Position numbers and translations under genes: made by a program | Assembly (NCBI GenBank): GCA_035472275.1 | Contig: DATIPH010000031.1 | Location: 14,983 to 78,982 of the forward strand | Length of the DNA stretch: 64,000 nucleotides | Source: Solirubrobacterales bacterium | Lineage (GTDB): Bacteria > Actinomycetota > Thermoleophilia > Solirubrobacterales > 70-9 | Direction of reading: 5' to 3' | Notes under the pieces: model-generated | The model's database searches: none | Told to the model about the DNA's origin: nothing | What the model saw: the letters and a program-made list of their open reading frames with translations, nothing else | Shown: one piece after another, positions 1 to 64,000 of the stretch | Position numbering within the stretch: position 1 is the stretch's first letter | How the letters are laid out: each line of letters opens with the position of its first letter

Positions 1-1
1 C

Positions 2-268
2 GAGCACTGGGAGGCATTGCGCGACGGGGTCGTCGTCTCCCTGCAGGCCGGGATCGACGCCGGCGGCTCCTCGATCGACGACTACCGCGACGGCCGCGGC
101 GAGAAAGGAACGATGCAGGAGAAGTTCCTCGTCCACACCCGCGAGGGCGAGCCCTGCCCCTCCTGCAAGGGCGAGATCGTCCGCATCGTCGTCGGCGGCC
201 GCTCGACCTACTTCTGCCCGAGTTGCCAGGTGAAGCTGCGGCGGAAACCGCGGCGCCGACGCGCATAG
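2..268 (+). CDS. mutM: Formamidopyrimidine-DNA glycosylase (Fpg/MutM), C-terminal fragment; 5' end outside window
   Basis: Frame is open from the window edge. It ends with the Fpg/Nei zinc finger CPSCKGEIVRIVVGGRSTYFCPSCQ. Confidence 0.85.
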   Translation, partial: EHWEALRDGVVVSLQAGIDAGGSSIDDYRDGRGEKGTMQEKFLVHTREGEPCPSCKGEIVRIVVGGRSTYFCPSCQVKLRRKPRRRRA

Positions 269-300
269 TTCGATCCGGTCCGTCGGTCACATTTGGTGAC

Positions 301-1026
301 GTGCCGGGAACCACGGTCAAGACTGAGGCAATCGTCCTCCGCAGCATCCGCTACGGGGAGGCGGACCGGATCCTGCACCTCTACTCGCGCGACCGGGGGC
401 GGATCGGGGCGATCGCAAAGGGTGCCCGCAAGCCGAAATCCCGCTTCGGCGGGCGCTTGGAGCCGTTCTTCCGCCTCGACCTCCTGCTCCACGAAGGCCG
501 CAGCGACCTGATGACGGTGACCGGCGTCACCACCATCGACGGCTACCCCCGGCTGCGCTCCTCCGGCCCGGCGCTGACCGCTGGCGCCCGCGCTTGCGAC
601 GCGTTCCTGCGCCTGCTCGACTCGGCCGAGCCCAACCCGCCCGCCTACAACCTCCTCTGCCGCTACCTGCAGTTGCTCGACGAACCGCAGCAGGAGCCGC
701 GCGGCGCCGGCCTCGAAGCGGCCCTCTCGTTCCGGATCAAGCTGGCGCTGGTTGCCGGCTTCGCCCCGGAGCTCGCCGCCTGCGCGCTCTGCGGCGAGGC
801 CGAGCACCTGGCTGGCTTCTCGGGCGCTGCCGGCGGTGTCGTTTGCTCCAGCTGCGAAGCCGGCTCCTTCCCGCTCACCGAGGAAGCCCACGCGTTCATG
901 GTCGAGGCGCTGGCGAAGCCACTGGCCGAGGCGCCGGAGGCGGAGCCGCTGGCGCTGCGCCAAGTCGAGCGCGCGGTGGGGGAGACCTTGGAGCATCACG
1001 CGCACGTTCAACTCCGGGCGGCCTGA
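301..1026 (+). CDS. recO: DNA repair protein RecO
   Basis: VKTEAIVLRSIRYGEADRILHLYSRDRGRIGAIAKGARKPKSRFGG plus the C-terminal Cys pairs (CALCGE, CSSCE) match RecO. The track start at 223 overlaps mutM; GTG at 301 gives a typical RecO N-terminus. Confidence 0.85.
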   Translation: MPGTTVKTEAIVLRSIRYGEADRILHLYSRDRGRIGAIAKGARKPKSRFGGRLEPFFRLDLLLHEGRSDLMTVTGVTTIDGYPRLRSSGPALTAGARACDAFLRLLDSAEPNPPAYNLLCRYLQLLDEPQQEPRGAGLEAALSFRIKLALVAGFAPELAACALCGEAEHLAGFSGAAGGVVCSSCEAGSFPLTEEAHAFMVEALAKPLAEAPEAEPLALRQVERAVGETLEHHAHVQLRAA

Positions 1027-1152
1027 GACGCCTGCAAACCTGCGCAGCTCGGCGTCGTCGGTCGCTTATGTGCAGAGCACATGCGCTCCTCCTCCTTGAT
1101 CTGTTTGGTTTTCGGCGTCTCAGCCCCGCCCGGGCGGGCCTATGATCGGGTC

Positions 1153-2163
1153 GTGCCCGCCACCGCCACCTTCGAGGACCGGATCCGCGCTTTGGAGGAC
1201 GAGTTCCTCGCCGAGCACGCGACCCGCTCTTATCCTGCCCGCCGTCTTGTCGAGGAGCCGGACAGCCCGCTGCGGACGCCGTTCCAGCGTGACCGCGACC
1301 GGGTCGTCCACTCGAAGTCCTTCCGCCGCCTCAAGCACAAGACCCAGGTCTTCGTTGCCCCCGAGGGCGACCACTACCGGACCCGGCTTACGCACACGCT
1401 CGAGGCCTGCGGGATCGCCCGCACCGTGGCCCGGGCTCTGCGCCTGAATGAGGACCTGACCGAGGCAATCGGCCTCGGCCACGATCTCGGCCACCCGCCC
1501 TTCGGCCACGCCGGCGAGGCGACCCTCAACGCCGCCCTACGCGAGCGCTGCGGGATCGGCTTCAAGCACAACGATCACTCGCTGCGGGTGGTCGAGGTGC
1601 TCGAGCGTGACGGGGCTGGCCTCAACCTCACTGAGCAGGTCCGCGACGGCATCCTCAACCACACCGGGCCCAACAAGCCGGCGACGCTGGAGGGGCGGAT
1701 CGTGAAGCTGGTCGATCGCGTCGCCTACATCAACCACGACATCGACGACGCCGTGCGGGCCGGGATTCTGCGCACCGAGGACCTGCCGGCGGCGGAGATC
1801 GAGCTACTCGGCCCGACCGGGTCGCTGCGGATCGACACCCTGGTCAAGGACATCGTCGAGAACTCGGAGGGCAGCGGCGACATCGTCCAGAGCGAGGAGA
1901 TCGGCGGCGCGATGCTGCGGCTGCGCAAGTTCATGTTCGACCGCGTCTACCTCGGGCCCGACGCCCGCCGCGAGCACGTCCGGGTTGAACGGGCGATGCG
2001 CGGCCTCTTCGACCACTACCTGGAGCACCCCGGCGAGGTCCCCACCTACGACGTCGGGGCCAGCGACTGCCAGCGCGTCGCCGACTACCTCGCCGGGATG
2101 ACCGACCGCTACTGCATCGCCAAGTTCACCGAGCTGACCGTCCCCGAGGAGTCGCGGTTCTAA
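1153..2163 (+). CDS. dgt: dGTP triphosphohydrolase-like HD-domain protein
   Basis: RTPFQRDRDRVVHSKSFRRLKHKTQVF, GDHYRTRLTHTLE and GHDLGHPPFGH are the dGTPase/HD motifs. GTG at 1153 is preferred over the track start at 1081. Confidence 0.85.
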   Translation: MPATATFEDRIRALEDEFLAEHATRSYPARRLVEEPDSPLRTPFQRDRDRVVHSKSFRRLKHKTQVFVAPEGDHYRTRLTHTLEACGIARTVARALRLNEDLTEAIGLGHDLGHPPFGHAGEATLNAALRERCGIGFKHNDHSLRVVEVLERDGAGLNLTEQVRDGILNHTGPNKPATLEGRIVKLVDRVAYINHDIDDAVRAGILRTEDLPAAEIELLGPTGSLRIDTLVKDIVENSEGSGDIVQSEEIGGAMLRLRKFMFDRVYLGPDARREHVRVERAMRGLFDHYLEHPGEVPTYDVGASDCQRVADYLAGMTDRYCIAKFTELTVPEESRF

Positions 2164-3947
2164 TGGCGCTGATCTCGGCCGAGAGTCTGGAACGGGTTAA
2201 GCAGACGGCGGACATCGTCGAGGTGATCTCGGCCCACACCGACCTGCGCCGCCAGGGAGCCCGCTGGGTCGGCCTCTGCCCGTTCCACGAGGAGCGCACG
2301 CCCTCGTTCTCGGTCGATGCCCAGGAGAAGCTCTACCACTGCTTCGGCTGCGGGGTCGGGGGCGACGTGATCAAGTTCGTCGAGGAGAAGGAGGGGCTCG
2401 GCTTCGCCGAGGCGGTCGAGATCCTCGCCGATCGTTACGGGGTCGAGCTCGAGCGCGAGCAGGAGGACCCGCGGGCGGAGGCGCGGCGCCAGCAGCGCCG
2501 CCGCCTCGAGCAGCTGCTGGAGCGGACTGCCGCCTACTACGCCTCCTACCTCTGGGATTCCGAGGAGGCCGGTAAGGCGCGCGGTTACCTCGCCGAGCGC
2601 GGCCTGAATGAGGAGGTGCTGCGCGCCTTCGGCGTCGGCTTCGCCCCCAGCGCCTGGGACAAGATCCTCGTCCGCGGCCAGCAGGCTGGCTTCAGCGTCG
2701 CCGAGCTGCGCGGCGTCGGACTCGTCCAGCGCAACCAGCGGGGCGGCGAGTACGACCGCTTCCGCTCCCGGATCATGTTCCCGATCCGCGACCGCCGCGG
2801 CCGCACGCTGGGCTTTGGCGGCCGCGCGATGCGCTCCGAGCAAGGCGCCAAGTACGTCAACACGGCCGAGACGGACTTCTTCCACAAGAGCCAGATCCTC
2901 TACGGCGTCGATCTGGCGAAAGCGGCGATCGCCAAGGCCGGCCGCGCGGTCGTCGTCGAGGGCTATACCGACGTGCTCGCACTGCGCCAGGCCGGAGTCG
3001 AGGAGGTGATCGCGGTGATGGGGACGGCGATCACCGGTGAGCAGGTGGCGACGCTCTCGGGGATGGTCGACGAGGTGGTGCTCGCGCTCGACGCCGACTC
3101 GGCCGGCCAGGAGGCGATGCTGCGAGCGCAGCGGGTGGCGGCCGGGCGCAAGATGCGACTGCGAGTGGCGGCGATGCCGGCGGGCGTCGACCCGGCGGAG
3201 ATGATGGCCGAGGAGGGGGGCGCGGAGCGCTTCCGCAAGCTGGTCGACGACGCGGTCGAGCTCACCTCCTTCCAGGTCGGACTGGTGCTCGAGGGCACCG
3301 ACGTCGGCTCGCCGGTGGCGCGCGACCGCGCCTTGGAAGATGTGGCGCCGGTCTTGGCCGGGATGGGCGAGTCGGCAAGCCGCGACGAGCTCGTGCGCAG
3401 GGTCGCGGAGCGGCTCGACCTCGAGCCGGCGATGGTGATGGGACGGGTGGTGGCGGCGACGCCGGCTACCGGCGGGGCCGCAGCCGAGCCCACGGCCCCG
3501 CGCCGGAGCGCGCCGGCGCCGCAGGCCCCGCGCCGCGCCGCCGAACTGACCTCGCGTGAGCGCCGCGAGCGGGCGCTGCTGGCGATGTGCATCGCGATGC
3601 CCGACGAGGGCGCCGAGTTCCTCGCCCGCCTCACCGACGCCCACCTCTCGGCGACCGGAGCACAGGCCGCGGCCTGGTTGCGCCAGCACCCGGACGACCC
3701 CGCTTCCAACCTCCCTCAGGACGCCGAGATGGCAGGCCTGATCACCGAACTGGTGATGCTCTCCCGCGACCAGCCCGCCTCGGAAGAGGCGATGGAGCTG
3801 AACTTCCTGCTGCTCGAGCAGCGCCGGATCGAGGGCGACATCGCCGCCGCCGGGGAACGCGGGGACTACGAGCGCCGGGCCGCGCTCAGCCGTGAGCGGG
3901 CGGCGCTGGTGGAACGAATCGCCCACGCGCAGCGGGTCGGGTCCTGA
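2163..3947 (+). CDS. dnaG: DNA primase DnaG
   Basis: Zinc-binding CPFHEERTPSFSVDAQEKLYHCFGCGVGGDVIKFV, followed by Toprim-like EGYTDVLAL. The ATG overlaps the dgt stop. Confidence 0.95.
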   Translation: MALISAESLERVKQTADIVEVISAHTDLRRQGARWVGLCPFHEERTPSFSVDAQEKLYHCFGCGVGGDVIKFVEEKEGLGFAEAVEILADRYGVELEREQEDPRAEARRQQRRRLEQLLERTAAYYASYLWDSEEAGKARGYLAERGLNEEVLRAFGVGFAPSAWDKILVRGQQAGFSVAELRGVGLVQRNQRGGEYDRFRSRIMFPIRDRRGRTLGFGGRAMRSEQGAKYVNTAETDFFHKSQILYGVDLAKAAIAKAGRAVVVEGYTDVLALRQAGVEEVIAVMGTAITGEQVATLSGMVDEVVLALDADSAGQEAMLRAQRVAAGRKMRLRVAAMPAGVDPAEMMAEEGGAERFRKLVDDAVELTSFQVGLVLEGTDVGSPVARDRALEDVAPVLAGMGESASRDELVRRVAERLDLEPAMVMGRVVAATPATGGAAAEPTAPRRSAPAPQAPRRAAELTSRERRERALLAMCIAMPDEGAEFLARLTDAHLSATGAQAAAWLRQHPDDPASNLPQDAEMAGLITELVMLSRDQPASEEAMELNFLLLEQRRIEGDIAAAGERGDYERRAALSRERAALVERIAHAQRVGS

Positions 3948-3991
3948 GTCGGTAAATTCCGAGCGGTCCGGGCTCTTTACCCGGCATCCGG

Positions 3992-4064
3992 TCCGGGGTA
4001 GCTCAATCGGCAGAGCATTCGACTGTTAATCGAAGGGTTGTGGGTTCGAGTCCCACCCCCGGAG
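3992..4064 (+). tRNA. tRNA-Asn (anticodon GTT)
   Basis: Hand-folded cloverleaf: acceptor TCCGGGG/CCCCGGA, D arm GCTCAATCGGCAGAGC, anticodon loop CTGTTAA, T arm GTGGGTTCGAGTCCCAC, discriminator G. Confidence 0.9.
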
Positions 4065-4137
4065 CTTCGCGGCGCTAGAGCTTTTAAGGCGACACGATTG
4101 ATGGCGCATCGCCTTTGTTCATGCGGAAAGCCGGTTG

Positions 4138-4168
4138 CTGTGCGCCAGTCCGTGCGCCAGTCGCCCCG
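4138..4168 (+). repeat. Copy 1 of tandem-motif box CTGTGCGCCAGTCCGTGCGCCAGTCGCCCCG
   Basis: Internal 12-nt-spaced duplication of GTGCGCCAG. A near-identical box lies at 7552-7583. Confidence 0.7.
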
Positions 4169-4219
4169 CCCGGATTCCAAACGCCCTCCCGACCGGGCGC
4201 GTCCATCTGCTTGCCTAGC

Positions 4220-4600
4220 ATGAGGACAACGGAAGCTCTCAAGCTTTCCCGAAAGGCCAAGATGGACGTAACTGGAACCATCGGCACTGCCTGGCGACAT
4301 AACGAGCTCGTTGGCGAGTTCGTGTTGCGTGGCGGCCGGGAGGCAGGAGCGGGAGGCCGGGTTGCGGAGCACGTCGAAATTCTGTTCCCTAGCTTCCTCG
4401 CCGTTGCGATTCGGCCCGAGCTAGAAAAGATTGTGAAAAAGGAACGCCTCCCAGAGGCTCTGATCCTCGACCTGGAGCTTGCCGATGGGAGAAAAATAAG
4501 CGGCTGTGAGGTTGCTGGATTCTGGGGGGGAGAACTCGGGGAGCGCTGGTTCGGAATTGACCTCGACCTCGATGAACTCGCCCGGGAATCTTTGGGCTAG
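4220..4600 (+). CDS. Hypothetical protein (126 aa)
   Basis: Inner ATG of track ORF 4115..4600. No recognisable motif. First ORF of the island. Confidence 0.3.
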   Translation: MRTTEALKLSRKAKMDVTGTIGTAWRHNELVGEFVLRGGREAGAGGRVAEHVEILFPSFLAVAIRPELEKIVKKERLPEALILDLELADGRKISGCEVAGFWGGELGERWFGIDLDLDELARESLG

Positions 4601-4985
4601 CCCCTCAAACCTCTCCCCCGCCAGACTCAGGGCGGGAAGCGCTCCAAGTTAAGAGCCGTCCAGTTTCCCAATCGTGCCGCCCTCTCCCTCTAGCGCCTCG
4701 ATGACACCTTCGCGCGCCGTCGCCAGACGGCTCAGGTTGTAGTGGCTGAGAGATGCACCGCTTACGGCGGAGTTGAGATCTCCCTTTGCGTAGCCGTGCC
4801 AACCTCGCGGACCAAGGCCTTGTCTGCATACCCCGTTTGCTAGCGCGGCGATTCCACCCCGTCTACCAACGTACTTAGGTACTTATGCGCATCGGAATAT
4901 TTGCGAAACAACTGCTTTCAAATGCGACGGCGAGGAAGTGTGGACGGGAGGCCAAGGGCCGCTTGGCCTCGAACTGCGAGAGCCG

Positions 4986-5213
4986 CTAGCTCGCCGCTTC
5001 GCTGCGCGCGACGGCGGCGAGAAGACCGTTGCCGATGCACTCTTCGCGGGCGATTCGCTCCTCGTGCGTGGCGCCGAAAAACAAGCGATCGGCATCCGGC
5101 TGGGGGACCCTTGGCCTGTGGTCTCGAAGCGCTTTCGCCCTACGCAGGAATTCGTCGGCGACCTCTTTGACTCGAGATCTCTCGCTCGAAGAGAGGCAAT
5201 TCTCGGACCTCAT
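4986..5213 (-). CDS. Hypothetical small protein (75 aa) downstream of the methylase
   Basis: Track ORF on the same strand as the methylase operon. No motif recognised; competing ORFs exist in other frames. Confidence 0.25.
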   Translation of the reverse strand: MRSENCLSSSERSRVKEVADEFLRRAKALRDHRPRVPQPDADRLFFGATHEERIAREECIGNGLLAAVARSEAAS

Positions 5214-5264
5214 ACGAACAGCGTACGCCTGCTGTCAGTCGAGATAGCGCTCAAGCGATCGGCG

Positions 5265-6146
5265 TCAAACAGGAGCTACGAAAGCGGCGCCAGCATCGCC
5301 CAGGCCTTCGAGCGTAGAGACCTGTAGCGCTGGCGCGAAGACCGCAAACTCGCGACCGACATGCTGGACGGCCGCGCTGTGAGAAAGGCTGAACTCGGCA
5401 CAGCGGAGCCCCGCGTAAAGATCCTCTGTGACCCGCGGATCGGCGTCGTAGGTAAGAAACCAGCGGCCGCCTTGGCGAAGCAAGGTCGAGAGTCGGACGT
5501 GGTCTTCCCAGTCGAGCGTGTCTAGGTAAAGGTGATCGCCTTTCCCGAGATATGGCGGGTCGGCATAGATGAAGGAATCCGCCTCGCGGACGAACCTTGA
5601 AATGAGGTCAATGCCGTCAACTTCCTCTACCGAGACTCGGCTCTGGTACTGAGCAAGGGCGCGGATACGTTGCGTCAGGCGATCCTTGTCGAAGCGGGCG
5701 TCAATTTTCCACCGGCCGCTCTGGTCGTACCCTCCGATGGGCCGCGCGTCGAGAATCCCGGAACGATTGGTCCGGTTCAGAAAGAACAGAGCGAACCCGA
5801 GCGCTACGTCGTCGTCGGGGCGAGCCAGATAGACCTCGCGCTGCCGATGCCATTCCGCCACGTTGACCTCGCAGTCGCTAAGGCATTCGAGCAGCTCATC
5901 GGGTGATTCGAAGACCGCTCGCCAGAACGCGGCGATTCCGGGGTTCAAGTCATTGATGACGATTTCGTCCACGTACTCATTCACGAGCAGCCGAAGACCA
6001 ACTCCAGCACCGCCCGCAAACGGCTCGATATAGATCGAGGGCCGTGGATTCTGCTGATCGAGCAGGGCTCCAATGAAGGCCGCGAGTCTTCCCTTTCCAC
6101 CCGGATATCGAAGTGGGCTCAGGTATCGCGCCGGGACCCTAGGCAT
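5265..6146 (-). CDS. D12-class N6-adenine DNA methyltransferase (Dam-like)
   Basis: LRYPGGKGRL near the N-terminus, AdoMet motif EPFAGGAGVG, catalytic DPPY (FIYADPPYLGKG). Confidence 0.85.
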   Translation of the reverse strand: MPRVPARYLSPLRYPGGKGRLAAFIGALLDQQNPRPSIYIEPFAGGAGVGLRLLVNEYVDEIVINDLNPGIAAFWRAVFESPDELLECLSDCEVNVAEWHRQREVYLARPDDDVALGFALFFLNRTNRSGILDARPIGGYDQSGRWKIDARFDKDRLTQRIRALAQYQSRVSVEEVDGIDLISRFVREADSFIYADPPYLGKGDHLYLDTLDWEDHVRLSTLLRQGGRWFLTYDADPRVTEDLYAGLRCAEFSLSHSAAVQHVGREFAVFAPALQVSTLEGLGDAGAAFVAPV

Positions 6147-7428
6147 TGTCGTTCAGCGCTTGGAGGAACGGCTCAAGGTTCGCGGCGATCGAGCGAATAC
6201 CTGAGCCGTCGGGATGGAAGTGGGGATTGTGGACGAACCCGTGCAGCGTGGCGACCGCGAACATGCTCGTGCCGTCAGAAAGACCCTGGCGAACCCCCTG
6301 GAACCGTTCGTCCTTCTGAGAGGGATCGACGGCATAGAGCGCGCGCTGAATTCGTTTTTTCAGTTTCCCATCGGTGGCGAGGCCCTTTTTGGCGATGAAC
6401 TGATCTATCGAAAGTTCCAAGATCGCACGGGTCAACAGGGCTGCCGCATTGGGAAGTTGGTCCACATCGACGCTCCGGAACTCCCCCAGGATTAGGTCCG
6501 TGCGTCCCCCGAGTTGGCTCAGGTCAAGACCGGCGAAGGGCCGCGGCGGTTTTTTCGGCCGCTTCGGTTTCTGCGGTTTGGGTTTCGGTTTCGCCTGGTT
6601 GGAGGCGTCCAGGGGTTTTGCAGTTGCTCGGCGCTTGTTCGGGTCGGGTTCTGGCGTCTGTTCTAGGTATTTCTTTCGGTCGGGCTTTTTCCGAATTTCG
6701 CTAACACCGATTTCAGAAGCGAAATCTCCAAGGACGTGCTCCACGAAGGCCTCAAGCTCTTTGGCCGAAAACTGGAAGGACAGGGAGCCGTTGACATCTT
6801 CCATCCCGATTCGCTTGCGGAACTCTTGATCGAGGACAAGGCGGCCAAGGGTCGTGAGGCGTTTGTTGGCGACCTCGGCCACGAGCGTCTGGATCACGTT
6901 GTTCTTTGGGTAGGCCTTCGAGATCTCTTCCAGGAATCGGATAGCCGCCCCAGCCTCACGGCCGGGCTTGGCGAAGCGGTTCGCCGCCATGGCGTTCCAG
7001 GGAACAACGCCCGCACCCTGCGCCTCACCACCATGCCGCAGAACCATCCAGTGTTTTGCCTCTTTGCGGGAAGGGACGATGGCGCAATCAGCCTCGGTTG
7101 GCAGAGGCCCTTTCGCTGCCAGGCGCCGCATCTGTTTCTCGATCGGGGTCCCGTCAGCCAAGCTCGGATTGCTGAGGATCTTCACGACCGCGATCCGTCG
7201 ATTGCCCTCGACAACGGTGTAGTTCCGCCCAGCCTTGATAACCAGAAGTCGATCTATTGGGCTCAGGCTGTTTTTCAGAATGTCCGCAGCGAGAACTGCG
7301 AGCTTCTGTCGCTCGCTCGCGATGAGCGCCGCGATCGCATCTTTTTGAGATGGAACTTTTCCGTGGCGGGGATTTTCCGTATCGAGGAGCAGCTTTCCGA
7401 CCGGGATCGTCTTCATTTCAATGGCCAT
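6139..7428 (-). CDS. ParB/sulfiredoxin-fold N-terminal domain protein with KP-rich linker and unassigned C-terminal domain (429 aa)
   Basis: IPVGKLLLDTENPRH and VVEGNRRIAVVKIL are ParB-N motifs; the linker is KPKPKPQKPKRPKKPPRP. Start taken at ATG 7428 (MAIEMK), since the 134-codon upstream extension of the track ORF looks non-coding. The stop overlaps the methylase ATG by 8 nt. Confidence 0.75.
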   Translation of the reverse strand: MAIEMKTIPVGKLLLDTENPRHGKVPSQKDAIAALIASERQKLAVLAADILKNSLSPIDRLLVIKAGRNYTVVEGNRRIAVVKILSNPSLADGTPIEKQMRRLAAKGPLPTEADCAIVPSRKEAKHWMVLRHGGEAQGAGVVPWNAMAANRFAKPGREAGAAIRFLEEISKAYPKNNVIQTLVAEVANKRLTTLGRLVLDQEFRKRIGMEDVNGSLSFQFSAKELEAFVEHVLGDFASEIGVSEIRKKPDRKKYLEQTPEPDPNKRRATAKPLDASNQAKPKPKPQKPKRPKKPPRPFAGLDLSQLGGRTDLILGEFRSVDVDQLPNAAALLTRAILELSIDQFIAKKGLATDGKLKKRIQRALYAVDPSQKDERFQGVRQGLSDGTSMFAVATLHGFVHNPHFHPDGSGIRSIAANLEPFLQALNDNA

Positions 7429-7436
7429 GGCGCGGC

Positions 7437-7466
7437 AGTATCTCCGGTTACACAGATTTGCGTCAA
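7437..7466 (-). promoter_or_regulatory. Possible promoter of the ParB-like/methylase operon (TTGACG, 18 nt, GATACT)
   Basis: Hexamers read on the minus strand. The -10 element ends 8 nt before the ATG, implying a very short or absent leader. Confidence 0.3.
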
Positions 7467-7551
7467 CATCGTCCAGTGATCGGGAAGCTTCATGTCGGTT
7501 TTTAATTCGCCCTGCAGACCTCAGCGCGCGACCCCGCGAACGGCACCCGCT

Positions 7552-7583
7552 CTGTGCGCCAGTTTGTGCGCCAGCCGGCCCCG
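7552..7583 (+). repeat. Copy 2 of tandem-motif box CTGTGCGCCAGTTTGTGCGCCAGCCGGCCCCG
   Basis: Matches 4138-4168 at 21 of the 23 core positions. Lies about 125 nt upstream of the ParB-like start, next to the hairpin CCGGAAACAGCCGGTTTCC. Confidence 0.7.
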
Positions 7584-7893
7584 GAAACAGCCGGTTTCCA
7601 CCGGCCGCAACCGGGCGAAGCAACGCAGCGTTTTGGCCTGGGCAGCACGGCGCAAACCCAATGCTGATGCCGTAGAACGCCGCAAACCCAGTTGTGGAGC
7701 GGAAGTCCTGGGACAAGACTCGAAACACGATCCAGTGGTGGCCCGAATTCGTGAACTCCACGCTCAACGCTACAAATCCGGCTACGGAGCCGACTGATTC
7801 AGTATGCGTGAGGCGGCTCGAACGCGTCAAGGGGGCCGGCTTTCCCAGCGATGGGCTATCGGAATCGCAGCCGTTCTTTTCTAGGGCGTGAAC

Positions 7894-8301
7894 CTAGAAG
7901 TGCTGCCCGAGAATGAAGCCAACGACCGAGACGACTACACCGCTGCCAATCTGAATCACCCAGGGATGATTCATGATCTGCTTCCAGTGGGACTCATCCT
8001 CGGTTGGCAGCTCGACTTGCGATTCTTGGATCGAGTCACTGATGGCTTTTAGTTCAGGCGGCCCAAGGTGAACCGCTGGGGCAGGAAGCCGGGGCTCGAT
8101 TCGAGGCCCTGGCTTGATCGGTTCTATGTCGATGAACGTACTTGCTTGATTTGCTTCTGCAAGAAGCGATTTGTAGGCAGATGATTCGAGCAGCTTTGCT
8201 CGGATCGACTGCAACGCCAATTCGACTTCCGGCGTCTTGGCCAGCTTGCTTGCGAAGTCCGGCGCTCTTTGGGTCAGCTGCTGAAATAACTCCGAATCCA
8301 T
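7894..8301 (-). CDS. Hypothetical tail-anchored membrane protein (135 aa)
   Basis: Single C-terminal hydrophobic helix WVIQIGSGVVVSVVGFILG. No other motif. Confidence 0.55.
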   Translation of the reverse strand: MDSELFQQLTQRAPDFASKLAKTPEVELALQSIRAKLLESSAYKSLLAEANQASTFIDIEPIKPGPRIEPRLPAPAVHLGPPELKAISDSIQESQVELPTEDESHWKQIMNHPWVIQIGSGVVVSVVGFILGQHF

Positions 8302-8395
8302 GCGGACAAAATCGCAGTCGGATCAGACGGATACTGCGAACGGACCTTCCGGGCGCAGGGCCTAGACCAGCAATAGGAGCAGATCAGCTCGGTGC

Positions 8396-8623
8396 TCATT
8401 TCCCCGACTCCAAAAGGCTCAGCGGCTCCACATCCAGCTTGCCCGCGATCTTCTCGACGTTCTTCAGCGTCAGGTTGCGCTCACCGCGCTCCAGGCCACC
8501 GACATAGGTGCGGTGGAGGCCGAGAGCGGTTGCAAAGTCGGCCTGGCTGAGGCCGCGAGCTTGGCGGTAGGTCCGCAGGTTCTGCCCGACGATGCGTTGG
8601 AGGTCGCCTTCCATTGGGAGCAA
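8396..8623 (-). CDS. XRE-family helix-turn-helix regulator (75 aa)
   Basis: LRTYRQARGLSQADFATALGLHRTYVGGLERGERNLTL is a classic Cro/C1 HTH. Confidence 0.85.
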   Translation of the reverse strand: MLPMEGDLQRIVGQNLRTYRQARGLSQADFATALGLHRTYVGGLERGERNLTLKNVEKIAGKLDVEPLSLLESGK

Positions 8624-8691
8624 TCAAACATGGAAGGGCTGACGAACGCCATACCCAATGAGGCAATTCGCGCTTTGGGACTGCCCCCGCG

Positions 8692-9534
8692 CTAGGGCTC
8701 GGACTGCTCGGCGGGCCGTGCCGGCGGTCCCGGCTGGCCCGGAACCTCCCGGCGCTCCCGTTCAAGTTCAGCTATCTCGTCGTCCGTGAGACCAGGGGAC
8801 AGCGCCTCTTCTTCAGCGCGTACTTCTCTCATTTTTTCATCACGGGCTATGTCTTTTCTCACTAGCTGCTCCCGGAGTTTCACCAGATCCGGGTCAGCGG
8901 CAGCCTTGCGCCCAATAGCGGTCCGATAGAGGCTCGCCTCTTCAGACCTACTGAGGCGCTGGTTGGTGTTCTCGGTGAGACTGGTCAGCCGCTCAAGGCG
9001 ATCCACGATCAGACCAAGGGTCCGCTCCTCAACATTGCCTCCTTGCAACTGGGCCAAACGCATTCCGTCTGAGATCGGGTTGTCGGCTGGATTGGTCAGC
9101 GATGCGCCGAGTTGCGTCTCCAGTTCTTGGCGGGCTACGTTGGCGCTGGCCAAGTCGTTGTGCTTGAAGAAGATGACTCGGGACTGGCCAAGATCAAAGG
9201 GCAGCTTGGTGTCTTCCTCGGCAATCAGGACGACCGGCAGCAGCGCGCCGTGGCGTACTGACAGCTCGTAGTAGACGTTGGGGTTGCCGCCGGTCAGGTC
9301 TGCTACAGCCGCTTTCGCTTCCAGGCAATGCTGGACGGCCTGAGAGGTGATCTGACCAGGCTCACCAACATCATCGGCGCGGAGGGTCTCGAGCCCGTGG
9401 GCCTCCGCGGCCGGTTTGACTATCCAGTCCCGTACGTCGTTCGAGCGCTTGCGGACATCAGTGCCTTGCTCGCCGATCGGCGCAATGAAGAAGCACTCCT
9501 GCTCAAAGTCAGCGGCCATTCCGTTGGCGACCAT
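8692..9534 (-). CDS. Rossmannoid NDT/TIR-like domain protein with charged coiled-coil tail (280 aa)
   Basis: CFFIAPIG strand, then ADLTGGNPNVYYELSVRHGALLPVVLI. This resembles the nucleoside 2-deoxyribosyltransferase/TIR-like core with a conserved Glu. The C-terminal 100 aa are rich in E/R/K. Confidence 0.6.
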   Translation of the reverse strand: MVANGMAADFEQECFFIAPIGEQGTDVRKRSNDVRDWIVKPAAEAHGLETLRADDVGEPGQITSQAVQHCLEAKAAVADLTGGNPNVYYELSVRHGALLPVVLIAEEDTKLPFDLGQSRVIFFKHNDLASANVARQELETQLGASLTNPADNPISDGMRLAQLQGGNVEERTLGLIVDRLERLTSLTENTNQRLSRSEEASLYRTAIGRKAAADPDLVKLREQLVRKDIARDEKMREVRAEEEALSPGLTDDEIAELERERREVPGQPGPPARPAEQSEP

Positions 9535-9573
9535 ATCCGCTGAGGGCGGGACTGCTCATCTCAGGTTTTTGGG

Positions 9574-10191
9574 TCAGCCGCCCGGCGATTCAAAGCCCAG
9601 CAGCGAGATAGTGGCTCGAATGGTCTTGGGATCTTTGGCTTTGGCCAGGCGGGAAGCACTCTCGCCCTGAATCTCCAGCACCTGATCGAGCGCGCCGCTC
9701 AGTAGCGTCATGGCGTCCTCCCAGCCTTGGTCGTCGAGGTTGAGCGGCGTGCAACTCAGGTGGCGGTCGTCGCGGGAATCGAAGGTCTCGTTCTCCAAGG
9801 CAGCCTTGGAGGCGTCATTGATCATCTGAAGACCGGCAACCGAGACGCCATTCTTGGCGTCGTCGGAGAGGGACGCCCAGTTCTCCGCGTTGAGAAAGGA
9901 GCGGGTGACGCCGCGAAAGAAGTGCTCCATTGCCCCCCGGCGCTGCTCGGCTTTGACCAGTTCGACGCAGCCCAGTTCTTCCAGCACACCGACGTGGTAG
10001 CTGACGTTGCCGAGTGGCTCGTCAAGCTCAAGATGAAGTTCCTTGGGGGAGGCCACTCGTTCGTTGAGGATCGCCAGGGCGCGGGCACGCAGGGGGTGTC
10101 CGACGGCCTTGGCCAGGCGGCTGTTGAAGCCGGCATATAGCTCGGATGACGGCTGGTCGCTGCTCTTGGCTCGGTCCTTCTTGGGGGGCAC
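9574..10191 (-). CDS. ArsR-like winged-helix protein with extra C-terminal domain (205 aa)
   Basis: AKAVGHPLRARALAILNERVASPKELHLELDEPLGNVSYHVGVLEELGCVELV is an ArsR/SmtB-type wHTH. Confidence 0.75.
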   Translation of the reverse strand: MPPKKDRAKSSDQPSSELYAGFNSRLAKAVGHPLRARALAILNERVASPKELHLELDEPLGNVSYHVGVLEELGCVELVKAEQRRGAMEHFFRGVTRSFLNAENWASLSDDAKNGVSVAGLQMINDASKAALENETFDSRDDRHLSCTPLNLDDQGWEDAMTLLSGALDQVLEIQGESASRLAKAKDPKTIRATISLLGFESPGG

Positions 10192-10523
10192 GGGGATACA
10201 GCTCCTTCAATAGTCGAGGGAACGATGAGCAATCGACTGTATTCGTGCAACCGGCTTGTGTCCAACTGCAAACGGCCCGAGTTTCTTCACTAGTGGAGGT
10301 CTCTCTACTATTGCCGCTTGGGCTGGGTTCTTAGCGCTCTAGCGAGCGCCTGGCGCTCAGCCGCGCCCTTTCGAGAGCGAAAGGGGGTGACAAAAGTGGC
10401 TATCAAGATCACGGAGCGCGTTGTTCCGGTCCTCGTCACGAAGCTCGGCTAGAGCCGGCAACAGCAGTAGCGGATGGTCTGCCCCAGTCTGGGCGGAGCA
10501 TCCGTCTCTCCGATCGGCGGCGC

Positions 10524-10877
10524 TCAGGACTTCGACGGGCGGTCCTCGATCGCCGCCTTGACCTCGCGGACCTCGCGATCGAGTTGGTCAAGACGAGCGA
10601 GCACCTGCTTCTCGAACGAAGCGCCGCCGCTGACTCGTCCGGCGGCCTGGAGCAGTTCGGTGGCGTCGACCTTGAGGGCGGCGGCCACCCGTTCGATGAT
10701 CTCGTCGGAAGGCGGGCCTTGCTTGCCTAGCTCCAGCCGGGAGAGGTTGGAGGGGCTCATCGGGATGCGCTCAGCCAGCTCGGCCAGGGTGTCGCCGCGC
10801 TTGCGCCGAAGGCGGCGCACCAGGACGCCGAGGGTCTCGGCGCGCTGAGTCTCTTTCTGTCCCTTGGGGCTGGCCAT
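10524..10877 (-). CDS. XRE-family HTH regulator with C-terminal coiled coil (117 aa)
   Basis: LRRKRGDTLAELAERIPMSPSNLSRLELGKQ is an HTH motif. Confidence 0.8.
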   Translation of the reverse strand: MASPKGQKETQRAETLGVLVRRLRRKRGDTLAELAERIPMSPSNLSRLELGKQGPPSDEIIERVAAALKVDATELLQAAGRVSGGASFEKQVLARLDQLDREVREVKAAIEDRPSKS

Positions 10878-11051
10878 GCTCCGCCAATCCCCTGACTACC
10901 GGCTAATAGTGGAAAACCCTAACCTATTCCCGCAAGTCGGGCTATGGCCCGGAATGCGGTAACGTCCGCACCGTGCCTGGCCGGGCTCCACAAAGTCACC
11001 CCCTCGGCCAGGCCACCACTTCAGGCGGGCAGCGACAGAAGGGCGGGAGCA

Positions 11052-11651
11052 ATGCGTGGCAGAGCGTGGCGGCGGTATGCAGTCCTAGCGGTGATCACCG
11101 GCTTGGCGGCGTGGGCGACGGTGCCGGCGACGAGCGTCACCGCAGCGCCGCCTCTCGAGCAAGCCTGCGTCAAGGCCGGACTGGTGCCGCCCGTGGTCAA
11201 AGAAGCCGTCATGGAACACCCCGGCAGCAAACGCGGCCGATTGCAGTCTGTCTCCACCAGCATTGAAGTCCCGGCGATGCCGGAAGAATGCTGGGGCATC
11301 TACCAGCGGCTGAGCGCCGCTGTCACCCAGATTCAAGACCCGCTGCACCACGCCCGCTGGTACAACACCAGCGGCTGTCGCTTCACGGCCAAGGAATGCG
11401 TCGGCATCAGCAAGCCGAACTGGTGGCAGTTGTCCTGGGCCAAGGACGAAGGCGGAATCGCCGGGCTTTACTCGCCGCCGACCGGCCATGAGGGAAAGTT
11501 CCTCTACTACGCCTGCACGCCCGGCAAGGGAGTCACCCACGTCCGGCTGCTGCTGAGGCGCACGATCAGGAGCGTCAGCACGCACCAAGTGATTGGGCGC
11601 AGCCGGATCAATGTCCGCCCAGTGGAAGTGCGAGGGAGGAAGCCATGCTGA
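11052..11651 (+). CDS. Secreted Cys-containing hypothetical protein, paralog A
   Basis: Signal peptide RRYAVLAVITGLAAWATVPATSVTA. Shares CV(K/E)AGL, P(E)xC and QIQ landmarks with the next gene. GGGAG Shine-Dalgarno before ATG 11052. Confidence 0.6.
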   Translation: MRGRAWRRYAVLAVITGLAAWATVPATSVTAAPPLEQACVKAGLVPPVVKEAVMEHPGSKRGRLQSVSTSIEVPAMPEECWGIYQRLSAAVTQIQDPLHHARWYNTSGCRFTAKECVGISKPNWWQLSWAKDEGGIAGLYSPPTGHEGKFLYYACTPGKGVTHVRLLLRRTIRSVSTHQVIGRSRINVRPVEVRGRKPC

Positions 11652-12286
11652 GGCGGGGATACCCCGCCCTGGTGATCATCGCGGGGCTGTTGGCCGGGCT
11701 GACGGTGTCGATGACGGCACCGTCAGCCAGAGCGGAAGACGAACTCGGGCAGACCTGTGTCGAAGCTGGCTTGGCTCGGCCGGGAGCGCTGCACGCCATT
11801 GAAATGCACCGTGCCGGTTTGCGACCGGGCACGCCTGGTCACTACCACTCGCAGGGGGTCTCCGGGGTCTTGCTGTTCGGGGCACTGCCGGAAGGCTGCG
11901 TGCCGTCAGTGGTTCGGACGGCGACGGCGCAGATTCAGATGTGGCGGGGGCGCTGGGTGAATGTCGGAGCAAGGCACGGCAACATGGAAGCCCCCGGCAA
12001 CAGCGAACGAGCTACCAAGCTCTTTGCTGGCCCGACCCATGCGTGGCCAAGCTACGTCTTCAATGAATGTGGAGCTGGTGGGAAGTGGCTGAAAGTCCGA
12101 GCAGTCGTCGGGCTCCAGGTCAAGGACAGCAGCAGCCATGCAGTGCTGGGAGCTCAGCGCTACGTGTGGCCGGTGCAGGTGCATGGAAGCTGCCGGTTGG
12201 CACGGATCAGCAAGAAGCAGACGGCCAGCTACAAAGAAGAATGGGGCCAAGGGAGTGGGAGGGTGCGAGTCGATTCTCCGGGTTGA
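11645..12286 (+). CDS. Secreted Cys-containing hypothetical protein, paralog B
   Basis: Signal peptide ALVIIAGLLAGLTVSMTAPSARA. GAGGGAGGA Shine-Dalgarno. Overlaps paralog A by 7 nt. Confidence 0.6.
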   Translation: MLRRGYPALVIIAGLLAGLTVSMTAPSARAEDELGQTCVEAGLARPGALHAIEMHRAGLRPGTPGHYHSQGVSGVLLFGALPEGCVPSVVRTATAQIQMWRGRWVNVGARHGNMEAPGNSERATKLFAGPTHAWPSYVFNECGAGGKWLKVRAVVGLQVKDSSSHAVLGAQRYVWPVQVHGSCRLARISKKQTASYKEEWGQGSGRVRVDSPG

Positions 12287-12520
12287 TCGCGCGGTTTCGG
12301 GTTGAACTGAGGGCGAAACGAGCCAAGGGCGTCCGGAGGCATAGACACACTGCTGTCCTGTGAGCCCCCTCTCACTTGGCTTGAGCACTAGCCGAGTCGG
12401 CAGCTTCGTCTTGGTAGCCTGCCGCGATTCGTGCGACCCCCTGCCTAGATCTGTGTTGATTCCAGGTATGCACAGACAAAACCTTGTATTTACACAAGAG
12501 TTCTCGCATACTTAAAATAA

Positions 12521-12907
12521 ATGGAGAAATTTCCTGCCAATACCGCTAGCGTTCCCGCATCTCAGGAGTCTGCGCTGCGGTCGTTCTTTGTCCGCCTGCT
12601 GGGACCCCTTGTACGGCAACCTCAGCGGGAGGACGACAAAGCAGTGAGCAACGGCGAAGGTGAACAGGCAGCATCGACGGGCATCACGCTTGAAGATGTC
12701 CAAGCAGAGTTGAACAGAGTGGACGAGGAGCGTCGGAATCGGACGCCCGACTGGATGCCTCAGCCCTTGGAGCTTGGACCACAGCGCTACCCCGACCCCA
12801 GGCTCTGGGGTCCGGAGAATGGGACCGAGGACGAGAGCTACCGAGACTCTCTGAAGCTCCTTCCCAATTTTGAGCCTGCTCACGTGTCGGCCAAGCGCAA
12901 CCGCTAG
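12521..12907 (+). CDS. Hypothetical acidic protein (128 aa)
   Basis: Track ORF, first gene of the A/T-rich cassette, preceded by an A/T-rich promoter-like stretch. Confidence 0.45.
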   Translation: MEKFPANTASVPASQESALRSFFVRLLGPLVRQPQREDDKAVSNGEGEQAASTGITLEDVQAELNRVDEERRNRTPDWMPQPLELGPQRYPDPRLWGPENGTEDESYRDSLKLLPNFEPAHVSAKRNR

Positions 12908-12932
12908 CTCTCCCTCCTTCATCGCTAGCTCT

Positions 12933-14777
12933 ATGAGTTGGGTGGACGCGCTTCGGCGCCTGATGGGTTGGTCTGATCCTGTAGCTGAGTTCAACTTCGA
13001 TATCACCGTGGATCGTGTCGGCTGCCTCGCAGATTTGATCACCCGGCCAACCCGCTATGTACAGCGGCTGGCCGAGCAGCTGTCGTTTGTGCCGACGGGT
13101 GGGCAGCAGTGGGTGCGCACCCTTCAGATTCAGATCCCAGAAACGAGTGGCTCGAAGCAGCCTGACTGGTGGATCATCCCCCTCGGACAGTTCAGTCGCA
13201 AACGCTTTGCCGACTTGGTGGCGCGCGACGCACATGGTCAGCGCCTCAATCTGCTTACGCGAAACCAGCACGGGGACGCTCTCACCGATGTGTTGACCAC
13301 GAACTATGCCTCACAGCTTGATCCTGCCTCGCGGGCGCTGCTGCCTGAGGAACAGCCGAGAGAAGCAGCGCTGCTCCTGCGATCACTCCTCTTTGAGTAC
13401 CTAACGAATCTCGATGTGCCGCCCGACGACGATGACTGGACGCCGGGAGCTAGCAAGCCCGTGCATCAGGTCTCTCAACAATACAAGTCTCTCTTGCTAG
13501 CCCTCAAACTGTCCGACTCCGACAGCGACGCTCGCGCCCAGCAGTTCTTCAAAGAAGTTGCGGAGCAGACCCGGACCGCTCCCTATCTCTGCTGGGTCAA
13601 AGCATCACCCGGCGAGGTAATCAGCGTGCAGGTGACCTACTCCTCAACGGATCCGAAGCATAGCCTCGCACTCGGCAGCTTGTGGGATCTGTTCTTGTCG
13701 ATACTCAAAGGTCTGGTTCCGCTATGGGGTAAAGCCCGGTCGATACGTGCTCGCTGGTTTCGGCAGTATGGACTTGCGCCAATTGACTACGCCTTCGATA
13801 TTCCAAATCAGGCGAGTACTGGCAGCTACTACCTGAGGCTGCAACCTCCAGACAACACCATTTGCTCGTATCTCGATTGGGCGGTTGATGATTCGTTCAA
13901 TGAGGAGAAGGAAGCAGACGGCGCGTTTCCTTCGGCACACATTCACAACAACGACCCAACTCATCCCGAAACCGGCACCCCAGCCGATAAAGGCGATAGG
14001 GCAAGCGAGGCTATCCGCGCCTATCTGCGCTGTGCGCCCCATCACCACAAGCAGATTCTTGGCGCAACGATGCTCAATGTGGTGGTCGTGTGGCTCCTTG
14101 CAAAGGGAGAGCTTCCAATCGGATTTGGAGAGCCATTGCAAGCCCTCATCGCTGCGGCTCCGTCAATTCTCATCGCGTTTCTCGCGCAGCAGCAACGTCA
14201 CTACTACTCACAGGTGATGCGACGGCAACGGGCGATCCTGTGGACCTACTTGTTTATCAGCGTGTCGTTCCTTGTCAGTGTGGCTTTTAGCGCGCAGAGT
14301 CACTCGACGCATGAGAGTGGATTGCCGTGGCTGGCCAACATTGCTGCGTGGGTACTGGCGATCAGCAGTACCGGAGTCTTCTTCTGGCACTTGCCACTAG
14401 GAGGTAGCTATGAACGGGTCATCAAATATCTCACTGATCGCAAGTGGGAAGTCGCTCAGCCTTCGCAAGAGAGCCTAGGACCTGTACGTGCCTTTGGATT
14501 CGACGTGCGGAAGCAGTGGTGGAAGTGGTGGAACGTCAATTTCACGACGAAATGGGAATGCTACGCGGACGCAGTGCGGCAGTACTGCTGCATAATTTGC
14601 ATTCTTGTCGTTGCGTCTATGGGTGGCGCTGCGTTTCTGCTCAGTGAATTTGCGGACTTTTCGCTGAAGCCACAGCCACGCCCCCCTAGCGGGCGCCCAG
14701 TGTTCACCAATGGGCAGGCACCGACGTCGTTGCCGCGTCCAGACACCGAGCGAATAGACTTAAGCCCAACGTGGTGA
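12933..14777 (+). CDS. Large hypothetical membrane protein (614 aa): about 400-aa soluble N-domain plus 4-5 C-terminal TM helices
   Basis: Long ORF in an A/T-rich region, where spurious long ORFs are unlikely. Hydrophobic helices include LGATMLNVVVVWLLA, IAAAPSILIAFLA, ILWTYLFISVSFLVSVAF, IAAWVLAISSTGVFFW and IICILVVASMGGAAFLL. ATG 12933 preferred. Confidence 0.7.
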   Translation: MSWVDALRRLMGWSDPVAEFNFDITVDRVGCLADLITRPTRYVQRLAEQLSFVPTGGQQWVRTLQIQIPETSGSKQPDWWIIPLGQFSRKRFADLVARDAHGQRLNLLTRNQHGDALTDVLTTNYASQLDPASRALLPEEQPREAALLLRSLLFEYLTNLDVPPDDDDWTPGASKPVHQVSQQYKSLLLALKLSDSDSDARAQQFFKEVAEQTRTAPYLCWVKASPGEVISVQVTYSSTDPKHSLALGSLWDLFLSILKGLVPLWGKARSIRARWFRQYGLAPIDYAFDIPNQASTGSYYLRLQPPDNTICSYLDWAVDDSFNEEKEADGAFPSAHIHNNDPTHPETGTPADKGDRASEAIRAYLRCAPHHHKQILGATMLNVVVVWLLAKGELPIGFGEPLQALIAAAPSILIAFLAQQQRHYYSQVMRRQRAILWTYLFISVSFLVSVAFSAQSHSTHESGLPWLANIAAWVLAISSTGVFFWHLPLGGSYERVIKYLTDRKWEVAQPSQESLGPVRAFGFDVRKQWWKWWNVNFTTKWECYADAVRQYCCIICILVVASMGGAAFLLSEFADFSLKPQPRPPSGRPVFTNGQAPTSLPRPDTERIDLSPTW

Positions 14778-14784
14778 TCGTCGA

Positions 14785-15654
14785 CTAGCTGATCCCAACC
14801 CTCTCCCCAAACCCCTGACGGTCCCACTCGCCAACTTGGGCCAAAATAAAGCGCAGCTCTCTTGCTTGCTCTTTGGTTAGGTCGCCGGTCCAGCCGGCTA
14901 GACGAATGAGCGAGTCAGAGTTGTATGTGGCGGTACCGTGGAGAATCGCTTTGCCGTATTGCTCCATGTAGGCGCTTAGCGTGGTGAGTAGCCGAGCCAG
15001 ATACCACAGAGCGCCCACCGATGCATCAGCGTGCTCATGGGCCTTCTCGGGGTCACCTCGGCTGGCTTCCCGGGCAATCACTTCTGCTCGCAACCCGTAG
15101 ACATCACTCCAAATGCGAGAGAGCAAAACCTCATGGTCGGCAGTATCTGAATGAGCAATCTGTTCCTCGGCGATGACCGGCGTGTGACCTGACGCTTCAA
15201 ATGGCTCGCCGTCCTGGGCTCGCCGCACATACTGCAAGCTGTCCTGATGCAGTAGCCAAGCCACTTCTCCGAGTATCTGTGGCTCGATCCGCTTGCGGAA
15301 GTGATGTAGCTCGTAATCGAGGAGGTTGGCGGCATGGCGACGACGCTCAGTCAGCGTCCGGCCACCGCGGGCAACCACGAATAGTCCAGTCGCCGCTTCG
15401 CGGCGCTGCTTCGGCACTATCGCTTTCAGCGTTCCCTTCAACAGGCGTTCTAGTGCATCGACGCGGGCAAGCCGGTCACCTGACCGAACACTGCGGGCGA
15501 TCACCCCATTGAGTTGCAGCAGATCATCGGGCACCTGATCCGGTCGCAGGGGGATCCCCGTGCGCAACACGGTCTTGAGTGCCTCAACAGTGCCTCCCAG
15601 TTCGGCTCCCTCGGGTGGCTGAGACGGTGGTTTCTTGCGCTTCGGGCTACCCAT
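14785..15654 (-). CDS. Hypothetical protein (289 aa), convergent with the membrane protein gene
   Basis: Track ORF. ATG 15654 (MGSPKRKKPP) preferred. No family recognised. Confidence 0.55.
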   Translation of the reverse strand: MGSPKRKKPPSQPPEGAELGGTVEALKTVLRTGIPLRPDQVPDDLLQLNGVIARSVRSGDRLARVDALERLLKGTLKAIVPKQRREAATGLFVVARGGRTLTERRRHAANLLDYELHHFRKRIEPQILGEVAWLLHQDSLQYVRRAQDGEPFEASGHTPVIAEEQIAHSDTADHEVLLSRIWSDVYGLRAEVIAREASRGDPEKAHEHADASVGALWYLARLLTTLSAYMEQYGKAILHGTATYNSDSLIRLAGWTGDLTKEQARELRFILAQVGEWDRQGFGERVGIS

Positions 15655-15656
15655 CC

Positions 15657-15697
15657 ATGCCCAGCATATGCCCACATTGGGAACTTTTAGATGCCCA
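15657..15697. promoter_or_regulatory. Divergent promoter region with three direct ATGCCCA boxes
   Basis: ATGCCCA at 15657, 15668 and 15691, so the spacings are 11 and 23 nt. Lies between divergent starts at 15654 (-) and 15722 (+). Confidence 0.4.
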
Positions 15698-15721
15698 GTA
15701 ACAACCCGGAGGGTCGGAGCC

Positions 15722-15994
15722 ATGACCCCACCACGCATTTGTCCCCCACCGCCGACCGCCCCCGACTGCGGTCTCTTCGACCAGCGCCTCAGCTACGTCC
15801 CGGATGAGCCGCTGCGCCGGGCCGTTCTCATGGACCGGCGCAAGTCCCGCGACCTGGCCGCCTTCGTGTGGGCCGACTTCAACCGTGACCGCCGCCCGGT
15901 GGCTGAGCCAAAGGCTCCCACCCCCACGGTGCCACCGCTTCCCAGGCCGGCGCTGCCCTCCACTTCGATGATCGAGAAAGGAGTTCTGCGATGA
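15722..15994 (+). CDS. Hypothetical Pro-rich protein (90 aa)
   Basis: Inner ATG of the track ORF. First gene of a tightly packed plus-strand operon. Confidence 0.45.
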   Translation: MTPPRICPPPPTAPDCGLFDQRLSYVPDEPLRRAVLMDRRKSRDLAAFVWADFNRDRRPVAEPKAPTPTVPPLPRPALPSTSMIEKGVLR

Positions 15995-16308
15995 ATGAAC
16001 TGCCAGCCCGGCTCGACGGGCTGCGGCCCTCCCGTCAACTGACGCGGGCGACTGCTGCCCAGGAACGAACTGAGTTGGCCGTCTTCGAGCACCATCTTGC
16101 CGCCCGCTATCTCGCAGAGATCGACCGCATCGACTCGACTGCGATCGCAGATGTTGCTGAAGCTGCCCTCGGGGAGGAGATGCGGGTTCTCGACTGGGGC
16201 CTGAGTGAAGCCGGTGACAGCGTTACCAAAGCTGAGTTGGTCTCGCGCAAGGTCAGCTTGCAATCGCGGATCAACAACGCCCGGATCGCCCGGCGCTTCG
16301 GGGGGTGA
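15991..16308 (+). CDS. Hypothetical protein (105 aa)
   Basis: 4-nt overlaps with both neighbours suggest an operon. Confidence 0.5.
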   Translation: MNELPARLDGLRPSRQLTRATAAQERTELAVFEHHLAARYLAEIDRIDSTAIADVAEAALGEEMRVLDWGLSEAGDSVTKAELVSRKVSLQSRINNARIARRFGG

Positions 16309-16577
16309 AGGCGATGTTCGAGCTACTACTGACGATCGTCGCCGGCTCCGGAGCAGGCGCACTCTGTGGCGGCCTGCTGGCCGCCTGGCTGTTGCGGCGT
16401 CACCACCGGACTGAGGACGGTCAGCCCGACGCGTTGGACCCTTGGGTATCGGCCGAAATCGACCGGGCGGCTGTGGAGTTCGCCAACCGCAATGGGCGGC
16501 CGGAGACCGCCCCGCTCATTGCCGACAAGCTCCACCTGTTGCATCACCTGGGCCAGCGTCAAGGAGGCTCAGAATGA
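16305..16577 (+). CDS. Small membrane protein (90 aa)
   Basis: N-terminal TM helix LLLTIVAGSGAGALCGGLLAAWLL. Confidence 0.5.
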   Translation: MKAMFELLLTIVAGSGAGALCGGLLAAWLLRRHHRTEDGQPDALDPWVSAEIDRAAVEFANRNGRPETAPLIADKLHLLHHLGQRQGGSE

Positions 16578-16813
16578 TCTGGGTACTGCTCTTGCTGGCG
16601 GTGGCCTTCGTCGTCTTCCTGGCGTGGCGGAACGGTCAGTCACCGCCACAGCAACGAGACCCAGAAGCCGAACTGAAAGCGGCCCTGGAGTTGCACGCCA
16701 TCCGGCGTCGGCTGGAAGCAGCCGAGCTAAAGCATCAACAGCGCCAGGACGCTGCCCGGCTCAGGCGGGACATTCAGGAGTCCCTGGACGAGTCCGACGG
16801 TCGTGTCTCCTAG
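16574..16813 (+). CDS. Small membrane protein (79 aa)
   Basis: AAGGAGG Shine-Dalgarno 7 nt before ATG 16574. TM helix IWVLLLLAVAFVVFLAW. Confidence 0.6.
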   Translation: MIWVLLLLAVAFVVFLAWRNGQSPPQQRDPEAELKAALELHAIRRRLEAAELKHQQRQDAARLRRDIQESLDESDGRVS

Positions 16814-17318
16814 AACGGCACCCACCGGCTTTCGGCATGAGCCCACGGTCGGCGGCAGCGTCGAGTGGTACACGCCGCCGGAGCTGTTCGCTGCGCTCGG
16901 GCTGACCTTCGACCTCGACCCGGCATCGCCGCCTGGCGGGCTGCCCTGGGTGCCGGCGGTCCAGCACTTCTCCCGTGATGACGATGGTCTGAGTCGTCCC
17001 TGGCATGGCCGGGTCTGGCTCAACCCACCCTACGGTCGGCGAGTTGGCGAGTGGCTCGACCGTTTGGCTGTCCACGGTGATGGCATGGCCCTGGTCTTCG
17101 CCCGCACCGACACCGCCTGGTTCGAGCGGGCTTTCCGGGCTGCCACCGCTGCCTGCTTCGTCCGCGGACGCCTGCACTTCATCAGCGGCGATGGCAGGCC
17201 GGCGCCGGGGCCAGCCGCGGCACCCTCGCTGCTGCTGGCTTACGGCCTGTCATGTTCCCTGGCGTTAGCTGCCTCGGAACTTGGGCGAGTCTGCATCGTG
17301 CCGAAGGATGCTCCGTGA
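16803..17318 (+). CDS. Phage-type DNA N6-adenine methyltransferase (small Dam family)
   Basis: EWYTPPELFAALGLTFDLDPASP followed by VWLNPPYG, the hallmark of the phage Dam-type family. Confidence 0.75.
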   Translation: MSPRTAPTGFRHEPTVGGSVEWYTPPELFAALGLTFDLDPASPPGGLPWVPAVQHFSRDDDGLSRPWHGRVWLNPPYGRRVGEWLDRLAVHGDGMALVFARTDTAWFERAFRAATAACFVRGRLHFISGDGRPAPGPAAAPSLLLAYGLSCSLALAASELGRVCIVPKDAP

Positions 17319-17485
17319 AAGGGCTGGGCTCGACGGCGCTGGTGGCAATGCTCCTGCTGCTTGCCCTAGCGGCGGCCACGCCGTCGCTCATCGCCCTCAG
17401 TGGCGCCCTACTGCCGCTAGTGGTCGTGTTGGCCGTGGCGATCGTCCTGGTTCGCCTGGTCCTTTTCCACACCCGGAATTGGTGA
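17315..17485 (+). CDS. Small two-helix membrane protein (56 aa)
   Basis: GTG overlaps the methylase stop. The sequence is almost entirely hydrophobic (LVAMLLLLALAAA, LLPLVVVLAVAIVLVRLVLF). Confidence 0.45.
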   Translation: MKGLGSTALVAMLLLLALAAATPSLIALSGALLPLVVVLAVAIVLVRLVLFHTRNW

Positions 17486-17648
17486 GGCACAGCGTGATTG
17501 CCCTGCTGTCAATTCCACGCCTTGACCCTCCAACTGAAGGCATCGGACAATGGAAGGTTCGCGTTGGCACCTGGGTTGGTTCCTCACTCCCTCATCCCCG
17601 AAGACGTGGGCGAATGGCAGCACAAGAAACGGGAGAGGAGGTTCCACG

Positions 17649-17804
17649 ATGCCAAGAAATAAATCAACCAAGCCACGCCTGACGCGGGTCAGCGTCGAGC
17701 CAGAGGAGCGAGACGAAATTGACTGGGACCGCTTCGCCTGGGCGCTTCTTCAGCACTGCCGGCTCAAGATTGAAGCTGAAGAGAAGGAAGCGACCGAGCT
17801 ATGA
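17649..17804 (+). CDS. Hypothetical small protein (51 aa)
   Basis: GGGAGAGGAGG Shine-Dalgarno before ATG 17649. The stop overlaps the next gene's ATG. Confidence 0.45.
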   Translation: MPRNKSTKPRLTRVSVEPEERDEIDWDRFAWALLQHCRLKIEAEEKEATEL

Positions 17805-19816
17805 AGCGCCGCTCACTCGACTGGTTCTGCTTGCGCTTTCCGCGCGACCTTGATGAGCCAGCGGTGCTGGCGGCTCTGGCTTCGCTCTCGGGCTTGCCAC
17901 ACAGTGCCCGAACACGACTGGAACTGACGGCGACGGAGACCGGCACTGGCCACCGGCTGGCCCTGAATTCGGCAGCGCTGGAGCCGGTCATCGCCGGGCT
18001 GCGAGCTGCCATGCCGAGTTTGCGCATTGAGCCGATGGACGAAACAGAGCCCAGCTCTGGTGATCGACTCCGGTTGCAACTGTCGCCCCGCGTCAGCGCC
18101 ATTCGCGCCGATGACCTCGGGGCTATCAGCGCCGGACTGCTGTCGGCGCTGTTCCCTCTTCATAAAGGGGAGGTCATTCGACTGAGCTGGGACGTGCGGC
18201 CCGGTGTCCGGCCAGCAATTCCCCTTGAACCTGAACTGAAGCTGGACGGCCGGCGAAGAGTCTTACGCGACAAGCTGGCCGGCCCCGGCCTAAGGGCCAC
18301 GGGCGAGCTGTGCATCAGCGCCAGTAGTCCTGGTCGTCGCCGTCGTCTCATGCAGCGGGTGGTTTCGACCTTGCGTAGCCTCGGCACGCCAGCGGGACGG
18401 CTGGTGGCAGAGCCGGTCTGGCTGGGCCAGTTGTCCTGGCTCCTCGGGCGACGTGGTGACTTCTTTGGAATTCGGGAACTCGCCGCTTGCATTGGCTGGC
18501 CCATCGGCAGCCCGGACATTCCGGGACTGGAACTGGGAGCCGCCCGACGTTTGCCGCCGGGTCGGGCGCTGCCCCGGACTGGCCGACTGCTCGGACACAG
18601 TGATTTTGCCGACTCGTTGTTTGGCCCGGCTCGGCCGGTGGCGCTGTCGGCCAAGGCCTCAACGCGCTCCCTTCACATTTTGGGCCCGACCGGCACCGGC
18701 AAGTCCTCCCTTCTTTGTGACTTGGTGCCAGACAACCGCGTCGAGGATGTCGTCTACCTGGACCTGACCGACCAAACCCATGCGGTCGGCTTCAATCCCT
18801 TTGCTTCCGGCGCCGACCCCTCGCTCATCGCTGACCAACTCGGGGAACTCTTCCAGCGGCTTTGGGAAGACTTCTGGGGACCGAGGACGGCCCGCCTAAG
18901 CCACATGGGACTGCTCACGCTGGCACGGCGGAAGGGCTCAACGCTGCTCGACTTGCCCCGGCTGTTTCAGGATGACCAGTTCCGGGCGGCGGTTTTGGCC
19001 GGGCTCGATGACCCGGTGGGGCTTGGGCCGGACTGGCAGTGGTTCGGCGGTCTCAGTCCAGCCGAGGCCGTCAACGTCACCAGCCCCTTGCTCAACAAGG
19101 CCCGGCAGTGGGTGGCCCGGCCGAACATTCGAGCCATAGTCGGCCAGGCCAGGCCACGAATCACCATGCAGCAAATCATTGCCAAGCGCAAGGTGCTGCT
19201 GGTGCATCTGCCCAAGGGTTTGATCGGGCAGGAGACGGCCCAACTTTTTGGCTGCTTGGTGCTGACTGCCGCCTGGCAGGCGCTAGCTGAACGTACCCGG
19301 CTACCGCCGGAGAAACGGGCTCCCTTCGGCGTCTACGTCGATGAGGTGCAGGACTTCGCGGCTGCCCCAATCCCGTGGGACGAGCTGTTCGCCCAGGGCC
19401 GAAAGTACGGCTGCGCACTGACCGTGGCCCATCAGAATTTGGCCCAACTCCCCAAAGTCTTGCGGGAGGTCATCCTGGCCAACGCTCGCTCCAAGGTGGT
19501 CTTCACGCTTGGCGCGGAAGATGCCCGCATCATGGAGCGGACCTTTGCGCCGAGCCTCAGTGCCGGCGACCTCCAGGCACTCGACGCCTATGCCGTCGCT
19601 GCCATGTTGGCGCTCGATGACGGCAGTACGGCCCGGCCGGTGACGCTCACCACGCCACCGCCGCCAGAGCCCGTGGGCAGTGACGAGGCAGTCCGGGTCG
19701 CCTCGCATCAAAACTACGGTCGGTCACGGGCTCAGCTTGAGCAGGAGTTCCGGCGCCGAGTTGTGCGGCCTGTCACCGAGGCGCCGATTGGGCGGCGGAA
19801 GCGGAGTGGCTCATGA
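17801..19816 (+). CDS. TraD/VirD4-like (type IV coupling protein-like) P-loop ATPase
   Basis: Walker A ILGPTGTGKSS and Walker B FGVYVDEVQDF. The C-terminal ARSKVVFTLGAEDARIMER resembles TraG/TraD-family proteins. Confidence 0.75.
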   Translation: MKRRSLDWFCLRFPRDLDEPAVLAALASLSGLPHSARTRLELTATETGTGHRLALNSAALEPVIAGLRAAMPSLRIEPMDETEPSSGDRLRLQLSPRVSAIRADDLGAISAGLLSALFPLHKGEVIRLSWDVRPGVRPAIPLEPELKLDGRRRVLRDKLAGPGLRATGELCISASSPGRRRRLMQRVVSTLRSLGTPAGRLVAEPVWLGQLSWLLGRRGDFFGIRELAACIGWPIGSPDIPGLELGAARRLPPGRALPRTGRLLGHSDFADSLFGPARPVALSAKASTRSLHILGPTGTGKSSLLCDLVPDNRVEDVVYLDLTDQTHAVGFNPFASGADPSLIADQLGELFQRLWEDFWGPRTARLSHMGLLTLARRKGSTLLDLPRLFQDDQFRAAVLAGLDDPVGLGPDWQWFGGLSPAEAVNVTSPLLNKARQWVARPNIRAIVGQARPRITMQQIIAKRKVLLVHLPKGLIGQETAQLFGCLVLTAAWQALAERTRLPPEKRAPFGVYVDEVQDFAAAPIPWDELFAQGRKYGCALTVAHQNLAQLPKVLREVILANARSKVVFTLGAEDARIMERTFAPSLSAGDLQALDAYAVAAMLALDDGSTARPVTLTTPPPPEPVGSDEAVRVASHQNYGRSRAQLEQEFRRRVVRPVTEAPIGRRKRSGS

Positions 19817-19928
19817 GTCGTCCGCTCGCTCGTCCGCTCGCGTTGAGCTTGGGCCGGCGCAGTTGGCGCTGTCATCAGCCGCTGCGGTTGGTTCTGCCGC
19901 TGACTGGTACTCCAGAAATGGGGTTCCG

Positions 19929-20753
19929 ATGACGACGCGGCGCTATGCCACCACGGCGGCGGTACAGACGCTGGTCGAGCAGGTTGATGACCGTGACCTG
20001 GCCGTCCTCCAGCGGGTCTCGTCCTTGCGATTCGTCAGCGGTGAACAGCTTCAACGCATGCACTTCGGCGGCCACGATGCGGCCCAGGCACGGGCTGCTC
20101 GCCGGGGATTGCTGCGACTCGTCCGGCTGGGTGCCCTGGTGCGGTTGTCTCGCCGGGTTGGCGGTGTGCGCGCTGGGAGTGCTGGCTTCGTCTACCGGCT
20201 GTCGCCGGTTGGGTTGCGGCTGGCTGAAGACCAGGGCTGGCAGCCGGTTCGGACTCGGCGGCGGTCGGACGTGCCGGGGACGCTGTTCGTGACTCATGCC
20301 CTGCTGGTTTCCGAGCTTCATACCCGGCTGGTGGAGCACGACCGAGCCGGGTCCATTGAGCTAGTGAGACTGGTGGCCGAGCCGGGCTGCTGGCGCAGCT
20401 ATTCCGGCAACGGCCACCAGGCGGTGCTGAAGCCGGATAGCTACCTGGAGCTGGGGAGTGGGGAGTACCTGGACAGCTACTTCATAGAGGTGGACCGGGG
20501 GACGGAGGGCAGTTCTGCCCTGGCTCGCAAGACCGGGGACTATCTGGCCTACAAAGCTTCCGGAGTGGAGCAGCGGCGCCACGGCGTCTTCCCACGGGTG
20601 CTGTTGCTGGTGCTGGATGAGGCGCGAGCTGGGGCAGTCTGGGGAGTGATCCGGCGGTTGCCGGAAGGGGCACGACGGCTATTCGCCGTCGCCCTGTTTG
20701 AGGACGTTTTGACAACGCTTCAGACCTCTGAAAACAACCAAAAGACAACTTGA
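19929..20753 (+). CDS. Replication-relaxation family protein
   Basis: N-terminus LVEQVDDRDLAVLQRVSSLRFVSGEQLQRMHF and central LKPDSYLEL..YFIEVDRGTE are typical of this family. ATG 19929 preferred. Confidence 0.7.
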   Translation: MTTRRYATTAAVQTLVEQVDDRDLAVLQRVSSLRFVSGEQLQRMHFGGHDAAQARAARRGLLRLVRLGALVRLSRRVGGVRAGSAGFVYRLSPVGLRLAEDQGWQPVRTRRRSDVPGTLFVTHALLVSELHTRLVEHDRAGSIELVRLVAEPGCWRSYSGNGHQAVLKPDSYLELGSGEYLDSYFIEVDRGTEGSSALARKTGDYLAYKASGVEQRRHGVFPRVLLLVLDEARAGAVWGVIRRLPEGARRLFAVALFEDVLTTLQTSENNQKTT

Positions 20754-20823
20754 AACTTGCAGTGATCCTGCATACTTATATGTAGCATCTGAGACCACGG
20801 ATCAAGTGGAGAAGGGAGAGAAA

Positions 20824-22647
20824 ATGACCACGAAAACCACGGCCGTTGAGACGGCCACCAGCGACGAACCGCTGCCGCTGAGCAAGCGAGCTTTTGTCTA
20901 CCTGCGTGTCTCAACCGAGGAGCAGGCTGGCACCGACTACGATCGGGACGGGCTGTCGCAACTCAATCAGCGGGAAGGCGCTGACGGGAAGGCTGCCGAG
21001 CTTGGGGCGGAGGTCGATAGCGAGTTCAGTGACCCCGGCAAGAGCGCCTTCCGGGAACTCCAGAAGCGCACTGGCTTCCTGGCATTGCTTGAGGAGTTGA
21101 AGCGCCGCAACAAGCATGAGGCCACCCGCATCCACTACGTCATCGTCTGGTCGTGCAGTCGTTGGGCGCGCAACACGATTGATCACTGGCAGGCCCGTGA
21201 GTTGATGCGGGAACTTGGCGTGCGCTTCATCTCCGTCACCGAGCCGATCGTCGGAGAGGACACGCCGGCCGCTTTCCTCTACGAGAGTTCGATCGTCTCG
21301 CAGAACCAATACTTCTCGATGCAGAGCGGGGAGAACGTCAAGCGTGGGCTTTACACCAAGGCCAAACTCGGCGGCACCTACGGCTTTGCCAAGACCGGCT
21401 ACCTGAACCACATCGACCGGCTGCCCGATGGCCGCCAGGTTAGGACGATCGTTTTGGACGAGCAGCGGGCGCCTTTCCTGACGCTCGGCTTTGAGTTGTT
21501 CGCCTCCGGCAACTACTCCATCTCGTTGCTGGTCGAGGAGCTGTACAACCTGGGGCTGAGGACGCGCGGAACGCGCCGGCATCCGGGCGGCAACAAAGTC
21601 GGCACCTCGACCTTGCAGCGAATTCTGCGGGATCCCTACTACGCCGGATGGCTGCCCTACAAGCGCGGTACTGCCGAAGAGGAGACCTTTGAAGGCCGCC
21701 ACCCGGCGCTCACCGATCAGGAGACCTTTGATGCCGTACAGGCCCTGCTGGATCAGAAGCGGGTGGCCCATGAGCGGCCGCAGAAGCGCTCGCACTACTT
21801 GAAGGGCAGCGTCTTCTGTCGGAAGTGCGGCAGCCGTTTGACCTTCGGCGAAAGCACCGGCCGCAATGGGCTGAAGTACCCCTATCTCTTCTGTGCTTCC
21901 CGGATCAACGGCACTAGCTGCACGATGCGCCGCAACATCCGGCCCGACCTCATCGAGCACGAGTTGGTGCCCTGGTACCGCAAGCGGGCCACGCTGAGTG
22001 CCGAGCAGGTCAAGCGGCGCACGGAGGCGCTGGAGCGGCTGGCCCGCGTCAGCCAGCAGGCGGTCGTCCATGTCAAGGCCGTCAAGTCCAAGCTGATCGA
22101 CAAATTGAAGGCTCAGCAGGCCCGGCTACTTCGGTTGCACATCGAAGAGGGCGAGCAGATCTCGCCGGATGCCTTCCGAGAGGAACGGCGCCGCTTGGCG
22201 GCCGACATCAAGGCGGCTGAAAAGTCTTTGGCGGCCACCGAGGAGCAGCTTGATATGGACACCAGCGTGCTGCGCATGGCCCTAGAGCTAGCCGAAGATG
22301 TGGCCGAGGTCTTTGCTGACGCAACGCCTGTCGTGAGACGGGGCTACAACCAGGCGTTCTACAAGCACTTGTGGGTCTGGACCGACAACGATGATCCCAA
22401 CAGCGTCATCAAGCCTGGGCTTGAGAGCGAGTTGACCGAGCCCTTTGCTCTGGTGCTGGCTGGGGACTTCGAGACGAGAGCGCACCAGGCAGCCGAAGCC
22501 ATCGAAGCAATGGGCCGCAATGCAACAGACGCCTCCGAGGAAGCGTCTGTTGCTGTCGATCTCGCCGCTGTTTCGATCTTTGAAGTTATGGCGGAGGAGG
22601 TGGGATTCGAACCCACGAGACCCCTTGCGAGGCCAACGGCTTCCTAG
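20824..22647 (+). CDS. Large serine recombinase (integrase)
   Basis: Resolvase catalytic N-terminus FVYLRVSTEEQ, a recombinase domain, the zinc ribbon CRKCGSRLTF..YLFCASR, then a coiled coil. The last ~19 codons read through a tRNA remnant (VGFEPT). Confidence 0.9.
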   Translation: MTTKTTAVETATSDEPLPLSKRAFVYLRVSTEEQAGTDYDRDGLSQLNQREGADGKAAELGAEVDSEFSDPGKSAFRELQKRTGFLALLEELKRRNKHEATRIHYVIVWSCSRWARNTIDHWQARELMRELGVRFISVTEPIVGEDTPAAFLYESSIVSQNQYFSMQSGENVKRGLYTKAKLGGTYGFAKTGYLNHIDRLPDGRQVRTIVLDEQRAPFLTLGFELFASGNYSISLLVEELYNLGLRTRGTRRHPGGNKVGTSTLQRILRDPYYAGWLPYKRGTAEEETFEGRHPALTDQETFDAVQALLDQKRVAHERPQKRSHYLKGSVFCRKCGSRLTFGESTGRNGLKYPYLFCASRINGTSCTMRRNIRPDLIEHELVPWYRKRATLSAEQVKRRTEALERLARVSQQAVVHVKAVKSKLIDKLKAQQARLLRLHIEEGEQISPDAFREERRRLAADIKAAEKSLAATEEQLDMDTSVLRMALELAEDVAEVFADATPVVRRGYNQAFYKHLWVWTDNDDPNSVIKPGLESELTEPFALVLAGDFETRAHQAAEAIEAMGRNATDASEEASVAVDLAAVSIFEVMAEEVGFEPTRPLARPTAS

Positions 22648-22652
22648 GCCGC
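22589..22652 (-). pseudogene. 3' portion of a class-II (Ser-like) tRNA: anticodon stem-loop, long variable arm, T arm, acceptor 3' strand, CCA; the 5' half is absent
   Basis: Read on the minus strand: GCGGC-CTAGGAA-GCCGT, variable arm CCTCGCAAGGGG, GTGGGTTCGAATCCCAC, CTCCTCC-G-CCA. No complementary GGAGGAG and no D arm upstream. Confidence 0.7.
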
Positions 22653-23909
22653 CGTCCGGCCGGCCGGCGAGCGTGAGGCGGCCAGCTCCTCGACCAGCAC
22701 CGCGCCGCGCACGGCACCGTCGTTCTCCCGGCCCCAGGCGGCGATTCGCTCCGCCCGCTCGGCGAACGAGCGCTCGCGCAGCAGCCGGCGGGCCGCCCAG
22801 CGCAAGGGCGCCGGTTGGCACAGGCGCCAGGGCACGGATAGCCCGCAGCCGGCCCAGTCGACCCGCATCGCCGTCTCGCTCATGTCGCCGGCGACCGGGC
22901 TGACGAGGACCGGGGTGCCGGCGCCGAGGGCGCGGGCAATGGTGCCGTGGCCGCCGTGGGAGATGACCAACGCCGCCGCCGGCATCAGCTGGCTGTAGCT
23001 GAGCCAGTCGACGAGGGCGGCGTTGGCGGGGACCTCGATTGGGCGCTGGGGGACAACGCGGTTGGTCGTCGCCACCACCCGTACCGGCTCGTCGGCGAGT
23101 GCTGCCAGGGCCGTCCGCACCAGGCGGTTGCCGGAGTCGTGGGCGGTGCTTGGGGCGACCAGAACCAACGGCGCCTCGCCCGGCGGCAGCTCGACGTCGG
23201 GATAGGGCTGCTCGAAGGCCATCGGCCCGGTCACCCGCACCCCCGCCGGCCACTGTCGCGGGTACTCGAGCTGGGGGTAGGTGGCGACCAGCGCCAGGTC
23301 GGGGCTGATGCCGCCATGGAGGCTCTCGACCGGCGCCAGGCCCAGGCGCTCACGCTGCTGGTTGAGGTCGCGGCGCCCGTGCTCGAGGCCGATCCGCAGT
23401 AGCCGCTGACCCGCTCGCCAGCCGGCGCGGCCGAGCGGCGTCCGCGGTGCCCGTAGCCCGATTGCGAAGAACGGCAGGCCGGCCCCGACGACCGGGTAGA
23501 TGTGGGGGATCAGGGTCGCCAGCGGCACCCCGGCGCGCTCGGCGGCGAGCGCCGGCGCCAGGGTGAGGATGTCGCTGACGGCGACGTGTGGCCGCAAATC
23601 CTCCAGTAGTGGCAGCAGCGCCCGCGCGGCCTCGGCGGCGTGGCGGCCGTCGTCGGAGTCGGCCCCCGGCGGCGGGAACATCCGGTATTCCTGGGCCGCG
23701 GCGAAGCCGAGCCCGGCGCCCTCGACCGCGGCCCGCCGTTCCTCCCAGGTCTCGACGACGACCTCGTGCCCACGCGCCGCCAGCGCCCGGCCCAGCGCGA
23801 TCGCAGGGAACGCGTGCCCGGCGTCGCCGAAGGCGGCGACGAGGACCCTCAGGGGCGCAGCGGGTGGGTCAGGGTGCGTCAGGTCCCTCGCCCGGGCGGT
23901 TGAAGACAA
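22644..23909 (-). CDS. GT1-family (MGT/UDP-glycosyltransferase-like) glycosyltransferase
   Basis: C-terminal signature ISHGGHGTIARALGAGTPVLVSPVAGD and N-terminal VLVAAFGDAGHAFP. Confidence 0.8.
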   Translation of the reverse strand: MSSTARARDLTHPDPPAAPLRVLVAAFGDAGHAFPAIALGRALAARGHEVVVETWEERRAAVEGAGLGFAAAQEYRMFPPPGADSDDGRHAAEAARALLPLLEDLRPHVAVSDILTLAPALAAERAGVPLATLIPHIYPVVGAGLPFFAIGLRAPRTPLGRAGWRAGQRLLRIGLEHGRRDLNQQRERLGLAPVESLHGGISPDLALVATYPQLEYPRQWPAGVRVTGPMAFEQPYPDVELPPGEAPLVLVAPSTAHDSGNRLVRTALAALADEPVRVVATTNRVVPQRPIEVPANAALVDWLSYSQLMPAAALVISHGGHGTIARALGAGTPVLVSPVAGDMSETAMRVDWAGCGLSVPWRLCQPAPLRWAARRLLRERSFAERAERIAAWGRENDGAVRGAVLVEELAASRSPAGRTAA

Positions 23910-24600
23910 TCTCCGGGATGTAGCAGTTGGGGGAGAGGCGGAGGAGGAAGTGGACCGCCGCGCCGATGTCGGCGGGCTGGATCATTTTCTCCGCCCCGAC
24001 CTCGCTCTTGATGAAGTCGGTCATCGCGGTGTCGACGAAGCCGGGTGCGAAGGCGGTGCACTGGATCCCGGCGCCGGTCGTTTCGCGGGCAGTCGCTTGG
24101 GTGAAGTTGATCACCGCCGCCTTGGTCGCGCCGTAAACGGAGAGGAACACTTGGCCGCCTTTGCCGGCGATCGAGGCGGTGTTGAGCAGGAGCGCCTTGC
24201 CGTGCTCGGCGCCCGCCTCGCGCAGCAGCGGCAGGCCCTCACGGGTGCCGATCACGACCGAGCGCAGGTTGATCGAGAGCTGCATGTCGAGGTGCTTGGA
24301 CTGAATCTGGTCCATCAGGCCGCCGATCCCGATCCCGGCGTTGTTGACGAGGGCGTCGAGGCGGCCGTAGCGCTCCTTGTGGGCAGTGAAGACGGAAACC
24401 AACTGCTCCTCGTCGGAGACGTCGGCGGGCACGGTGAGGACCTCGAAACCGTCGTCGCGCAGGGGGGCGACGGCTTCCTCGAGTTTCTCCGGCCGCCGCG
24501 CCGAGAGCGTCAGCGCATATCCCTCTTCGCCCAGCGCGCGGGCAATAGCGAGGCCGATGCCTCCCGATCCCCCGGTCACGATTGCCGCACGGTCCGCCAT
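23869..24600 (-). CDS. Short-chain dehydrogenase/reductase
   Basis: AAIVTGGSGGIGLAIA (TGxxxGxG) and YGATKAAV (YxxxK). ATG 24600 preferred. Confidence 0.85.
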   Translation of the reverse strand: MADRAAIVTGGSGGIGLAIARALGEEGYALTLSARRPEKLEEAVAPLRDDGFEVLTVPADVSDEEQLVSVFTAHKERYGRLDALVNNAGIGIGGLMDQIQSKHLDMQLSINLRSVVIGTREGLPLLREAGAEHGKALLLNTASIAGKGGQVFLSVYGATKAAVINFTQATARETTGAGIQCTAFAPGFVDTAMTDFIKSEVGAEKMIQPADIGAAVHFLLRLSPNCYIPEIVFNRPGEGPDAP

Positions 24601-24693
24601 ATCCCTCTCCTCGTCGTTCGCAGTCCGCAGCACCCTATCGGCCGCTCAGTGAGGCTGTGGGCGGGAGATGGCCGTGCCTGTGTGCTGAATAAC

Positions 24694-25779
24694 ATGGCCG
24701 CGATGCGTGCCGCCCGCCTCGCCCTTGCCAGCACCTGCCTGCTTGCGGCCGGAGCGCTGCTAGCCGGCTGCGGAGGTGGCGATGACTCTGGCAGCTCGAC
24801 CGCGGCGACGAAGCCGGCACCGAGCCGCCCGGCCCCGGCCAAGGATCAGTTCCCGAAGCCCTTCGGGAGGACGCTGGAGGAACTGGTGAAGATGGCCGAC
24901 GCCCACTCCGAACTGGTGGTGACGCCGGCGGCGCAGGTCTTCTACCCGGGCGAGAACCGCTACCCGTTCGGGATCGCCGAACGCAAGGGCGGGCCGATAT
25001 CCGACGCCGAAGTGGCGCTCTACTACGCGCGGGTTCCTGCCCCCAAGCCCGGGGCCAAGTCGAAGCCCGGGAACAAGGGCCTGGTCGGCCAGGCCCAGAG
25101 CCAGGCGCTGGAACAGCCGGCGGTTGGTCCCTTCCCGGCGAAGATCGAATCGCTGGTGACGAAGCCGGCCTTCCGGGCGAAGACTACGACTGACGATCCG
25201 GACGTCGCCCGCGTCGTCTACTCGGCCCAGATCCCGTTCCCGGAAGACGGCGAATGGCGGATGGCGGCCCTGATCCGCGAAGGAGACGAACTGACCGCGA
25301 CCCTGCTGTCGAGCGCCAAGGTCGGCGAATTCAACTCGATCCCCCGACCGGGGGAGGCGGCGCCGGTGATCCATACGCCGACCGCAGAGGAGGTCGGGGG
25401 GGACCTATCGAAGATCACGACTCGGATCCCCCCGGACACCCTGAACAAGGTTGACTACGCGGAAGCACTAGGAAAAGAACCGATCCTGCTCTTGTTTGCG
25501 ACCCCCCAGTTCTGCCAGAGTCGGGTTTGCGGACCCGTCGTCGACGTGGCCGAGCAGGCACAGCAGGAACACGGAAACGAGGCGGCTTTCATTCATATGG
25601 AGATCTACAACGACAACGACCCCGGCAAGGGCGTGCGGCCGCAGGTGCGTAGATTCCACCTGCCGAGCGAGCCCTGGCTGTTCGCGATCAACCGCAAGGG
25701 CGTTGTCAGCTCCGCAATAGAGGGTGCATTCGGACTTGAATTGATGGACGAAGTTGCCGAAAAGGTGATCGCAGAATGA
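24694..25779 (+). CDS. Lipoprotein with C-terminal thioredoxin-fold-like region
   Basis: Lipobox LLAGCGG after the signal peptide. The C-terminal LLLFATPQFCQSRVCGPVVD is redoxin-like. The track ORF start at 23500 is an antisense artefact. Confidence 0.65.
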   Translation: MAAMRAARLALASTCLLAAGALLAGCGGGDDSGSSTAATKPAPSRPAPAKDQFPKPFGRTLEELVKMADAHSELVVTPAAQVFYPGENRYPFGIAERKGGPISDAEVALYYARVPAPKPGAKSKPGNKGLVGQAQSQALEQPAVGPFPAKIESLVTKPAFRAKTTTDDPDVARVVYSAQIPFPEDGEWRMAALIREGDELTATLLSSAKVGEFNSIPRPGEAAPVIHTPTAEEVGGDLSKITTRIPPDTLNKVDYAEALGKEPILLLFATPQFCQSRVCGPVVDVAEQAQQEHGNEAAFIHMEIYNDNDPGKGVRPQVRRFHLPSEPWLFAINRKGVVSSAIEGAFGLELMDEVAEKVIAE

Positions 25780-26144
25780 GCGACAACGCTGCCCCCGATA
25801 ACACCGAGCTGCTCGAATCCTTCGCCGAAGAGGCGCGTCGCCGCTGCGACGTGATCGCCGCCGGTCTCGCCACCGCGACGACGGACTTCGAGACGATGCG
25901 AGCCGAAGCCCATGCCCTGCGCGGCACCGCCGGCGTCGTCGGCCTGCGCCGCCTCGCCGAGCTGGCCGGCCTGATGGAGTCCGACCTCGCCGAAGCGAAG
26001 AAGACCGGCGTCATCCGCGGCGGCCGCGACCACCAGATCGCCGACGCCGCCAAAGCCCTCGCCGAGGGCGCCGTCGCTGCGGCCAAAGGCGAAGAAGAGC
26101 CTCCCGACGTGGGCCGCTCCCTGGCGCAGCTGTTCAGCGCCTGA
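25776..26144 (+). CDS. Hpt (histidine phosphotransfer) domain protein
   Basis: MRAEAHALRGTAGVVGL contains the Hpt HxLKG-type phospho-His motif. Confidence 0.65.
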   Translation: MSDNAAPDNTELLESFAEEARRRCDVIAAGLATATTDFETMRAEAHALRGTAGVVGLRRLAELAGLMESDLAEAKKTGVIRGGRDHQIADAAKALAEGAVAAAKGEEEPPDVGRSLAQLFSA

Positions 26145-26197
26145 GTCGCGATTCCGACTCGCCGATCCCGCCGATCCCACGCTAGGCTCGCCAGCGC

Positions 26198-26271
26198 GGG
26201 GCGGTAGCTCAGTTGGTCAGAGCACGGGACTCATAATCCCTTGGTCGCTGGTTCGAGTCCAGCCCGCCCCA
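26198..26271 (+). tRNA. tRNA-Met (anticodon CAT; an Ile-lysidine type cannot be excluded)
   Basis: Acceptor GGGGCGG/CCGCCCC, D arm GCTCAGTTGGTCAGAGC, anticodon loop CTCATAA, T arm GCTGGTTCGAGTCCAGC. The G1-C72 pair argues against an initiator tRNA. Confidence 0.9.
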
Positions 26272-26272
26272 C

Positions 26273-26791
26273 TTAGCCAAATAGCTCTTCGACCGAGCGC
26301 CGAAAGGACGGCGGGTCGATCGCGGGAAAGCGATATAGCTCTGGCTCGATTGAGTCGAACTGCGCGAGAGCATCGGCTCTGTCGACCAATCCACTGGCGA
26401 TCATCTCTCTCACGTCGAGCAAGTCCTGTGCGTGGCCCCGCTCTGCCTTGGAAAGAGCCTGGGCAACCGGATCGAAGTGATGGAACGAGATCGTGCCCTC
26501 TCTGCGAATGAAGGGACTTCGCTCCTCCCAGCCGTCGGTGACCGGAATGAAGTCAGATGGGGCGGCAAGCTCGACATTGAGGTTCAACCGCTCCTTCAGC
26601 TTCGGGATCTCGCGTAGCACCTCGTCCTGATCCGGGATCAGCTTGATGTCGACATCGATCGTGCTTGCTCGCCAGCCATTGAGCACCGCGGTCGCGCCAC
26701 CGGTGAGGTAGACCCGGCCCTCGACCTTGGCGGCGCGCCCGAGTGCACACATGAACTGTTCGATATGCGCCGCGTCCGCTAGGTCGCGCAT
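26273..26791 (-). CDS. Minimal nucleotidyltransferase-fold protein (TA-module-like)
   Basis: GRVYLTGGATAVLNGWRASTIDVDI fits the NTase pattern G[GS]-x9-13-DxD. The stop abuts the tRNA-Met 3' end. Confidence 0.65.
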   Translation of the reverse strand: MRDLADAAHIEQFMCALGRAAKVEGRVYLTGGATAVLNGWRASTIDVDIKLIPDQDEVLREIPKLKERLNLNVELAAPSDFIPVTDGWEERSPFIRREGTISFHHFDPVAQALSKAERGHAQDLLDVREMIASGLVDRADALAQFDSIEPELYRFPAIDPPSFRRSVEELFG

Positions 26792-27066
26792 TGGGCCGTT
26801 CGCTCGAAACTGACGAGCCGGCGAATCAGCGCGTTGTACGCGGAGTGAGCAGCATCGCCGGTTTCGCGCATCAGATGGAGATAGAGCTTGTGCTCGGGAG
26901 ATTCGATGGGGGAGGGCAGTCCAATGCCGACCGATCGCAAGCGACCCGCTCCGATCGATACGAGTAGGGCCTCCGTCGTTTCCTCGCCGGCGCTCAGATC
27001 CGCGATGCCGCGTTCAATCAGGTCACAGCCGGGAAAGGCACGCATGCTGTCGGGAACGGCATTCAT
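26779..27066 (-). CDS. Small partner protein of the nucleotidyltransferase (95 aa)
   Basis: Inner ATG 27066 of track ORF 26779..27561. Overlaps the NTase gene by 13 nt. The longer version would overlap the SET gene antisense. Confidence 0.5.
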   Translation of the reverse strand: MNAVPDSMRAFPGCDLIERGIADLSAGEETTEALLVSIGAGRLRSVGIGLPSPIESPEHKLYLHLMRETGDAAHSAYNALIRRLVSFERTAQCAT

Positions 27067-27216
27067 CGGTTCGAGAGTAGCGATCCGACGCCCAGCGGCC
27101 AGCCATTGAGGGCCATAAATGCTTTGTCCCGAAAGAGTTGGGCCGGTTGATGCCTTCGGTCCCAATCCCAACGATGGACTAGGGTCGTCGAGCGCAGTTT
27201 TCGCTGCGTCTAACAA

Positions 27217-27714
27217 TTGAGAGGCGGTCCCTTGGACCCTGTCGGATATGAGCTGTGTACTCCCGAAGGCGGTAAGGGCGGTGGCGTTCGCGCTACTCGT
27301 GGCTTCCGGATTGGCGAGACGGTGATGGTCGGGGTGCTTGAAGGCGAGGTTGCCCGCAATGACTCGCACGCCACCCAGGTAAGTCGCACTAAGTGGGCGA
27401 GGCATGGCGGCCTCGGCCCCAAGGTCAACCACTCGTGCAGTCCTAACTGCGGCGTTGAGCTGAACGAGACAGGCGCCTGCAACTTCGTGGCTCGGCAGTC
27501 GATTTCTGACGGCGAGGAGATCACCTTCGACTACGCGATGCGCAACTATTCGATCGAGCATTTTCCCGGCGGCTGTCTTTGTGGAGCAAGTATCTGTCGC
27601 GGTTCAGTGACCGGCTGGAAGGACCTTCCCGCCGAACGCAAAGCCGCCTACGGGGGCATGGTTGCGCCCTACCTGCTTGAGATCGACCGCGAGTTGGCAG
27701 TCTCGGTCGTCTGA
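27217..27714 (+). CDS. SET-domain protein (putative lysine methyltransferase)
   Basis: GGGVRATRGFRIGETV, NHSCSPNC, GEEITFDY and the post-SET Cys cluster CLCGASICRG. Confidence 0.8.
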   Translation: MRGGPLDPVGYELCTPEGGKGGGVRATRGFRIGETVMVGVLEGEVARNDSHATQVSRTKWARHGGLGPKVNHSCSPNCGVELNETGACNFVARQSISDGEEITFDYAMRNYSIEHFPGGCLCGASICRGSVTGWKDLPAERKAAYGGMVAPYLLEIDRELAVSVV

Positions 27715-27834
27715 GCGCTTCGAGTCTTGCTCGTACGTCCTTGCTGAACCGTTGGGCGGTTCGTTTGCGAACTGTCAGGTTTACGCAGAAGATTCTTATC
27801 CAAACTAGGTTATGGGTCTGGTCCGAGGTAATAA

Positions 27835-29082
27835 GTGACCGATCCGGAGCAAAAGCCAGCCTTCTACGAACGCCGCGGCTTTCAGGGCGCAGTCGCGGTT
27901 GTCGGCTTGCTTACCGCGATCTGGGCGCTCGTCGGGGCGCCGAGGCCATGGCAGGTGGCAACTGAAATCTCGGCTGCGACGGTGACGCTGACCAACACCG
28001 AGATTGTTCTCGACGCCTCGGCGAGCACGGCCGCACGGTTTGGGGCCGGGGGGACCAAGCTGCGGGCCTCACAGGAAGCGGTTGCCCGGTATGTGGCCCC
28101 GTTCAGCATTGAGGGGTTCGCGCTGCGCCGGGCCGGGGGAAACTGTGAAGAATCGGGCGACCTTGCCGTCGGCATGGGCGCCAACCACAGCGAAGACGTG
28201 CGGGATGTGGCGTTCGAACAACAGCCAAAAGGGAAGCTGAACCTCGCCAACGCTGTGCGCCAGGCGGTCGATGACTTCCAGACGACTGCCTACAAGGCAC
28301 CCCAAACGACGAACCGGATCGTGATCTTCACCAGCGGCGAAGACGAATGCGAACGCGACGCGGCAGCCGAAATCCGCGAAGCGCTTGCGTACAGCGAAAT
28401 CGACATAGTCACGATCTTCGCGCTGAATCCGTCGGCTACGGAAATGAAGCACCTGACGAGACTGCAGCGAGCGATTGCGCCGGTAGTGCACGCCACGCTG
28501 AGGACGCCCGAAAACAAGAAGCAGCTCGACCGTGTGGTCAAACAGGTCGCGGTCAAAGCGGCGAAGACGGCCAAGGCCAAGGAGTCGGCTGACAAGACGG
28601 CAGCCTTGAGGTCGAAGTCAGGGGGTTCTCCGCTCGGTGACAACAACGCCGACAACGGCGACGGTGGGCCCTCCGGCGGTCCGTCCGGGCCCGACTCGGG
28701 CGGGGACACCGACTCCGATGGGTCGTCGAGCTCAGGTCAGGCGTCTGATCTCGAACGCCGCCGGCAGGCGGACCGCAAGAAGCACGCCGGCGGAGGCGAA
28801 ACTGACACCGGAGAATGCCCCGGAACCGACGCGAAGGCGACCGGTGCCACTGGAGGGGAAACGACCGAAGCCGCGACCTCGGAACCCGAAGCCCAGGCCT
28901 TCGAACCTGAAACCAAGGCCTCCGAAGCCAACGCCGGCCAGGCAAAGCAGGAATGCGCTGGCGATGGCGCCGAATCGACTGAACCGACGCAGAAGAAGGA
29001 AGCGTCGGGGACGACCACGACGACGCCGGACGAAACGAGCTCGAGCTCGTCGTCGACGACCACGGAATCAGCCAGCCCCTGA
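27835..29082 (+). CDS. Membrane-anchored vWA-domain protein with acidic Ser/Thr/Gly-rich tail
   Basis: TM helix AVAVVGLLTAIWALVG, MIDAS-like VLDASAS, and IVIFTSGED. The last ~170 aa are low complexity. Confidence 0.65.
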   Translation: MTDPEQKPAFYERRGFQGAVAVVGLLTAIWALVGAPRPWQVATEISAATVTLTNTEIVLDASASTAARFGAGGTKLRASQEAVARYVAPFSIEGFALRRAGGNCEESGDLAVGMGANHSEDVRDVAFEQQPKGKLNLANAVRQAVDDFQTTAYKAPQTTNRIVIFTSGEDECERDAAAEIREALAYSEIDIVTIFALNPSATEMKHLTRLQRAIAPVVHATLRTPENKKQLDRVVKQVAVKAAKTAKAKESADKTAALRSKSGGSPLGDNNADNGDGGPSGGPSGPDSGGDTDSDGSSSSGQASDLERRRQADRKKHAGGGETDTGECPGTDAKATGATGGETTEAATSEPEAQAFEPETKASEANAGQAKQECAGDGAESTEPTQKKEASGTTTTTPDETSSSSSSTTTESASP

Positions 29083-29157
29083 CTCGCTCAGCTGATGGCT
29101 GCCGCCTACGTGGCGGAAGTGATCAACAGCAAGTGACCCGCCTGGGGTGACCAGCGA

Positions 29158-30792
29158 CTACTTGAACTGGAAGCTGGTCAGGTCCTGGCCGAAGGTCGGG
29201 TTGAAGATGACCTTGTCGAGGTCGATGTCGCTGGCGACGAAGGTCGCGACCGCGAGGTTGCCGTACGGGGCCCAGGGAGCTTCTTCCATGTAGCTCTTGT
29301 CGAGCGCCGCATATTCAGCCTCCTGCTTGGGCCCGAGCTGCTGCGTCCGCAGCTGGTCGATCTTCGCGTTCAGCGCCGGCACGTCGATCTGCGGCCAGTT
29401 GGTGTTGTTGGTCTGAGCGATACTGGCGCCGTCGAGCAGCGGCTGGAAGAAGTCGTTGGGGTGGGGGTAGTCCTCGAACCAGTTGCCGAAGCCGGTGTCG
29501 AGGTCCGGGGTCGAGGTATTGCCGACGAGCGTGAAGTAGTTGTCGGAGTTGACGATTTTCAACTTCGTTTCGAAGCCGAGTTCCTTGAGGATGCCCTCGT
29601 AGTATTCGCCCGCTTCGTTGTTGGGGCTTTCGGTGTCGGTCCAAACCGTGATCTGGCGGTCCGCCGGGTTGGCTTTGGCGATCATTTCCTTCGCCTTCGC
29701 CATCTCGTGCGGGTAGAGCTCGAATTTCTCGTAGCCCGGCATCCCGGGCGGCAGGATCTGCTGGGTTGGCTTCAGTTGGCCGGCGTAGATCCGTTCCAGC
29801 GCCCGCGAATCGACCGCGTAGTTGACCGCCCGGCGCACTTCGGGGTCGTCGAACGGCGCCTGCTGCGTGTTCATCCAGAAGTAGTAGGTGTTGATCTGCG
29901 GCTCGACCCGGAACTGGGTGCCCTCGAACTTGCTGCGGACCTCGGCGATCCGGTCGGCCGGCGGCGGGTTCTGCATCCAGTCGTAGCGGCCCTGTTCGAC
30001 GTCGTTGACCTGGGTCGAGGGGTTGCGGATGACGGTGACGTCGATCTTGTCGACGTGGCCGCTCGGCAGATCGGGCATCAGCTTCGCGTTGTTTGGCAAC
30101 CACTGCGGATTGCGTTCGTATTCCCAACCACGGCCGGGCTGGGACTTGACGATTGCGTATGGGCCGGTGGCGGGCGGGGGGTCGGCGGAGAGGTCTTCGA
30201 TCGGCGTGCTCGGCGGCAGCGGCGCGACGTACATCAGCCCGAGCTCGTTGGTGAAGGTGCCGCGCGGTTCGACCAGGTGGATGACGATTTCGCCGGTCTT
30301 GTCGTCGGTCTCGATCCCCGGGATCCCGCCCTGCTTGGTTTCGAGGAATTCTTCGGCGCCGACGATGTCGGTGTAGAAGTAGGAGCCGCCGGAGTTGAGC
30401 TTCAGCATCCGTTCGACCGCGAAGGTGAAGTCGGAGGCGCGGACCGGGGTGCCGTCGGAGTACTTGAGGCCCTTGCGCAGGAAGAGCGTGTAGGCCTTGC
30501 CATCGTCGGTCACCTTCGGCAGCGCTTTCGCCAGCCCGGGGACGACCTGGCTGCCCGCCTCACCGCTGGCGTGCGCGTAGGTCAGCAGCGGGATGTAGGT
30601 GTTGTACATCGCCGTGAAGCCTTCGGTGTCGTAGGCGAGCGCCGGGTCGAGGTAGGCGGGGAACGAGGCGTAGGTGGCCCGCAGGGTTCCGCCCTCGCGG
30701 CCGTCCGACGACGAACCGCCGCAGGCGGTGAGGCTGAGCGTGATCGCGACCAGGACTGCGGTCGCAGCGATGAGGGCGAGCGGTCGTTTCAT
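29158..30792 (-). CDS. ABC transporter substrate-binding lipoprotein (family 5, peptide/nickel type)
   Basis: MKRPLALIAATAVLVAITLSLTACGG lipobox and a family-5 SBP-like body. Start at ATG 30792, not the track start at 31263. Confidence 0.85.
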   Translation of the reverse strand: MKRPLALIAATAVLVAITLSLTACGGSSSDGREGGTLRATYASFPAYLDPALAYDTEGFTAMYNTYIPLLTYAHASGEAGSQVVPGLAKALPKVTDDGKAYTLFLRKGLKYSDGTPVRASDFTFAVERMLKLNSGGSYFYTDIVGAEEFLETKQGGIPGIETDDKTGEIVIHLVEPRGTFTNELGLMYVAPLPPSTPIEDLSADPPPATGPYAIVKSQPGRGWEYERNPQWLPNNAKLMPDLPSGHVDKIDVTVIRNPSTQVNDVEQGRYDWMQNPPPADRIAEVRSKFEGTQFRVEPQINTYYFWMNTQQAPFDDPEVRRAVNYAVDSRALERIYAGQLKPTQQILPPGMPGYEKFELYPHEMAKAKEMIAKANPADRQITVWTDTESPNNEAGEYYEGILKELGFETKLKIVNSDNYFTLVGNTSTPDLDTGFGNWFEDYPHPNDFFQPLLDGASIAQTNNTNWPQIDVPALNAKIDQLRTQQLGPKQEAEYAALDKSYMEEAPWAPYGNLAVATFVASDIDLDKVIFNPTFGQDLTSFQFK

Positions 30793-30877
30793 GTGACCCA
30801 GTCGCCTCTCGACAGGGACGGCTGGGGACTTTAATACTGCCGGCTTTCTGTCGGCGCCCGGCAGGTAGGGGTGCAGG

Positions 30878-31729
30878 TCAGGTGGATCGGAGGCGGAGCG
30901 CCGTCTTTTCGAGGATCCCTCGAACGTGCCCCGGCTGGTGCTTGACCTGCCAGTGGGAGAAGCGCAGCGGGGTGAGGCCAGACGCGGTGTGGAGCTGAAA
31001 GCGCAAGGCGTCTCGGGTCTGGGCTGAGGGAGTGCGGTGATAGCGCCACCCGTCGGTCTCGACCACCAGGCCGAGTGAGGGCCAGAAGAAATCGACCTCG
31101 AATTTGTCGTGGAGGCGGACTTTGGTGAGCTCGACGGGGATTCCGGCGGAAGCGGCGATCGGGCGGAAAAGGAGTTCCAATTCCTGGTCTGAGAGGCGGA
31201 AGGTGTCTTTGTCGAGGACCTTGCGCAGGCGCTTGACTCCGGGCTCGCCGGAATAGCCATCAAGCGCCTTGCGCAGCGCGTCGGGGTCGATCAGGTCGCG
31301 CTTGTCGGCCTCGTTGACGGCACGCTCCACTCGGTTGGGCGGTTCCAGGGTGGCGTAGTCGAGCAGGGTGCGGACCGGGGAGGTGACGCCAATCCGGTGC
31401 AGGGTGCCGACGTCATCGCTGGGTAGGGAGAGGCGGCGGTGGACCTTCACGCCGCTGCGGTGGCGTGAGGTGCGCTGGATCACGCTGACTTCGATCAAGC
31501 CATCCCGCTCTTCACCGATCCGATAAAGCGCGGTCGCGCTGCGGTGGCTGAGGTACGCACCTTCCCCGCAGGCCAGAAGCGCCGCCATCCATCTCCCCTC
31601 GGGGGAGAGATCTCTCCTGCCGACGGCGTAGACACCTGCATGGATGGGGTGCAGCCTTCCGCGTTGGATCCTCTGCTCGATCACCTTGGTGGTGAGCCCG
31701 AGCGCCAACAGCTGCCGGCGTGAGACCAC
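30878..31729 (-). CDS. AbiEi-like N-terminal wHTH fused to a DUF559/Vsr-like endonuclease-fold domain
   Basis: VSRRQLLALGLTTKVIEQRIQRGRLHPIHAGVYAV (AbiEi_4-like) and C-terminal VDFFWPSLGLVVETDGWRYH (DUF559-like). Confidence 0.7.
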   Translation of the reverse strand: MVSRRQLLALGLTTKVIEQRIQRGRLHPIHAGVYAVGRRDLSPEGRWMAALLACGEGAYLSHRSATALYRIGEERDGLIEVSVIQRTSRHRSGVKVHRRLSLPSDDVGTLHRIGVTSPVRTLLDYATLEPPNRVERAVNEADKRDLIDPDALRKALDGYSGEPGVKRLRKVLDKDTFRLSDQELELLFRPIAASAGIPVELTKVRLHDKFEVDFFWPSLGLVVETDGWRYHRTPSAQTRDALRFQLHTASGLTPLRFSHWQVKHQPGHVRGILEKTALRLRST

Positions 31730-31789
31730 ACCGTGCTGGCGCCGCGCGAGCGCCCAAGCCGCAGCGCTCCTCCCGCGTCCCTCGCTCCT

Positions 31790-31835
31790 CGTTGGCGATC
31801 TTTTACCCGCTATAGGGGGTAGGAAGTCGCCAACG
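31790..31835. repeat. 46-bp palindromic element, copy A (intergenic)
   Basis: CGTTGGCGATCTTTTACCCGCTATAGGGGGTAGGAAGTCGCCAACG. Its arms are mutual reverse complements at 18/23 positions. It matches copy B at 52604-52649 in reverse orientation. Confidence 0.8.
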
Positions 31836-31854
31836 GGGGAGATTCTCCCTTCTG

Positions 31855-32793
31855 TTAGGTGATCGTCAGCGTGAAGCGGGCCTTGAAGGTCTCTTCGGGG
31901 GCGACGAGGGGCAGGTCGTGGCCGCTGCGCAGGGCGTCGGCGGGGGCGGTCATCGGCTCGAAGGCGATCACGTCGTCCTCGGCGGGGGCGTAGACCTGGG
32001 AGTAGCGGTAGCCCTCGCCGAGGCGCAGCTCGAGCCGGCGTCCGCCGCCGGCGAGGACGAAGGGCGCTCCGTCCGGCGGGGCGCGAAAGGCGTCGTCGAA
32101 GGTCCTGGCGCCAAGCGGCCCGGGAGCGACCTCCACCGGGTCGGTCCTGCCGGTGGGGAGCATCCGCTCGTCGAGCAGGAGCCGCTCAGTGACCGGGATT
32201 TCTAGCTCCCAGGCGTCGCGGGGGACGTCCGGCAGTCGCAGGTAGGGATGGAAGCCGAAGGCGACCGGCACGCTGACCTCGCCGCTGGGGCGGATGCTGA
32301 TCGCGATCGTCAGCTTGGGCCCGTCGAGCGTGGCCTCGTAGCCGATCTGGTGCGGGAAGGGAAAGGCTTCGATCAGGAGGGGCTGGGCGGAGAAATCGAA
32401 GCGGGCCGCGAGGACGCCGCCGTCGGCGCTCGTCTCGTGGCGCTCCACCTGCCAGCCTGCGGCGCCAGCGAGGAGACCGTGCATTGGCAGGCCGGCGGCG
32501 TCGGTGGCAAGGCGCAGGTCGGGCAGCTCGAGATCGACCGTGCCTCCCGCAACCTCGAAACGCCGGCCGCCGAGCCGATTCGCCCACGGGTAAAGCAACG
32601 GGATCCCCATCGTCTTACCGGCCTCCAGATAGGGGCGCAGGCCACCGCGCTGGCCGAGTAGCTCCTCGCCACGGTGGCGCAGCGAGCAGCCGATCATCCC
32701 GCCGCCCGGCGCGAAGGCGACCTCGACGCCGCCCGCCGCCTCGCTGCTCAGGGTCAGTGCCCGCACGCCCTCGACCTCGCGTTCGCCGATCAC
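31855..32793 (-). CDS. Aldose 1-epimerase family protein
   Basis: GIPLLYPWANRL and AFGFHPYLRLP are typical of the mutarotase-like family. Confidence 0.8.
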   Translation of the reverse strand: MIGEREVEGVRALTLSSEAAGGVEVAFAPGGGMIGCSLRHRGEELLGQRGGLRPYLEAGKTMGIPLLYPWANRLGGRRFEVAGGTVDLELPDLRLATDAAGLPMHGLLAGAAGWQVERHETSADGGVLAARFDFSAQPLLIEAFPFPHQIGYEATLDGPKLTIAISIRPSGEVSVPVAFGFHPYLRLPDVPRDAWELEIPVTERLLLDERMLPTGRTDPVEVAPGPLGARTFDDAFRAPPDGAPFVLAGGGRRLELRLGEGYRYSQVYAPAEDDVIAFEPMTAPADALRSGHDLPLVAPEETFKARFTLTIT

Positions 32794-32852
32794 GGCGCCA
32801 GTACATCACGCAGGGCCGCTTAACCGGAGCCGAAGTCGGGAACCAGGAGACC

Positions 32853-33722
32853 ATGCTCGCCGTCGGGTTGCTCTGTGGGATCGCCGCCTCCGTGCTGTTC
32901 AACGTCGGCATCGCCTTGCAGGCGGTCGAGGCGCGGGAAGCCCCGCCGGAGGATGGCCTGCGGGTCTCGCTGCTCTACGGCCTGCTGCGGCGGCCACGCT
33001 GGATCGCCGGTCTCCTGCTCGGCGCGCTCGGCGTCCCGTTCGAGGTCGTCGCCTTCGCCAGCGCCCCCTTCGTCGTGGTCGAGCCGATCCTCGCCTGCGG
33101 CCTCCTGGTCCTGCTCGCGGTGGGCGTGCGGCTGCTCGGCGAGCGCCCCAGCGTCACCGTCGTCCTTGGCGTCGTCGCGATCATCGCCGGCACCGCTCTG
33201 GTCGCCTGGGGGGCGCCGCCGCACGCCGAGCAGCACCGCGGTCCAGCCGCGGTCGTCGCTGTGATGGCGCTACTCGTCGGTGCCTCGCTCGTGCCCTTCG
33301 CCCTGCGGGGCACGCGCTGGGACAACGCCCTCGTACCCAACCTCGGCTCCGCCTGCGGCTTCGCCGCAACCAACGTGGCGGCGAAGCTGCTGGCCGACGA
33401 CCTCGGGAGCAGCCACTATCCGGTGGCGGTCGGCTGGCTGACGGTCGCCGCCTTCGCCGGCGTTGCCGCGACGATCACCGGGATGACGGCATTGCAGCGG
33501 CGGCCGGCGACCACCGTGGTGCCGATCTCGACCGCGGTCCAGACCTTCCTGCCGGTGGCGCTCGAGCCCCTGTTCCTGATCGAGAGCTGGCGTGCGGCCG
33601 AGCTCGGCGGCGGCGTGCTGTTCGCCGGCCTCCTCGTCCTCCTGCTCGGCACCGTGCTTGTCGCCCGCACCCGTTCGGTCAGCACCCTGACCGCCGGCGA
33701 GCCGGCAATCGAGCCGCCCTGA
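32853..33722 (+). CDS. Polytopic membrane transporter-like protein (DMT/NIPA-like)
   Basis: About 9 hydrophobic helices. AGGAGA Shine-Dalgarno before ATG 32853. The track start at 32484 lies antisense to the epimerase gene. Confidence 0.6.
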   Translation: MLAVGLLCGIAASVLFNVGIALQAVEAREAPPEDGLRVSLLYGLLRRPRWIAGLLLGALGVPFEVVAFASAPFVVVEPILACGLLVLLAVGVRLLGERPSVTVVLGVVAIIAGTALVAWGAPPHAEQHRGPAAVVAVMALLVGASLVPFALRGTRWDNALVPNLGSACGFAATNVAAKLLADDLGSSHYPVAVGWLTVAAFAGVAATITGMTALQRRPATTVVPISTAVQTFLPVALEPLFLIESWRAAELGGGVLFAGLLVLLLGTVLVARTRSVSTLTAGEPAIEPP

Positions 33723-33816
33723 GCGGCCGAATTGACGCCTCGATCGAACCCTCACCAAACACACTGTCCACTTACGGTCGGCGAGCCGTTGACCGAAGTG
33801 AGAAAGTTGAGCGTGG

Positions 33817-34617
33817 ATGGCGCAGTGGAACAACGGCAAGCGTTTCGATGGCCGGGTTGCGATCGTCACCGGCGCCGGTGGCGCCCTCGGCGGCGCCGTC
33901 GCCCGCGCGCTCGGCCGCGAGGGGGCGACCGTCGCGCTTGGCTACCGCAGCTCGGAGGACTCGGCCCGGGCAGCGCTGGCTGACGCCGAGGCCGCCGGCG
34001 GGCGGGGACACATCGCCCCGCTCGAGGTGACCGACGCCGATTCGGTCGCCGACTTCGTCGCCGGCGTCGCCGAGCGCTACGGCCGGATCGACGTCGTCGT
34101 CAACGCCGCCGGGCGCATCGACCCCGCGGACGCCGTTCGCTTCGAGGCCTCCGACGCGGGCGCCTTCGCGCAGCTGCTCGACGTCGACCTGCTCGGCAGC
34201 TTCCGGGTCTGTCGGGCGGCCGCCCCGCACCTGCGCGCAACCGGCAACGGCGCGATCGTCAACTTCTCCGGCTCTTACGGCAACGGCACCGTCCAGGAGA
34301 ATGTCGTCAACTCGGTCGCCGTCACCTACTGCGCGGCCAAGGGCGGGGTCCGCGCCTTCACCTCCGCCCTGGCCCGCGACCTGGCGCCAGAGGTCCGGGT
34401 CAACGCCGTCGCCCCGGGGCCGATCGCGGCCAACTGGGAGGACGACTGGGAGATCCCGCAGGAGCACGTTGACCAGGCGCTGGCGATGACGCCGCTGGGG
34501 CGGATGGGCAAGCCGGAGGAGATCGCCGAAACCGTCCTCTACCTCGCTTCCGACGGGGGCGGCTACACGACCGGCCAGGTGCTCGAGGTCAGCGGCGGCT
34601 GGATCCTCGACGGGTGA
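33817..34617 (+). CDS. SDR-family oxidoreductase (FabG-like)
   Basis: VAIVTGAGGALGGAVA and YCAAKGGV motifs. Confidence 0.85.
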   Translation: MAQWNNGKRFDGRVAIVTGAGGALGGAVARALGREGATVALGYRSSEDSARAALADAEAAGGRGHIAPLEVTDADSVADFVAGVAERYGRIDVVVNAAGRIDPADAVRFEASDAGAFAQLLDVDLLGSFRVCRAAAPHLRATGNGAIVNFSGSYGNGTVQENVVNSVAVTYCAAKGGVRAFTSALARDLAPEVRVNAVAPGPIAANWEDDWEIPQEHVDQALAMTPLGRMGKPEEIAETVLYLASDGGGYTTGQVLEVSGGWILDG

Positions 34618-34621
34618 TGGG

Positions 34622-36400
34622 ATGACGGACCTCGACGTAGATCTCGGTGCCCTCCTGCCCTCCGACCTCCCCGATGGGCGCGAGGCGGTCGCCGAGGGTC
34701 GCGCCCTGGCCGCCGGGGTAGAGCGCGCCCGCTCGCTCTTCTGCGAGGCCAATGGCGTCGCCGCCGAGCGCGAGTGGCGCGAACGGGCGCGCACGGAGGG
34801 CTTCGCCTGCACCTGCATGAACATCGGCCTCGCGACCTGGGCGGACACCCGCGAGGCGCTCGGCCGGATCCACGAAGACGCACTCTCGCGCGGAGTGCGG
34901 CCGCCGGACCGCTTCAACCTGATCGCCGAGCGGCGGATGGGCCTACCGAAGGACAAACGGGCGCAGGCGCCGCAGGAGACTGGGCCGGCATTGTGGAGTG
35001 AGCAGGACTGGTGGGACCTCGCCCACACGGTGCCGATCCAGCCCGAGGCGGCGGACAACATGATCGGCGGGCCCGGCTCGCTCGACAACGCGCTCGACGC
35101 GCTGCGGGTCGGGATCACTCACATCGGCGTCCTCTCCCAGTACACCTGGCGCTGGCCCTACTGGGATGACGAGGTGAGCCAGACGATGGCGGTGCTGAAG
35201 GCCGCCGGCCTGCTGTCCGCCTTCAAAGCCGAGGGCGTCTGCTTCGACTCCTATCTCGAGGACGGCTATCCCGGCGTCTTCCACGACTACGCCAACTACG
35301 TCGGCTGGGCGATGCTCGAGCGCTACGTCAGCGAGGAGTTGGTCGGCGCCGCCTACTCCTGCTCCTGGGGTGGCCTCACCCAGGACCCGGTCGTCAAGTC
35401 GGCGGTGACGCTCGCCCTGCACGCGGTCAACCCCGACGCGGTCCCCGCCGGCTTCGTCCAGGGCGACACGATCGGCAACACGCCGGACTTGGACTCCAAC
35501 CTGGCCGTGCTCAGCACCGACGTCCTCTTCATGAAGCTGGTCGACAGCCGCTACCGGCTCGGCGGCGCGCCGATCGCGGTGCCGGTGACCGAGACCGAGC
35601 GCATCCCCTCCTGGGATGAGGTGGCGACGGTGCAGACGATCAGCCGCCGGCTTGAGGAATACGTGCCGCTGGTCGACCCAGTGGTCGACTGGGGGCGGAT
35701 CGAGCGGCTGCGCGACCAATTGGTCGCCGGTGGCCGTCGCTTCTTCACGGCCGCGATCGAGGGCCTGGGCAGCGCCGGGATCGACGTCCACGACCCCGCG
35801 CAACTACTGCTCGTCCTCAAACGCCTCGGCTCCAGCCGCTGCGAGGAGCTGTTCGGAGCTGGCGCACCCGACGAGGGGTTCCCGCGCGGGCGCCGGCCGG
35901 TCCTGCAGACGGACCTGGTCAAGAGCACGATGGCCGAGCGCGAGCGCCTGCTGGCCGAGCTCCGTGGTCGTGGTCAGGAGGACGCGATCCGCGGCATGAA
36001 GGTGCTCGTCACCTCGACCGATGTGCACGAGTTCGCCGAGTTCCTGCTTACCTCGGCCCTCGCCGCCGTCGGCACCGAGGTGATCGACTTCGGGATCAAC
36101 CGCGACCCGGAGGACATCGTCAAGGCGGTGATCGAGACCGACGCCGACGCCGTCGTTGTCACCACCCACAACGGCGTCGCCCGTTCCTTCGGACAGCGCC
36201 TGATCGGCGCGCTGGGGCAGGCGCAAGCCCGGCAGGTCCCGGTCTTCATGGGTGGGGTTCTGAACGAGGACGTCGACGGCTCCGAGATCCCGATCGACGT
36301 CCGCGCCGACCTCAACGCGAGCGGGATCGAGACGCCGGGGACGATCGACCGCCTGGTCGACACGCTGATCGCGCGCCGCGGCGGCGGTGTCCCGGCCTAG
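34622..36400 (+). CDS. Fused mutase-like protein with C-terminal cobalamin-binding domain
   Basis: The C-terminal ~125 aa (KVLVTSTDVHEFAEFLLTSALAAVGTEVIDFGINRDPEDIVKAV..DADAVVVTTHNG) look like a B12-binding Rossmann domain with a DxHxxA variant of the DxHxxG motif. The N-terminal ~450 aa form a large barrel-like domain. Confidence 0.6.
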   Translation: MTDLDVDLGALLPSDLPDGREAVAEGRALAAGVERARSLFCEANGVAAEREWRERARTEGFACTCMNIGLATWADTREALGRIHEDALSRGVRPPDRFNLIAERRMGLPKDKRAQAPQETGPALWSEQDWWDLAHTVPIQPEAADNMIGGPGSLDNALDALRVGITHIGVLSQYTWRWPYWDDEVSQTMAVLKAAGLLSAFKAEGVCFDSYLEDGYPGVFHDYANYVGWAMLERYVSEELVGAAYSCSWGGLTQDPVVKSAVTLALHAVNPDAVPAGFVQGDTIGNTPDLDSNLAVLSTDVLFMKLVDSRYRLGGAPIAVPVTETERIPSWDEVATVQTISRRLEEYVPLVDPVVDWGRIERLRDQLVAGGRRFFTAAIEGLGSAGIDVHDPAQLLLVLKRLGSSRCEELFGAGAPDEGFPRGRRPVLQTDLVKSTMAERERLLAELRGRGQEDAIRGMKVLVTSTDVHEFAEFLLTSALAAVGTEVIDFGINRDPEDIVKAVIETDADAVVVTTHNGVARSFGQRLIGALGQAQARQVPVFMGGVLNEDVDGSEIPIDVRADLNASGIETPGTIDRLVDTLIARRGGGVPA

Positions 36401-36409
36401 GGCACGGGC

Positions 36410-37804
36410 TTGTCCGCTTTCGTCCTCGCCGATTTCGGCAGCACCTTCACCAAGGTGCGTTTGGTCGATCGCGCCGAGGGGCGGCTGCTGGCCCGGGCAG
36501 AGGCGCCGACGACGGTCGGCACCGATCTGATGGACGGCTACGCGGAGGCGTTGGCGGCGGCCCGGTCCGGGCTCGACGAGGCGGTCGAGATCGAGGCCGA
36601 GATCGCCGCCTCCAGCGCCGGCGGCGGCTTGCGGGTGGCGGCGATCGGGCTGGTCGCCGACCTGACCGCGGCCGCGGCACGGCAGACGGCGCTGAACGCG
36701 GGCGCCCGGGTCGGGGCGGTGCTGGCTGGGGAGCTCGACGCGGAGCAGCTGACGCGGCTCGACGCGGCCGCGCCCGAGATCGTCCTCTTCGCCGGCGGCA
36801 CCGATGGCGGCCAGCGCGAGCTGGTGCTCGCCAACGCCCGCCGCCTCGCCGGCCATGGCCTTGCGGCCCGCGTCGTCGTCGCTTGCAATGCGGCGATCGC
36901 CGAGGAGGTGGCGGCCCTGTTCGAGGCGGCGGGGATCGCGGCGACGGTCGCCGCCAACGTGATGCCGGCGCTGGGTCAGCTCGAGATCGAGCCGGCGCGG
37001 GCCGCGATCTCGGCCGCCTTCCTCGAGCATGTGATCGGGGGCAAGGGCCTCAGCGCCAGCCCCGAATTCGCGCGGATGGTGCGGATGCCGACCCCGGAGG
37101 CGGTGCTGACTGCGACCCGGCTGCTCTCGCGCGGTCCCGGTCAGCGCGGTGGGGTGGGGGACGTGCTCGTCGTCGACGTCGGCGGCGCCACCACCGACGT
37201 CCATTCCGATCGCGCCGCGCAGCCGGCGACGCCGGGGATCGAGGAGCCGTTGCTGCCGGCGCCGCCGACCCTGCGCACGGTCGAGGGCGACCTCGGCCTG
37301 CGCGCCGGGGCGCCGGGGGTCGTCGCCGCCGACCGCGGCTGGCTTGCGCAGCGACTGCAGGGCGGAGAGGAGGCGGAGCTCGATCGGGCCGGCGCCGACC
37401 GCGCCAAGCGTCCGGCCTGGGTCCCGGAGAGCGTTGCCGATGCCCACTTCGATCGGCTGCTGGCGACCGCTTGCGTCGCCCACGGGCTCGACCGCCACTG
37501 CGGCACGATGCTGCTGAGCCGCAGCGCGAAGGGGCCGCCGACCCTGGTCCGGGCGGGTCCCGACCTGCGCGAGGTCAGCCGCGTGATCGGGACCGGCGGC
37601 GTCTTCGCCCACGGTGAGGGCGGGGAGGAGGTCTTGCGCGACGGGCTGGAGCGGCGCTCACCGCGCTCGCTCTCGCCGCGCGAGCCGGAGATAGCAATCG
37701 ACCGCGGCTACATCCTCGCCGCCGCCGGCCTGCTCGCTTCGATCGATCCCGAGGCCGCATTCCGACTCCTGCAGAGGGAGGTGTTCGACTGTGTTCAAGC
37801 GTAG
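36410..37804 (+). CDS. glmL: GlmL/MutL-type glutamate-mutase accessory (reactivase-like) protein
   Basis: N-terminal FVLADFGSTFTKVRLVD and VLVVDVGGATTDVH are ASKHA-fold phosphate motifs typical of GlmL. Confidence 0.7.
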   Translation: MSAFVLADFGSTFTKVRLVDRAEGRLLARAEAPTTVGTDLMDGYAEALAAARSGLDEAVEIEAEIAASSAGGGLRVAAIGLVADLTAAAARQTALNAGARVGAVLAGELDAEQLTRLDAAAPEIVLFAGGTDGGQRELVLANARRLAGHGLAARVVVACNAAIAEEVAALFEAAGIAATVAANVMPALGQLEIEPARAAISAAFLEHVIGGKGLSASPEFARMVRMPTPEAVLTATRLLSRGPGQRGGVGDVLVVDVGGATTDVHSDRAAQPATPGIEEPLLPAPPTLRTVEGDLGLRAGAPGVVAADRGWLAQRLQGGEEAELDRAGADRAKRPAWVPESVADAHFDRLLATACVAHGLDRHCGTMLLSRSAKGPPTLVRAGPDLREVSRVIGTGGVFAHGEGGEEVLRDGLERRSPRSLSPREPEIAIDRGYILAAAGLLASIDPEAAFRLLQREVFDCVQA

Positions 37805-38762
37805 GCGGAAGGAGGAGCCGCTGCGGTTGTTCTACGCGGGGGACGTGCACGGCTCGCGCGTCTGCTGGAAGAAGTTCATCAACGCCGCCGCCCACTACCC
37901 GGCCGACGTGCTGGTGATGGGAGGTGATCTGACCGGCAAGGCGCTGGTCCCGATCGTCCGCCGTGGCGATGGCTCCCACCTTGCCCGCGTGATCGGCGAG
38001 GAGCGCGAGGCCCACGGCGCGACGGAGCTCGAGGAGCTGGAGGCGGCGATCGCGACCAACGGCATGTACCCGACGATCGTCAACGAAGCTGAGGCGGAGC
38101 GGCTGCGAACCGACTCCGCCCACCGCGAGCAGGTCTTCGAGCGGGCGCTGCTGGGCGAGCTGACGCTGTGGGTCGAGTTCGCCGACGAGCGCCTTGCCGG
38201 CACTGACACTCGCGCCTACGTGATCCCCGGCAACGACGACCCCTGGTCGGTCGACGCGATCCTCGAGTCGGGGGCCGCGGTCGACGCCTGCGACGAGCAG
38301 GTGCGAATCGTCGGCGCCCACGAGATGATCTCCTTCGGCTACTCCAACCGCACCCCGTGGGACACCCCGCGCGAGCTCGACGAGGAGGAGATCTACACCC
38401 GTCTCAAGGTGCTCGCCGATCAACTCGAGAATCCAAGCGGGGCGATCTTCAATATTCACGTCCCACCGCGTGACAGCAGCCTCGATACCGCCTACGAGGT
38501 TGACGAGGAGCTGCGCTACGTGATGAAGGGCGGCCGGCCCCACGAGATCGCGACCGGCAGCTCAGCGGTGAAGCAGATCATCGAAGAGGTGCAGCCGCTG
38601 CTCAGCCTGCACGGTCACATCCACGAGAGCAAGGGTATGACCAAAATCGGCCGCACCGTCGCAATCAACCCCGGATCGGACTACGGCAGTGGTCATCTCG
38701 ACGGCTGTTTGGTACACCTTGGGCAAGAGCGCGTAGTCAGCCAATACCTGGTCTCCGGGTAA
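37791..38762 (+). CDS. Metallophosphoesterase
   Basis: YAGDVHGS, VMGGDLTGK, GNDDP and LHGHIHES motifs. Confidence 0.8.
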   Translation: MFKRRRKEEPLRLFYAGDVHGSRVCWKKFINAAAHYPADVLVMGGDLTGKALVPIVRRGDGSHLARVIGEEREAHGATELEELEAAIATNGMYPTIVNEAEAERLRTDSAHREQVFERALLGELTLWVEFADERLAGTDTRAYVIPGNDDPWSVDAILESGAAVDACDEQVRIVGAHEMISFGYSNRTPWDTPRELDEEEIYTRLKVLADQLENPSGAIFNIHVPPRDSSLDTAYEVDEELRYVMKGGRPHEIATGSSAVKQIIEEVQPLLSLHGHIHESKGMTKIGRTVAINPGSDYGSGHLDGCLVHLGQERVVSQYLVSG

Positions 38763-38779
38763 TAGTCCAAAAAACTCAC

Positions 38780-40411
38780 ATGTCAGATAACTCAGAGCAG
38801 GGGGGTATGGCGAGAACCTACGCGCGCAAAGCGACGGGTCTGGTGCGCGAGGTCTCACCGTTCTCGACTTTCGTCTTCAACATGGCAGGGCAGCCGACGG
38901 CGATCTTCCTCGCCGTCTCGATCTTCTTTGTCCTCGGCGCCTACCCGGGTGGGTCGATCTGGCTTGGGTTCGCGATGGCGTTTGCGGTCGCGATCGTGCT
39001 CTGTGTCTGTTACGGCCTCTTCACCTCGGCTATCCCCCGCAGTGGCGGCGACTACGTCCTCGTCGGCCGCGTCACCCACCCGGTCGTCGGCCTGATCTCC
39101 TCGTTCTTCTGGATCTCCGGCGTCGTCCTCTCGATCGCGTTTACCGCCTATGCGTTTGTCACCGTCGCCCTCGGGCCCTCGCTGACCGCGGTCGGCCTGG
39201 TCAGCGGCCACAACTCGCTGGTCACCACCGGCGACGACCTCGCCACCGAGTGGGGCTGGCAGTTCGCGATCGGCACCGTCGTGATCCTGATCTCGGCCGC
39301 CCTTCTGGCCGGTGGCTGGCGTTGGACGACGCGGATCATGAATGGCCTTTGGGTCGTGACCATGCTCGGCCTCGCCACCGTCTTCCTCGTTCTCCTCTTC
39401 AAGAGCAAGGACGGGTTCATCCACAGTTTCAACCAGTTCTCAGCCCCGATCACCGGCGAACCAGACTCCTACGACTCGTTGATCAAAGCGGCGGGCAAAG
39501 AAGGAGTCGACCTGAACCCCGGCTTCAGCCTCGACAACACTTGGCCGACCTTCGCCGCCATCGCCAGCCTTTCGCTCTATAGCTGGCTCTCGATCTACAT
39601 CTCGGGCGAGGTCAGGAGGGCGAAAGACACGACGCAGATGAAGATCATGAGCCTCGCCTCGTTCGTCCATATCGGGATCGCGGTGATCCTCGCGATCGTC
39701 TTCTTCTGGAAGTTCGGTCACGACTTCTTCGTCGCAATCAATGCCCTCAGCGAAACCGAAAGCTACCCCTTCGCGGCGCCGCCCTACTACACGTTCCTGA
39801 CCTCGATCGCCGGTGGCAGCGCGCTGCTCGCCTGGTGGCTCTTCATCACCTTCGCGGTTGCCTACCCGCTGCTGATCTTGCCCAACATCACGATCGCCGT
39901 CCGCACCTTCTTTGCCTGGGCGCTGGACGGGATTCTGCCGTCCAGGTTCGCCCGGGTCTCGCCGAGAACCCATGCTCCCAACTATGCGATCGGGCTCACC
40001 GTGATCGTCAGCATCGCTGTCTTGTACTGGGCGGTACGAAACGAAGAAGGGTTCTTCAGTGTCTTAATCGAGGCGGTGATGCTGCAGCTGGTGACGATGA
40101 TCCTGCTTGGGGTCTCAGCGGTCCTGCTGCCGTACCGGCGGCCGGAGATATGGCGTGCATCGGCCACCACCGAGCGTTTCCTCGGAATCCCGATTGTCGC
40201 TCTCGCCGGTGGCCTGACGGCGGTACTTCTGGCCGGGCTCTTTTTCATCTACCTCCACTACCCCGAACTCGGGATCGACAGGGACCATTTCTATCGCGAC
40301 TGCGCGATCATCTTCGGCGCCTCGCTGCTGACCTTCTTCATCGCGCGCTGGGCGCGGAAGCGCCAGGGCGTCGACGTCGACAAACTGGCAACGGAGATTC
40401 CACCTGAGTGA
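38780..40411 (+). CDS. APC-superfamily amino acid/polyamine permease
   Basis: About 12 TM helices and SAIPRSGGDYV, an APC signature-like motif. Confidence 0.8.
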   Translation: MSDNSEQGGMARTYARKATGLVREVSPFSTFVFNMAGQPTAIFLAVSIFFVLGAYPGGSIWLGFAMAFAVAIVLCVCYGLFTSAIPRSGGDYVLVGRVTHPVVGLISSFFWISGVVLSIAFTAYAFVTVALGPSLTAVGLVSGHNSLVTTGDDLATEWGWQFAIGTVVILISAALLAGGWRWTTRIMNGLWVVTMLGLATVFLVLLFKSKDGFIHSFNQFSAPITGEPDSYDSLIKAAGKEGVDLNPGFSLDNTWPTFAAIASLSLYSWLSIYISGEVRRAKDTTQMKIMSLASFVHIGIAVILAIVFFWKFGHDFFVAINALSETESYPFAAPPYYTFLTSIAGGSALLAWWLFITFAVAYPLLILPNITIAVRTFFAWALDGILPSRFARVSPRTHAPNYAIGLTVIVSIAVLYWAVRNEEGFFSVLIEAVMLQLVTMILLGVSAVLLPYRRPEIWRASATTERFLGIPIVALAGGLTAVLLAGLFFIYLHYPELGIDRDHFYRDCAIIFGASLLTFFIARWARKRQGVDVDKLATEIPPE

Positions 40412-40478
40412 CGGGGGCCCGCAGCAGGACCCCGTCTCGGAGGGCGGCAGAATCGCAACCGCCGGCGCCGAGCGGGGG

Positions 40479-41153
40479 TTGCCTCTGCGCCTTGCCGGTG
40501 GTGTCGCCGTCGCCGTTAGTTGCCCGAGCGCAGCGACGCCGCCGCTGCGGCGCGATTACGCCGACATTGACCTGGTCACGCTCAACACGGCGCGCGAGGG
40601 CGTGATTGAGCTGATGACCGGGCTGGGGTACGTCGGGGACCGTGAGTTCAACATGCTGCACGGGCACCGCCGGCTCCTGTTCTGGGATCGTGGCAATGAC
40701 CGCCAGGTCGATGTTTTTGTCGACACGGCGAAGCTTTGTCACACGATCGATTTCCGCCAGCGGGTGGAGGTGGTACCCACGACCCTGGCCCCGGCGGACC
40801 TGCTGCTGATGAAGTTGCAGGTGGTGGAGACGAACGAAAAGGACTTCCTCGACGTCTGCGCGATCCTCGCCGACCATGACCTCAGCGAGGACGAGCGCGG
40901 TGTCAACGCTTCATACATCGCTGAGCTGAGTGCCGCCGACTGGGGTCTGTGGCGTACGCTTGTGATGGTCTCCGAGCGTGGTGAGGAGTTCGCGCTCGGC
41001 TTACCCGGCTTCGATGCGGGTGATCAGGTTGCCGCGCGTCTGCGGCAACTGCGGCGGGAGATGGAGGCGGCACCGAAGAGTCGCGGTTGGAGGATGCGTG
41101 CGCGGGTAGGCGACCGCAAGCGCTGGTACGAGTTGCCTGAAGAGGCCCATTGA
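40479..41153 (+). CDS. Nucleotidyltransferase-fold hypothetical protein
   Basis: LRLAGGVAVAV ... DIDLVT resembles a GG..DxD NTase motif. The frame stays open upstream, so the true start is uncertain. Confidence 0.5.
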   Translation: MPLRLAGGVAVAVSCPSAATPPLRRDYADIDLVTLNTAREGVIELMTGLGYVGDREFNMLHGHRRLLFWDRGNDRQVDVFVDTAKLCHTIDFRQRVEVVPTTLAPADLLLMKLQVVETNEKDFLDVCAILADHDLSEDERGVNASYIAELSAADWGLWRTLVMVSERGEEFALGLPGFDAGDQVAARLRQLRREMEAAPKSRGWRMRARVGDRKRWYELPEEAH

Positions 41154-41237
41154 CCGGCCGGGAGGGGATATGAAGGAAACCAGGAGCATTCACGAACTCA
41201 CGGTGTGGTCTTTCACGCGCGTCGGGAGGGCCGTCCG

Positions 41238-41888
41238 ATGACGCGCCCGCGCCGGGGGGAGCCTCGCGCCAGGACGAAGATCATCGAGGCCAGCCGGCGG
41301 CTGTTCGCCCGACGAGGGTTCTCGGAGACCTCGGTCGGCGACATCGCCCGTGGTGCCGAAGTCGCCCGCGCCACCGTCTACAACAACTTCGACGACAAGC
41401 AGGACATCCTCGCCGCGATCATCAGCGACTACATGACCGGCTACGCCCGGATCTCACAGCGGCTACGCGAAAACGCGCGCTCCGGCCAGACTTCGTTCGA
41501 ACTGATCCAGGAGATGGTCCGCGAGGCATTGGCCTGGCGGGTTGAGAACGCCGACCTGCGGCCGATTGTCGCCGTCGCTCGCAACCTGCGCGGCTCCGGC
41601 TGGGAGGAGGCGAACAAAGCGGCTGACGACTCGATGCTGGGTTGGATCCTCGCCGTCCATGCCGCCGACGAGGCGGCTGGGCTGATCCGCGATGACATTG
41701 AGCTCGAGTTCGGCGTCCGCGCCGCATACGCGATGATCGAGTCGGTGCTCTCCACCTTCGACGTCTCCGCCGGCGAGGAGCAGATCGAGAGCGCGTCTCA
41801 CCAGCTAGCGCTCCTGCACTGGTACTCGATCTGCTCAGTTCCGCCGGCCGACGCCCCGCGCAGCCCGCTCGGCCGCCGGGCGACCTGA
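41238..41888 (+). CDS. TetR-family transcriptional regulator
   Basis: IIEASRRLFARRGFSETSVGDIARGAEVARATVYNNF is a TetR HTH. Confidence 0.9.
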   Translation: MTRPRRGEPRARTKIIEASRRLFARRGFSETSVGDIARGAEVARATVYNNFDDKQDILAAIISDYMTGYARISQRLRENARSGQTSFELIQEMVREALAWRVENADLRPIVAVARNLRGSGWEEANKAADDSMLGWILAVHAADEAAGLIRDDIELEFGVRAAYAMIESVLSTFDVSAGEEQIESASHQLALLHWYSICSVPPADAPRSPLGRRAT

Positions 41889-41923
41889 CACTGCCCCACC
41901 GGGCGACTCCCCGCACGAGACCG

Positions 41924-42035
41924 GTTGGACAAGATTCTCGAACTACACCTGTTGGACAGGATGTAGTGCCTACATGTGGGTTCGCCAGCCCCTTACAGTC
42001 GCGGTTGTCTAAAAGTTTGCTGAACAACCTGTCCA
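41924..42035. promoter_or_regulatory. Candidate TetR operator region: TTGGACA x2, inverted TGTCCAA, and palindrome ATGTAG-TGC-CTACAT
   Basis: TTGGACA at 41924 and 41951, TGTCCAA at 42029, palindrome at 41960-41974. The region lies between the tetR stop and the aminotransferase start. Confidence 0.4.
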
Positions 42036-42098
42036 ATTTGGTACGGTGTGGTCTACCGGGGCCTGGACTCCGCTTGGAGCCGGATCACGGCAAGAGAA

Positions 42099-43475
42099 AT
42101 GCAGACCCGCATCCGAAATCATGCCGAGGTGGATCTCGCGCACCTGATCCACCCGCTCACCGACCACTCGGAGCTCGCCGAGGAAGGTCCGTTGGTGATC
42201 GTGCGCGGCGAGGGATGCGAGCTCGTCGCCGAGGACGGCCGGCGTCTGATCGACGGCTGCGCCGGGCTTTGGACGGTCAACCTCGGCCACGGGCGCGAGG
42301 ATCTGATCGAGGCGGCGACGCAGCAGATGTCGGAGCTTCCCTACGTCTCCACCTTCGGCGGCGTCTCCTCGCCGCCGGCGATCGAGCTCGCCGAGCGGAT
42401 CGCCGACTTGGCGCCGGGCAACCTCAGCGCCGTCTTCTTCGTCTCCAGCGGCAGCGAGGCTAACGAGACCGCGATCAAGCTCGCCCGCCGCCACTGGATC
42501 CGCGACGGCCAACCCTCGAAGTCGATCGTGATCGCCCACGACCGGGGCTATCACGGCCTCTCCGGCGTAACCACGACCGCGACCCGGCTTCCTGCCTACC
42601 ACGGCGACTTCGGAGGCGAAGCGCCCGACGTGGTCGAGGTCTCCGCGCCCTACACCTACCGCTGCGACGCGGGCACGCCCTGCAACCCCGATACGTGCCT
42701 TGTCTGCACCGGGGCGGCGCTGGCGAGCCGGATCGAAGAGCTGGGCGCCGATCGTGTCGCCGCCGTCATGGTCGAGCCGGTTTTCGGCTCGGGAGGCGTG
42801 ATTGTGCCCCCGCCTGGGTACCTGCGTCGAGTGCGTGAGATATGCGATCGCTTCGGCGTGCTGATGATCGCCGACGAGGTGATCACCGGTTTCGGCCGCA
42901 CAGGCTCCTGGTTCGGGGTCGAACACGACGACGTCGTGCCCGACATGATCACCTTCGCCAAGGGCATTACCAGTGGTTACGTGCCGCTCGGCGGCGTTGT
43001 CGTCGCCGACCCAATCTGGGAGGAGCTGCGCGACCCCGAGCGCCAACCGGGATACCTGATGCACGGCTTCACCCACTCCGGCCATCCCGTCGCCTGCGCG
43101 GTGGCGCTGGCCAACATCGAAGCGATCGAGCGCGAGGACCTGCTCGCCCGCGTGCGCGAATCGAGCGCGACTCTCGCCGGCTTGATCGAGCCGCTGCGGG
43201 AGCTGCCGGACGTCGGCGAGGTACGCCAGGCGGGGCTGATGGTCGGGATCGAGCTGGTCCGCGACTGCGAGACCCGCGAGCGTTGGCCCGCCGCCCTCGG
43301 CCGCGGCCGTTCCGCTGCCGCCGAGGCGTGCGACCGGGGGCTGCTGACCCGGGGGTTGCTGGACGACATCCTTTGCCTGGCGCCGCCGTTCACGATTTCC
43401 GACGAGCAGGTGGGCAGGGCGGCCGAAATCCTCGCCGCCGCCATCGAGAGGACCAGGATCGGGGCTGATGGATAG
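42099..43475 (+). CDS. Class III (omega) aminotransferase
   Basis: SGSEANETAIKLAR, MIADEVITGFGRTG and TFAKGITSGY (the PLP-binding lysine). Confidence 0.9.
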   Translation: MQTRIRNHAEVDLAHLIHPLTDHSELAEEGPLVIVRGEGCELVAEDGRRLIDGCAGLWTVNLGHGREDLIEAATQQMSELPYVSTFGGVSSPPAIELAERIADLAPGNLSAVFFVSSGSEANETAIKLARRHWIRDGQPSKSIVIAHDRGYHGLSGVTTTATRLPAYHGDFGGEAPDVVEVSAPYTYRCDAGTPCNPDTCLVCTGAALASRIEELGADRVAAVMVEPVFGSGGVIVPPPGYLRRVREICDRFGVLMIADEVITGFGRTGSWFGVEHDDVVPDMITFAKGITSGYVPLGGVVVADPIWEELRDPERQPGYLMHGFTHSGHPVACAVALANIEAIEREDLLARVRESSATLAGLIEPLRELPDVGEVRQAGLMVGIELVRDCETRERWPAALGRGRSAAAEACDRGLLTRGLLDDILCLAPPFTISDEQVGRAAEILAAAIERTRIGADG

Positions 43476-44934
43476 CGCCGTGGTGAGCCAAAGTGGTCTT
43501 TTCATCGACAACGAGTTCGTCGAGGCCCGTGACGGGGAGATGCTGGAGAGCTTCGACCCGGCGACCGGCGACTCCCTGGGGACGGTCCATACTGCCGGCC
43601 CCGCCGACGTCGACGTCGCGGTCGCTTCGGCCCGGCGCGCCTTCGAGTCCGGCCCTTGGCCGAATCTGACCCCGGCCGAGCGGGGACGACTGCTGTGGCG
43701 CCTCGGCGATCTGATCGAGCGCGACGCCGATGAGCTGGCGCTGCTGGAGACGCTCGACAACGGCAAGCCGATCACCTTCTCCCGTCGCGACGACCTCGCC
43801 CTGACCGCGGAGATGTTCCGCTACTTCGCCGGCTACGCGACCAAGCATCCGGGCCAGACCGTGCCGGTCTCGACTCCCGAGCGCTTCGTCTACACCTTGC
43901 ACGAGCCGGTCGGCGTCTGCGCCGGGATCGTGCCCTGGAACTACCCGCTGTTGATGGCTTCGATGAAGCTGGCGCCGGCGCTGGCCTGCGGCAACACGAT
44001 GATCCTGAAGCCGGCCGAGCAGACCCCGCTGTCTTCCCTGCGTCTGGCCGAGCTGATTCGCGAGGCCGGTTTCCCGCCCGGCGTCATCAACGTCCTCAAC
44101 GGCCCCGGCGCCGTCACCGGCACCGTCCTCGCGGCCCATCCCGGGATCGACAAGGTTGCCTTCACCGGCAGCACCGAGGCCGGGCAGATGGTTTTGGCGG
44201 CCTCGATCCCAAGCTTGAAGCGGGTCTCGCTCGAGCTCGGCGGCAAGTCGCCGAACATCGTCTTTGCCGACTCCGACCCGACCCTGCGCCGCCAGGGGGC
44301 GCTGTGGGGGGTCTTCCACAACATGGGCCAGGACAGCACCGCCGGCTCGCGCCTCTACGTCGAGGACTCGATCTACGACGAGGTGCTCGCCGAGCTTGCC
44401 GCCGATGCCGCCGCGCTCCAGGTCGGGCCCGGCATCGCCCCGGAGACCGAGATCGGGCCAATCGTCACCCCCGAGCAACTGCGGCGGGTCGAGCGCTACC
44501 TGACGATTGCCGCCGCCGAGGGCCGGGTGATCGGCGGTGGCCGCGCCGAAGACGGGGGGCTCGCCGCCGGCAACTTCCTGCGCCCGGCGATCGTCGCCGA
44601 CGTCAGTGCCAACTCACCGGTCGCGACGGAAGAGGTCTTCGGCCCGGTCGTCACCGTCTTCCGCTTTTCCGACGAGGATGAGGCGGTCGCGCTCGCCAAC
44701 GACTCCAAGTACGGCCTCGCCGCCGGGGTCTGGACCCGCGACGGCGCTCGCGCGGTGCGGATCGCACGCCGGCTGCGCGCCGGCACGGTGTGGACTAACT
44801 GCTACGGCGAAGGGGACCCTGCCGCTCCGTTTGGGGGGTACAAGATGAGTGGGCATGGGAGGGAGATGGGGTCTTATGCGATGGACCTTTACACCGAGGT
44901 GAAGAGCGTCTGGATGGGGCTGGAAGGGGCTTAG
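43468..44934 (+). CDS. NAD(P)-dependent aldehyde dehydrogenase
   Basis: VCAGIVPWNYPL, LELGGKSPNIVF and the EEVFGPV motif. Confidence 0.9.
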   Translation: MDSAVVSQSGLFIDNEFVEARDGEMLESFDPATGDSLGTVHTAGPADVDVAVASARRAFESGPWPNLTPAERGRLLWRLGDLIERDADELALLETLDNGKPITFSRRDDLALTAEMFRYFAGYATKHPGQTVPVSTPERFVYTLHEPVGVCAGIVPWNYPLLMASMKLAPALACGNTMILKPAEQTPLSSLRLAELIREAGFPPGVINVLNGPGAVTGTVLAAHPGIDKVAFTGSTEAGQMVLAASIPSLKRVSLELGGKSPNIVFADSDPTLRRQGALWGVFHNMGQDSTAGSRLYVEDSIYDEVLAELAADAAALQVGPGIAPETEIGPIVTPEQLRRVERYLTIAAAEGRVIGGGRAEDGGLAAGNFLRPAIVADVSANSPVATEEVFGPVVTVFRFSDEDEAVALANDSKYGLAAGVWTRDGARAVRIARRLRAGTVWTNCYGEGDPAAPFGGYKMSGHGREMGSYAMDLYTEVKSVWMGLEGA

Positions 44935-44943
44935 GTTTGGCGT

Positions 44944-45024
44944 GGTGGGGCGGGGTGACCCCTCCCAAAACCCGCTCGCTTCGCTCGCTTTTGAGTGTTT
45001 TGGGAGGGGTCACCCCGCCCCACC
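44944..45024. repeat. Perfect 28-bp inverted repeat with a 25-nt loop
   Basis: GGTGGGGCGGGGTGACCCCTCCCAAAAC ... GTTTTGGGAGGGGTCACCCCGCCCCACC, 10 nt after the aldehyde dehydrogenase stop. Confidence 0.85.
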
Positions 45025-45198
45025 CAACGGGAAGCTCCTCTAACCCCACGAGGTCACTAGCTTCCGTTGGCCAAATCACCACCGGATTTTTGGGAGAGCT
45101 TCCGTCCCTCGCAAGCTAAGTGAGAAATTGGGGCGTTATCCGAACCTTGACCGGCTCCGCCAAGCGGAACATCCCAATTCGGAATCCCGATTTCGGTT

Positions 45199-45314
45199 GG
45201 AGGGTCGGGTGGCCCTCGTACGAGCGGCGTCCTGATTTTCGCAGTGCCCGTCAGCGAGAGCTGGGCAGTTAAAGGCGAAAATCCCAGCGAAGGTAGAGGG
45301 CCACCCGACCCTCC
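45199..45314. repeat. Nested long hairpin: perfect 19-bp outer stem enclosing a 9-bp inner stem
   Basis: Outer stem GGAGGGTCGGGTGGCCCTC ... GAGGGCCACCCGACCCTCC. Inner stem GATTTTCGC ... GCGAAAATC. Confidence 0.8.
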
Positions 45315-45329
45315 CCCAAACCCCGATCC

Positions 45330-46406
45330 CTAACCCTTTTTGTGTTTCTCCCGCATCTCGCGACTCTTGACCTTCGCGTCCTTATACGACGACTCCACCA
45401 GAGCCTTGCCGCCACTCCACCCGAACACCCACGAAACGACGATCACCGCGAACAGCACGTCCCAGGCGGAGATCACCAGTTGTTGACCGATCGAGTAGGC
45501 GGTCGCGGTCGAGGCGTCGACCGATCCCGAGAGCGCGGCCGAGTTCATCGCCTGGGTGACGCCGACGCCGCCGGGCGTGGCGGAGACGCTGTTGGAGATC
45601 GAGTTGGAGGCGGTCACGGTGGCGATGTTGTGGAAGGTGACGGGGATCCCATAGGCACCGAGGAAGACACCGACGATCGCCAGTCGGGCCGCGTAGCTGC
45701 CGAGCTCGGGCAGGAAGAGGTCGAGGAAGGTGCGTCGCGGGCTGCGGAGGATGGCGCCGCCCGCCGCGGCCTCTTCGCGCAGCTTGCGCAAGCGCGGCCA
45801 GAAGATGCGCGCCAGTAGCGCCAGGAGGACGATGGCGCCGACGACGATCAGGATCACCAACGCCTCGTGGTCTTCGAGGAAGCCGAGCTTGATCCCGAAG
45901 GAGCCGCTGACCGAGATGAAGAGGTAGAGGTAGAGGCCGACGTTGAAAGCGCTGAAGAAGATCTTCTCGACGATCAGGCCGGAGAAAACCATCGTGAAGG
46001 TGGCGCCGGCGAGCAGCGTCGTGAACATCAGCAGCATCACCCAGGTGCCGATGTTGGCGGGCAGGAAGGTGTTGAGCGCGACCGCAACCGCGTAGCAGGC
46101 GAGGATCAGCCGGTAGGAGACGCGGGCGTGGGGGAGGGCAGCGCGGAGGATCCCGAACCAGGCCAGTGCCGCCAGCGAGGTCTGCGCCGTCTCCAGCAGC
46201 ACCCCGGTGATGACAGCCCAGGGCGGGATCTCGCCGACCTTGCGGAACAAATCCCGGATCCAGTCGCTGGCGGGGACGCCGAGCAGGTCGAGGACAGCGA
46301 TGAAGAGGACGACGGCGCCGATCCAGATCGCGATCCGCGCCAGGCGCCGCCGCACTGGGTTAGGTTGCGGCGGTGATCCCCCCTCGTCGCTGGCTGCCGG
46401 TCTCAC
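45330..46406 (-). CDS. Polytopic membrane protein (UPF0104 / lysyl-PG-synthase TM-domain-like)
   Basis: About 8 TM helices with a basic N-terminus. The family call is tentative. Confidence 0.6.
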   Translation of the reverse strand: MRPAASDEGGSPPQPNPVRRRLARIAIWIGAVVLFIAVLDLLGVPASDWIRDLFRKVGEIPPWAVITGVLLETAQTSLAALAWFGILRAALPHARVSYRLILACYAVAVALNTFLPANIGTWVMLLMFTTLLAGATFTMVFSGLIVEKIFFSAFNVGLYLYLFISVSGSFGIKLGFLEDHEALVILIVVGAIVLLALLARIFWPRLRKLREEAAAGGAILRSPRRTFLDLFLPELGSYAARLAIVGVFLGAYGIPVTFHNIATVTASNSISNSVSATPGGVGVTQAMNSAALSGSVDASTATAYSIGQQLVISAWDVLFAVIVVSWVFGWSGGKALVESSYKDAKVKSREMREKHKKG

Positions 46407-47773
46407 TGGCGCTGACTGTATTGGCGCTCACGGCTGGCGCGGCTCCGTCCGCGGAGGCTGTTCGGCCGAAGCTCGAGCCCTGCAACCTCGGGATGCCACG
46501 GCTGTTTCGATGCGGCCATGTGACCGTGCCGGTTCGCCGCGCTGACCCCGCGCTGGGGACGACCAAGGTCGCCTTCGCGGTCCGTCCCCGCTCCGACCGC
46601 AGCCAGCCGCCCCTGGCGACGATCGTGGCGATGGACGGTGGCCCCGGCTACGCCTCGACGGCCCCGGAATACGCCAGCTCGCTGGTCGCAGCGCTGGGGC
46701 CGCTGCTGCGCCGCCACGACCTCGTCCTCTTCGACGAGCGCGGGACCGGTCGCTCGGAAGCGATCGACTGCCCCGGCCTGCAGGGCGGCCTGGTCCAGGA
46801 ATACATCGCCGTCGGCGAGTGCGCCAACCAGCTCGGCCCGCGCTACGCCGGCTACACCACCGCCGAAGCGGCCGAAGACCTCGAGGTCGTCCGGCGCTCG
46901 CTCGGCCTCGGCAAGGTCTTCTTCTACGGCGACTCCTACGGGACCCTGTTCGGCCAGGCCTACGCCGTCCGCCACGAATCCAGCCTCAGGGGCCTGATCC
47001 TCGATTCCAGCTACCCGGGGACCGACGACCCCTACTACCGCTCGATCTATCCGGCGAGCCTGCAGGGACTGCGAATCACCTGTCGCGTCTCGCCGACCTG
47101 CTCGGGCGATCCGGTCGCCCGCCTCAGCGGCGTGGTGAGGCGCTTCCAGGCCACCCACCGCTCGACCGACGACCTTCTCTCCGTCCTCTTGCAGGCCGCC
47201 TACCTCGCGCCCCGCTCCTACCTCAGCCTTGACGACGGCAACCGCCGCTTCCTCGAAGGGGATCCGCGGCGGCTGAACCGCCTGATCGATTCCGGTCGGC
47301 CCGGCAACGGCGACCCCACCGCCTTCTCCTACGGCCTCGAGATCGCGGTGGAGTGCAACGACTACCCGCTGCTCTGGGACCCGCAGGCGCCGATCGACGA
47401 GCGCATTCGGCAGCTCTCGGTCGCGATCAGCAAAATGCCCCAGAACTACTACGCGCCCTTCACCCGGCGCGAGTACATCCTCTCCTCGGCGGCCCGGCTG
47501 ACCAATTGCCTGGCCTGGCCCGCGCCGCCGGCCAGCGGGCTGGAGCGGCCCGTGCCCTCGGGCTGGCGCGCGTCACGTTCCTTCCCGACCCTGATCCTCG
47601 CCGGCCAGGTGGATAACGTCACCTCGGTCGCGGAAGGGAGAGAAGTCGAGGCGCGCTTCCCACGCTCGCGCTTCTACGTCGTCCCCGATCGCGGCCACGT
47701 CTCTGCCCTCTACTTCCCCTTCCGTTCGCCCGCGGTCGGTGTGATCCGCGCGTTCATTGCGGAGCATTCGTAG
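46373..47773 (+). CDS. Secreted alpha/beta hydrolase (tripeptidyl-aminopeptidase-like)
   Basis: Signal peptide and nucleophile elbow GDSYG. Confidence 0.75.
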   Translation: MIPPRRWLPVSLALTVLALTAGAAPSAEAVRPKLEPCNLGMPRLFRCGHVTVPVRRADPALGTTKVAFAVRPRSDRSQPPLATIVAMDGGPGYASTAPEYASSLVAALGPLLRRHDLVLFDERGTGRSEAIDCPGLQGGLVQEYIAVGECANQLGPRYAGYTTAEAAEDLEVVRRSLGLGKVFFYGDSYGTLFGQAYAVRHESSLRGLILDSSYPGTDDPYYRSIYPASLQGLRITCRVSPTCSGDPVARLSGVVRRFQATHRSTDDLLSVLLQAAYLAPRSYLSLDDGNRRFLEGDPRRLNRLIDSGRPGNGDPTAFSYGLEIAVECNDYPLLWDPQAPIDERIRQLSVAISKMPQNYYAPFTRREYILSSAARLTNCLAWPAPPASGLERPVPSGWRASRSFPTLILAGQVDNVTSVAEGREVEARFPRSRFYVVPDRGHVSALYFPFRSPAVGVIRAFIAEHS

Positions 47774-47898
47774 GCAAGGCGCTTTTGTTCTCTCTGGGTG
47801 TACAAAAGCGCCTTGTCGGGCTGAGCTGACTCGGCGATCGCCGCGGGACTGTCGAAAACCCCGCCCAATCGCCGCCGCGGCCAGTACCTTTGCCGGCG

Positions 47899-49587
47899 AT
47901 GAGAAGGGCTTTCGCGATCGCCGTCCTGCTCGCCCTGGTCGCCTTGTCGGCCCTGGCACCGGCGGGACAGGCGAAGACCGCCTTCACGGACGTCACCGTC
48001 GGCAAGGTGGCGCTGGCGCCGTTGCCCCACGGACGCGGCGTGCTGCTGGTTCGTGTCGCCTATCCGATCGATCTCCTCGGCCGCCGGTTCGACCTCGAAG
48101 TCTTCGTCGATCGCCCGGGCGGCGGGCGCCAGCGCCTGTTCGGAGCCCCGATCGCTCTCAGCGGCGGCCTGCCCCGTACCCCCGAGCGACGGGGCCGGTT
48201 CCGGTTCGTGCACCAGGTCGTCCTCGACGCGGCGCAGACTCGGGCCGCGCGCGAAGCCGGGCAGGTCGAAGTCAAGGCAGACGGGTCGCTCGACGTCAAC
48301 CACGACGGCGTTCTCGAGCTCAGTGCGCAGGGGCAGGCCAGACGTCCGCTGGGAGGTTCCGGCACCCCCGTCTGCGGCACCGTGCCTCTGCTCCGCTCCT
48401 ACTACAGCCGCCGCGTCTCGGTCAAGCTGCCGGCCTGCACGAGCCCGCGGCGCTGGCGGGTCGCGTCCTCTCCCGAACACGGCAGGGTCCGGATCCACAG
48501 CCCCTGGCTCACCTATACCCCGGCGGCGAAGTTCCGCGGCACCGACACGCTGAGCTTGGTCGCGAGCCCGCCGCGAGGCGCCTCGGCCTCGGCGGAACCG
48601 CTCTCCGAACCGGTCGTCGTCCGGGTCGGTAGCGCCGCCCACGCCGTCGTTCGGGCGATGGGGGACTCGGTGACCGCCGGCTTCGGCTACTACGACACCG
48701 GCAGGCCGATGCCCCTGGTCAACCTGCTCGAATGCAAACCGGGCAACGTCAAGCTGATCGATTCCTGCTCGTCGAACTCGGTGGTGGTGAGCAACGAAGC
48801 GAAGGAAGTCGAATACGCGCCCGACTACGGCCTCGCCAACAACATCTCCTGGGCGGCCCAGTGGTCGAACGAACACGGGATCAGCGACTACGAGAACCTC
48901 GCGATCAGCGGCTCGGAGCCGGGCCAGTGGGCCCCCGGCGGCCCCCTGTATGCGACCACTAAGCAGATCGAGTCCGAAGACCCGGACTACATCCTGATGA
49001 CGCTCGGGGCCAACCCGCTGCTCGACGAAATGCTGTTCGGGATCGACAGCATGGGCTGCGCGATCTACTCCGACATCTTCGGCGGCTACCAGGAATGCGT
49101 CGAAGAATCGTTCGCCAAGATCCGCCTCCACGAAAGCCTCGAAGACATCTACCGGGAGCTGGTCAAGAACACCGACGCGACGATCTACCTGATGCAGTAC
49201 CACCTCTCGATCCCCTCGACCGCGCTCGCCTACAGCGCCGTCCAAATCGCCGAGGTGGCGAAACTGATGAACGCCGAAATCGCCAAGGTGGCGAGCGAAG
49301 TGAACCCGCAACGGCTGCAGGTGGTGACGCCGCCGCACTTCAACGTCGGCATCGACCTTTCTCCCGTCTACCCGTCGAAGTACTCGTGCTCGCGGCTCGA
49401 CTACAAGGTCGACGGCCCCAGCGTCCAAATCGGCGCGACCCAGGACGAGCTGCTGATCAGCCACCCGCTCTCGTTCTGCAGGGGTCCGGTCACGGGCCCG
49501 CCGTGGGTGATCACCGGCGACACCGGGATCCACCCCAGCGCCACCGGCTACACCCAGATGGCCTCGCAGATCCCGGCGCCTGAATAG
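47899..49587 (+). CDS. Secreted SGNH/GDSL-family hydrolase with N-terminal extra domain
   Basis: Signal peptide AIAVLLALVALSALAPAGQA, block I AMGDSVTAGFG, block V IHPSATGY. Confidence 0.75.
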   Translation: MRRAFAIAVLLALVALSALAPAGQAKTAFTDVTVGKVALAPLPHGRGVLLVRVAYPIDLLGRRFDLEVFVDRPGGGRQRLFGAPIALSGGLPRTPERRGRFRFVHQVVLDAAQTRAAREAGQVEVKADGSLDVNHDGVLELSAQGQARRPLGGSGTPVCGTVPLLRSYYSRRVSVKLPACTSPRRWRVASSPEHGRVRIHSPWLTYTPAAKFRGTDTLSLVASPPRGASASAEPLSEPVVVRVGSAAHAVVRAMGDSVTAGFGYYDTGRPMPLVNLLECKPGNVKLIDSCSSNSVVVSNEAKEVEYAPDYGLANNISWAAQWSNEHGISDYENLAISGSEPGQWAPGGPLYATTKQIESEDPDYILMTLGANPLLDEMLFGIDSMGCAIYSDIFGGYQECVEESFAKIRLHESLEDIYRELVKNTDATIYLMQYHLSIPSTALAYSAVQIAEVAKLMNAEIAKVASEVNPQRLQVVTPPHFNVGIDLSPVYPSKYSCSRLDYKVDGPSVQIGATQDELLISHPLSFCRGPVTGPPWVITGDTGIHPSATGYTQMASQIPAPE

Positions 49588-49613
49588 ACGAGAACGACTG
49601 GGCGACCCAACAC

Positions 49614-49991
49614 ATGGCGCGGGTTTCGATGCCCACCCAGAAGGAGCTGGTTCGGCTGCGGATCGCGATCCTCAACGGCTGCGTCACCTGCCAGTCGGCG
49701 CGGCTGGCGCCGGAGAGCGTGCCGGAGCAGCAAGCGACCGGGATCTGGAGGGACGACTTCGCCGCCAACCCCGAGTACAGCCCGGCCGAGCGCGCAGCGG
49801 TCGAATTCGCCGAACGGATGGCGGTCGACCACCACGGCATCGGCGACGCCGACGTCGAAGTCCTGCGCGAGCACTTCGACGACGCCGAGATCCTCGAGCT
49901 GATGATGATGGCTGGCCAGTACATCGGCTTCGGCCGCTGCCTGGCGATCCTCCAGCTCGAGGACGTCACCTGCCCGCTGCCGGCGCGCTAG
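49614..49991 (+). CDS. Carboxymuconolactone decarboxylase (AhpD-like) family protein
   Basis: The CVTCQSAR CxxC motif in an AhpD-like context. Confidence 0.7.
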   Translation: MARVSMPTQKELVRLRIAILNGCVTCQSARLAPESVPEQQATGIWRDDFAANPEYSPAERAAVEFAERMAVDHHGIGDADVEVLREHFDDAEILELMMMAGQYIGFGRCLAILQLEDVTCPLPAR

Positions 49992-50005
49992 ACGCGCGCC
50001 GGCAG
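49977..50005. terminator. Bidirectional terminator-like hairpin (12-bp GC stem, 5-nt loop)
   Basis: CTGCCGGCGCGC-TAGAC-GCGCGCCGGCAG between convergent genes. It includes the stop codon of the upstream gene. Confidence 0.55.
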
Positions 50006-50013
50006 GGTCGGCT

Positions 50014-50382
50014 TCAGTTCCCCAGTTCTTCCAGCTTCTTTTTCGCTTCTTCGACGCCCTTTTCAGCCTGTTGCTTGCCTTCTTCGATCCCCTTTTCGGC
50101 CTTCTTGACGCCTTCTTCGATCCCCTTCTTGGCGCTGCCCTTGCCTTCTTCGATCTGTTCCTTGGCCTTTTCGATGCCCTTTTCGGCTTCCTTGGTGCCT
50201 TCTTCGATCCCCTTTTCGGCCTGTTCGGTGCCCTTTTCGATCTGTTCCTTCGCGGTCTGCGTGCTGTCGTCGCTGCCGCAGCCGGACCAGATGACGCCGC
50301 CGGCCATCAGCGCGAACACCGCGACCAGGATCGGGCCGAGGGTTCGCAGCTTGGTGGTCTTGGTCGACTGACCGTCTCTCAT
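50014..50382 (-). CDS. Lipoprotein made of 11-residue amphipathic repeats (LEA/apolipoprotein-like)
   Basis: Lipobox IWSGCGS, then a run of 11-aa units such as AEKGIEEGTKE / AEKGIEKAKEQ / KKGIEEGVKKA / EKGIEEGKQQA. Confidence 0.7.
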   Translation of the reverse strand: MRDGQSTKTTKLRTLGPILVAVFALMAGGVIWSGCGSDDSTQTAKEQIEKGTEQAEKGIEEGTKEAEKGIEKAKEQIEEGKGSAKKGIEEGVKKAEKGIEEGKQQAEKGVEEAKKKLEELGN

Positions 50383-50422
50383 CGTTGATCTCCCACTCGT
50401 TTGCAGTTGCAGAGCGAAGCTA

Positions 50423-50776
50423 TTGCATGTTGTGGACACTTTCAGCGTGGACGAAGCTGAGCTGGACGAATTCGAGTCGCTGGTCGCCGACGCGATAGAC
50501 GGCCTGCCTGAGCAGTTCCAGCGGCTGCTGGTAGAGGTCCCAGTGGTTATCTCCGAACTCGGTTCAGAGCAACAGGCCTACGGGGAGTACTTCGGCGACG
50601 GTGTCGCCCACCAGGGCTTCGAGGACCGGATCGTGATCTACCGCGACACGCTTGAGCGCGACTTCGGCCACGACCGCGCCCGGCTCGCGCGGGAGGTCGA
50701 GCGGACGCTGCGCCACGAGCTCGCCCACCACCTTGGCGGGGAGGAGAGCGACGTCGATCGCCTCGGCCTCGGCTGA
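50423..50776 (+). CDS. Small zincin-like metallopeptidase-family protein
   Basis: HELAHHLG is an HExxH motif in a ~117-aa acidic protein. Confidence 0.6.
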   Translation: MHVVDTFSVDEAELDEFESLVADAIDGLPEQFQRLLVEVPVVISELGSEQQAYGEYFGDGVAHQGFEDRIVIYRDTLERDFGHDRARLAREVERTLRHELAHHLGGEESDVDRLGLG

Positions 50777-50795
50777 GCCGGCGCCAGGCTTGGGA

Positions 50796-51581
50796 TCAGG
50801 CGCCGGCCCGCACCGTGCAGTTGCGGGTCAGCGTGGTTGTGATCTCCCTGCCGTCGGCGAAGTCGAAGGCGCCGCGAGCGAAGGTGAAAGGGGCGCCGGG
50901 GAAGCCGGCGGGGGCAGCGCAGCTCGCGCTGATGTAGCTGCGGCGCTTTCCTTCGAAGGAGTACTGGCGGCCGATCTTCAGCGCGACCCTGGTGATCGAG
51001 CCGAGACCGCCGGCGAGGGTCGGAATCCGGGCAGTCAGCGTCGTACCGAACTTGCCCTTGCCCTGGTGGGTGATCACCAGTGGCAGGACCAGCGTCACTT
51101 GCACCGGCACGGACACGTAGAAATGGAGCAGGAGGGCGGGTTTGCCCTGAAAGAGGCCGTTGAAGACGAGGGCGTGGCCATGGGCGGGGGTCAACTGGCC
51201 GAGGGTTTCGAGCGAGGCGGAGAAACCGCCATGGCCGACCAGCGCCGATCTGCAGCGTCCCATCGCTGCGTTGTCGGTAGTCGATTGCAGCAGCGCCGTC
51301 GTGCAGGTAGGCAAGCCGCGGTTAGAGATCCGGCCGGCGCGGTTGAGGCCGATCTGCAGTTCCCGTAGGGCCGGTGGTCGGGTGCCGTCGGTGGTGCCGA
51401 TCGAGCCTTCGACGCTGACCGTGATCGGCGCCAGCCGCTCGCGGGGCAGCGAGTGCGGCGTGAAGCCGCCCTGGAAGGAGATCCGCAGGTTCCCCTTTTG
51501 GCTCAACTCTCCCTTGGCGATGCCGGCCGTGAGAAGCACGGCAAGCGTCAGCAGCGCGGATATGGCAAGGCGGCGGCGCAT
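50796..51581 (-). CDS. Secreted hypothetical protein
   Basis: Signal peptide MRRRLAISALLTLAVLLTAGIAKG. No family recognised. Confidence 0.6.
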   Translation of the reverse strand: MRRRLAISALLTLAVLLTAGIAKGELSQKGNLRISFQGGFTPHSLPRERLAPITVSVEGSIGTTDGTRPPALRELQIGLNRAGRISNRGLPTCTTALLQSTTDNAAMGRCRSALVGHGGFSASLETLGQLTPAHGHALVFNGLFQGKPALLLHFYVSVPVQVTLVLPLVITHQGKGKFGTTLTARIPTLAGGLGSITRVALKIGRQYSFEGKRRSYISASCAAPAGFPGAPFTFARGAFDFADGREITTTLTRNCTVRAGA

Positions 51582-51632
51582 TCGTTCCCAACCGTCAGTC
51601 TAGGTCGCGGATTCTGTGGCTAGGGTTGAGCG

Positions 51633-53228
51633 ATGGTTGAGTCTGGGGCCTGGGCCGAGCTCTCTGACGGCGACGAGTTCGCCGGCTACCGGATCGAGCG
51701 CCGGCTCGGCCGCGGTGGCATGGGGATCCTCTTCCTGGCGCTCGAGCCCGGCCTCGAGCGGCGGGTGGCACTGAAGTTGATCGCGCCGGAGGCGGCCGCA
51801 GACGACGTCTTCGCCCGGCGCTTCGCCGAGGAGTCAAAGATCGCCGCCTCAATAGAGCACCCGAACGTAGTCCCGATTTACGCCGCCGGTGAGGAGGGCG
51901 GGATCCCGTATATCGCGATGCGCTATGTCGCCGGCTCCGACCTCGGCGTCCGGATCGCCCGCGAGGGCCGGCTCGATCCCGAGCTGACGGTGGCGCTGAT
52001 CGCCCAGGTCGGAAACGGCCTCGACGCAATTCACGCCGCCGGCCTGGTCCACCGCGACGTGAAGCCGGCCAACGTCCTAATCAGCGGCGACGCGGGGGCG
52101 GAGCACGCCTACATCACCGACTTCGGCGTCGCCCGCAACGTCGCCACCCAGTCGGGCCTGACCCAGACCGGCCGCTTCGTCGGCACCCTCGACTACGTCG
52201 CCCCCGAGCAGATTTCGGGCGGCGCGATCGACGCCCGGGTCGACGTCTACGCGCTCGGCTGCCTGCTCTACAAGCTGCTCACCGGCCAAGTCCCGTTCCC
52301 GCGCGAGGGCGAGGCGGCCCGCCTCTATGCCCACCTCAACGACCCACCTCCGAATCCCTCGCTCTACGTGCCGGCGGTGTCGATGGCACTCGACGACGTC
52401 GTCGTCCGGGCGATGTCGAAGCAGCCCGACGACCGCTATCCCTCGGCCGGCGACCTCGGCCGTGCCGCCCAGGCCGCCCTCAGGGGCACCGGGGTCCCGA
52501 TTCCGGAGCGCACCGTCGCGACCGGCGCCGCCGCCACGGTCGAGTCCCAACAGGTGAGGGAGCCCCCGACGGAACCAACGCGGCCCGAGCCCACGCGCCG
52601 TGACGATGGCGATGTTGACCCCCCTATAGGGGGTAAAAAATCGCCAACGAGCGCGAGGCAGCGGTTGCCGGCGCTCGCGGGCGGGGCAGCGGCCCTGGTG
52701 GCGATTGTGGTCCTGATTGTCGTGCTCGCCTCGGGCGGGGGAGGGGGTACCGGCACCGCAGCGACGACGACGCAGGAAGAAACGGCGCCGAAGGAACAGA
52801 CCACCAAGGAAGAAGCGAAGAAACCGAAGTCGGAAACGGATCGCCTCTCCACGCGCGAGCTCGTCGCCGGGGCGGACAAGAGCTGCGAAGAAGCGAGGAC
52901 GACGTACGAAGGGGTGAAAGCCGAATTCGGCGGCACGAAGGAAGCGGAAGAAATCCCCAACGTCGAATTCGCCAAAGAGCTCGTCGGCATCTCCAGCAAG
53001 CAGGTACAGGACCTCGAAGCGCTGGTGCCGCCGAAGAGCAAGGAAGACGAGTTCGACGCCTACCTCAGCTCGCGCCGCCGCGTCGCCGCCTGGGACAGGG
53101 ACGCACTGGCCGCCGCAAAGGAAGGCAACGAAGGCGCATACCGGTCCGCCTATGAACTGCGTACGGAAACGGAACCGGAACGCGAACAGCTCGCTGATGA
53201 AATCGGCTTCAAGGTCTGTAGCCAGTAG
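51633..53228 (+). CDS. Transmembrane Ser/Thr protein kinase
   Basis: GRGGMG, VALK, HRDVKPANVL, DFG and APE motifs. TM helix AAALVAIVVLIVVLA, then an extracytoplasmic C-domain. Confidence 0.9.
   Translation: MVESGAWAELSDGDEFAGYRIERRLGRGGMGILFLALEPGLERRVALKLIAPEAAADDVFARRFAEESKIAASIEHPNVVPIYAAGEEGGIPYIAMRYVAGSDLGVRIAREGRLDPELTVALIAQVGNGLDAIHAAGLVHRDVKPANVLISGDAGAEHAYITDFGVARNVATQSGLTQTGRFVGTLDYVAPEQISGGAIDARVDVYALGCLLYKLLTGQVPFPREGEAARLYAHLNDPPPNPSLYVPAVSMALDDVVVRAMSKQPDDRYPSAGDLGRAAQAALRGTGVPIPERTVATGAAATVESQQVREPPTEPTRPEPTRRDDGDVDPPIGGKKSPTSARQRLPALAGGAAALVAIVVLIVVLASGGGGGTGTAATTTQEETAPKEQTTKEEAKKPKSETDRLSTRELVAGADKSCEEARTTYEGVKAEFGGTKEAEEIPNVEFAKELVGISSKQVQDLEALVPPKSKEDEFDAYLSSRRRVAAWDRDALAAAKEGNEGAYRSAYELRTETEPEREQLADEIGFKVCSQ
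52604..52649. repeat. 46-bp palindromic element, copy B (inside the kinase CDS, in frame)
   Basis: CGATGGCGATGTTGACCCCCCTATAGGGGGTAAAAAATCGCCAACG. The reverse complement of its right arm matches the left arm of copy A at 21/23 positions. Confidence 0.8.
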
Positions 53229-53274
53229 GCGGGCCGGGCAGAGCCTCCAGGCGCCTCCAGTACGTCAGAGGGCA

Positions 53275-53300
53275 CTTACGTAAGAATCTGCTTAAATAAG
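53275..53300. promoter_or_regulatory. Palindromes CTTACGTAAG and CTTAAATAAG upstream of the ArsR gene (candidate operator)
   Basis: Two CTTAnnTAAG boxes 16 nt apart in an A/T-rich stretch. Confidence 0.35.
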
Positions 53301-53315
53301 TCCATCGACGCGGAC

Positions 53316-53708
53316 CTGAAAGACGGACTGGAGCAGCTGGACCTCGCAGCGCGGGCGATTGCCGAGCCGCGGCGGCGGCAGATCCTGTCCCTGGTCCGCG
53401 ACGAGGAGCTCAGCGCCGGCGAGATCGCCGCTCACTTCGACGTCTCCCGCCCGGCTGTCTCCCAGCACCTGACGGTTCTACGCGGCGCTGGGCTGCTGCA
53501 GGAGAGGAGGGAGGGGACGAGCCGCCTCTACCGAGCGCGGCCGGAGGGGCTAGCCGACCTACGCGACTTCATGAACGGATTCTGGACGGACCGACTGGAG
53601 CGGCTGAAGCTGGCCGCTGAGCTGGAGCAACAGAGGAGGAACAAACGTGGCAAACGCAGAGACGATGGACGCGGTCGAGGTCGAGGTGTGGATCGGCGCA
53701 AGCCCTGA
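53316..53708 (+). CDS. ArsR/SmtB-family transcriptional regulator (start codon uncertain, possibly CTG)
   Basis: IAEPRRRQILSLVRDEELSAGEIAAHFDVSRPAVSQHLTVLRGAGLL is an ArsR HTH. There is no in-frame ATG/GTG/TTG between the upstream stop (53226) and the HTH, so the ORF is absent from the track. Confidence 0.65.
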   Translation: MKDGLEQLDLAARAIAEPRRRQILSLVRDEELSAGEIAAHFDVSRPAVSQHLTVLRGAGLLQERREGTSRLYRARPEGLADLRDFMNGFWTDRLERLKLAAELEQQRRNKRGKRRDDGRGRGRGVDRRKP

Positions 53709-54102
53709 AACGGTCTTCGACTTCTTCACCGATTCCGGCCTGATGGTGCAGTGGATGGGCCGCGTCGTAGAGACCGACCCGCGACCGGGCGGCGGCTTCC
53801 GCTGCGAGATCAGGGACGACACGATCGCCTCCGGCGAGTACGTCGCCGTCGAACCGCCCGAGCGGGTCGTCTTCACCTGGGGCTGGAACAGCGAGGACTC
53901 GATTACCAAGGCCGGCAGCAGCACGGTCGAGGTCCTGCTCGCGGCCGAACGTGACGGCACCCACGTGCGACTAATCCACAGCGACTTGGGCAGTGCCGAG
54001 TCGGCGACCAAACACGGTCACGGTTGGCGCCACTACCTCGACCGGCTCGCGATCGCCGCCAGCGGTGGCGACGCCGGCCCGGACAAATTCGCAAACGCAT
54101 AA
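53647..54102 (+). CDS. SRPBCC (Aha1/START-like) domain protein
   Basis: VEVWIGASPETVFDFFTDSGLMVQWMG is typical of the AHSA1 family, which is commonly paired with ArsR. Confidence 0.75.
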   Translation: MANAETMDAVEVEVWIGASPETVFDFFTDSGLMVQWMGRVVETDPRPGGGFRCEIRDDTIASGEYVAVEPPERVVFTWGWNSEDSITKAGSSTVEVLLAAERDGTHVRLIHSDLGSAESATKHGHGWRHYLDRLAIAASGGDAGPDKFANA

Positions 54103-54115
54103 CGAGAGGGAGACG

Positions 54116-54469
54116 ATGGGTAATCCGACGATGTGGTTCGAAATCGCGGCCAAAGACCGCGAGAGCATGAAGGGCTTCTACTCCGGCCTCTTCGACTGGC
54201 AACTGACCGACATGGAGGCGATGCCGTACACCAGCATCGACACCGGCGGCCAGGGGATTCCCGGCGGAATCGGCCAGGCGGAGGGCCACGAGGGCCGCGT
54301 GACCTTCTACGTCGAAGTCGACGACGTTGCTGCGGGATTGGCCAAGGCCAACTCTCTTGGCGGAAGCACGGTGATGGAGCCGATGCCGATCCCGAGCGGT
54401 GAAATCGCCCTCTTCGCTGACCCCGAGGGTCAGATCGTCGGCCTGATGAACATGAACGGGGCCGGCTGA
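54116..54469 (+). CDS. VOC/glyoxalase-family protein
   Basis: MWFEIAAKDRESMKGFYSGLFDW ... IALFADPEGQIVGL. GAGGGAGA Shine-Dalgarno before ATG 54116. Confidence 0.75.
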   Translation: MGNPTMWFEIAAKDRESMKGFYSGLFDWQLTDMEAMPYTSIDTGGQGIPGGIGQAEGHEGRVTFYVEVDDVAAGLAKANSLGGSTVMEPMPIPSGEIALFADPEGQIVGLMNMNGAG

Positions 54470-54489
54470 GAATCGGTCAAGATGGCCGG

Positions 54490-55083
54490 GTGGAGAACCT
54501 GGCGACGCGGCTCGAGGGGGAGTTAGTCGTCCTCGAGCCGCTGCGGGAGTCGCACGCCGAGGAGCTCTGGGGTGCGGCTCAAGCGCCGGAGATCTGGGCC
54601 TGGCTCGCGAACATCGGCGAGGACCGCGAGCTCTTCGACTATTGGATGCGGCTCTCACTCGAGGCGATGGCCGAGGGGCGGGAGGGCGTCTACGTCATCC
54701 GCCGCCGCGCCGACGACGTCGTCCTCGGCAGCAGCCGCTACCTCAACGTGCGCCCGGCCGACCGCGTCGTCGAGATCGGCTGGACCTGGCTCAACCCCTC
54801 CGCCTGGCGCACGGGCGCCAACCTCGAGACCAAACTGCTGCTGTTCGGCCACGCCTTCGAGTCGCTCGACTGCATTCGGGTCGAGCTCAAGACCGATGCC
54901 CGCAACGAGCGCTCCCGCGCGGCGATGGCCGCTCTCCCGGCCCAGTTCGAGGGGATCCTCCGCAAGCACATGATCGTCCCCACCGTCGGCGTCCGCGACT
55001 CCGCCTACTACAGCGTCCTCGACGACGAGTGGCCCGCCGTCCGCGCCAACCTCGAACGCCGGCTCAGTCGTTCCGGTGGGTGA
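54490..55083 (+). CDS. GNAT-family N-acetyltransferase
   Basis: RimJ/RimL-like layout with IGWTWLNPSAWRTGANLETKLLLFGHAFE. Confidence 0.75.
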   Translation: MENLATRLEGELVVLEPLRESHAEELWGAAQAPEIWAWLANIGEDRELFDYWMRLSLEAMAEGREGVYVIRRRADDVVLGSSRYLNVRPADRVVEIGWTWLNPSAWRTGANLETKLLLFGHAFESLDCIRVELKTDARNERSRAAMAALPAQFEGILRKHMIVPTVGVRDSAYYSVLDDEWPAVRANLERRLSRSGG

Positions 55084-55912
55084 GCTTTTCGGCCCGCTGG
55101 CGGACTTCCTCGGTTGCCTCGCGGGTCGCCGCGACCGCCTCGTCGCGGGCGGCGGCGGCGCCCTCTTCGGGCTTGCCGCCGACGACGTCGCGGAACGCTT
55201 CCTTGAAGCGCTCGGTGCGGCGGGTCGGCGCGAAGCGGTCTTCCGCCTTCGCCTGCTTCTGCGGCCGCCGCTCCCCGTAGCGATGCCGCGCCCAGGGTGA
55301 GCGCGGCTTGCCGATCCGGCAGGCGCCGTAGACCGCGACGGGAAAGACGAAAGCGCCGACGACGCCATGCAGGACGCGGCCCTTGAAGAAGCAGACCGCG
55401 ACCACCGAGAAGGCGATCACCGTCAGCGCGACGCTGACGATCACCGTCTCCGCTGAGCCGGACTCGATCGCGACCGGGCTGTAGCCGAGCAGGACCAGGC
55501 ACATCGCGGCGGCGGCGATCACCACCGCGTCGATCGAGCTGCGCCCCTCCGAGGCCCAGTAGACGTCCTCGAGGTGAACCCAGAGCGCGAACTCGTCGAT
55601 CGTCAGGCCGGCTCCGACACCGAAGACGAAGGCGAAGATCTCGGTGTGGGGGCTGCGGCCGAAGGCGAGGAAGCCGAGCGAGCCGGCGATCATCATCGTC
55701 ACGATTCCCCAGACGAGGTGGTGGAGATGGACGCCGCTGTCGCTGACGACGCTCCCCGGCCACCAGGGCACCTTCGGGCTCCGCATCAGCCGGGCGCTGG
55801 TGCGGATGAAGGCGAAGGAGAGCAGGAAGCCGCAGAGCACGAGGAAGAAGCCCTGCTCTTCGTGCTGGACGAGGTTCTCCCAGAAGTTGGAGAAGATCGA
55901 GGCGGTGATCAT
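55064..55912 (-). CDS. Integral membrane protein (282 aa)
   Basis: About 6 TM helices. Start at ATG 55912 (MITASIF), which overlaps the upstream gene's stop. The longer track ORF is an artefact. Confidence 0.65.
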   Translation of the reverse strand: MITASIFSNFWENLVQHEEQGFFLVLCGFLLSFAFIRTSARLMRSPKVPWWPGSVVSDSGVHLHHLVWGIVTMMIAGSLGFLAFGRSPHTEIFAFVFGVGAGLTIDEFALWVHLEDVYWASEGRSSIDAVVIAAAAMCLVLLGYSPVAIESGSAETVIVSVALTVIAFSVVAVCFFKGRVLHGVVGAFVFPVAVYGACRIGKPRSPWARHRYGERRPQKQAKAEDRFAPTRRTERFKEAFRDVVGGKPEEGAAAARDEAVAATREATEEVRQRAEKLTHRND

Positions 55913-56703
55913 GCCGTCACTCCCGGGGCCGAGTGTACCCGCGGCCCGGACCCGTCTTTTTGGTGGATCAGCTCGACCGTGAGCAGCACCGCGGCGACCG
56001 CGAAGGCGGGGGAGAGGACGATGTTGGAGGCCGACTCGGCCAGCCAACCGGCAACTAGCGTGTCCCCGAGCCAGTCGTGGATCAGATGGGCGACGCCGTC
56101 GCCGAGCGCGTCGCCGATCACCTCGACCGGGACCAGCACCCAGAAGACGAACCAGAAGTTCCCACGCACCAGCTCCCAGCTGCGGCGGAAGGCGCCGCGG
56201 ACCGTCCGCTCCTCGATCTCGACGACCGGACCGGCGAGTCCGAGCCAGATGAAGACGAGGACGCCGGGGACGATCAACAGGGCAAACCCGACCGCGACCA
56301 GAATCACGTAGAGGATGTCCAGCGCGATCAGGCGGCGGTAGTTGATCTGGCGGGCGATGTGGGAGAGGGGTGGTGGCCGATCGTGCTCGGGGTGGGTGAG
56401 CGAGATCGCAACGGCACCGCTGAAGAAGACCTCGCCCAGCAGCCCGGTCGTGGTCGCCAGCGCGATCGCGGTGAGCAGTGCCGCGACTTTGATCCCGCTG
56501 TTGAGATCGAGCGATTCGACGTCGACCTGGAGCGCCAGCGCGTCGAGCAGCCCAAGGGGGACGAAGATGACGACGCTGAGCAGCAGCAGCCCCCATTTCC
56601 AGGACCAGTAGGTGTGCCCGATCCGCGCGTAGGTGGATCTCAACCGCGACCGGAGGGACCTCAACCGGCCCGGAATGGACCTCAACCACAGGAGGAGCTT
56701 CAC
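55909..56703 (-). CDS. Integral membrane protein (264 aa)
   Basis: About 6 TM helices. Translationally coupled to the downstream membrane protein. Confidence 0.65.
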   Translation of the reverse strand: MKLLLWLRSIPGRLRSLRSRLRSTYARIGHTYWSWKWGLLLLSVVIFVPLGLLDALALQVDVESLDLNSGIKVAALLTAIALATTTGLLGEVFFSGAVAISLTHPEHDRPPPLSHIARQINYRRLIALDILYVILVAVGFALLIVPGVLVFIWLGLAGPVVEIEERTVRGAFRRSWELVRGNFWFVFWVLVPVEVIGDALGDGVAHLIHDWLGDTLVAGWLAESASNIVLSPAFAVAAVLLTVELIHQKDGSGPRVHSAPGVTA

Positions 56704-56704
56704 G

Positions 56705-57034
56705 CTAACGGCGCCTGCGGCCCGACTTGACCTGGCCGCGTTTCTCCAACCGCGACTGACTCGACTCCGAGGCGGGGACCCGCTTCAGGTTCGATAGCTC
56801 CGGGATCAGGATCTCTTCCGCGCACTGCCGGTGCCAGTGGTGGTGGTCTGTGCCTCCGAGCCGGCGCACGAACTGGACCACGGTGTGCTCATCACCGACA
56901 GCGATATCGCCGTGGCAGCCGGGGCAGCGGTAGAGCTTGCGGGCGATGCCGCGGATCAGCCAGGCCTCGTCGCCCTCTTCGGTCAGGCCCCGCAGGGACC
57001 AGCGGATACTGGGCTGGCCGTCGAACTCGCTCAT
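56705..57034 (-). CDS. Hypothetical Cys/His-containing small protein
   Basis: YRCPGCHGDI ... HHHWHRQC could be a zinc-binding motif. Confidence 0.5.
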   Translation of the reverse strand: MSEFDGQPSIRWSLRGLTEEGDEAWLIRGIARKLYRCPGCHGDIAVGDEHTVVQFVRRLGGTDHHHWHRQCAEEILIPELSNLKRVPASESSQSRLEKRGQVKSGRRRR

Positions 57035-57035
57035 C

Positions 57036-57419
57036 TCAGCGCTTTGACATCCAGGCGAAGCCAGCGGCCATCGCGACGTTGGCGACGCCGGCGAAGTAGA
57101 GGCCGAGCTTGGCGCCGGGCCGACTTACCGCCGGTGACTGGGCCCAGAGCGCGTCGGTCGCGATCTCGGTCCCCCGCAACCAGGCCAGCGATTGCCAGTC
57201 ACCCGCCCGGCCGCGCTTGGCGGCGACCGCGTGAGCGGCGGCGAAGGTGAGCCAGATCGGCCCGCAGCGCCGAAACAGATGCTTGGCGTCGGGCGAGGGC
57301 TCGTCGTGGCCGAGCACCTTTAGCGTCGCCGCCGGGGCCGCGATCGCGGCGCTCCCGAGCAACAAGTCGAAGGCGATCATGTTCATGTTGGTGATGCGAA
57401 GTGCGTCTTCGAGGGTCAT
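57036..57419 (-). CDS. Small membrane protein (4 TM)
   Basis: Hydrophobic helices throughout. Tightly spaced with the downstream gene. Confidence 0.55.
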   Translation of the reverse strand: MTLEDALRITNMNMIAFDLLLGSAAIAAPAATLKVLGHDEPSPDAKHLFRRCGPIWLTFAAAHAVAAKRGRAGDWQSLAWLRGTEIATDALWAQSPAVSRPGAKLGLYFAGVANVAMAAGFAWMSKR

Positions 57420-57470
57420 CAGGCGAGTTTCTCAGAAGGGAAAGCGTCAGGTAGGGCGAAATGGACCGCC

Positions 57471-58322
57471 GTGACCAAGACTGCAACGAAGTCCCCCCAA
57501 CTGAAGAGCCTTTCCGACTACATCCAGGAGCGTTTCGACGAGTTCTCGCGCTCCCAGAAAGACGTCGCCCGCTACATCGTCGATCACCTCGACGAGGCAG
57601 CCTTCCTCACCGCCGAGGAGCTGGCCAGGAGAGCGAGCACCTCGTCATCGACGGTGGTGCGCTTCTCCCAGGCCCTCGGCTTCGAGGGCTACCCGGAGCT
57701 ACAGCAGGCCGCGATCGAGGAGTACCGCACGACGATCGCCGGTCCTGGTGTCGCCGCCGGAGGGGCCCTCTTCTCCTTTGACCACTCCGAGCTCGAGGGC
57801 TCGCTCAGCGCCGACTACTCGAACCTCGAGGAAACCGCGCGCAAACTGACCCCCGAACAGGTCGATGCCTCGGTCTCGGCGCTTGCCACCGCGCAGCGGA
57901 TCGTGATCGTCGGGGTCGACCAGATGGCGTTCTTCGCCAGCTACCTGCGCCACACTCTCAGCCTGCTCGACATCCGGGCCGAGATCGTCGCCTCGACCGG
58001 CGGCGAGTCGCTCCAGCGTCTTGGCCGAATCGACGACGAGACGCTGGTCATCACCCTTTCCGCCGGCCGTGCCCACCCGCTCATATTGCGGGCGATGAAG
58101 CTCGCCCTCCACCGCGGTGCGCGCACCCTGGCGATCTCCGACGCGACGATGTCGGAGGCGGGGGAGCACGCCGAGCTGACCCTCTACTTCTCGTCGAACA
58201 GCCCCAGCTTCACGCGCTCTAATACGGCGCTGATGGCGCTCGTCCAGGCTCTGGCCCACGGCCTCTACGCCCGCGACGAAGCCACGCACAAAGACCGTAT
58301 TAGGGCATACAAACTGAAGTAG
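57471..58322 (+). CDS. MurR/RpiR-family transcriptional regulator (HTH + SIS domain)
   Basis: N-terminal [40 protein letters not shown], and SIS-like [12 protein letters not shown]. Confidence 0.85.
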
Positions 58323-58389
58323 CCCATGCAGGGGTTTTGTCCGGGGCGGCGCGCCGGCCCAGGGGGTGTCCCACGTAATATGGGACGCG

Positions 58390-59277
58390 ATGGCTGAGCG
58401 AGCAACGTTTCGACTGAAGACCGGCCTGGCGGAGATGCTGAAGGGCGGCGTGATCATGGACGTGGTCACGCCTGAGGAGGCGACGATTGCCGAGGAGGCG
58501 GGCGCCTGCGCGGTGATGGCGCTCGAGCGCGTCCCGGCCGATATCCGCCGCGACGGCGGCGTCGCCCGCATGTCCGATCCGGCGATGATCAAGGGGATCC
58601 AGGAGGCGGTCAGCATCCCGGTGATGGCCAAGGCCCGAATCGGCCACTTTGCCGAGGCCCAGGTCCTGCAGGCGCTCGAGGTCGACTACATCGACGAGTC
58701 CGAGGTCCTGACCCCGGCCGACGAGCGCAACCACATCGACAAGCTCGCCTTCGAGGTCCCCTTCGTCTGCGGCGCCACCAACCTTGGTGAGGCATTGCGC
58801 CGCCTCGGCGAGGGAGCGGCGATGATCCGCTCCAAGGGCGAGGCCGGGACCGGGAACGTGGTCGAGGCGGTGCGCCACATGCGTGAGATCACCACTGGCA
58901 TCAAACAGCTTGCGCTGCTGCGCCCCGAGGAGCTCGCCGCCGCCGCCAAAGACCTGCCGGCGCCGCTGGAAGTCGTCCAGGAGGTCGCCTCCGCGGGTCG
59001 CCTGCCGGTGCCCCTGTTCTGCGCGGGCGGTATCGCTACCCCAGCCGACGCGGCGCTGATGATGCAGCTCGGGGCTGAGGGTAACTTCGTCGGCTCCGGC
59101 ATCTTCAAGAGCTCTGACCCGGCGCGCCGCGCGAAGGCGATTGTCGAGGCGACGACCCACTTCAACGACCCCGAGCGCGTCGCCGCCGCTTCGATCGGCC
59201 TGGGCGAGGCGATGCCCGGCCTCGAGATCGGCGACCTCGAAGCCGCCGACGCGCTCCTGCAGAATCGCGGAGCCTGA
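58390..59277 (+). CDS. pdxS: Pyridoxal 5'-phosphate synthase lyase subunit PdxS
   Basis: [26 protein letters not shown] and [16 protein letters not shown] are highly diagnostic. Confidence 0.95.
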
Positions 59278-59280
59278 CCG

Positions 59281-59862
59281 CTGAAGGTCGGGGTCCTAGC
59301 GCTCCAGGGGGACTTCGAGGCTCACGCCCGCATGCTTCGCCGCCTCGGTGCCGAGGTCGACGAGGTTCGCACCGCGGCTGAGATGGAGGGGTTGGATGGA
59401 CTGGTGATCCCCGGCGGCGAGAGCACGACGATCAGCAAGGGGATCGAAGCGGCGGCACTGGAGCCGGCGCTGCGGGCCCATCACGACGCGGGCCGGCCGA
59501 TCCTTGGGACTTGCGCCGGGCTGATCGTCTGCGATGCCGACCACCTCGGTTTCCTCGACGTGACGGCGCGCCGCAACGCCTTCGGGCGTCAGCTGCAGAG
59601 CTTCGAAGCCGAGCTCGAGGTCGAGGGGATCGGCGATGAGACCCTGCGCGCGGTCTTCATCCGCGCCCCCTGGGTCGAGAGCCACGGGCCCGGGGTCGAA
59701 GTGCTGGCCAGCTACGAGGGGCACCCCGTCGCGGTACGCGCGGGCAGTGTGCTGGCCTCCGCCTTCCACCCTGAGCTGACCGACGACCCCCGCTTTCATG
59801 CGATCTTCATGGCGATGACGACGAGTTTCCGCGAGCGGGAAAAAGAGGAGAGTGCGCGATGA
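59281..59862 (+). CDS. pdxT: PLP synthase glutaminase subunit PdxT (start apparently CTG)
   Basis: LKVGVLALQGDFEAH, LVIPGGESTT, GTCAG and FHPE motifs. The conserved N-terminus lies upstream of the first ATG (59332). The gene is in the same frame as pdxS, 3 nt after its TGA. Confidence 0.85.
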   Translation: MKVGVLALQGDFEAHARMLRRLGAEVDEVRTAAEMEGLDGLVIPGGESTTISKGIEAAALEPALRAHHDAGRPILGTCAGLIVCDADHLGFLDVTARRNAFGRQLQSFEAELEVEGIGDETLRAVFIRAPWVESHGPGVEVLASYEGHPVAVRAGSVLASAFHPELTDDPRFHAIFMAMTTSFREREKEESAR

Positions 59863-60968
59863 CCGCAGGCGATCCGAGGACCAAGGCGCTGGCGAAGATC
59901 CTTGTCAACTACTCGACCGAGGTGAAGGACGGGGATGTCGTCTCGATCGACGGCGAGAGCGCCGCGGCGCCGCTGCTGATCGCGGTCTACGAGGAGGTGC
60001 TGAAGGCGGGTGGCAACCCGGTCCTGAACGTCGCCCTCGAGGGACAGATCGCCGCCTACTTCAAGCACGCCTCCGACAAGCAGCTGGAATGGATCTCGCC
60101 GTTCGCCGAGTGGATGGTCGACCACGCCGACGTGCGGATCGCGATCGGCGCCAGCACCAACACGCGGGAGCTCTCCGGGGTTGCTCCAGAGCGGCAGACT
60201 CTGCGCCAGTCCGTCACCGGCGACCTGATGACGCGGGCGATGAAAAGGTCCGCCGAGGGCGACTTCCGCTGGGTCTTCACCCTCTTCCCGACCAGCGCCT
60301 ACGCCTCGGAGGCGGAGATGAGCCTGGCCGACTACGAGGACTTCTACTACGCGGCCTGTCTCGCCGACGACGGCGACCCGCTGACCGCTTGGCAGCGGGC
60401 CTCGGCGGAGACCGAGCGCCTGGCGCAGTGGATCGAGGGTCACCAGGAGGTGCGGGTAACGGCCCCGGGAACCGACATCACCCTTGGTATCGCCGGCCGT
60501 AAGTTCATCCCCTGCGACGGTCGCAACAACATGCCCGACGGCGAGTTCTTCACCGGCCCGGTCGAGGACTCGGTCGAGGGCGAGGTCAGTTTCCACCTGC
60601 CGGCGGTGATCGGCGGCCGCGAGGTCTCCGGGGTGCGCCTGCGCTTCGAGTCCGGCCGGGTCGTCGATGCCAGCGCCGAGCGCGGCGAGGAGTACCTGAT
60701 CACGCTGCTCGACACCGACGCGGGTGCTCGCACTCTGGGCGAGCTCGGGATCGGGACCAACTACGGGATCGACCGCGGCACTCGCGAGGTCCTGCTCGAC
60801 GAGAAGCTCGGTGGCACCGTCCACATGGCGGTCGGCGCCAGCTATCCGGAGTCGGGCGGCGTCAACGAGTCAGCGGTTCACACCGACCTCGTCTGTGACC
60901 TCCGCCTCGGCGGCAAGCTGGAAGTCGACGGCGTGGTGATGCAGGAAGACGGCAGGTTCGTCGTTTAG
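59859..60968 (+). CDS. M29-family aminopeptidase (AmpS/PepS-like)
   Basis: LAKILVNYSTEVKDGDVV..EEVLKAGGNPV and GTNYGI are typical of the family. Confidence 0.8.
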   Translation: MTAGDPRTKALAKILVNYSTEVKDGDVVSIDGESAAAPLLIAVYEEVLKAGGNPVLNVALEGQIAAYFKHASDKQLEWISPFAEWMVDHADVRIAIGASTNTRELSGVAPERQTLRQSVTGDLMTRAMKRSAEGDFRWVFTLFPTSAYASEAEMSLADYEDFYYAACLADDGDPLTAWQRASAETERLAQWIEGHQEVRVTAPGTDITLGIAGRKFIPCDGRNNMPDGEFFTGPVEDSVEGEVSFHLPAVIGGREVSGVRLRFESGRVVDASAERGEEYLITLLDTDAGARTLGELGIGTNYGIDRGTREVLLDEKLGGTVHMAVGASYPESGGVNESAVHTDLVCDLRLGGKLEVDGVVMQEDGRFVV

Positions 60969-60985
60969 CGACGAATCGAGGTTGG

Positions 60986-61213
60986 TCAGGCTTGGGTGAT
61001 CACGGTGGCGATCACGCCGAGGAAGCCGACAACCGCGGTGATCCAGATACCGGCGGCCATCTGCATCAAGGCGCGGTGGTTGGCCGACATTTCGCCACGG
61101 GTCGCCCGGAATTCCTCGCGCATATCCCCGAAACCTCCGTCGACAGACCCCTTGAGGTCGTCGAGTCTTCTGTCGGTCCAGGCCGGTCGCTCTTCTCTCT
61201 CCATCACGGCCAT
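60986..61213 (-). CDS. Small tail-anchored membrane protein
   Basis: C-terminal helix MAAGIWITAVVGFLGVIATVI. Confidence 0.5.
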   Translation of the reverse strand: MAVMEREERPAWTDRRLDDLKGSVDGGFGDMREEFRATRGEMSANHRALMQMAAGIWITAVVGFLGVIATVITQA

Positions 61214-61292
61214 GATGGCACTTTAGCTCGCCTGATGTAACGTCTTGTCGGCGAAATGAAAAGGTTTCGCCAGAGATCCGCGACGGAAGCCG

Positions 61293-61730
61293 CTACTGGT
61301 TCGGGATCGGCGAGCCGGCGGCGAGGAAGAACCAGATCGTCAGCGCCAGTGCAGCCAGCATCACCGAGGCCATCAGGACTGCCTCGACGACGGTGACCGA
61401 GCCGCGCATGGGGGCGGCCTCGCGCATGCTGCGCATCCAGGTCGGCCGCATCGGGCCAAGCTGGTTGGTGCCGGTGATGCGGATGTAGAGGTTGTTGAGG
61501 CGACCGATCAGCCAGGCGATGAAGAGGACCGAAGCGATGATCCCGACCGCGACGACCGCGTACGGCCCGCCGCTCGGGAACTGCGTGTGGGAAACCTTGG
61601 AGGCGATATAGACCCAGCTCAGCGGGATCGCGGTCCTGAGCGAGAAGGCAGCGAGCAGCATCGCGAGAAAGACCACCCCCGCGGCGATCCCTCTCCCATG
61701 ATCGTGAGTATGCGTTGACTCCGTGGTCAT
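61293..61730 (-). CDS. Integral membrane protein (145 aa)
   Basis: Four hydrophobic helices. Confidence 0.55.
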   Translation of the reverse strand: MTTESTHTHDHGRGIAAGVVFLAMLLAAFSLRTAIPLSWVYIASKVSHTQFPSGGPYAVVAVGIIASVLFIAWLIGRLNNLYIRITGTNQLGPMRPTWMRSMREAAPMRGSVTVVEAVLMASVMLAALALTIWFFLAAGSPIPNQ

Positions 61731-61755
61731 CTCCCTACTTCATAGAATGGCACTT

Positions 61756-62505
61756 ATGTCCGGTCATTCGAAGTGGCATTCGATTAAACACAAGAAGGGC
61801 GCCGCCGACGCGAAACGGGGCAAGCTCTTCAGCAAGCTCGCGCGGGCGATCACCGTCGCCGCCCGCGACGGCGGTGGCGACACCGACGGCAACCCGGCGC
61901 TGGCAACGGCCGTGCAGAAGGCGCGCGAAGCCTCGATGCCGAAGGACAAGATCCAGAAGGCGATCGACACCGGCACCGGGGCCGCCGCCGACGGCGCCGC
62001 GATCGAACGGATCGTCTACGAGGGCTACGGCCCGGCTGGCGTTGCCGTGTTGGTCGAAGCCCTGACCGATAACCGCAACCGCGCCAGTGCCGAGATCCGC
62101 TTCGCTTTCACCAGCCACGGCGGCAGCCTTGGCGAGCCCGGCTCGGTTGCCTGGATCTTCGAGAAAAAGGGCGCGATTGCGGTCGATCGCGGTCGTTACG
62201 ACGAGGACGACCTGATGCCGGCGATCGACGCTGGCGCCGAGGATGTGCGCGAGGACGGCGAGCGGCTGACCGTGCTCTGCGAGCCGGCCGACCTGACGGC
62301 GGTGCGGGAAGCGCTCGAGGCGGCTGGGGTCGAGATCGAGTCGGCGACGATCGCGACCGAGCCGAAAAGCTCAGTCGAGCTCAAAGGCCATGACGCCGAG
62401 CGGGTTCTGAAGCTGCTCGACGCCCTCGACGACCAGGACGATGTCGACGAAGTCTTCGCCAACTTCGACATCCCCGAGGACGTGCTCGAGCAGCTGGCCG
62501 CCTAG
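61756..62505 (+). CDS. yebC: YebC/PmpR-family transcriptional regulator
   Basis: MSGHSKWHSIKHKKGAADAKRGKLFSKL is a diagnostic N-terminus. Confidence 0.95.
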   Translation: MSGHSKWHSIKHKKGAADAKRGKLFSKLARAITVAARDGGGDTDGNPALATAVQKAREASMPKDKIQKAIDTGTGAAADGAAIERIVYEGYGPAGVAVLVEALTDNRNRASAEIRFAFTSHGGSLGEPGSVAWIFEKKGAIAVDRGRYDEDDLMPAIDAGAEDVREDGERLTVLCEPADLTAVREALEAAGVEIESATIATEPKSSVELKGHDAERVLKLLDALDDQDDVDEVFANFDIPEDVLEQLAA

Positions 62506-62556
62506 GGACGGCTGCCTCAGGGGAGGCATCCGACCGCGTTTCCAGAATCACTACCC

Positions 62557-63081
62557 ATGCAGGTAGTGATGGGGATCGACCCCGGCGCAGCAAACCTTGG
62601 TTTCGGCATCGTCCGAGTCGAGGGCAACCACATGGTCGCCCTCGACGGCGGTGTGGTCGAAACCACCCCGAATCTGCCGATGGAGCGCCGGCTGGAGCGG
62701 ATCCACCGCGCTCTCACGGAGCTGATCGCCTGGCACGAGCCGAAGTCGATGGCGATCGAGGAGGTCTACTTCGGCAAGAACGTGCGCTCAGCGATGGCCG
62801 TCGGCCAGGCCTGCGGGGTGGCCATGCTGGCCGCCGCCGAGGGCGGTATCGATTGCTTCCAGTACACGCCGCAGGCGATCAAGAAAGCCGTTTGCGGCTC
62901 CGGCTCAGCCGGCAAGGACCAGGTGCAGCGCATGGTCGGCACCCTGCTGCGGCTGCCCGAGCCGCCCAGCCCCGACCATGCCGCCGACGCCCTCGCGGTG
63001 GCGATCTGCCACGGCGGCGGCGACGGACGCCGGCAGGCAGCGGCCAGCGCCGAGCGGGTGGCGGAGCGGGTCGCCGGATGA
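62557..63081 (+). CDS. ruvC: Holliday junction resolvase RuvC
   Basis: GIDPGAANLGFG..., IEEVYFGKN and PDHAADALAVAICH. Confidence 0.9.
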   Translation: MQVVMGIDPGAANLGFGIVRVEGNHMVALDGGVVETTPNLPMERRLERIHRALTELIAWHEPKSMAIEEVYFGKNVRSAMAVGQACGVAMLAAAEGGIDCFQYTPQAIKKAVCGSGSAGKDQVQRMVGTLLRLPEPPSPDHAADALAVAICHGGGDGRRQAAASAERVAERVAG

Positions 63082-63671
63082 TCGCTGCGGTCCGGGGGGA
63101 GGTGATGGTGCGGCGCGCCGACCACGTCGTGGTCGACGCCGGCGGCGTCGGCTACCGGCTGGCGGTCTCCTCGGAGACCCTGAAGGCGGTGCCGGCGGCC
63201 GGGCAGGACGCGTTCCTGCACGCCGAGCTGATCTCCCGCGACGATTCCCTGGCCCTCTACGGCTTCTCTTCCGAGGAGGAGCGAGACCTCTTCCGGCTGC
63301 TGATCTCGGTCAGCGGCATCGGTCCCAAAGTCGCGATCGCGACCCTCTCCGGGGGCAGCGCGCGCGTTCTGCTGCGCGCGATCGCCGCCGGCGACGCCAA
63401 ACGCTTCCAGGCGGTGCCCGGGATCGGCAAGCGGACCTCGGAGCGGATCATCGTCGAGCTGCGGGAGAAAGTGGCGGGTGCGTTGGAGGAAGAGGTCGCG
63501 ATCGCGGCGGCGGAGACCGGTGACGCCCGTGCCCTCGCCCGCGACGGACTCGTCAACCTCGGCTACGCGCCGCTTGAGGCCGAGCAGCTACTCGACGGCA
63601 TCGAGGGCGAGGACCCGCAGCAGCTGCTCGCGGTCGCCCTGCGCAAGGCCGGGACCAGCAAGGCGGCATGA
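63078..63671 (+). CDS. ruvA: Holliday junction branch migration protein RuvA
   Basis: MIAAVRGEV...[22 protein letters not shown] and [12 protein letters not shown] helix-hairpin-helix motifs. The ATG overlaps the ruvC stop. Confidence 0.9.
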
Positions 63672-64000
63672 GCGACTCGCCCGACATCGGCGCCAACCGG
63701 ATCCGCACGCCCGGGATCGGCGAGGAGCCGGTCCCCATCGACGCCGAGGTCAGGGTGCATGACGCCCGCGCGGACGTGCCGGACGAGGACCTTGACCAGT
63801 CCCTGCGGCCGCCGACCCTCGCTGACTTCGTCAACCAGCAGCAGGTGACCGACCAGCTGGCGATCTTCATCGAGGCGGCGCGCGGCCGCGGCGAGCCGCT
63901 CGACCACGTCCTGCTCGCCGGACCACCCGGTCTTGGCAAGACCTCGCTCGCCCACATCGTCGCCGCCGAGCTCGGGGTGCCGATGGTCCAGACCGCCGGC
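63668..64000 (+). CDS. ruvB: Holliday junction helicase RuvB, N-terminal fragment (runs off the window)
   Basis: [15 protein letters not shown]...[18 protein letters not shown] (Walker A). The ATG overlaps the ruvA stop. Confidence 0.9.

Follow-up and report, generated by a model that had tools for sequence, protein, structure and literature searches.

Half of a tRNA-Ser gene at the border of an integrated element suggests decoy-site use by a large serine recombinase in a Solirubrobacterales bacterium

The gene of a large serine recombinase (LSR) reads into half of a tRNA gene and stops in a palindrome that also holds the stop codon of a converging glycosyltransferase gene. How did half of a tRNA come to lie at this position, and where does the other half belong? 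In this study, the locus was analysed in a window of 64,000 nt of a Solirubrobacterales contig. We believe it to be very likely that an 18.56-kb integrative element was put by its LSR into a look-alike of a tRNA-Ser gene (a pseudo-attB), and that the right junction is a hybrid attR. This reading would account for the unusual half tRNA and for the palindrome that holds both stop codons, and nothing exotic would be needed.

The half tRNA and the borders of the insertion

The 3' part of a tRNA-Ser gene is present on the minus strand at 22589-22642. The initial annotation had seen the half tRNA at 22589-22652, and all the sequence statements made there were reproduced. The minus strand of 22589-22657 reads GGCGGC-CTAGGAA-GCCGT, then TGGCCTCGCAAGGGGTCTC, GTGGGTTCGAATCCCAC, CTCCTCC, G and CCA. 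A single copy of the 17-nt T arm is present in the window, compared with 0.01 expected by chance. The D arm and the 5' acceptor strand are absent, as had been stated, and the site was called by neither ARAGORN nor Rfam. ARAGORN, which had been recommended, yielded only a tRNA-Asn (3992-4065) and a tRNA-Met (26198-26272) in the window. Rfam found no tRNA here at the gathering score, and its sole match at the half tRNA at E<=10 was a partial tRNA-Sec of 19.8 bits; no covariance model called a complete tRNA. The complete cloverleaf of a functional tRNA gene, with the acceptor 5' strand, the D arm and a 7-nt anticodon loop with U33, is not formed, and the sequence 5' of tRNA position 27 is glycosyltransferase coding DNA. 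A search for the missing 5' half, which had been recommended for the genome, found it nowhere in the window, and no second tRNA-Ser fragment was found there.

The GGA anticodon first assigned to the fragment was not borne out: it is of the TGA type. The half tRNA agrees at 45 of 46 positions with the corresponding 3' region of an intact tRNA-Ser(TGA) at the locus of the closest recombinase homologue (L001). Compared with the nearest intact tRNA, it has a 1-nt deletion in the variable arm and a C-to-T change in the acceptor. The anticodon stem-loop had been taken as part of the tRNA fold. Element DNA extends from the CCA only as far as the AAGC core (22639-22642). Beyond it, 22643-22654 (the 5' strand of the stem and the greater part of the loop) is host sequence, consisting of the last glycosyltransferase codons, the glycosyltransferase TAG and one further base, and it is unchanged in relatives without the island. 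The last codons of the recombinase ORF are indeed translated through the half tRNA in antisense. In the C-terminus, ...EEVGFEPTRPLARPTAS*, the last ~19 codons are antisense tRNA, with host DNA supplying the TAG and the one or two codons before it. Both stop codons lie inside CCTAGG (22643-22648), that of the recombinase at 22645-22647 and that of the glycosyltransferase as the complement of 22644-22646.

The unoccupied site was found in two relatives, L002 and L003, whose glycosyltransferase is 99% identical and whose flanks are 96-97% identical at the nucleotide level. The order there is tRNA-Asn, 14 bp, GGCTTCCTAGG and the glycosyltransferase stop. The alignment to the window runs up to 4083 and resumes at 22638, with BLAST segments overlapping by 5 nt. 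The flanks are collinear in L002, and the island-free relative lacks exactly 18,559 bp. In an independent assembly, a contig of a related strain joined 4078 to 22638, a skip of exactly 18,559 bp. On the right, the island-free relatives share the site only from 22638 rightwards and lack the tRNA part, and CCTAGG is native to the host. A 4-bp microhomology, GCTT, at 4080-4083 and at 22639-22642 (immediately left of CCTAGG), is common to attL, attR and the empty site. The proposal that the right border of the island is a hybrid att site, located at CCTAGG or beside it, was thus supported, and the empty site puts the breakpoint at GCTT 22639-22642, adjoining CCTAGG. Relative to the unoccupied site the insertion is precise, with a shared core and no host bases lost, as expected of site-specific integration, and the exact borders of the island are settled for the window at 4084-22642. 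Beside the core, position 4079 is A in the window and G in the relative, which has to be explained by a polymorphism or a later mutation.

The island starts 14-18 bp beyond the 3' end of the tRNA-Asn gene, which is likewise present with its flank in the island-free relatives, and the insertion sits just beyond the glycosyltransferase stop codon. Homologues of the glycosyltransferase with 80-99% identity occur throughout Solirubrobacterales, and its C-terminus, ...AGR(T/L)AA*, is kept in close homologues. More distant homologues read into antisense tRNA-Asn; therefore, the convergent adjacency is ancestral. The coordinates are collected in Table 1.

Table 1. Features of the integrated element and of its host flanks (positions in the window)
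Feature	Position	Strand	Basis
Host tRNA-Asn(GTT), intact	3992..4065	+	ARAGORN; Rfam 72.4 bits
attL core GCTT	4080..4083		Alignment of attL, empty site and attR
Left end of element, P' arm of attP	4084..4165	+	Sequence; identity to L058 junction flank
Integrated element, 18,559 bp with one core copy counted	4084..22638		Composition, CTAG count, related-strain skip
Cargo, PD-Lambda-5-type two-gene defence system	5265..7830	-	PADLOC; Pfam MethyltransfD12
Core gene 1, large ATPase (671 aa), putative DNA translocase	17801..19816	+	Weak similarity to type IV coupling proteins
Core gene 2, Replic_Relax protein (predicted replication or nicking)	19680..20753	+	Pfam PF13814, E=2.1e-35
LSR	20806..22647	+	Pfam Resolvase, Recombinase and Zn_ribbon_recom
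Element-borne 3' part of tRNA-Ser (TGA type), A37/G39 to CCA; P arm of attP	22589..22642	-	Includes GCTT/AAGC core 22639-22642
Host-derived pseudo anticodon stem and loop GGCGGCCTAGG	22643..22654	-	Present in island-free L002/L003
Host glycosyltransferase (EryCIII/MGT family), intact	22644..23909	-	Pfam

The element and the family of its recombinase

The GC content of the element is ~60%, compared with ~70% in the host, and CTAG is enriched in it (43 of 60 occurrences within 4075-22644 and 0 in 1-4074). TTAAGG lies beside the core at the left end, which also contains a GGCGA...TCGCC hairpin (4088-4113) and the direct repeat GTGCGCCAGTC in two copies (4140-4150 and 4152-4162). PADLOC recognized two adjacent cargo genes as PD-Lambda-5, namely the methyltransferase (B) at 5265-6146 (E=1.2e-99) and its partner (A) at 6139-7830 (E=2.2e-102). 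A predicted PD-Lambda-5 defence system would be carried between soil bacteria by the element. The ATPase of core gene 1 is conserved in ~40 related loci; it matched phrog_5156 (E=1.7e-31) and, below the cutoff, Pfam TrwB_AAD_bind (E=9.8e-4). The PHROG match of the Replic_Relax protein is 'replication initiation by nicking', and the true start of its gene probably lies farther downstream than 19680. Searches of the element yielded no FtsK/SpoIIIE or type IV secretion genes, and neither a tyrosine integrase nor a transposase was found in the island. The element has an integrase, the Replic_Relax protein and the ATPase of sub-threshold TrwB similarity. It is probably conjugative or mobilizable besides being integrative, and it may be able to transfer.

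The LSR is the only recombinase of the element. The gene caller placed its start at 20824, giving 607 aa. The resolvase catalytic domain (PF00239, E=7e-18, residues 29-189) is followed by the recombinase domain (PF07508, E=2.5e-13) and the zinc ribbon (PF13408, E=2.9e-8), and the Y-x-R-V-S motif with the catalytic RVS is invariant across 29 homologues. The XisF and Ccr models also matched, below their equivalog cutoffs. The LSR belongs to a Solirubrobacterales family, and its closest homologue (83% identity) overlaps an intact tRNA-Ser(TGA). At 46 of the 51 genomic loci, the 3' end of the LSR gene meets an intact tRNA-Ser in antisense orientation, and all four anticodons are represented (gga 17, gct 15, cga 11, tga 3). 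Tails encoded by tRNA, antisense to the T arm, were present in 102 of 120 homologues. These results document a natural and large family of serine integrases with tRNA-Ser genes as their targets. For the copy in the window, no tRNA-Ser sequence is present besides the 3' part that the element itself brought, and the target is no tRNA, so this copy does not itself count as a tRNA-gene-targeting island.

The isoacceptor types are interspersed in the recombinase tree, and specificity clades by tRNA-Ser isoacceptor were rejected, as the tree does not sort by type. No relatives were found in the viral collection, and sequenced plasmids gave only distant recombinases, with identity of at most 26%. The 10-kb flank upstream of the recombinase gene, which all elements exceed, showed no displaced tRNA-Ser 3' fragment at 47 related loci, nor was one found at its expected place on the contig with two elements (L008/L050).

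The proposed integration and its alternatives

The attP was reconstructed around CGCCTTAA-AAGC-CGTTGGCC. It agrees with the natural attP-like junctions L058, L059 and L060, where the tRNA homology starts at position 30-31. The flank of the L058 junction is identical in register to the left end of the element at 28 of 60 positions, which was reached by 0 of 2000 shuffles. A metagenome scan with the exact pattern gave no matches for the attP or attL of the window element, and no circular junction or excision product was seen in the source-run contigs. The host site matches the true attB, tRNA-Ser(TGA), at 22 of 34 positions, covering both arms. This score was reached by 30 of 2.27 million background positions, with real tRNA-Ser genes among them. 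The positions shared by decoy and cognate site are GGCGGCCT.G.AAGC.C.T.G.GCC.CG.A; a natural decoy beside the cognate site shows in this way which positions may matter for recognition.

We propose that one of the two arms of attP is the copy of the tRNA-Ser 3' part, which lies flush with and antisense to the end of the LSR gene. Normally, attP would recombine with a tRNA-Ser gene of the chromosome, close to the 3' side of its anticodon loop, and the copy of the element would replace the displaced 3' part, so that an intact tRNA is regenerated beside the recombinase gene. The initial annotation had considered a tRNA mimic borne on attP; the copy does sit in the attP of the element, and it would be a replacement copy and no mimic. 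In the window, the LSR very probably used a secondary site resembling the anticodon stem-loop of tRNA-Ser(TGA). Strand exchange would have taken place within GCTT (AAGC in tRNA orientation, tRNA positions 37-40), with A37A38 as the presumptive exchanged dinucleotide. The product would be a chimeric attR, in which the stem 5' strand and loop of the host look-alike are joined to the genuine tRNA 3' part of the element. A non-functional half tRNA would result, and the recombinase ORF would cross it and stop at the host CTAG. Only the products of recombination are seen in the sequence, and from these we infer that the LSR catalysed the insertion.

A wider proposal, which we regard as rather doubtful, is that of an undescribed and widespread serine-integrase clade of Thermoleophilia that is dedicated to tRNA-Ser and switches freely among the four isoacceptors via the shared A37A38. 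In this proposal, one arm of attP copies the target; therefore, after normal integration, attR would be almost identical to attB and attL to attP. The usual one-directional asymmetry of serine integrases would be lost, and integration and excision would be one reaction, reversible without a directionality factor. At the decoy site the symmetry would be broken, and the element in the window could thus be trapped.

The best surviving alternative, itself improbable, is an insertion in which the LSR took no part, either by microhomology-mediated illegitimate recombination or by an integrase that acts in trans on the 3' flank of tRNA-Asn. The island does abut tRNA-Asn, the mismatch at 4079 is in its favour, and the junction microhomology of only 4-5 bp is what illegitimate recombination would also leave. 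However, the break on the element side coincides with the point at which both element ends are joined in the natural attP-like junctions, and the likeness of the host site to the cognate attB is far above chance. A tyrosine-integrase island at tRNA-Asn was rejected, as the island holds neither a tRNA-Asn direct repeat nor a tyrosine integrase.

Much less probable still is a normal integration into a tRNA-Ser gene, followed by a deletion or rearrangement that removed the 5' half and brought the glycosyltransferase adjacent. This would suit the genuine tRNA-Ser sequence of the half tRNA and the usual location of the family in tRNA-Ser genes. However, the precise empty site of the island-free relative shows nothing missing or added on either side, the left border with the same 4-bp core is 14-18 bp from tRNA-Asn, and the bases of the 'loop' and of the 5' stem strand are the host's own. 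We gave slightly less credit to an assembly chimera at the T-arm repeat common to many tRNAs. Logan assembly unitigs do break within the T arm (22605-22617), but a single unitig (22605-22935) spans the right junction, from the T loop and variable arm into the glycosyltransferase, the attL junction lies with the entire island in another (4039-22617), all unitigs have a depth of 12-14 (~13), and the two assemblies agree. The least likely is a functional product, either the split tRNA suggested earlier, in which the 3' half would cooperate with a distant 5' half, or a tRNA-like RNA: the T arm and variable arm are intact, as is the 3' strand of the acceptor with its CCA, but the window lacks a 5' half, no model calls a tRNA, the loop CTAGGAA derives from host coding DNA, and the fragment carries the deletion and the acceptor change described above.

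Relation to known systems

LSR-mediated insertion into a decoy, the reading that we prefer, is akin to known behaviour of such enzymes. For example, LSRs of the phiC31 type occasionally recombine attP with chromosomal sites that partly match attB, leaving stable hybrid sites. In contrast, the event proposed here is natural and concerns the host's own clade, the match of the decoy extends over both arms (22/34), and a long tRNA copy forms one arm of attP. The integrase of SSV1 is a tyrosine recombinase whose attP lies inside its gene, so that integration splits the gene. Here, too, the integrase reading frame crosses attP and integration alters the encoded protein, but the exchange affects only a non-conserved C-terminal tail.

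The genomic islands of the Islander class reside in tRNA and tmRNA genes and use tyrosine integrases (Williams 2002; Hudson et al. 2015, PMC4383910). Similarly, their attP holds a fragment of the target tRNA and the gene is regenerated, the exchange occurs at the anticodon-loop sublocation, and the integrase gene adjoins the regenerated tRNA. In contrast, the recombinase here is an LSR, and the copy in the window is outside any tRNA gene. Mycobacterium AICEs have serine recombinases and are integrated in a tRNA-Leu gene, an arrangement that was called rare (Ghinet et al. 2011, PMC3218068). These are likewise actinobacterial integrative elements, with a tRNA gene as the attB of their serine recombinase. 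They differ from the present family in the target (here tRNA-Ser with all four isoacceptors), in the host order (here Solirubrobacterales) and in the core, which is Replic_Relax plus a TrwB-like ATPase here and RepSA/FtsK there. In Ralstonia, filamentous phages of the phiRSM group integrate into a tRNA-Ser gene by a serine recombinase (Askora et al. 2011, as cited in PMC3218068). By that account, a small resolvase-like enzyme acts at the tRNA 3' end, whereas the enzyme here is a 600-aa LSR at the anticodon loop.

Targeting of tRNA genes by serine integrases is treated as rare or unknown in the literature (PMC3218068, PMC4383910). The junction itself is ordinary; the tRNA-gene targeting of the integrase family is what is rarely reported. 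Integrases with a universally present target are possible integration tools for Actinomycetota.

Half-tRNA and exact borders of the island

The ORF at the right end of the island carries Resolvase, Recombinase and zinc-ribbon domains and therefore encodes a large serine recombinase (LSR), whose C-terminal end reads ...VSIFEVMAEEVGFEPTRPLARPTAS*. The minus strand at this end reads GGCGGC CTAGGAA GCCGT / TGGCCTCGCAAGGGGTCTC / GTGGGTTCGAATCCCAC / CTCCTCC G CCA, and its 17-nt T arm occurred once in the window, against 0.01 occurrences expected by chance. ARAGORN called only tRNA-Asn and tRNA-Met in the window and no tRNA at this place, Rfam at the gathering score returned the same two, and Rfam at E<=10 around the fragment gave a 19.8-bit partial tRNA-Sec match and nothing else. 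The missing 5' half (GGAGGAG and a D arm) was absent from the window. These results show that the initial annotation, which described a half-tRNA at the 3' end of the recombinase gene and a CCTAGG shared by its stop codon and that of the converging glycosyltransferase, was correct as written.

The glycosyltransferase gene is conserved in Solirubrobacterales, where its homologues show 80-99% identity. The closest homologues terminate in ...AGRLAA*, ...GRNAA* and ...SRVAA* and the window copy in ...AGRTAA*, which marks its final codons and stop as native. More distant homologues extend into LRGWDSNPQP, which is antisense tRNA-Asn, indicating that the convergent tRNA-Asn/glycosyltransferase neighbourhood is ancestral. 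The related contig L002, with a 99%-identical glycosyltransferase, and independently L003, contained DnaG, tRNA-Asn and the glycosyltransferase without the island. In window orientation, the empty site reads ...GGAGC TTCGCGGCGCTAGG GCTT CCTAGGCCGCC..., the left island end (attL) ...TTCGCGGCGCTAGA GCTT TTAAGGCGACACG..., and the right end (attR) ...GAGGCCAACG GCTT CCTAGGCCGCC.... In BLAST, L002 1-3597 corresponded to window 26245-22638 (96.7% identity) and L002 3593-6535 to window 4083-1135 (95.8% identity), the two segments overlapping by 5 nt. A contig of another soil run joined 4078 to 22638, skipping 18,559 bp. Taken together, these comparisons show a precise insertion of 18,559 bp. Unitigs of the source run (4039-22617 and 22605-22935) span both junctions, with a depth of 12-14 in all pieces, which makes an assembly chimera unlikely. 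The alignments place the exchange within GCTT, and the CCTAGG and the seeming 5' strand of the anticodon stem are host DNA. Position 4079, beside the attL core, is A in the window and G in L002, which does not fit a conservative exchange; we took it as a polymorphism or later mutation.

Host site and attP

The host site lies between tRNA-Asn and the glycosyltransferase stop. When 34 bp around the core were compared, it matched the true tRNA-Ser(TGA) site at 22 positions, with 10 of the 12 nearest left-arm bases, the 4-bp core and about 9/14 of the right arm. At least 22 matches were reached at only 30 of 2.27 million background Solirubrobacterales positions, real tRNA-Ser genes included. This indicates that the site was selected by its resemblance, as expected for a pseudo-attB. 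Compared with L005 (7195-7215), L002 (3585-3600) has 10 bp extra (GAAGCCCTAG in glycosyltransferase orientation), which duplicate CTAG and create the core, AAGC in tRNA orientation. This stretch is absent from the more distant relatives L004 and L005, and thus the decoy is exclusive to the lineage of the window. A second half-tRNA beside an LSR gene was found on a 3.46-Mb chromosome contig (L015, 11757-11830), where the 3' part of tRNA-Ser(GCT) from G34 onward is joined to unrelated non-tRNA chromosomal DNA and ARAGORN called no tRNA.

Joining the element ends gave, in tRNA orientation, an attP of ...CAATCGTGTCGCCTTAA-AAGC-CGTTGGCCTCGCAAGGGG..., with tRNA homology from about position 30 and a spoiled anticodon, TAA instead of TGA. 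The contigs L058, L059 and L060 have the same layout, the tRNA-Ser 3' part starting from position 30-31 with non-tRNA sequence before it, and the L058 flank matched the left end of the element in register at 28/60 positions, which none of 2000 shuffles reached. We read these contigs as probable unintegrated or circular forms, and they support the attP reconstruction. The best explanation is that the predicted LSR recombined attP with the decoy host site. The product is a chimeric attR in which the LSR ORF passes through the tRNA copy of the element and stops at the host CTAG; both the glycosyltransferase and tRNA-Asn are intact.

Origin in tRNA-Ser and recombinase family

The ORF of the closest LSR homologue, P0002 (83% identity), overlaps an intact opposite-strand tRNA-Ser(TGA). 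Aligned to this tRNA from its AAGC core through CCA, the window fragment shows 45/46 identity, with a 1-nt variable-arm deletion and one acceptor C-to-T change. A T-arm-antisense signature (GFEP, GLEP, DSNP, GIRT and similar) was present in the last 75 residues of 102 of the 120 best LSR homologues. When one genome per species was scanned, giving 51 loci that are nearly all from Solirubrobacterales MAGs, an intact antisense tRNA-Ser lay directly at the LSR 3' end in 46 (GCT 15, GGA 17, CGA 11, TGA 3). This frequency and the tRNA tails indicate that tRNA-Ser genes are the usual location of the LSR family; the tRNA part adjoining the LSR gene is the part brought by the element. A distance tree of the LSRs showed the tRNA-Ser isoacceptor types interspersed. 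Within AAGC, A37A38 alone is common to all four types, and we therefore favour AA as the candidate for the dinucleotide exchanged.

Some LSR homologues, a minority (P0014, P0080, P0112, P0115 and the one at L023 2590-2700), lack the tRNA tail and have in common a different conserved C-terminal stretch, ...LxxLLEPVGRxARRRAAEAIR, starting exactly at the expected tRNA start; their target, or the arrangement of their attP, may differ. Contig JBLMYD010000017.1 (L008 and L050) has two LSR elements ~17 kb apart, beside tRNA-Ser(CGA) and tRNA-Ser(GGA), and no displaced tRNA fragment was found between them.

Islands that occupy tRNA genes and bring a replacement fragment are a classic theme, but one of tyrosine integrases (PMC4383910). 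Ghinet et al. describe the use of tRNA genes by serine recombinases as rare, their examples being Mycobacterium AICEs in tRNA-Leu and the phage phiRSM1 in tRNA-Ser (PMC3218068). Our literature search found no description of a Solirubrobacterales tRNA-Ser LSR family, and no close relatives of it were found among sequenced plasmids or in a viral collection. The window junction is an ordinary hybrid att site, and the LSR family behind it is an addition to a rarely documented kind.

Island cargo and other features of the window

The GC content is ~70% up to 4000, ~60% over 4001-22600 and 74% immediately rightward, and 43 of the 60 CTAG sites of the window fall in 4075-22644, with none before 4075. 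In none of the scanned ORFs did we find a tyrosine integrase or a transposase.

Features of the window and their positions
Feature	Position	Strand	Remarks
tRNA-Asn	3992-4065		
GCTT, attL	4080-4083		
Hairpin GGCGA...TCGCC and two direct repeats GTGCGCCAGTC	4088-4162		just inside left end; repeats at 4140-4150 and 4152-4162
PD-Lambda-5-type two-gene anti-phage pair	5265-7830	-	methyltransferase and partner; PADLOC, E about 1e-100
ORF adjoining this pair	8692-9534		weak TIR-effector match
HTH regulators and Dam-type methyltransferase	in island		
Conserved three-gene block	island right end		671-aa ATPase (weak TrwB-like similarity), Replic_Relax protein, LSR
LSR ORF	20806-22647	+	TAG 22645-22647
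Half-tRNA	22589-22657, anticodon stem-like host bases included	-	
GCTT, attR	22639-22642		
CCTAGG	22643-22648		both overlapping stops; glycosyltransferase TAG is complement of 22644-22646
Second lower-GC stretch	24000-32000		about 60-66%, around tRNA-Met
tRNA-Met	26198-26272		
Palindromic element, two copies	31788-31842, 52604-52656		~50 nt, centred on CTATAGGGGG
Perfect inverted repeat	44944-45024		28 nt, 25-nt spacer
Repeat array	50026-50265		33-nt period

A comparable layout, with a hairpin and two CTGGCGCGAG repeats, lies beside the tRNA parts of L057 and L059, and these element ends could hold candidate binding sites for an accessory factor. L004 and L005 have different genes beside their tRNA-Met, and the lower-GC stretch around the tRNA-Met of the window may represent a further island or variable region. 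The two palindromic copies share 77-81% identity and appear as both a direct and an inverted repeat.

Follow-up and report, generated by a model that had tools for sequence, protein, structure and literature searches.

Hairpin repeats associated with AbiEi-like/DUF559 nuclease genes in a Solirubrobacterales genome

Two 46-bp palindromes found in an uncultured soil actinobacterium belong to a genus-wide superfamily of hairpin repeats, which are probably the cognate sites of multi-copy AbiEi-like/DUF559 nucleases. The AbiEi-DUF559 gene neighbouring one of the two palindromes is likely the partner enzyme of the hairpins. Our data point to an undescribed partnership between a repeat and an enzyme, similar to that of REP and RAYT but using a different enzyme. 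The palindromes are located in a window of 64,000 nucleotides from a ~3-Mb (2.98-Mb) Solirubrobacterales MAG that is 91% complete, 91% coding and 68% GC, and for which the ORFs were called using a custom in-house caller.

Both palindromes lie where the original prediction had placed them (Table 1), and their left halves match at 21 of 23 positions as it had claimed. Over the full length the two copies are identical at 37 of 46 positions, whichever orientation is used. The hexamer CTATAG at the centre of the palindrome is rare, with 63 occurrences genome-wide. Copy A sits between two minus-strand genes, 60 nt upstream of the start of the nuclease gene and 21 nt past the stop codon of an epimerase gene. 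Copy B was correctly described as being in frame in the linker of a kinase ORF, where it is read through as DDGDVDPPIGGKKSPTS before the TM helix.

Table 1. Features of the window that are discussed in the text (positions are those of the window)
Feature	Position	Strand	Remarks
Gene-plus-hairpin unit, ~990 nt	30860..31849	-	77% identical to G017:C55:60813-61802
283-aa protein	30878..31729	-	AbiEi-like winged-helix DNA-binding region and C-terminal DUF559/Vsr-like PD-(D/E)XK nuclease
Copy A, family-1 46-bp palindrome	31790..31835	.	Gene-proximal hairpin of the nuclease unit
GGGGAGATTCTCCC, conserved GGGGGAGA-type motif (small hairpin)	31836..31849	-	Outer boundary of the block in common with the G017 unit
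Ser/Thr protein kinase, 531 aa	51633..53228	+	Host of copy B; TM helix and extracellular domain
Copy B, solo family-1 palindrome	52604..52649	.	Translated in frame as DGDVDPPIGGKKSPTS in the variable kinase linker

The two copies are part of a much larger set of repeats. A genome-wide count, which the original prediction had proposed as a check, gave 11 copies of this family (family 1) at E<=1e-10 using nhmmer on the 2.98-Mb genome; the earlier count of two was too low, as it had been made from the window only. In total we catalogued at least 116 copies in the MAG, which fall into ~20 sequence families of ~46-bp palindromes, and a covariance model gave about 140 hairpins (147 matches when both strands are counted, with 150 of 2298 candidates scored). 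We screened for hairpins using a two-stem criterion with a simulated genome as the control, since a 68% GC genome folds everywhere and a screen by fold energy is hence unusable. The real genome has 165 two-stem matches compared with 52 in the simulated one, and the reversed-pattern controls gave 0 matches for the family-0 pattern and at most 1 per genome for the family-1 pattern. With these counts and the 11 family-1 copies, there is hardly any chance that we are looking at an accidental likeness between two GC-rich palindromes, for which the high genomic GC and nothing else can be said. The exact family-1 pattern has 0 matches across 185,579 species, a test for which the family is too species-specific. 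The similarity of ~10 nt of flanking sequence that had been noted between copies A and B is not a trait of the family, as the 11 family-1 copies have unrelated flanking sequences.

The hairpins share a common architecture across the families, with 87% of the cells being paired compared with ~40% when the partner is slid, and both sides change in 20 of 21 pairs in the stems. Almost no variation is seen in the basal C-G/G-C pairs and in two T-A pairs of the mid-stem, and the cross-family consensus is nCGnGG...CCnCGn with CG...CG ends. The inner stem has its T-rich part on the 5' side and its A-rich part on the 3' side, and there is no U-tract. Folding stability does not differ between the sense and antisense strands, with 74 mismatches of the G.U type and 80 of the A.C type, and this lack of asymmetry fits a constraint at the DNA level. 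The elements have 3.8 of 6 frames open while random intergenic 48-mers have 4.1 of 6, indicating that the hairpins are not built for coding. A search of Rfam gave no match at the hairpin elements.

The majority of the copies are located just downstream of genes. We found that 101 of the 116 copies (87%) are intergenic in this 91%-coding genome, with a median distance of 7 nt after the stop codon; 81% of the copies are within 20 nt of a stop compared with 14% under random placement, and just 12 of the 101 intergenic copies are in divergent gaps. Among relatives the orthologous sites may be filled, empty or occupied by a hairpin with different stems, and one gene gap can hold unrelated hairpins in different species. 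At three orthologous loci the inner stems are arm-swapped in a genome-specific manner, the two polarities of the inner stem being ACCCC..GGGGT and GGGGT..ACCCC. A simple inversion was considered as the origin of the swapped inner stem in the G017 copies and rejected, because the reverse complement of the palindrome retains the C-run on the left.

Instead of targeting, the clustering just past the stops could be due to hairpins being selected at 3' ends. We consider it unlikely that a role as RNA 3'-end structures, i.e. terminators or mRNA stabilisers such as mycobacterial TRIT or E. coli REP, is the main reason why the solo hairpins persist, with the link to the nuclease being secondary. The short distance to the stops and the unrelated hairpins filling the same gap in different species are in favour of this explanation, and so is the likeness to TRIT, the 'tuberculosis Rho-independent terminator' motif of Mycobacterium, a genus-restricted conserved hairpin with about 150 copies at gene ends, for which the authors suspected an unknown binding factor (Gardner 2011, PMC3152330). 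Both are actinobacterial hairpins, and the likeness is one of position and copy number only: TRIT is one family, read as an RNA terminator and with no known linked gene, while the hairpins here form ~20 families, have no strand bias, include copies inside ORFs and are paired with a nuclease gene. The missing U-tract, the equal stability of the two strands, the copies in ORFs such as IleRS and the absence of an Rfam match all argue against an RNA role, which would also leave the pairing with the gene unexplained.

Fifteen copies are inside called ORFs, and the three of them that were checked against orthologues, i.e. those in the kinase, MurT and IleRS, differ from the empty alleles by multiples of 3 in length. 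These in-frame inserts of 9-16 codons vary among species, the MurT and IleRS copies being polymorphic between species. The kinase alignment suggested in the original prediction bears out an insertion, with the segment of copy B present in the closest orthologue only and absent or unrelated in 7 others.

The gene next to copy A encodes a 283-aa protein for which NCBIfam has no name. It is assigned to DUF559 by a Pfam match and by a match to PDB 3hrl (hmmsearch, E 3e-5). We obtained a confident structure model, in which the N-terminal ~190 residues match the AbiEi structure 6y8q and the C-terminal region matches I-Bth0305I (3r3p) with TM score 0.80 and 3hrl with TM score 0.76. Five nuclease residues are invariant, i.e. 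E193, D221, E232, D234 and H239. The gene is free-standing, with genes for an ABC-transporter binding protein and an aldose epimerase as its neighbours.

The nuclease belongs to a set of about 14 paralogues. A ~45-nt hairpin lies 34-63 nt upstream of 12-13 of these genes, and its family differs from one paralogue to the next, while a catalogued element is found upstream of only 1.9% of all genes. These upstream hairpins were identified by direct palindrome scoring. Two paralogues are flanked by hairpins on both sides and two or three have no clear hairpin, and the MAG, which is 91% complete, contains no paralogue for families 4, 7 and 11. A GGGGGAGA-type motif precedes the gene-proximal hairpin in most paralogues, and the layout of motif, hairpin and gene is also seen elsewhere in the Solirubrobacterales order, in further genera and families. 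The numbers of paralogues and hairpins are correlated across 40 genomes (rho 0.43), a correlation weakened by the non-independence of same-genus genomes. Protein and hairpin similarities gave no significant correlation in a Mantel test (r 0.19, p 0.11), and hence we do not claim that the two have diverged together.

The N-terminal ~190 residues share their fold with AbiEi, the antitoxin in the type IV AbiE toxin-antitoxin system. AbiEi recognises inverted repeats located upstream of the gene that encodes it, and the hairpin of the 283-aa protein is likewise upstream. Hence each AbiEi-like paralogue might simply repress its own promoter, the solo copies being regulon or decoy sites with no mobility involved, and the set distance of the palindromes upstream of the paralogues agrees with such operators. 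This explanation is nevertheless improbable, because the solo copies are found past stops and in ORFs rather than at promoters, because near-identical copies at unrelated loci require a copying process, and because the nuclease residues are conserved; the presence/absence polymorphism and the occurrence of the whole unit at different loci also speak against it. The protein differs further from AbiEi in having a nuclease C-terminus instead of a partner-binding domain, in its about 14 copies and in its link to dispersed repeats, and no AbiEii toxin gene adjoins the nuclease gene.

Units of ~1 kb consisting of a hairpin, the gene and in some cases a second hairpin occupy different loci in different species, with the hairpins as their boundaries. 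The G017 counterpart of the unit in Table 1 is at a different locus, and G017 keeps only a solo hairpin at the locus where the window has the unit. The family-1 unit and the solo hairpins are in reciprocal loci when G000 is compared with G017 and G069. In a second MAG the family-0 unit occupies a different locus, and the homology is confined to the 1,044 nt delimited by its two hairpins.

We propose that the winged-helix region would bind the palindrome in dimeric form, in the way that AbiEi binds its inverted-repeat operator, and that the Vsr/I-Bth0305I-like domain might nick or cut at the palindrome, both steps being suggested by the predicted folds. Repair or recombination at the cut sites may then copy, move, delete or overwrite the hairpins and the gene unit. 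Copy A is the gene-proximal hairpin of the family-1 unit and copy B a solo copy, and the solo hairpins, which have no gene and are of the same families, are scattered mostly just past stops and also in frame in tolerant parts of proteins. Copy B would owe its survival to having inserted in the variable kinase linker without bringing in a stop codon. We further suggest, more tentatively, that the AbiEi-DUF559 genes and their terminal palindromes may represent an undescribed class of mobile or selfish elements, i.e. a hairpin-ended ~1-kb unit encoding a wHTH-guided Vsr-like nuclease that also generates and homogenises large populations of solo hairpins, including the in-frame copies in essential genes.

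The original prediction had compared the palindromes to REP, MITE and Rickettsia palindromic elements (RPE). The dispersed palindromes and the in-frame copies in ORFs agree with that comparison, but the hairpins do not belong to the REP-RAYT system. The REP/REPIN and RAYT systems described in the literature (Nunvar 2010, PMC2817692; Bertels & Rainey 2011, PMC3116915; Di Nocera 2013, PMC3733652) have in common with our hairpins ~100 or more short palindromes mostly just downstream of genes, several families per genome, each with a chromosomal enzyme gene flanked by the cognate repeat, and intragenic copies now and then. Mobilisation of classical REP/REPIN by a RAYT (Y1 HUH transposase) is nonetheless very unlikely here. 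The enzyme has an AbiEi-like wHTH and a DUF559/Vsr-like PD-(D/E)XK nuclease instead of a Y1 HUH transposase, and the RAYT Y1 domain (PF01797) was found in 0 of 61 genomes of the genus, while the positive control detected it in 6 of 14 reference genomes. The GTAG/CGTC end tag of REPs is absent from the cross-family consensus, the stems, at about 20 bp (46 nt for the whole hairpin), are longer and the hairpins are singlets instead of REPIN doublets, except for one close pair (C22:189207/189281) and the pairs flanking nuclease genes. The 2013 survey of REPs does not mention Actinomycetota, the phylum of these hairpins (PMC3733652).

RPEs are palindromes that insert in frame inside protein genes and add a peptide to conserved proteins, with no dedicated transposase known (PMC3733652). 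Our hairpins share with them the in-frame copies in ORFs that are polymorphic between relatives; RPEs differ in being longer, CGTC-tagged and found in alpha-proteobacterial endosymbionts, while the hairpins here have no CGTC tag, are mostly extragenic and have an evident candidate partner enzyme. MITEs have terminal inverted repeats that come from a parent IS, together with a target-site duplication; here the solo hairpin corresponds to the terminal hairpin of the ~1-kb gene unit, but we see no target-site duplication in the 11 family-1 flanks. The nuclease itself is comparable to the Vsr-like (EDxHD) homing endonucleases, e.g. I-Bth0305I (Dassa 2009, PMC2677866; Taylor 2011, PMC3239194), in the fold of the nuclease domain, in the conserved acidic and His residues, and in being putatively selfish, site-associated and encoded by a free-standing gene. 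It differs from them in that the gene lies outside any intron, intein or split gene, that an AbiEi-like DNA-binding region is fused to the nuclease, and that the palindromic site stays intact, both adjacent to the gene and as numerous solo copies.

The pairing of the hairpins with nucleases bears on how REP-like repeats without RAYT originate and spread. We know of no enzyme for the CGTC-tagged REPs and the RPEs, nor of a function assigned to the large DUF559 family. The about 14 paralogous nucleases with their distinct 46-bp palindromes provide a natural panel for studying the specificity of binding and cleavage, and might, if our interpretation is true, be a source of programmable palindrome-specific nucleases. 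The inserts in IleRS, MurT and the kinase indicate that hairpin repeats can reshape proteins. If the units are mobile elements, they would represent a second route to REP-like repeats, mechanistically unrelated to the first, and nuclease-triggered conversion between copies could explain the arm-swapped inner stems. If its sites are indeed copied or converted through the action of the nuclease, these dominant uncultured soil bacteria would have a new kind of partnership between a repeat and an enzyme.

The palindrome occurs in the window as copy A, which lies between two minus-strand genes, and as copy B in a kinase gene, and the two are identical at 37 of 46 positions in either orientation. 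Copy A is 21 nt past the stop codon of the aldose epimerase gene and 60 nt ahead of the start of a gene for a 283-aa protein; it is the gene-proximal hairpin of a unit of ~1 kb, consisting of this gene and its hairpin. Copy B is a solo copy, i.e. a hairpin without a nuclease gene, and its translation, DDGDVDPPIGGKKSPTS, falls in the kinase linker preceding the TM helix. The original prediction had the sequences, the coordinates and the linker position of copy B right. It counted the palindrome as present twice; with an nhmmer profile, the palindrome's family (family 1) numbers 11 copies at E<=1e-10 in the source genome, a 2.98-Mb, 37-contig assembly of 68% GC in which the window is C31:14983-78982. 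The flank similarity it claimed is absent from the other family-1 copies. Its REP/MITE/RPE-like reading is supported by a large, polymorphic repeat superfamily with in-frame copies.

Features in the window, and nuclease paralogues of the source genome with their hairpin families
Feature	Position in window	Remark
Copy A, CGTTGGCGATCTTTTACCCGCTATAGGGGGTAGGAAGTCGCCAACG	31790-31835	intergenic
Copy B, CGATGGCGATGTTGACCCCCCTATAGGGGGTAAAAAATCGCCAACG	52604-52649	inside Ser/Thr kinase ORF
283-aa protein gene	30878-31729	minus strand
Aldose epimerase gene	31855-32793	minus strand
Ser/Thr kinase gene, 531 aa	51633-53228	host ORF of copy B
Paralogue C31 (adjoins copy A)		hairpin family 1
Paralogue C24a		hairpin family 0
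Paralogue C9		hairpin family 8
Paralogue C14		hairpin family 2
Paralogue C22		hairpin family 5
Paralogue C3a		hairpin family 3
Paralogue C12		hairpin family 6-like
Paralogue C2		hairpin family 10-like
Paralogue C24b		hairpin family 9
Paralogues C37, C3b, C11		own hairpins

Palindrome scans gave 165 matches in the source genome vs 52 in a simulated-genome control, and clustering sorts the matches into about 20 sequence families, which together have at least 116 copies. A common architecture of about 46 nt is found in all families: the outer stem is GC-rich, about 10 bp long and starts with CG, the middle section is T-rich on its 5' side and A-rich on its 3' side, the inner stem is GC-rich and has 5-7 bp, and the loop is AT-rich (ATA, TATAG or ATATG). 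In an alignment of 45 representatives, 87% of the cells are paired vs about 40% with the partner slid; these representatives were selected for palindromy and the pairing is hence partly built in, unlike the fixed length and the invariant columns. Both sides have changed at 20 of 21 stem pairs. Almost no variation is seen at the basal C-G/G-C pairs and at two mid-stem T-A pairs. A covariance model of the superfamily, R1, recovers the catalogued copies and about 20 singletons, with 147 matches, both strands counted, from 150 scored of 2298 candidates. Families 4 (GCGTTCGCAC..), 7 (CGAGGTTGC..) and 11 (CGTGGTTGAGC..) have 4-9 copies each, and no nuclease paralogue with a matching upstream hairpin was found for them in this 91%-complete MAG. 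A ~110-nt sequence (GGAGTTCCAGCGGGGGTGGAGGGGTCGGGTGCCCCTC...) at C36:~19690-19799, directly upstream of the family-1 copy C36:19832, has at least 12 copies of 86-95% identity in the related genome G017 (query positions 6561-6670), and is a longer repeat or structured element separate from the hairpins.

R1 matches all 40 genomes scored in the genus (4-138 matches of 150 scored) and 30 of 110 in the rest of the order (1-14 of 55 scored). Single families are much narrower in range. The family-0 pattern gave 57 stretches in about 14 uncultured soil MAGs labelled Solirubrobacterales, Thermoleophilia or Conexibacteraceae, with no other match among 185,579 species, and family 0 is present in 12 of 101 genus genomes. 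Family 1 proper is found in the source genome and G017, and its TGTCGA..TCGACA variant in three further genus genomes (G069, G104 and G111). In fragmented MAGs of relatives many hairpin matches lie <50 nt from contig ends, e.g. G051:C135:4-50, C90:2-48 and C154:29-75, which suggests that short-read assemblies break at these repeats and that the repeats are therefore under-counted.

The copies are polymorphic among relatives, including those in conserved genes. The closest kinase orthologue (G017, 83% amino acid identity) has the element at the matching place. In seven further orthologues (59-70% over the aligned parts, with one alignment limited to the N-terminal 320 residues) the sequence at this place is unrelated or missing. 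Several host ORFs of other in-frame copies were named by inspection of their sequences, and we take them to be IleRS, an MMPL transporter, MurT, an E2 acyltransferase, PrmC and IspD. In MurT, hairpins with different stems occupy one codon position in G016, G075 and G017, the site is empty in G014 and G069, and every length difference is a multiple of 3. In IleRS, a family-2 hairpin is found in the source genome, G014 and G075 (+27, +36, +45 nt), and a short ..PEP.. segment replaces it in G017, G069 and G016. At intergenic family-1 loci, some species lack a hairpin and others have an unrelated one that shares the architecture.

Each family uses one reading frame among its in-ORF copies: the family-1 peptide ..GD(I/V)xPxIGGxKSP.. 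appears in the kinase and MurT alike, and the family-2 peptide SRGSxxxxGDxKEPRD in several proteins. Stop codons are not unusually scarce in the elements, and the in-ORF copies hence appear to have survived selection. A 737-aa membrane protein (C30:55657-57870) has three hairpin-derived peptides in one ORF, two of them from closely spaced family-2 copies (SRGSLRTSGDYKEPRD and SRGSFSSSGVGKEPRD) and the third from a copy of family 5. Two host ORFs, presumably for a hydantoinase-like and a glutamine amidotransferase-like protein, take their final ~16 codons and stop region from the hairpins C22:214237 and C11:12533, respectively, and hence the elements can remodel protein C-termini.

Based on our own codon-usage gene caller (2879 genes, 90.6% coding), 101 of the 116 copies are intergenic, with 35 in convergent, 54 in tandem and 12 in divergent gaps, and 15 lie within called ORFs. 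Many gaps consist of the element and nothing else. The 89 copies facing a gene 3' end have a median distance of 7 nt to the stop codon, and 81% of them are within 20 nt of it vs 14% under random intergenic placement. A role of the hairpins at 3' ends is possible. For 45 solo hairpins whose context runs in one direction, folding of the sense and the antisense strand gave equal stability (-29.8 vs -30.2 kcal/mol, p 0.53), mismatches of the G.U and A.C types are equal (74 vs 80), and there is no U-tract, the T-rich part lying ahead of the inner stem. The constraint thus resembles that of a DNA palindrome rather than an RNA terminator. Template-switch correction of quasipalindromes could hold the two arms complementary without selection.

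The likely partner of the hairpins is a nuclease. No Y1 transposase (RAYT, PF01797) was found in the source genome or in any of the 61 genus genomes searched, with control matches in 6 of 14 reference genomes. The 283-aa gene has about 14 paralogues (28-58% identity). In 12-13 of these, a hairpin of ~45 nt lies upstream of the conserved N-terminus (..RQHG|VVS..), at a distance of 34-63 nt. Stem sequences differ from paralogue to paralogue, one family pairing with one gene; the motif GGGGGAGA precedes most gene-proximal hairpins, and C24a and C3a have a hairpin on both sides. In the same catalogue, 1.9% of all genes have an element within 110 nt upstream vs 6 of 14 paralogues. Pfam places DUF559 at residues 208-270, a 12-paralogue profile matches the DUF559 structure 3hrl (E 3e-5), and E193, D221, E232, D234, H239, D248 and R251 are invariant. 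In a confident AlphaFold model (pLDDT 89.6), the first ~190 residues match AbiEi, the antitoxin of structure 6y8q (E 2.7e-5), and the C-terminal domain matches the catalytic domain of the homing endonuclease I-Bth0305I (TM 0.80) as well as 3hrl (TM 0.76). Vsr, DUF559 and I-Bth0305I form one clade in a PD-(D/E)XK survey (PMC3424549). The paralogues occur in 40 of 40 genus genomes (1-22 each) and, across the order, in 89 of 111 genomes, and homologues from other genera and families share the motif-hairpin-gene layout, with hairpins on both sides in two of five examined. Across genomes of one genus, which are not independent, the number of paralogues and the number of R1 matches are correlated (rho 0.43, p 0.006), and a Mantel test between protein and hairpin similarity was not significant.

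The ~1-kb hairpin-bounded units are found at loci that vary with the species. In G017, both neighbouring genes of the copy A locus are retained (89% and 79% identity), with a solo hairpin and no nuclease gene, the interval being 116 nt vs 985 nt in the source genome. Its orthologue of the 283-aa gene is at C55:60813-61802, and the 77% similarity to this block spans exactly 30860-31849 of the window, i.e. gene, spacer, hairpin and motif. The C55 site and a G069 site adjoin the orthologue of C3:45.4-46.05 kb, where the source genome has only the solo hairpin C3:46229; unit and solo hairpin therefore occupy the two loci reciprocally. The locus of the family-0 unit (C24:28584-29609) is unchanged in the MAG L068, and in L083 the similarity is confined to 1,044 nt, hairpin to hairpin, with flanks matching contigs C28 and C30 of the source genome.

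The inner stem is ACCCC..GGGGT in all 11 family-1 copies of the source genome, and among the seven in G017 it is GGGGT..ACCCC in four and GACCG..CGGTC in three. The swap is seen at three orthologous pairs (copy A/G017:C68:34505, copy B/C72:13258 and C22:193299/C41:112855), and the swapped copies retain locus-specific outer-arm variants, e.g. CGATGG at the kinase. Inversion cannot yield the swapped inner stem, independent point changes are implausible at three loci, and we know of no single mutational event accounting for it. Therefore a within-genome process homogenises or replaces the inner part of the copies.

In the model that we propose, binding of the palindrome is the task of the winged-helix region and cutting that of the nuclease domain, and recombination or repair at palindrome sites would move the unit. 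Solo hairpins may be left behind when the stretch between flanking hairpins is deleted. The IleRS copy cannot have arisen via an insertion of 1 kb, which requires that hairpins also spread on their own, and the nuclease could spread solo hairpins in trans. Inner-stem conversion might be a product of the same nuclease-driven process.

A published link between dispersed palindromes and DUF559 or AbiEi-like proteins was not found, the DUF559 literature being judged by title or abstract, and none of the papers found to mention both Solirubrobacterales and palindromes describes such repeats. The in-frame copies have a parallel in the Rickettsia RPEs and other intragenic REPs (PMC3733652), and the mycobacterial TRIT is a parallel in position and copy number (PMC3152330). 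As in REP/RAYT systems, a repeat family is paired to a chromosomal enzyme gene that its repeat flanks; but the Y1 enzyme, the GTAG/CGTC tag and the doublets are all lacking, and membership in REP/RAYT was rejected on these points. Judged from sequence, the element is best described as a repeat-plus-enzyme pairing in which a putative nuclease partner replaces the transposase.
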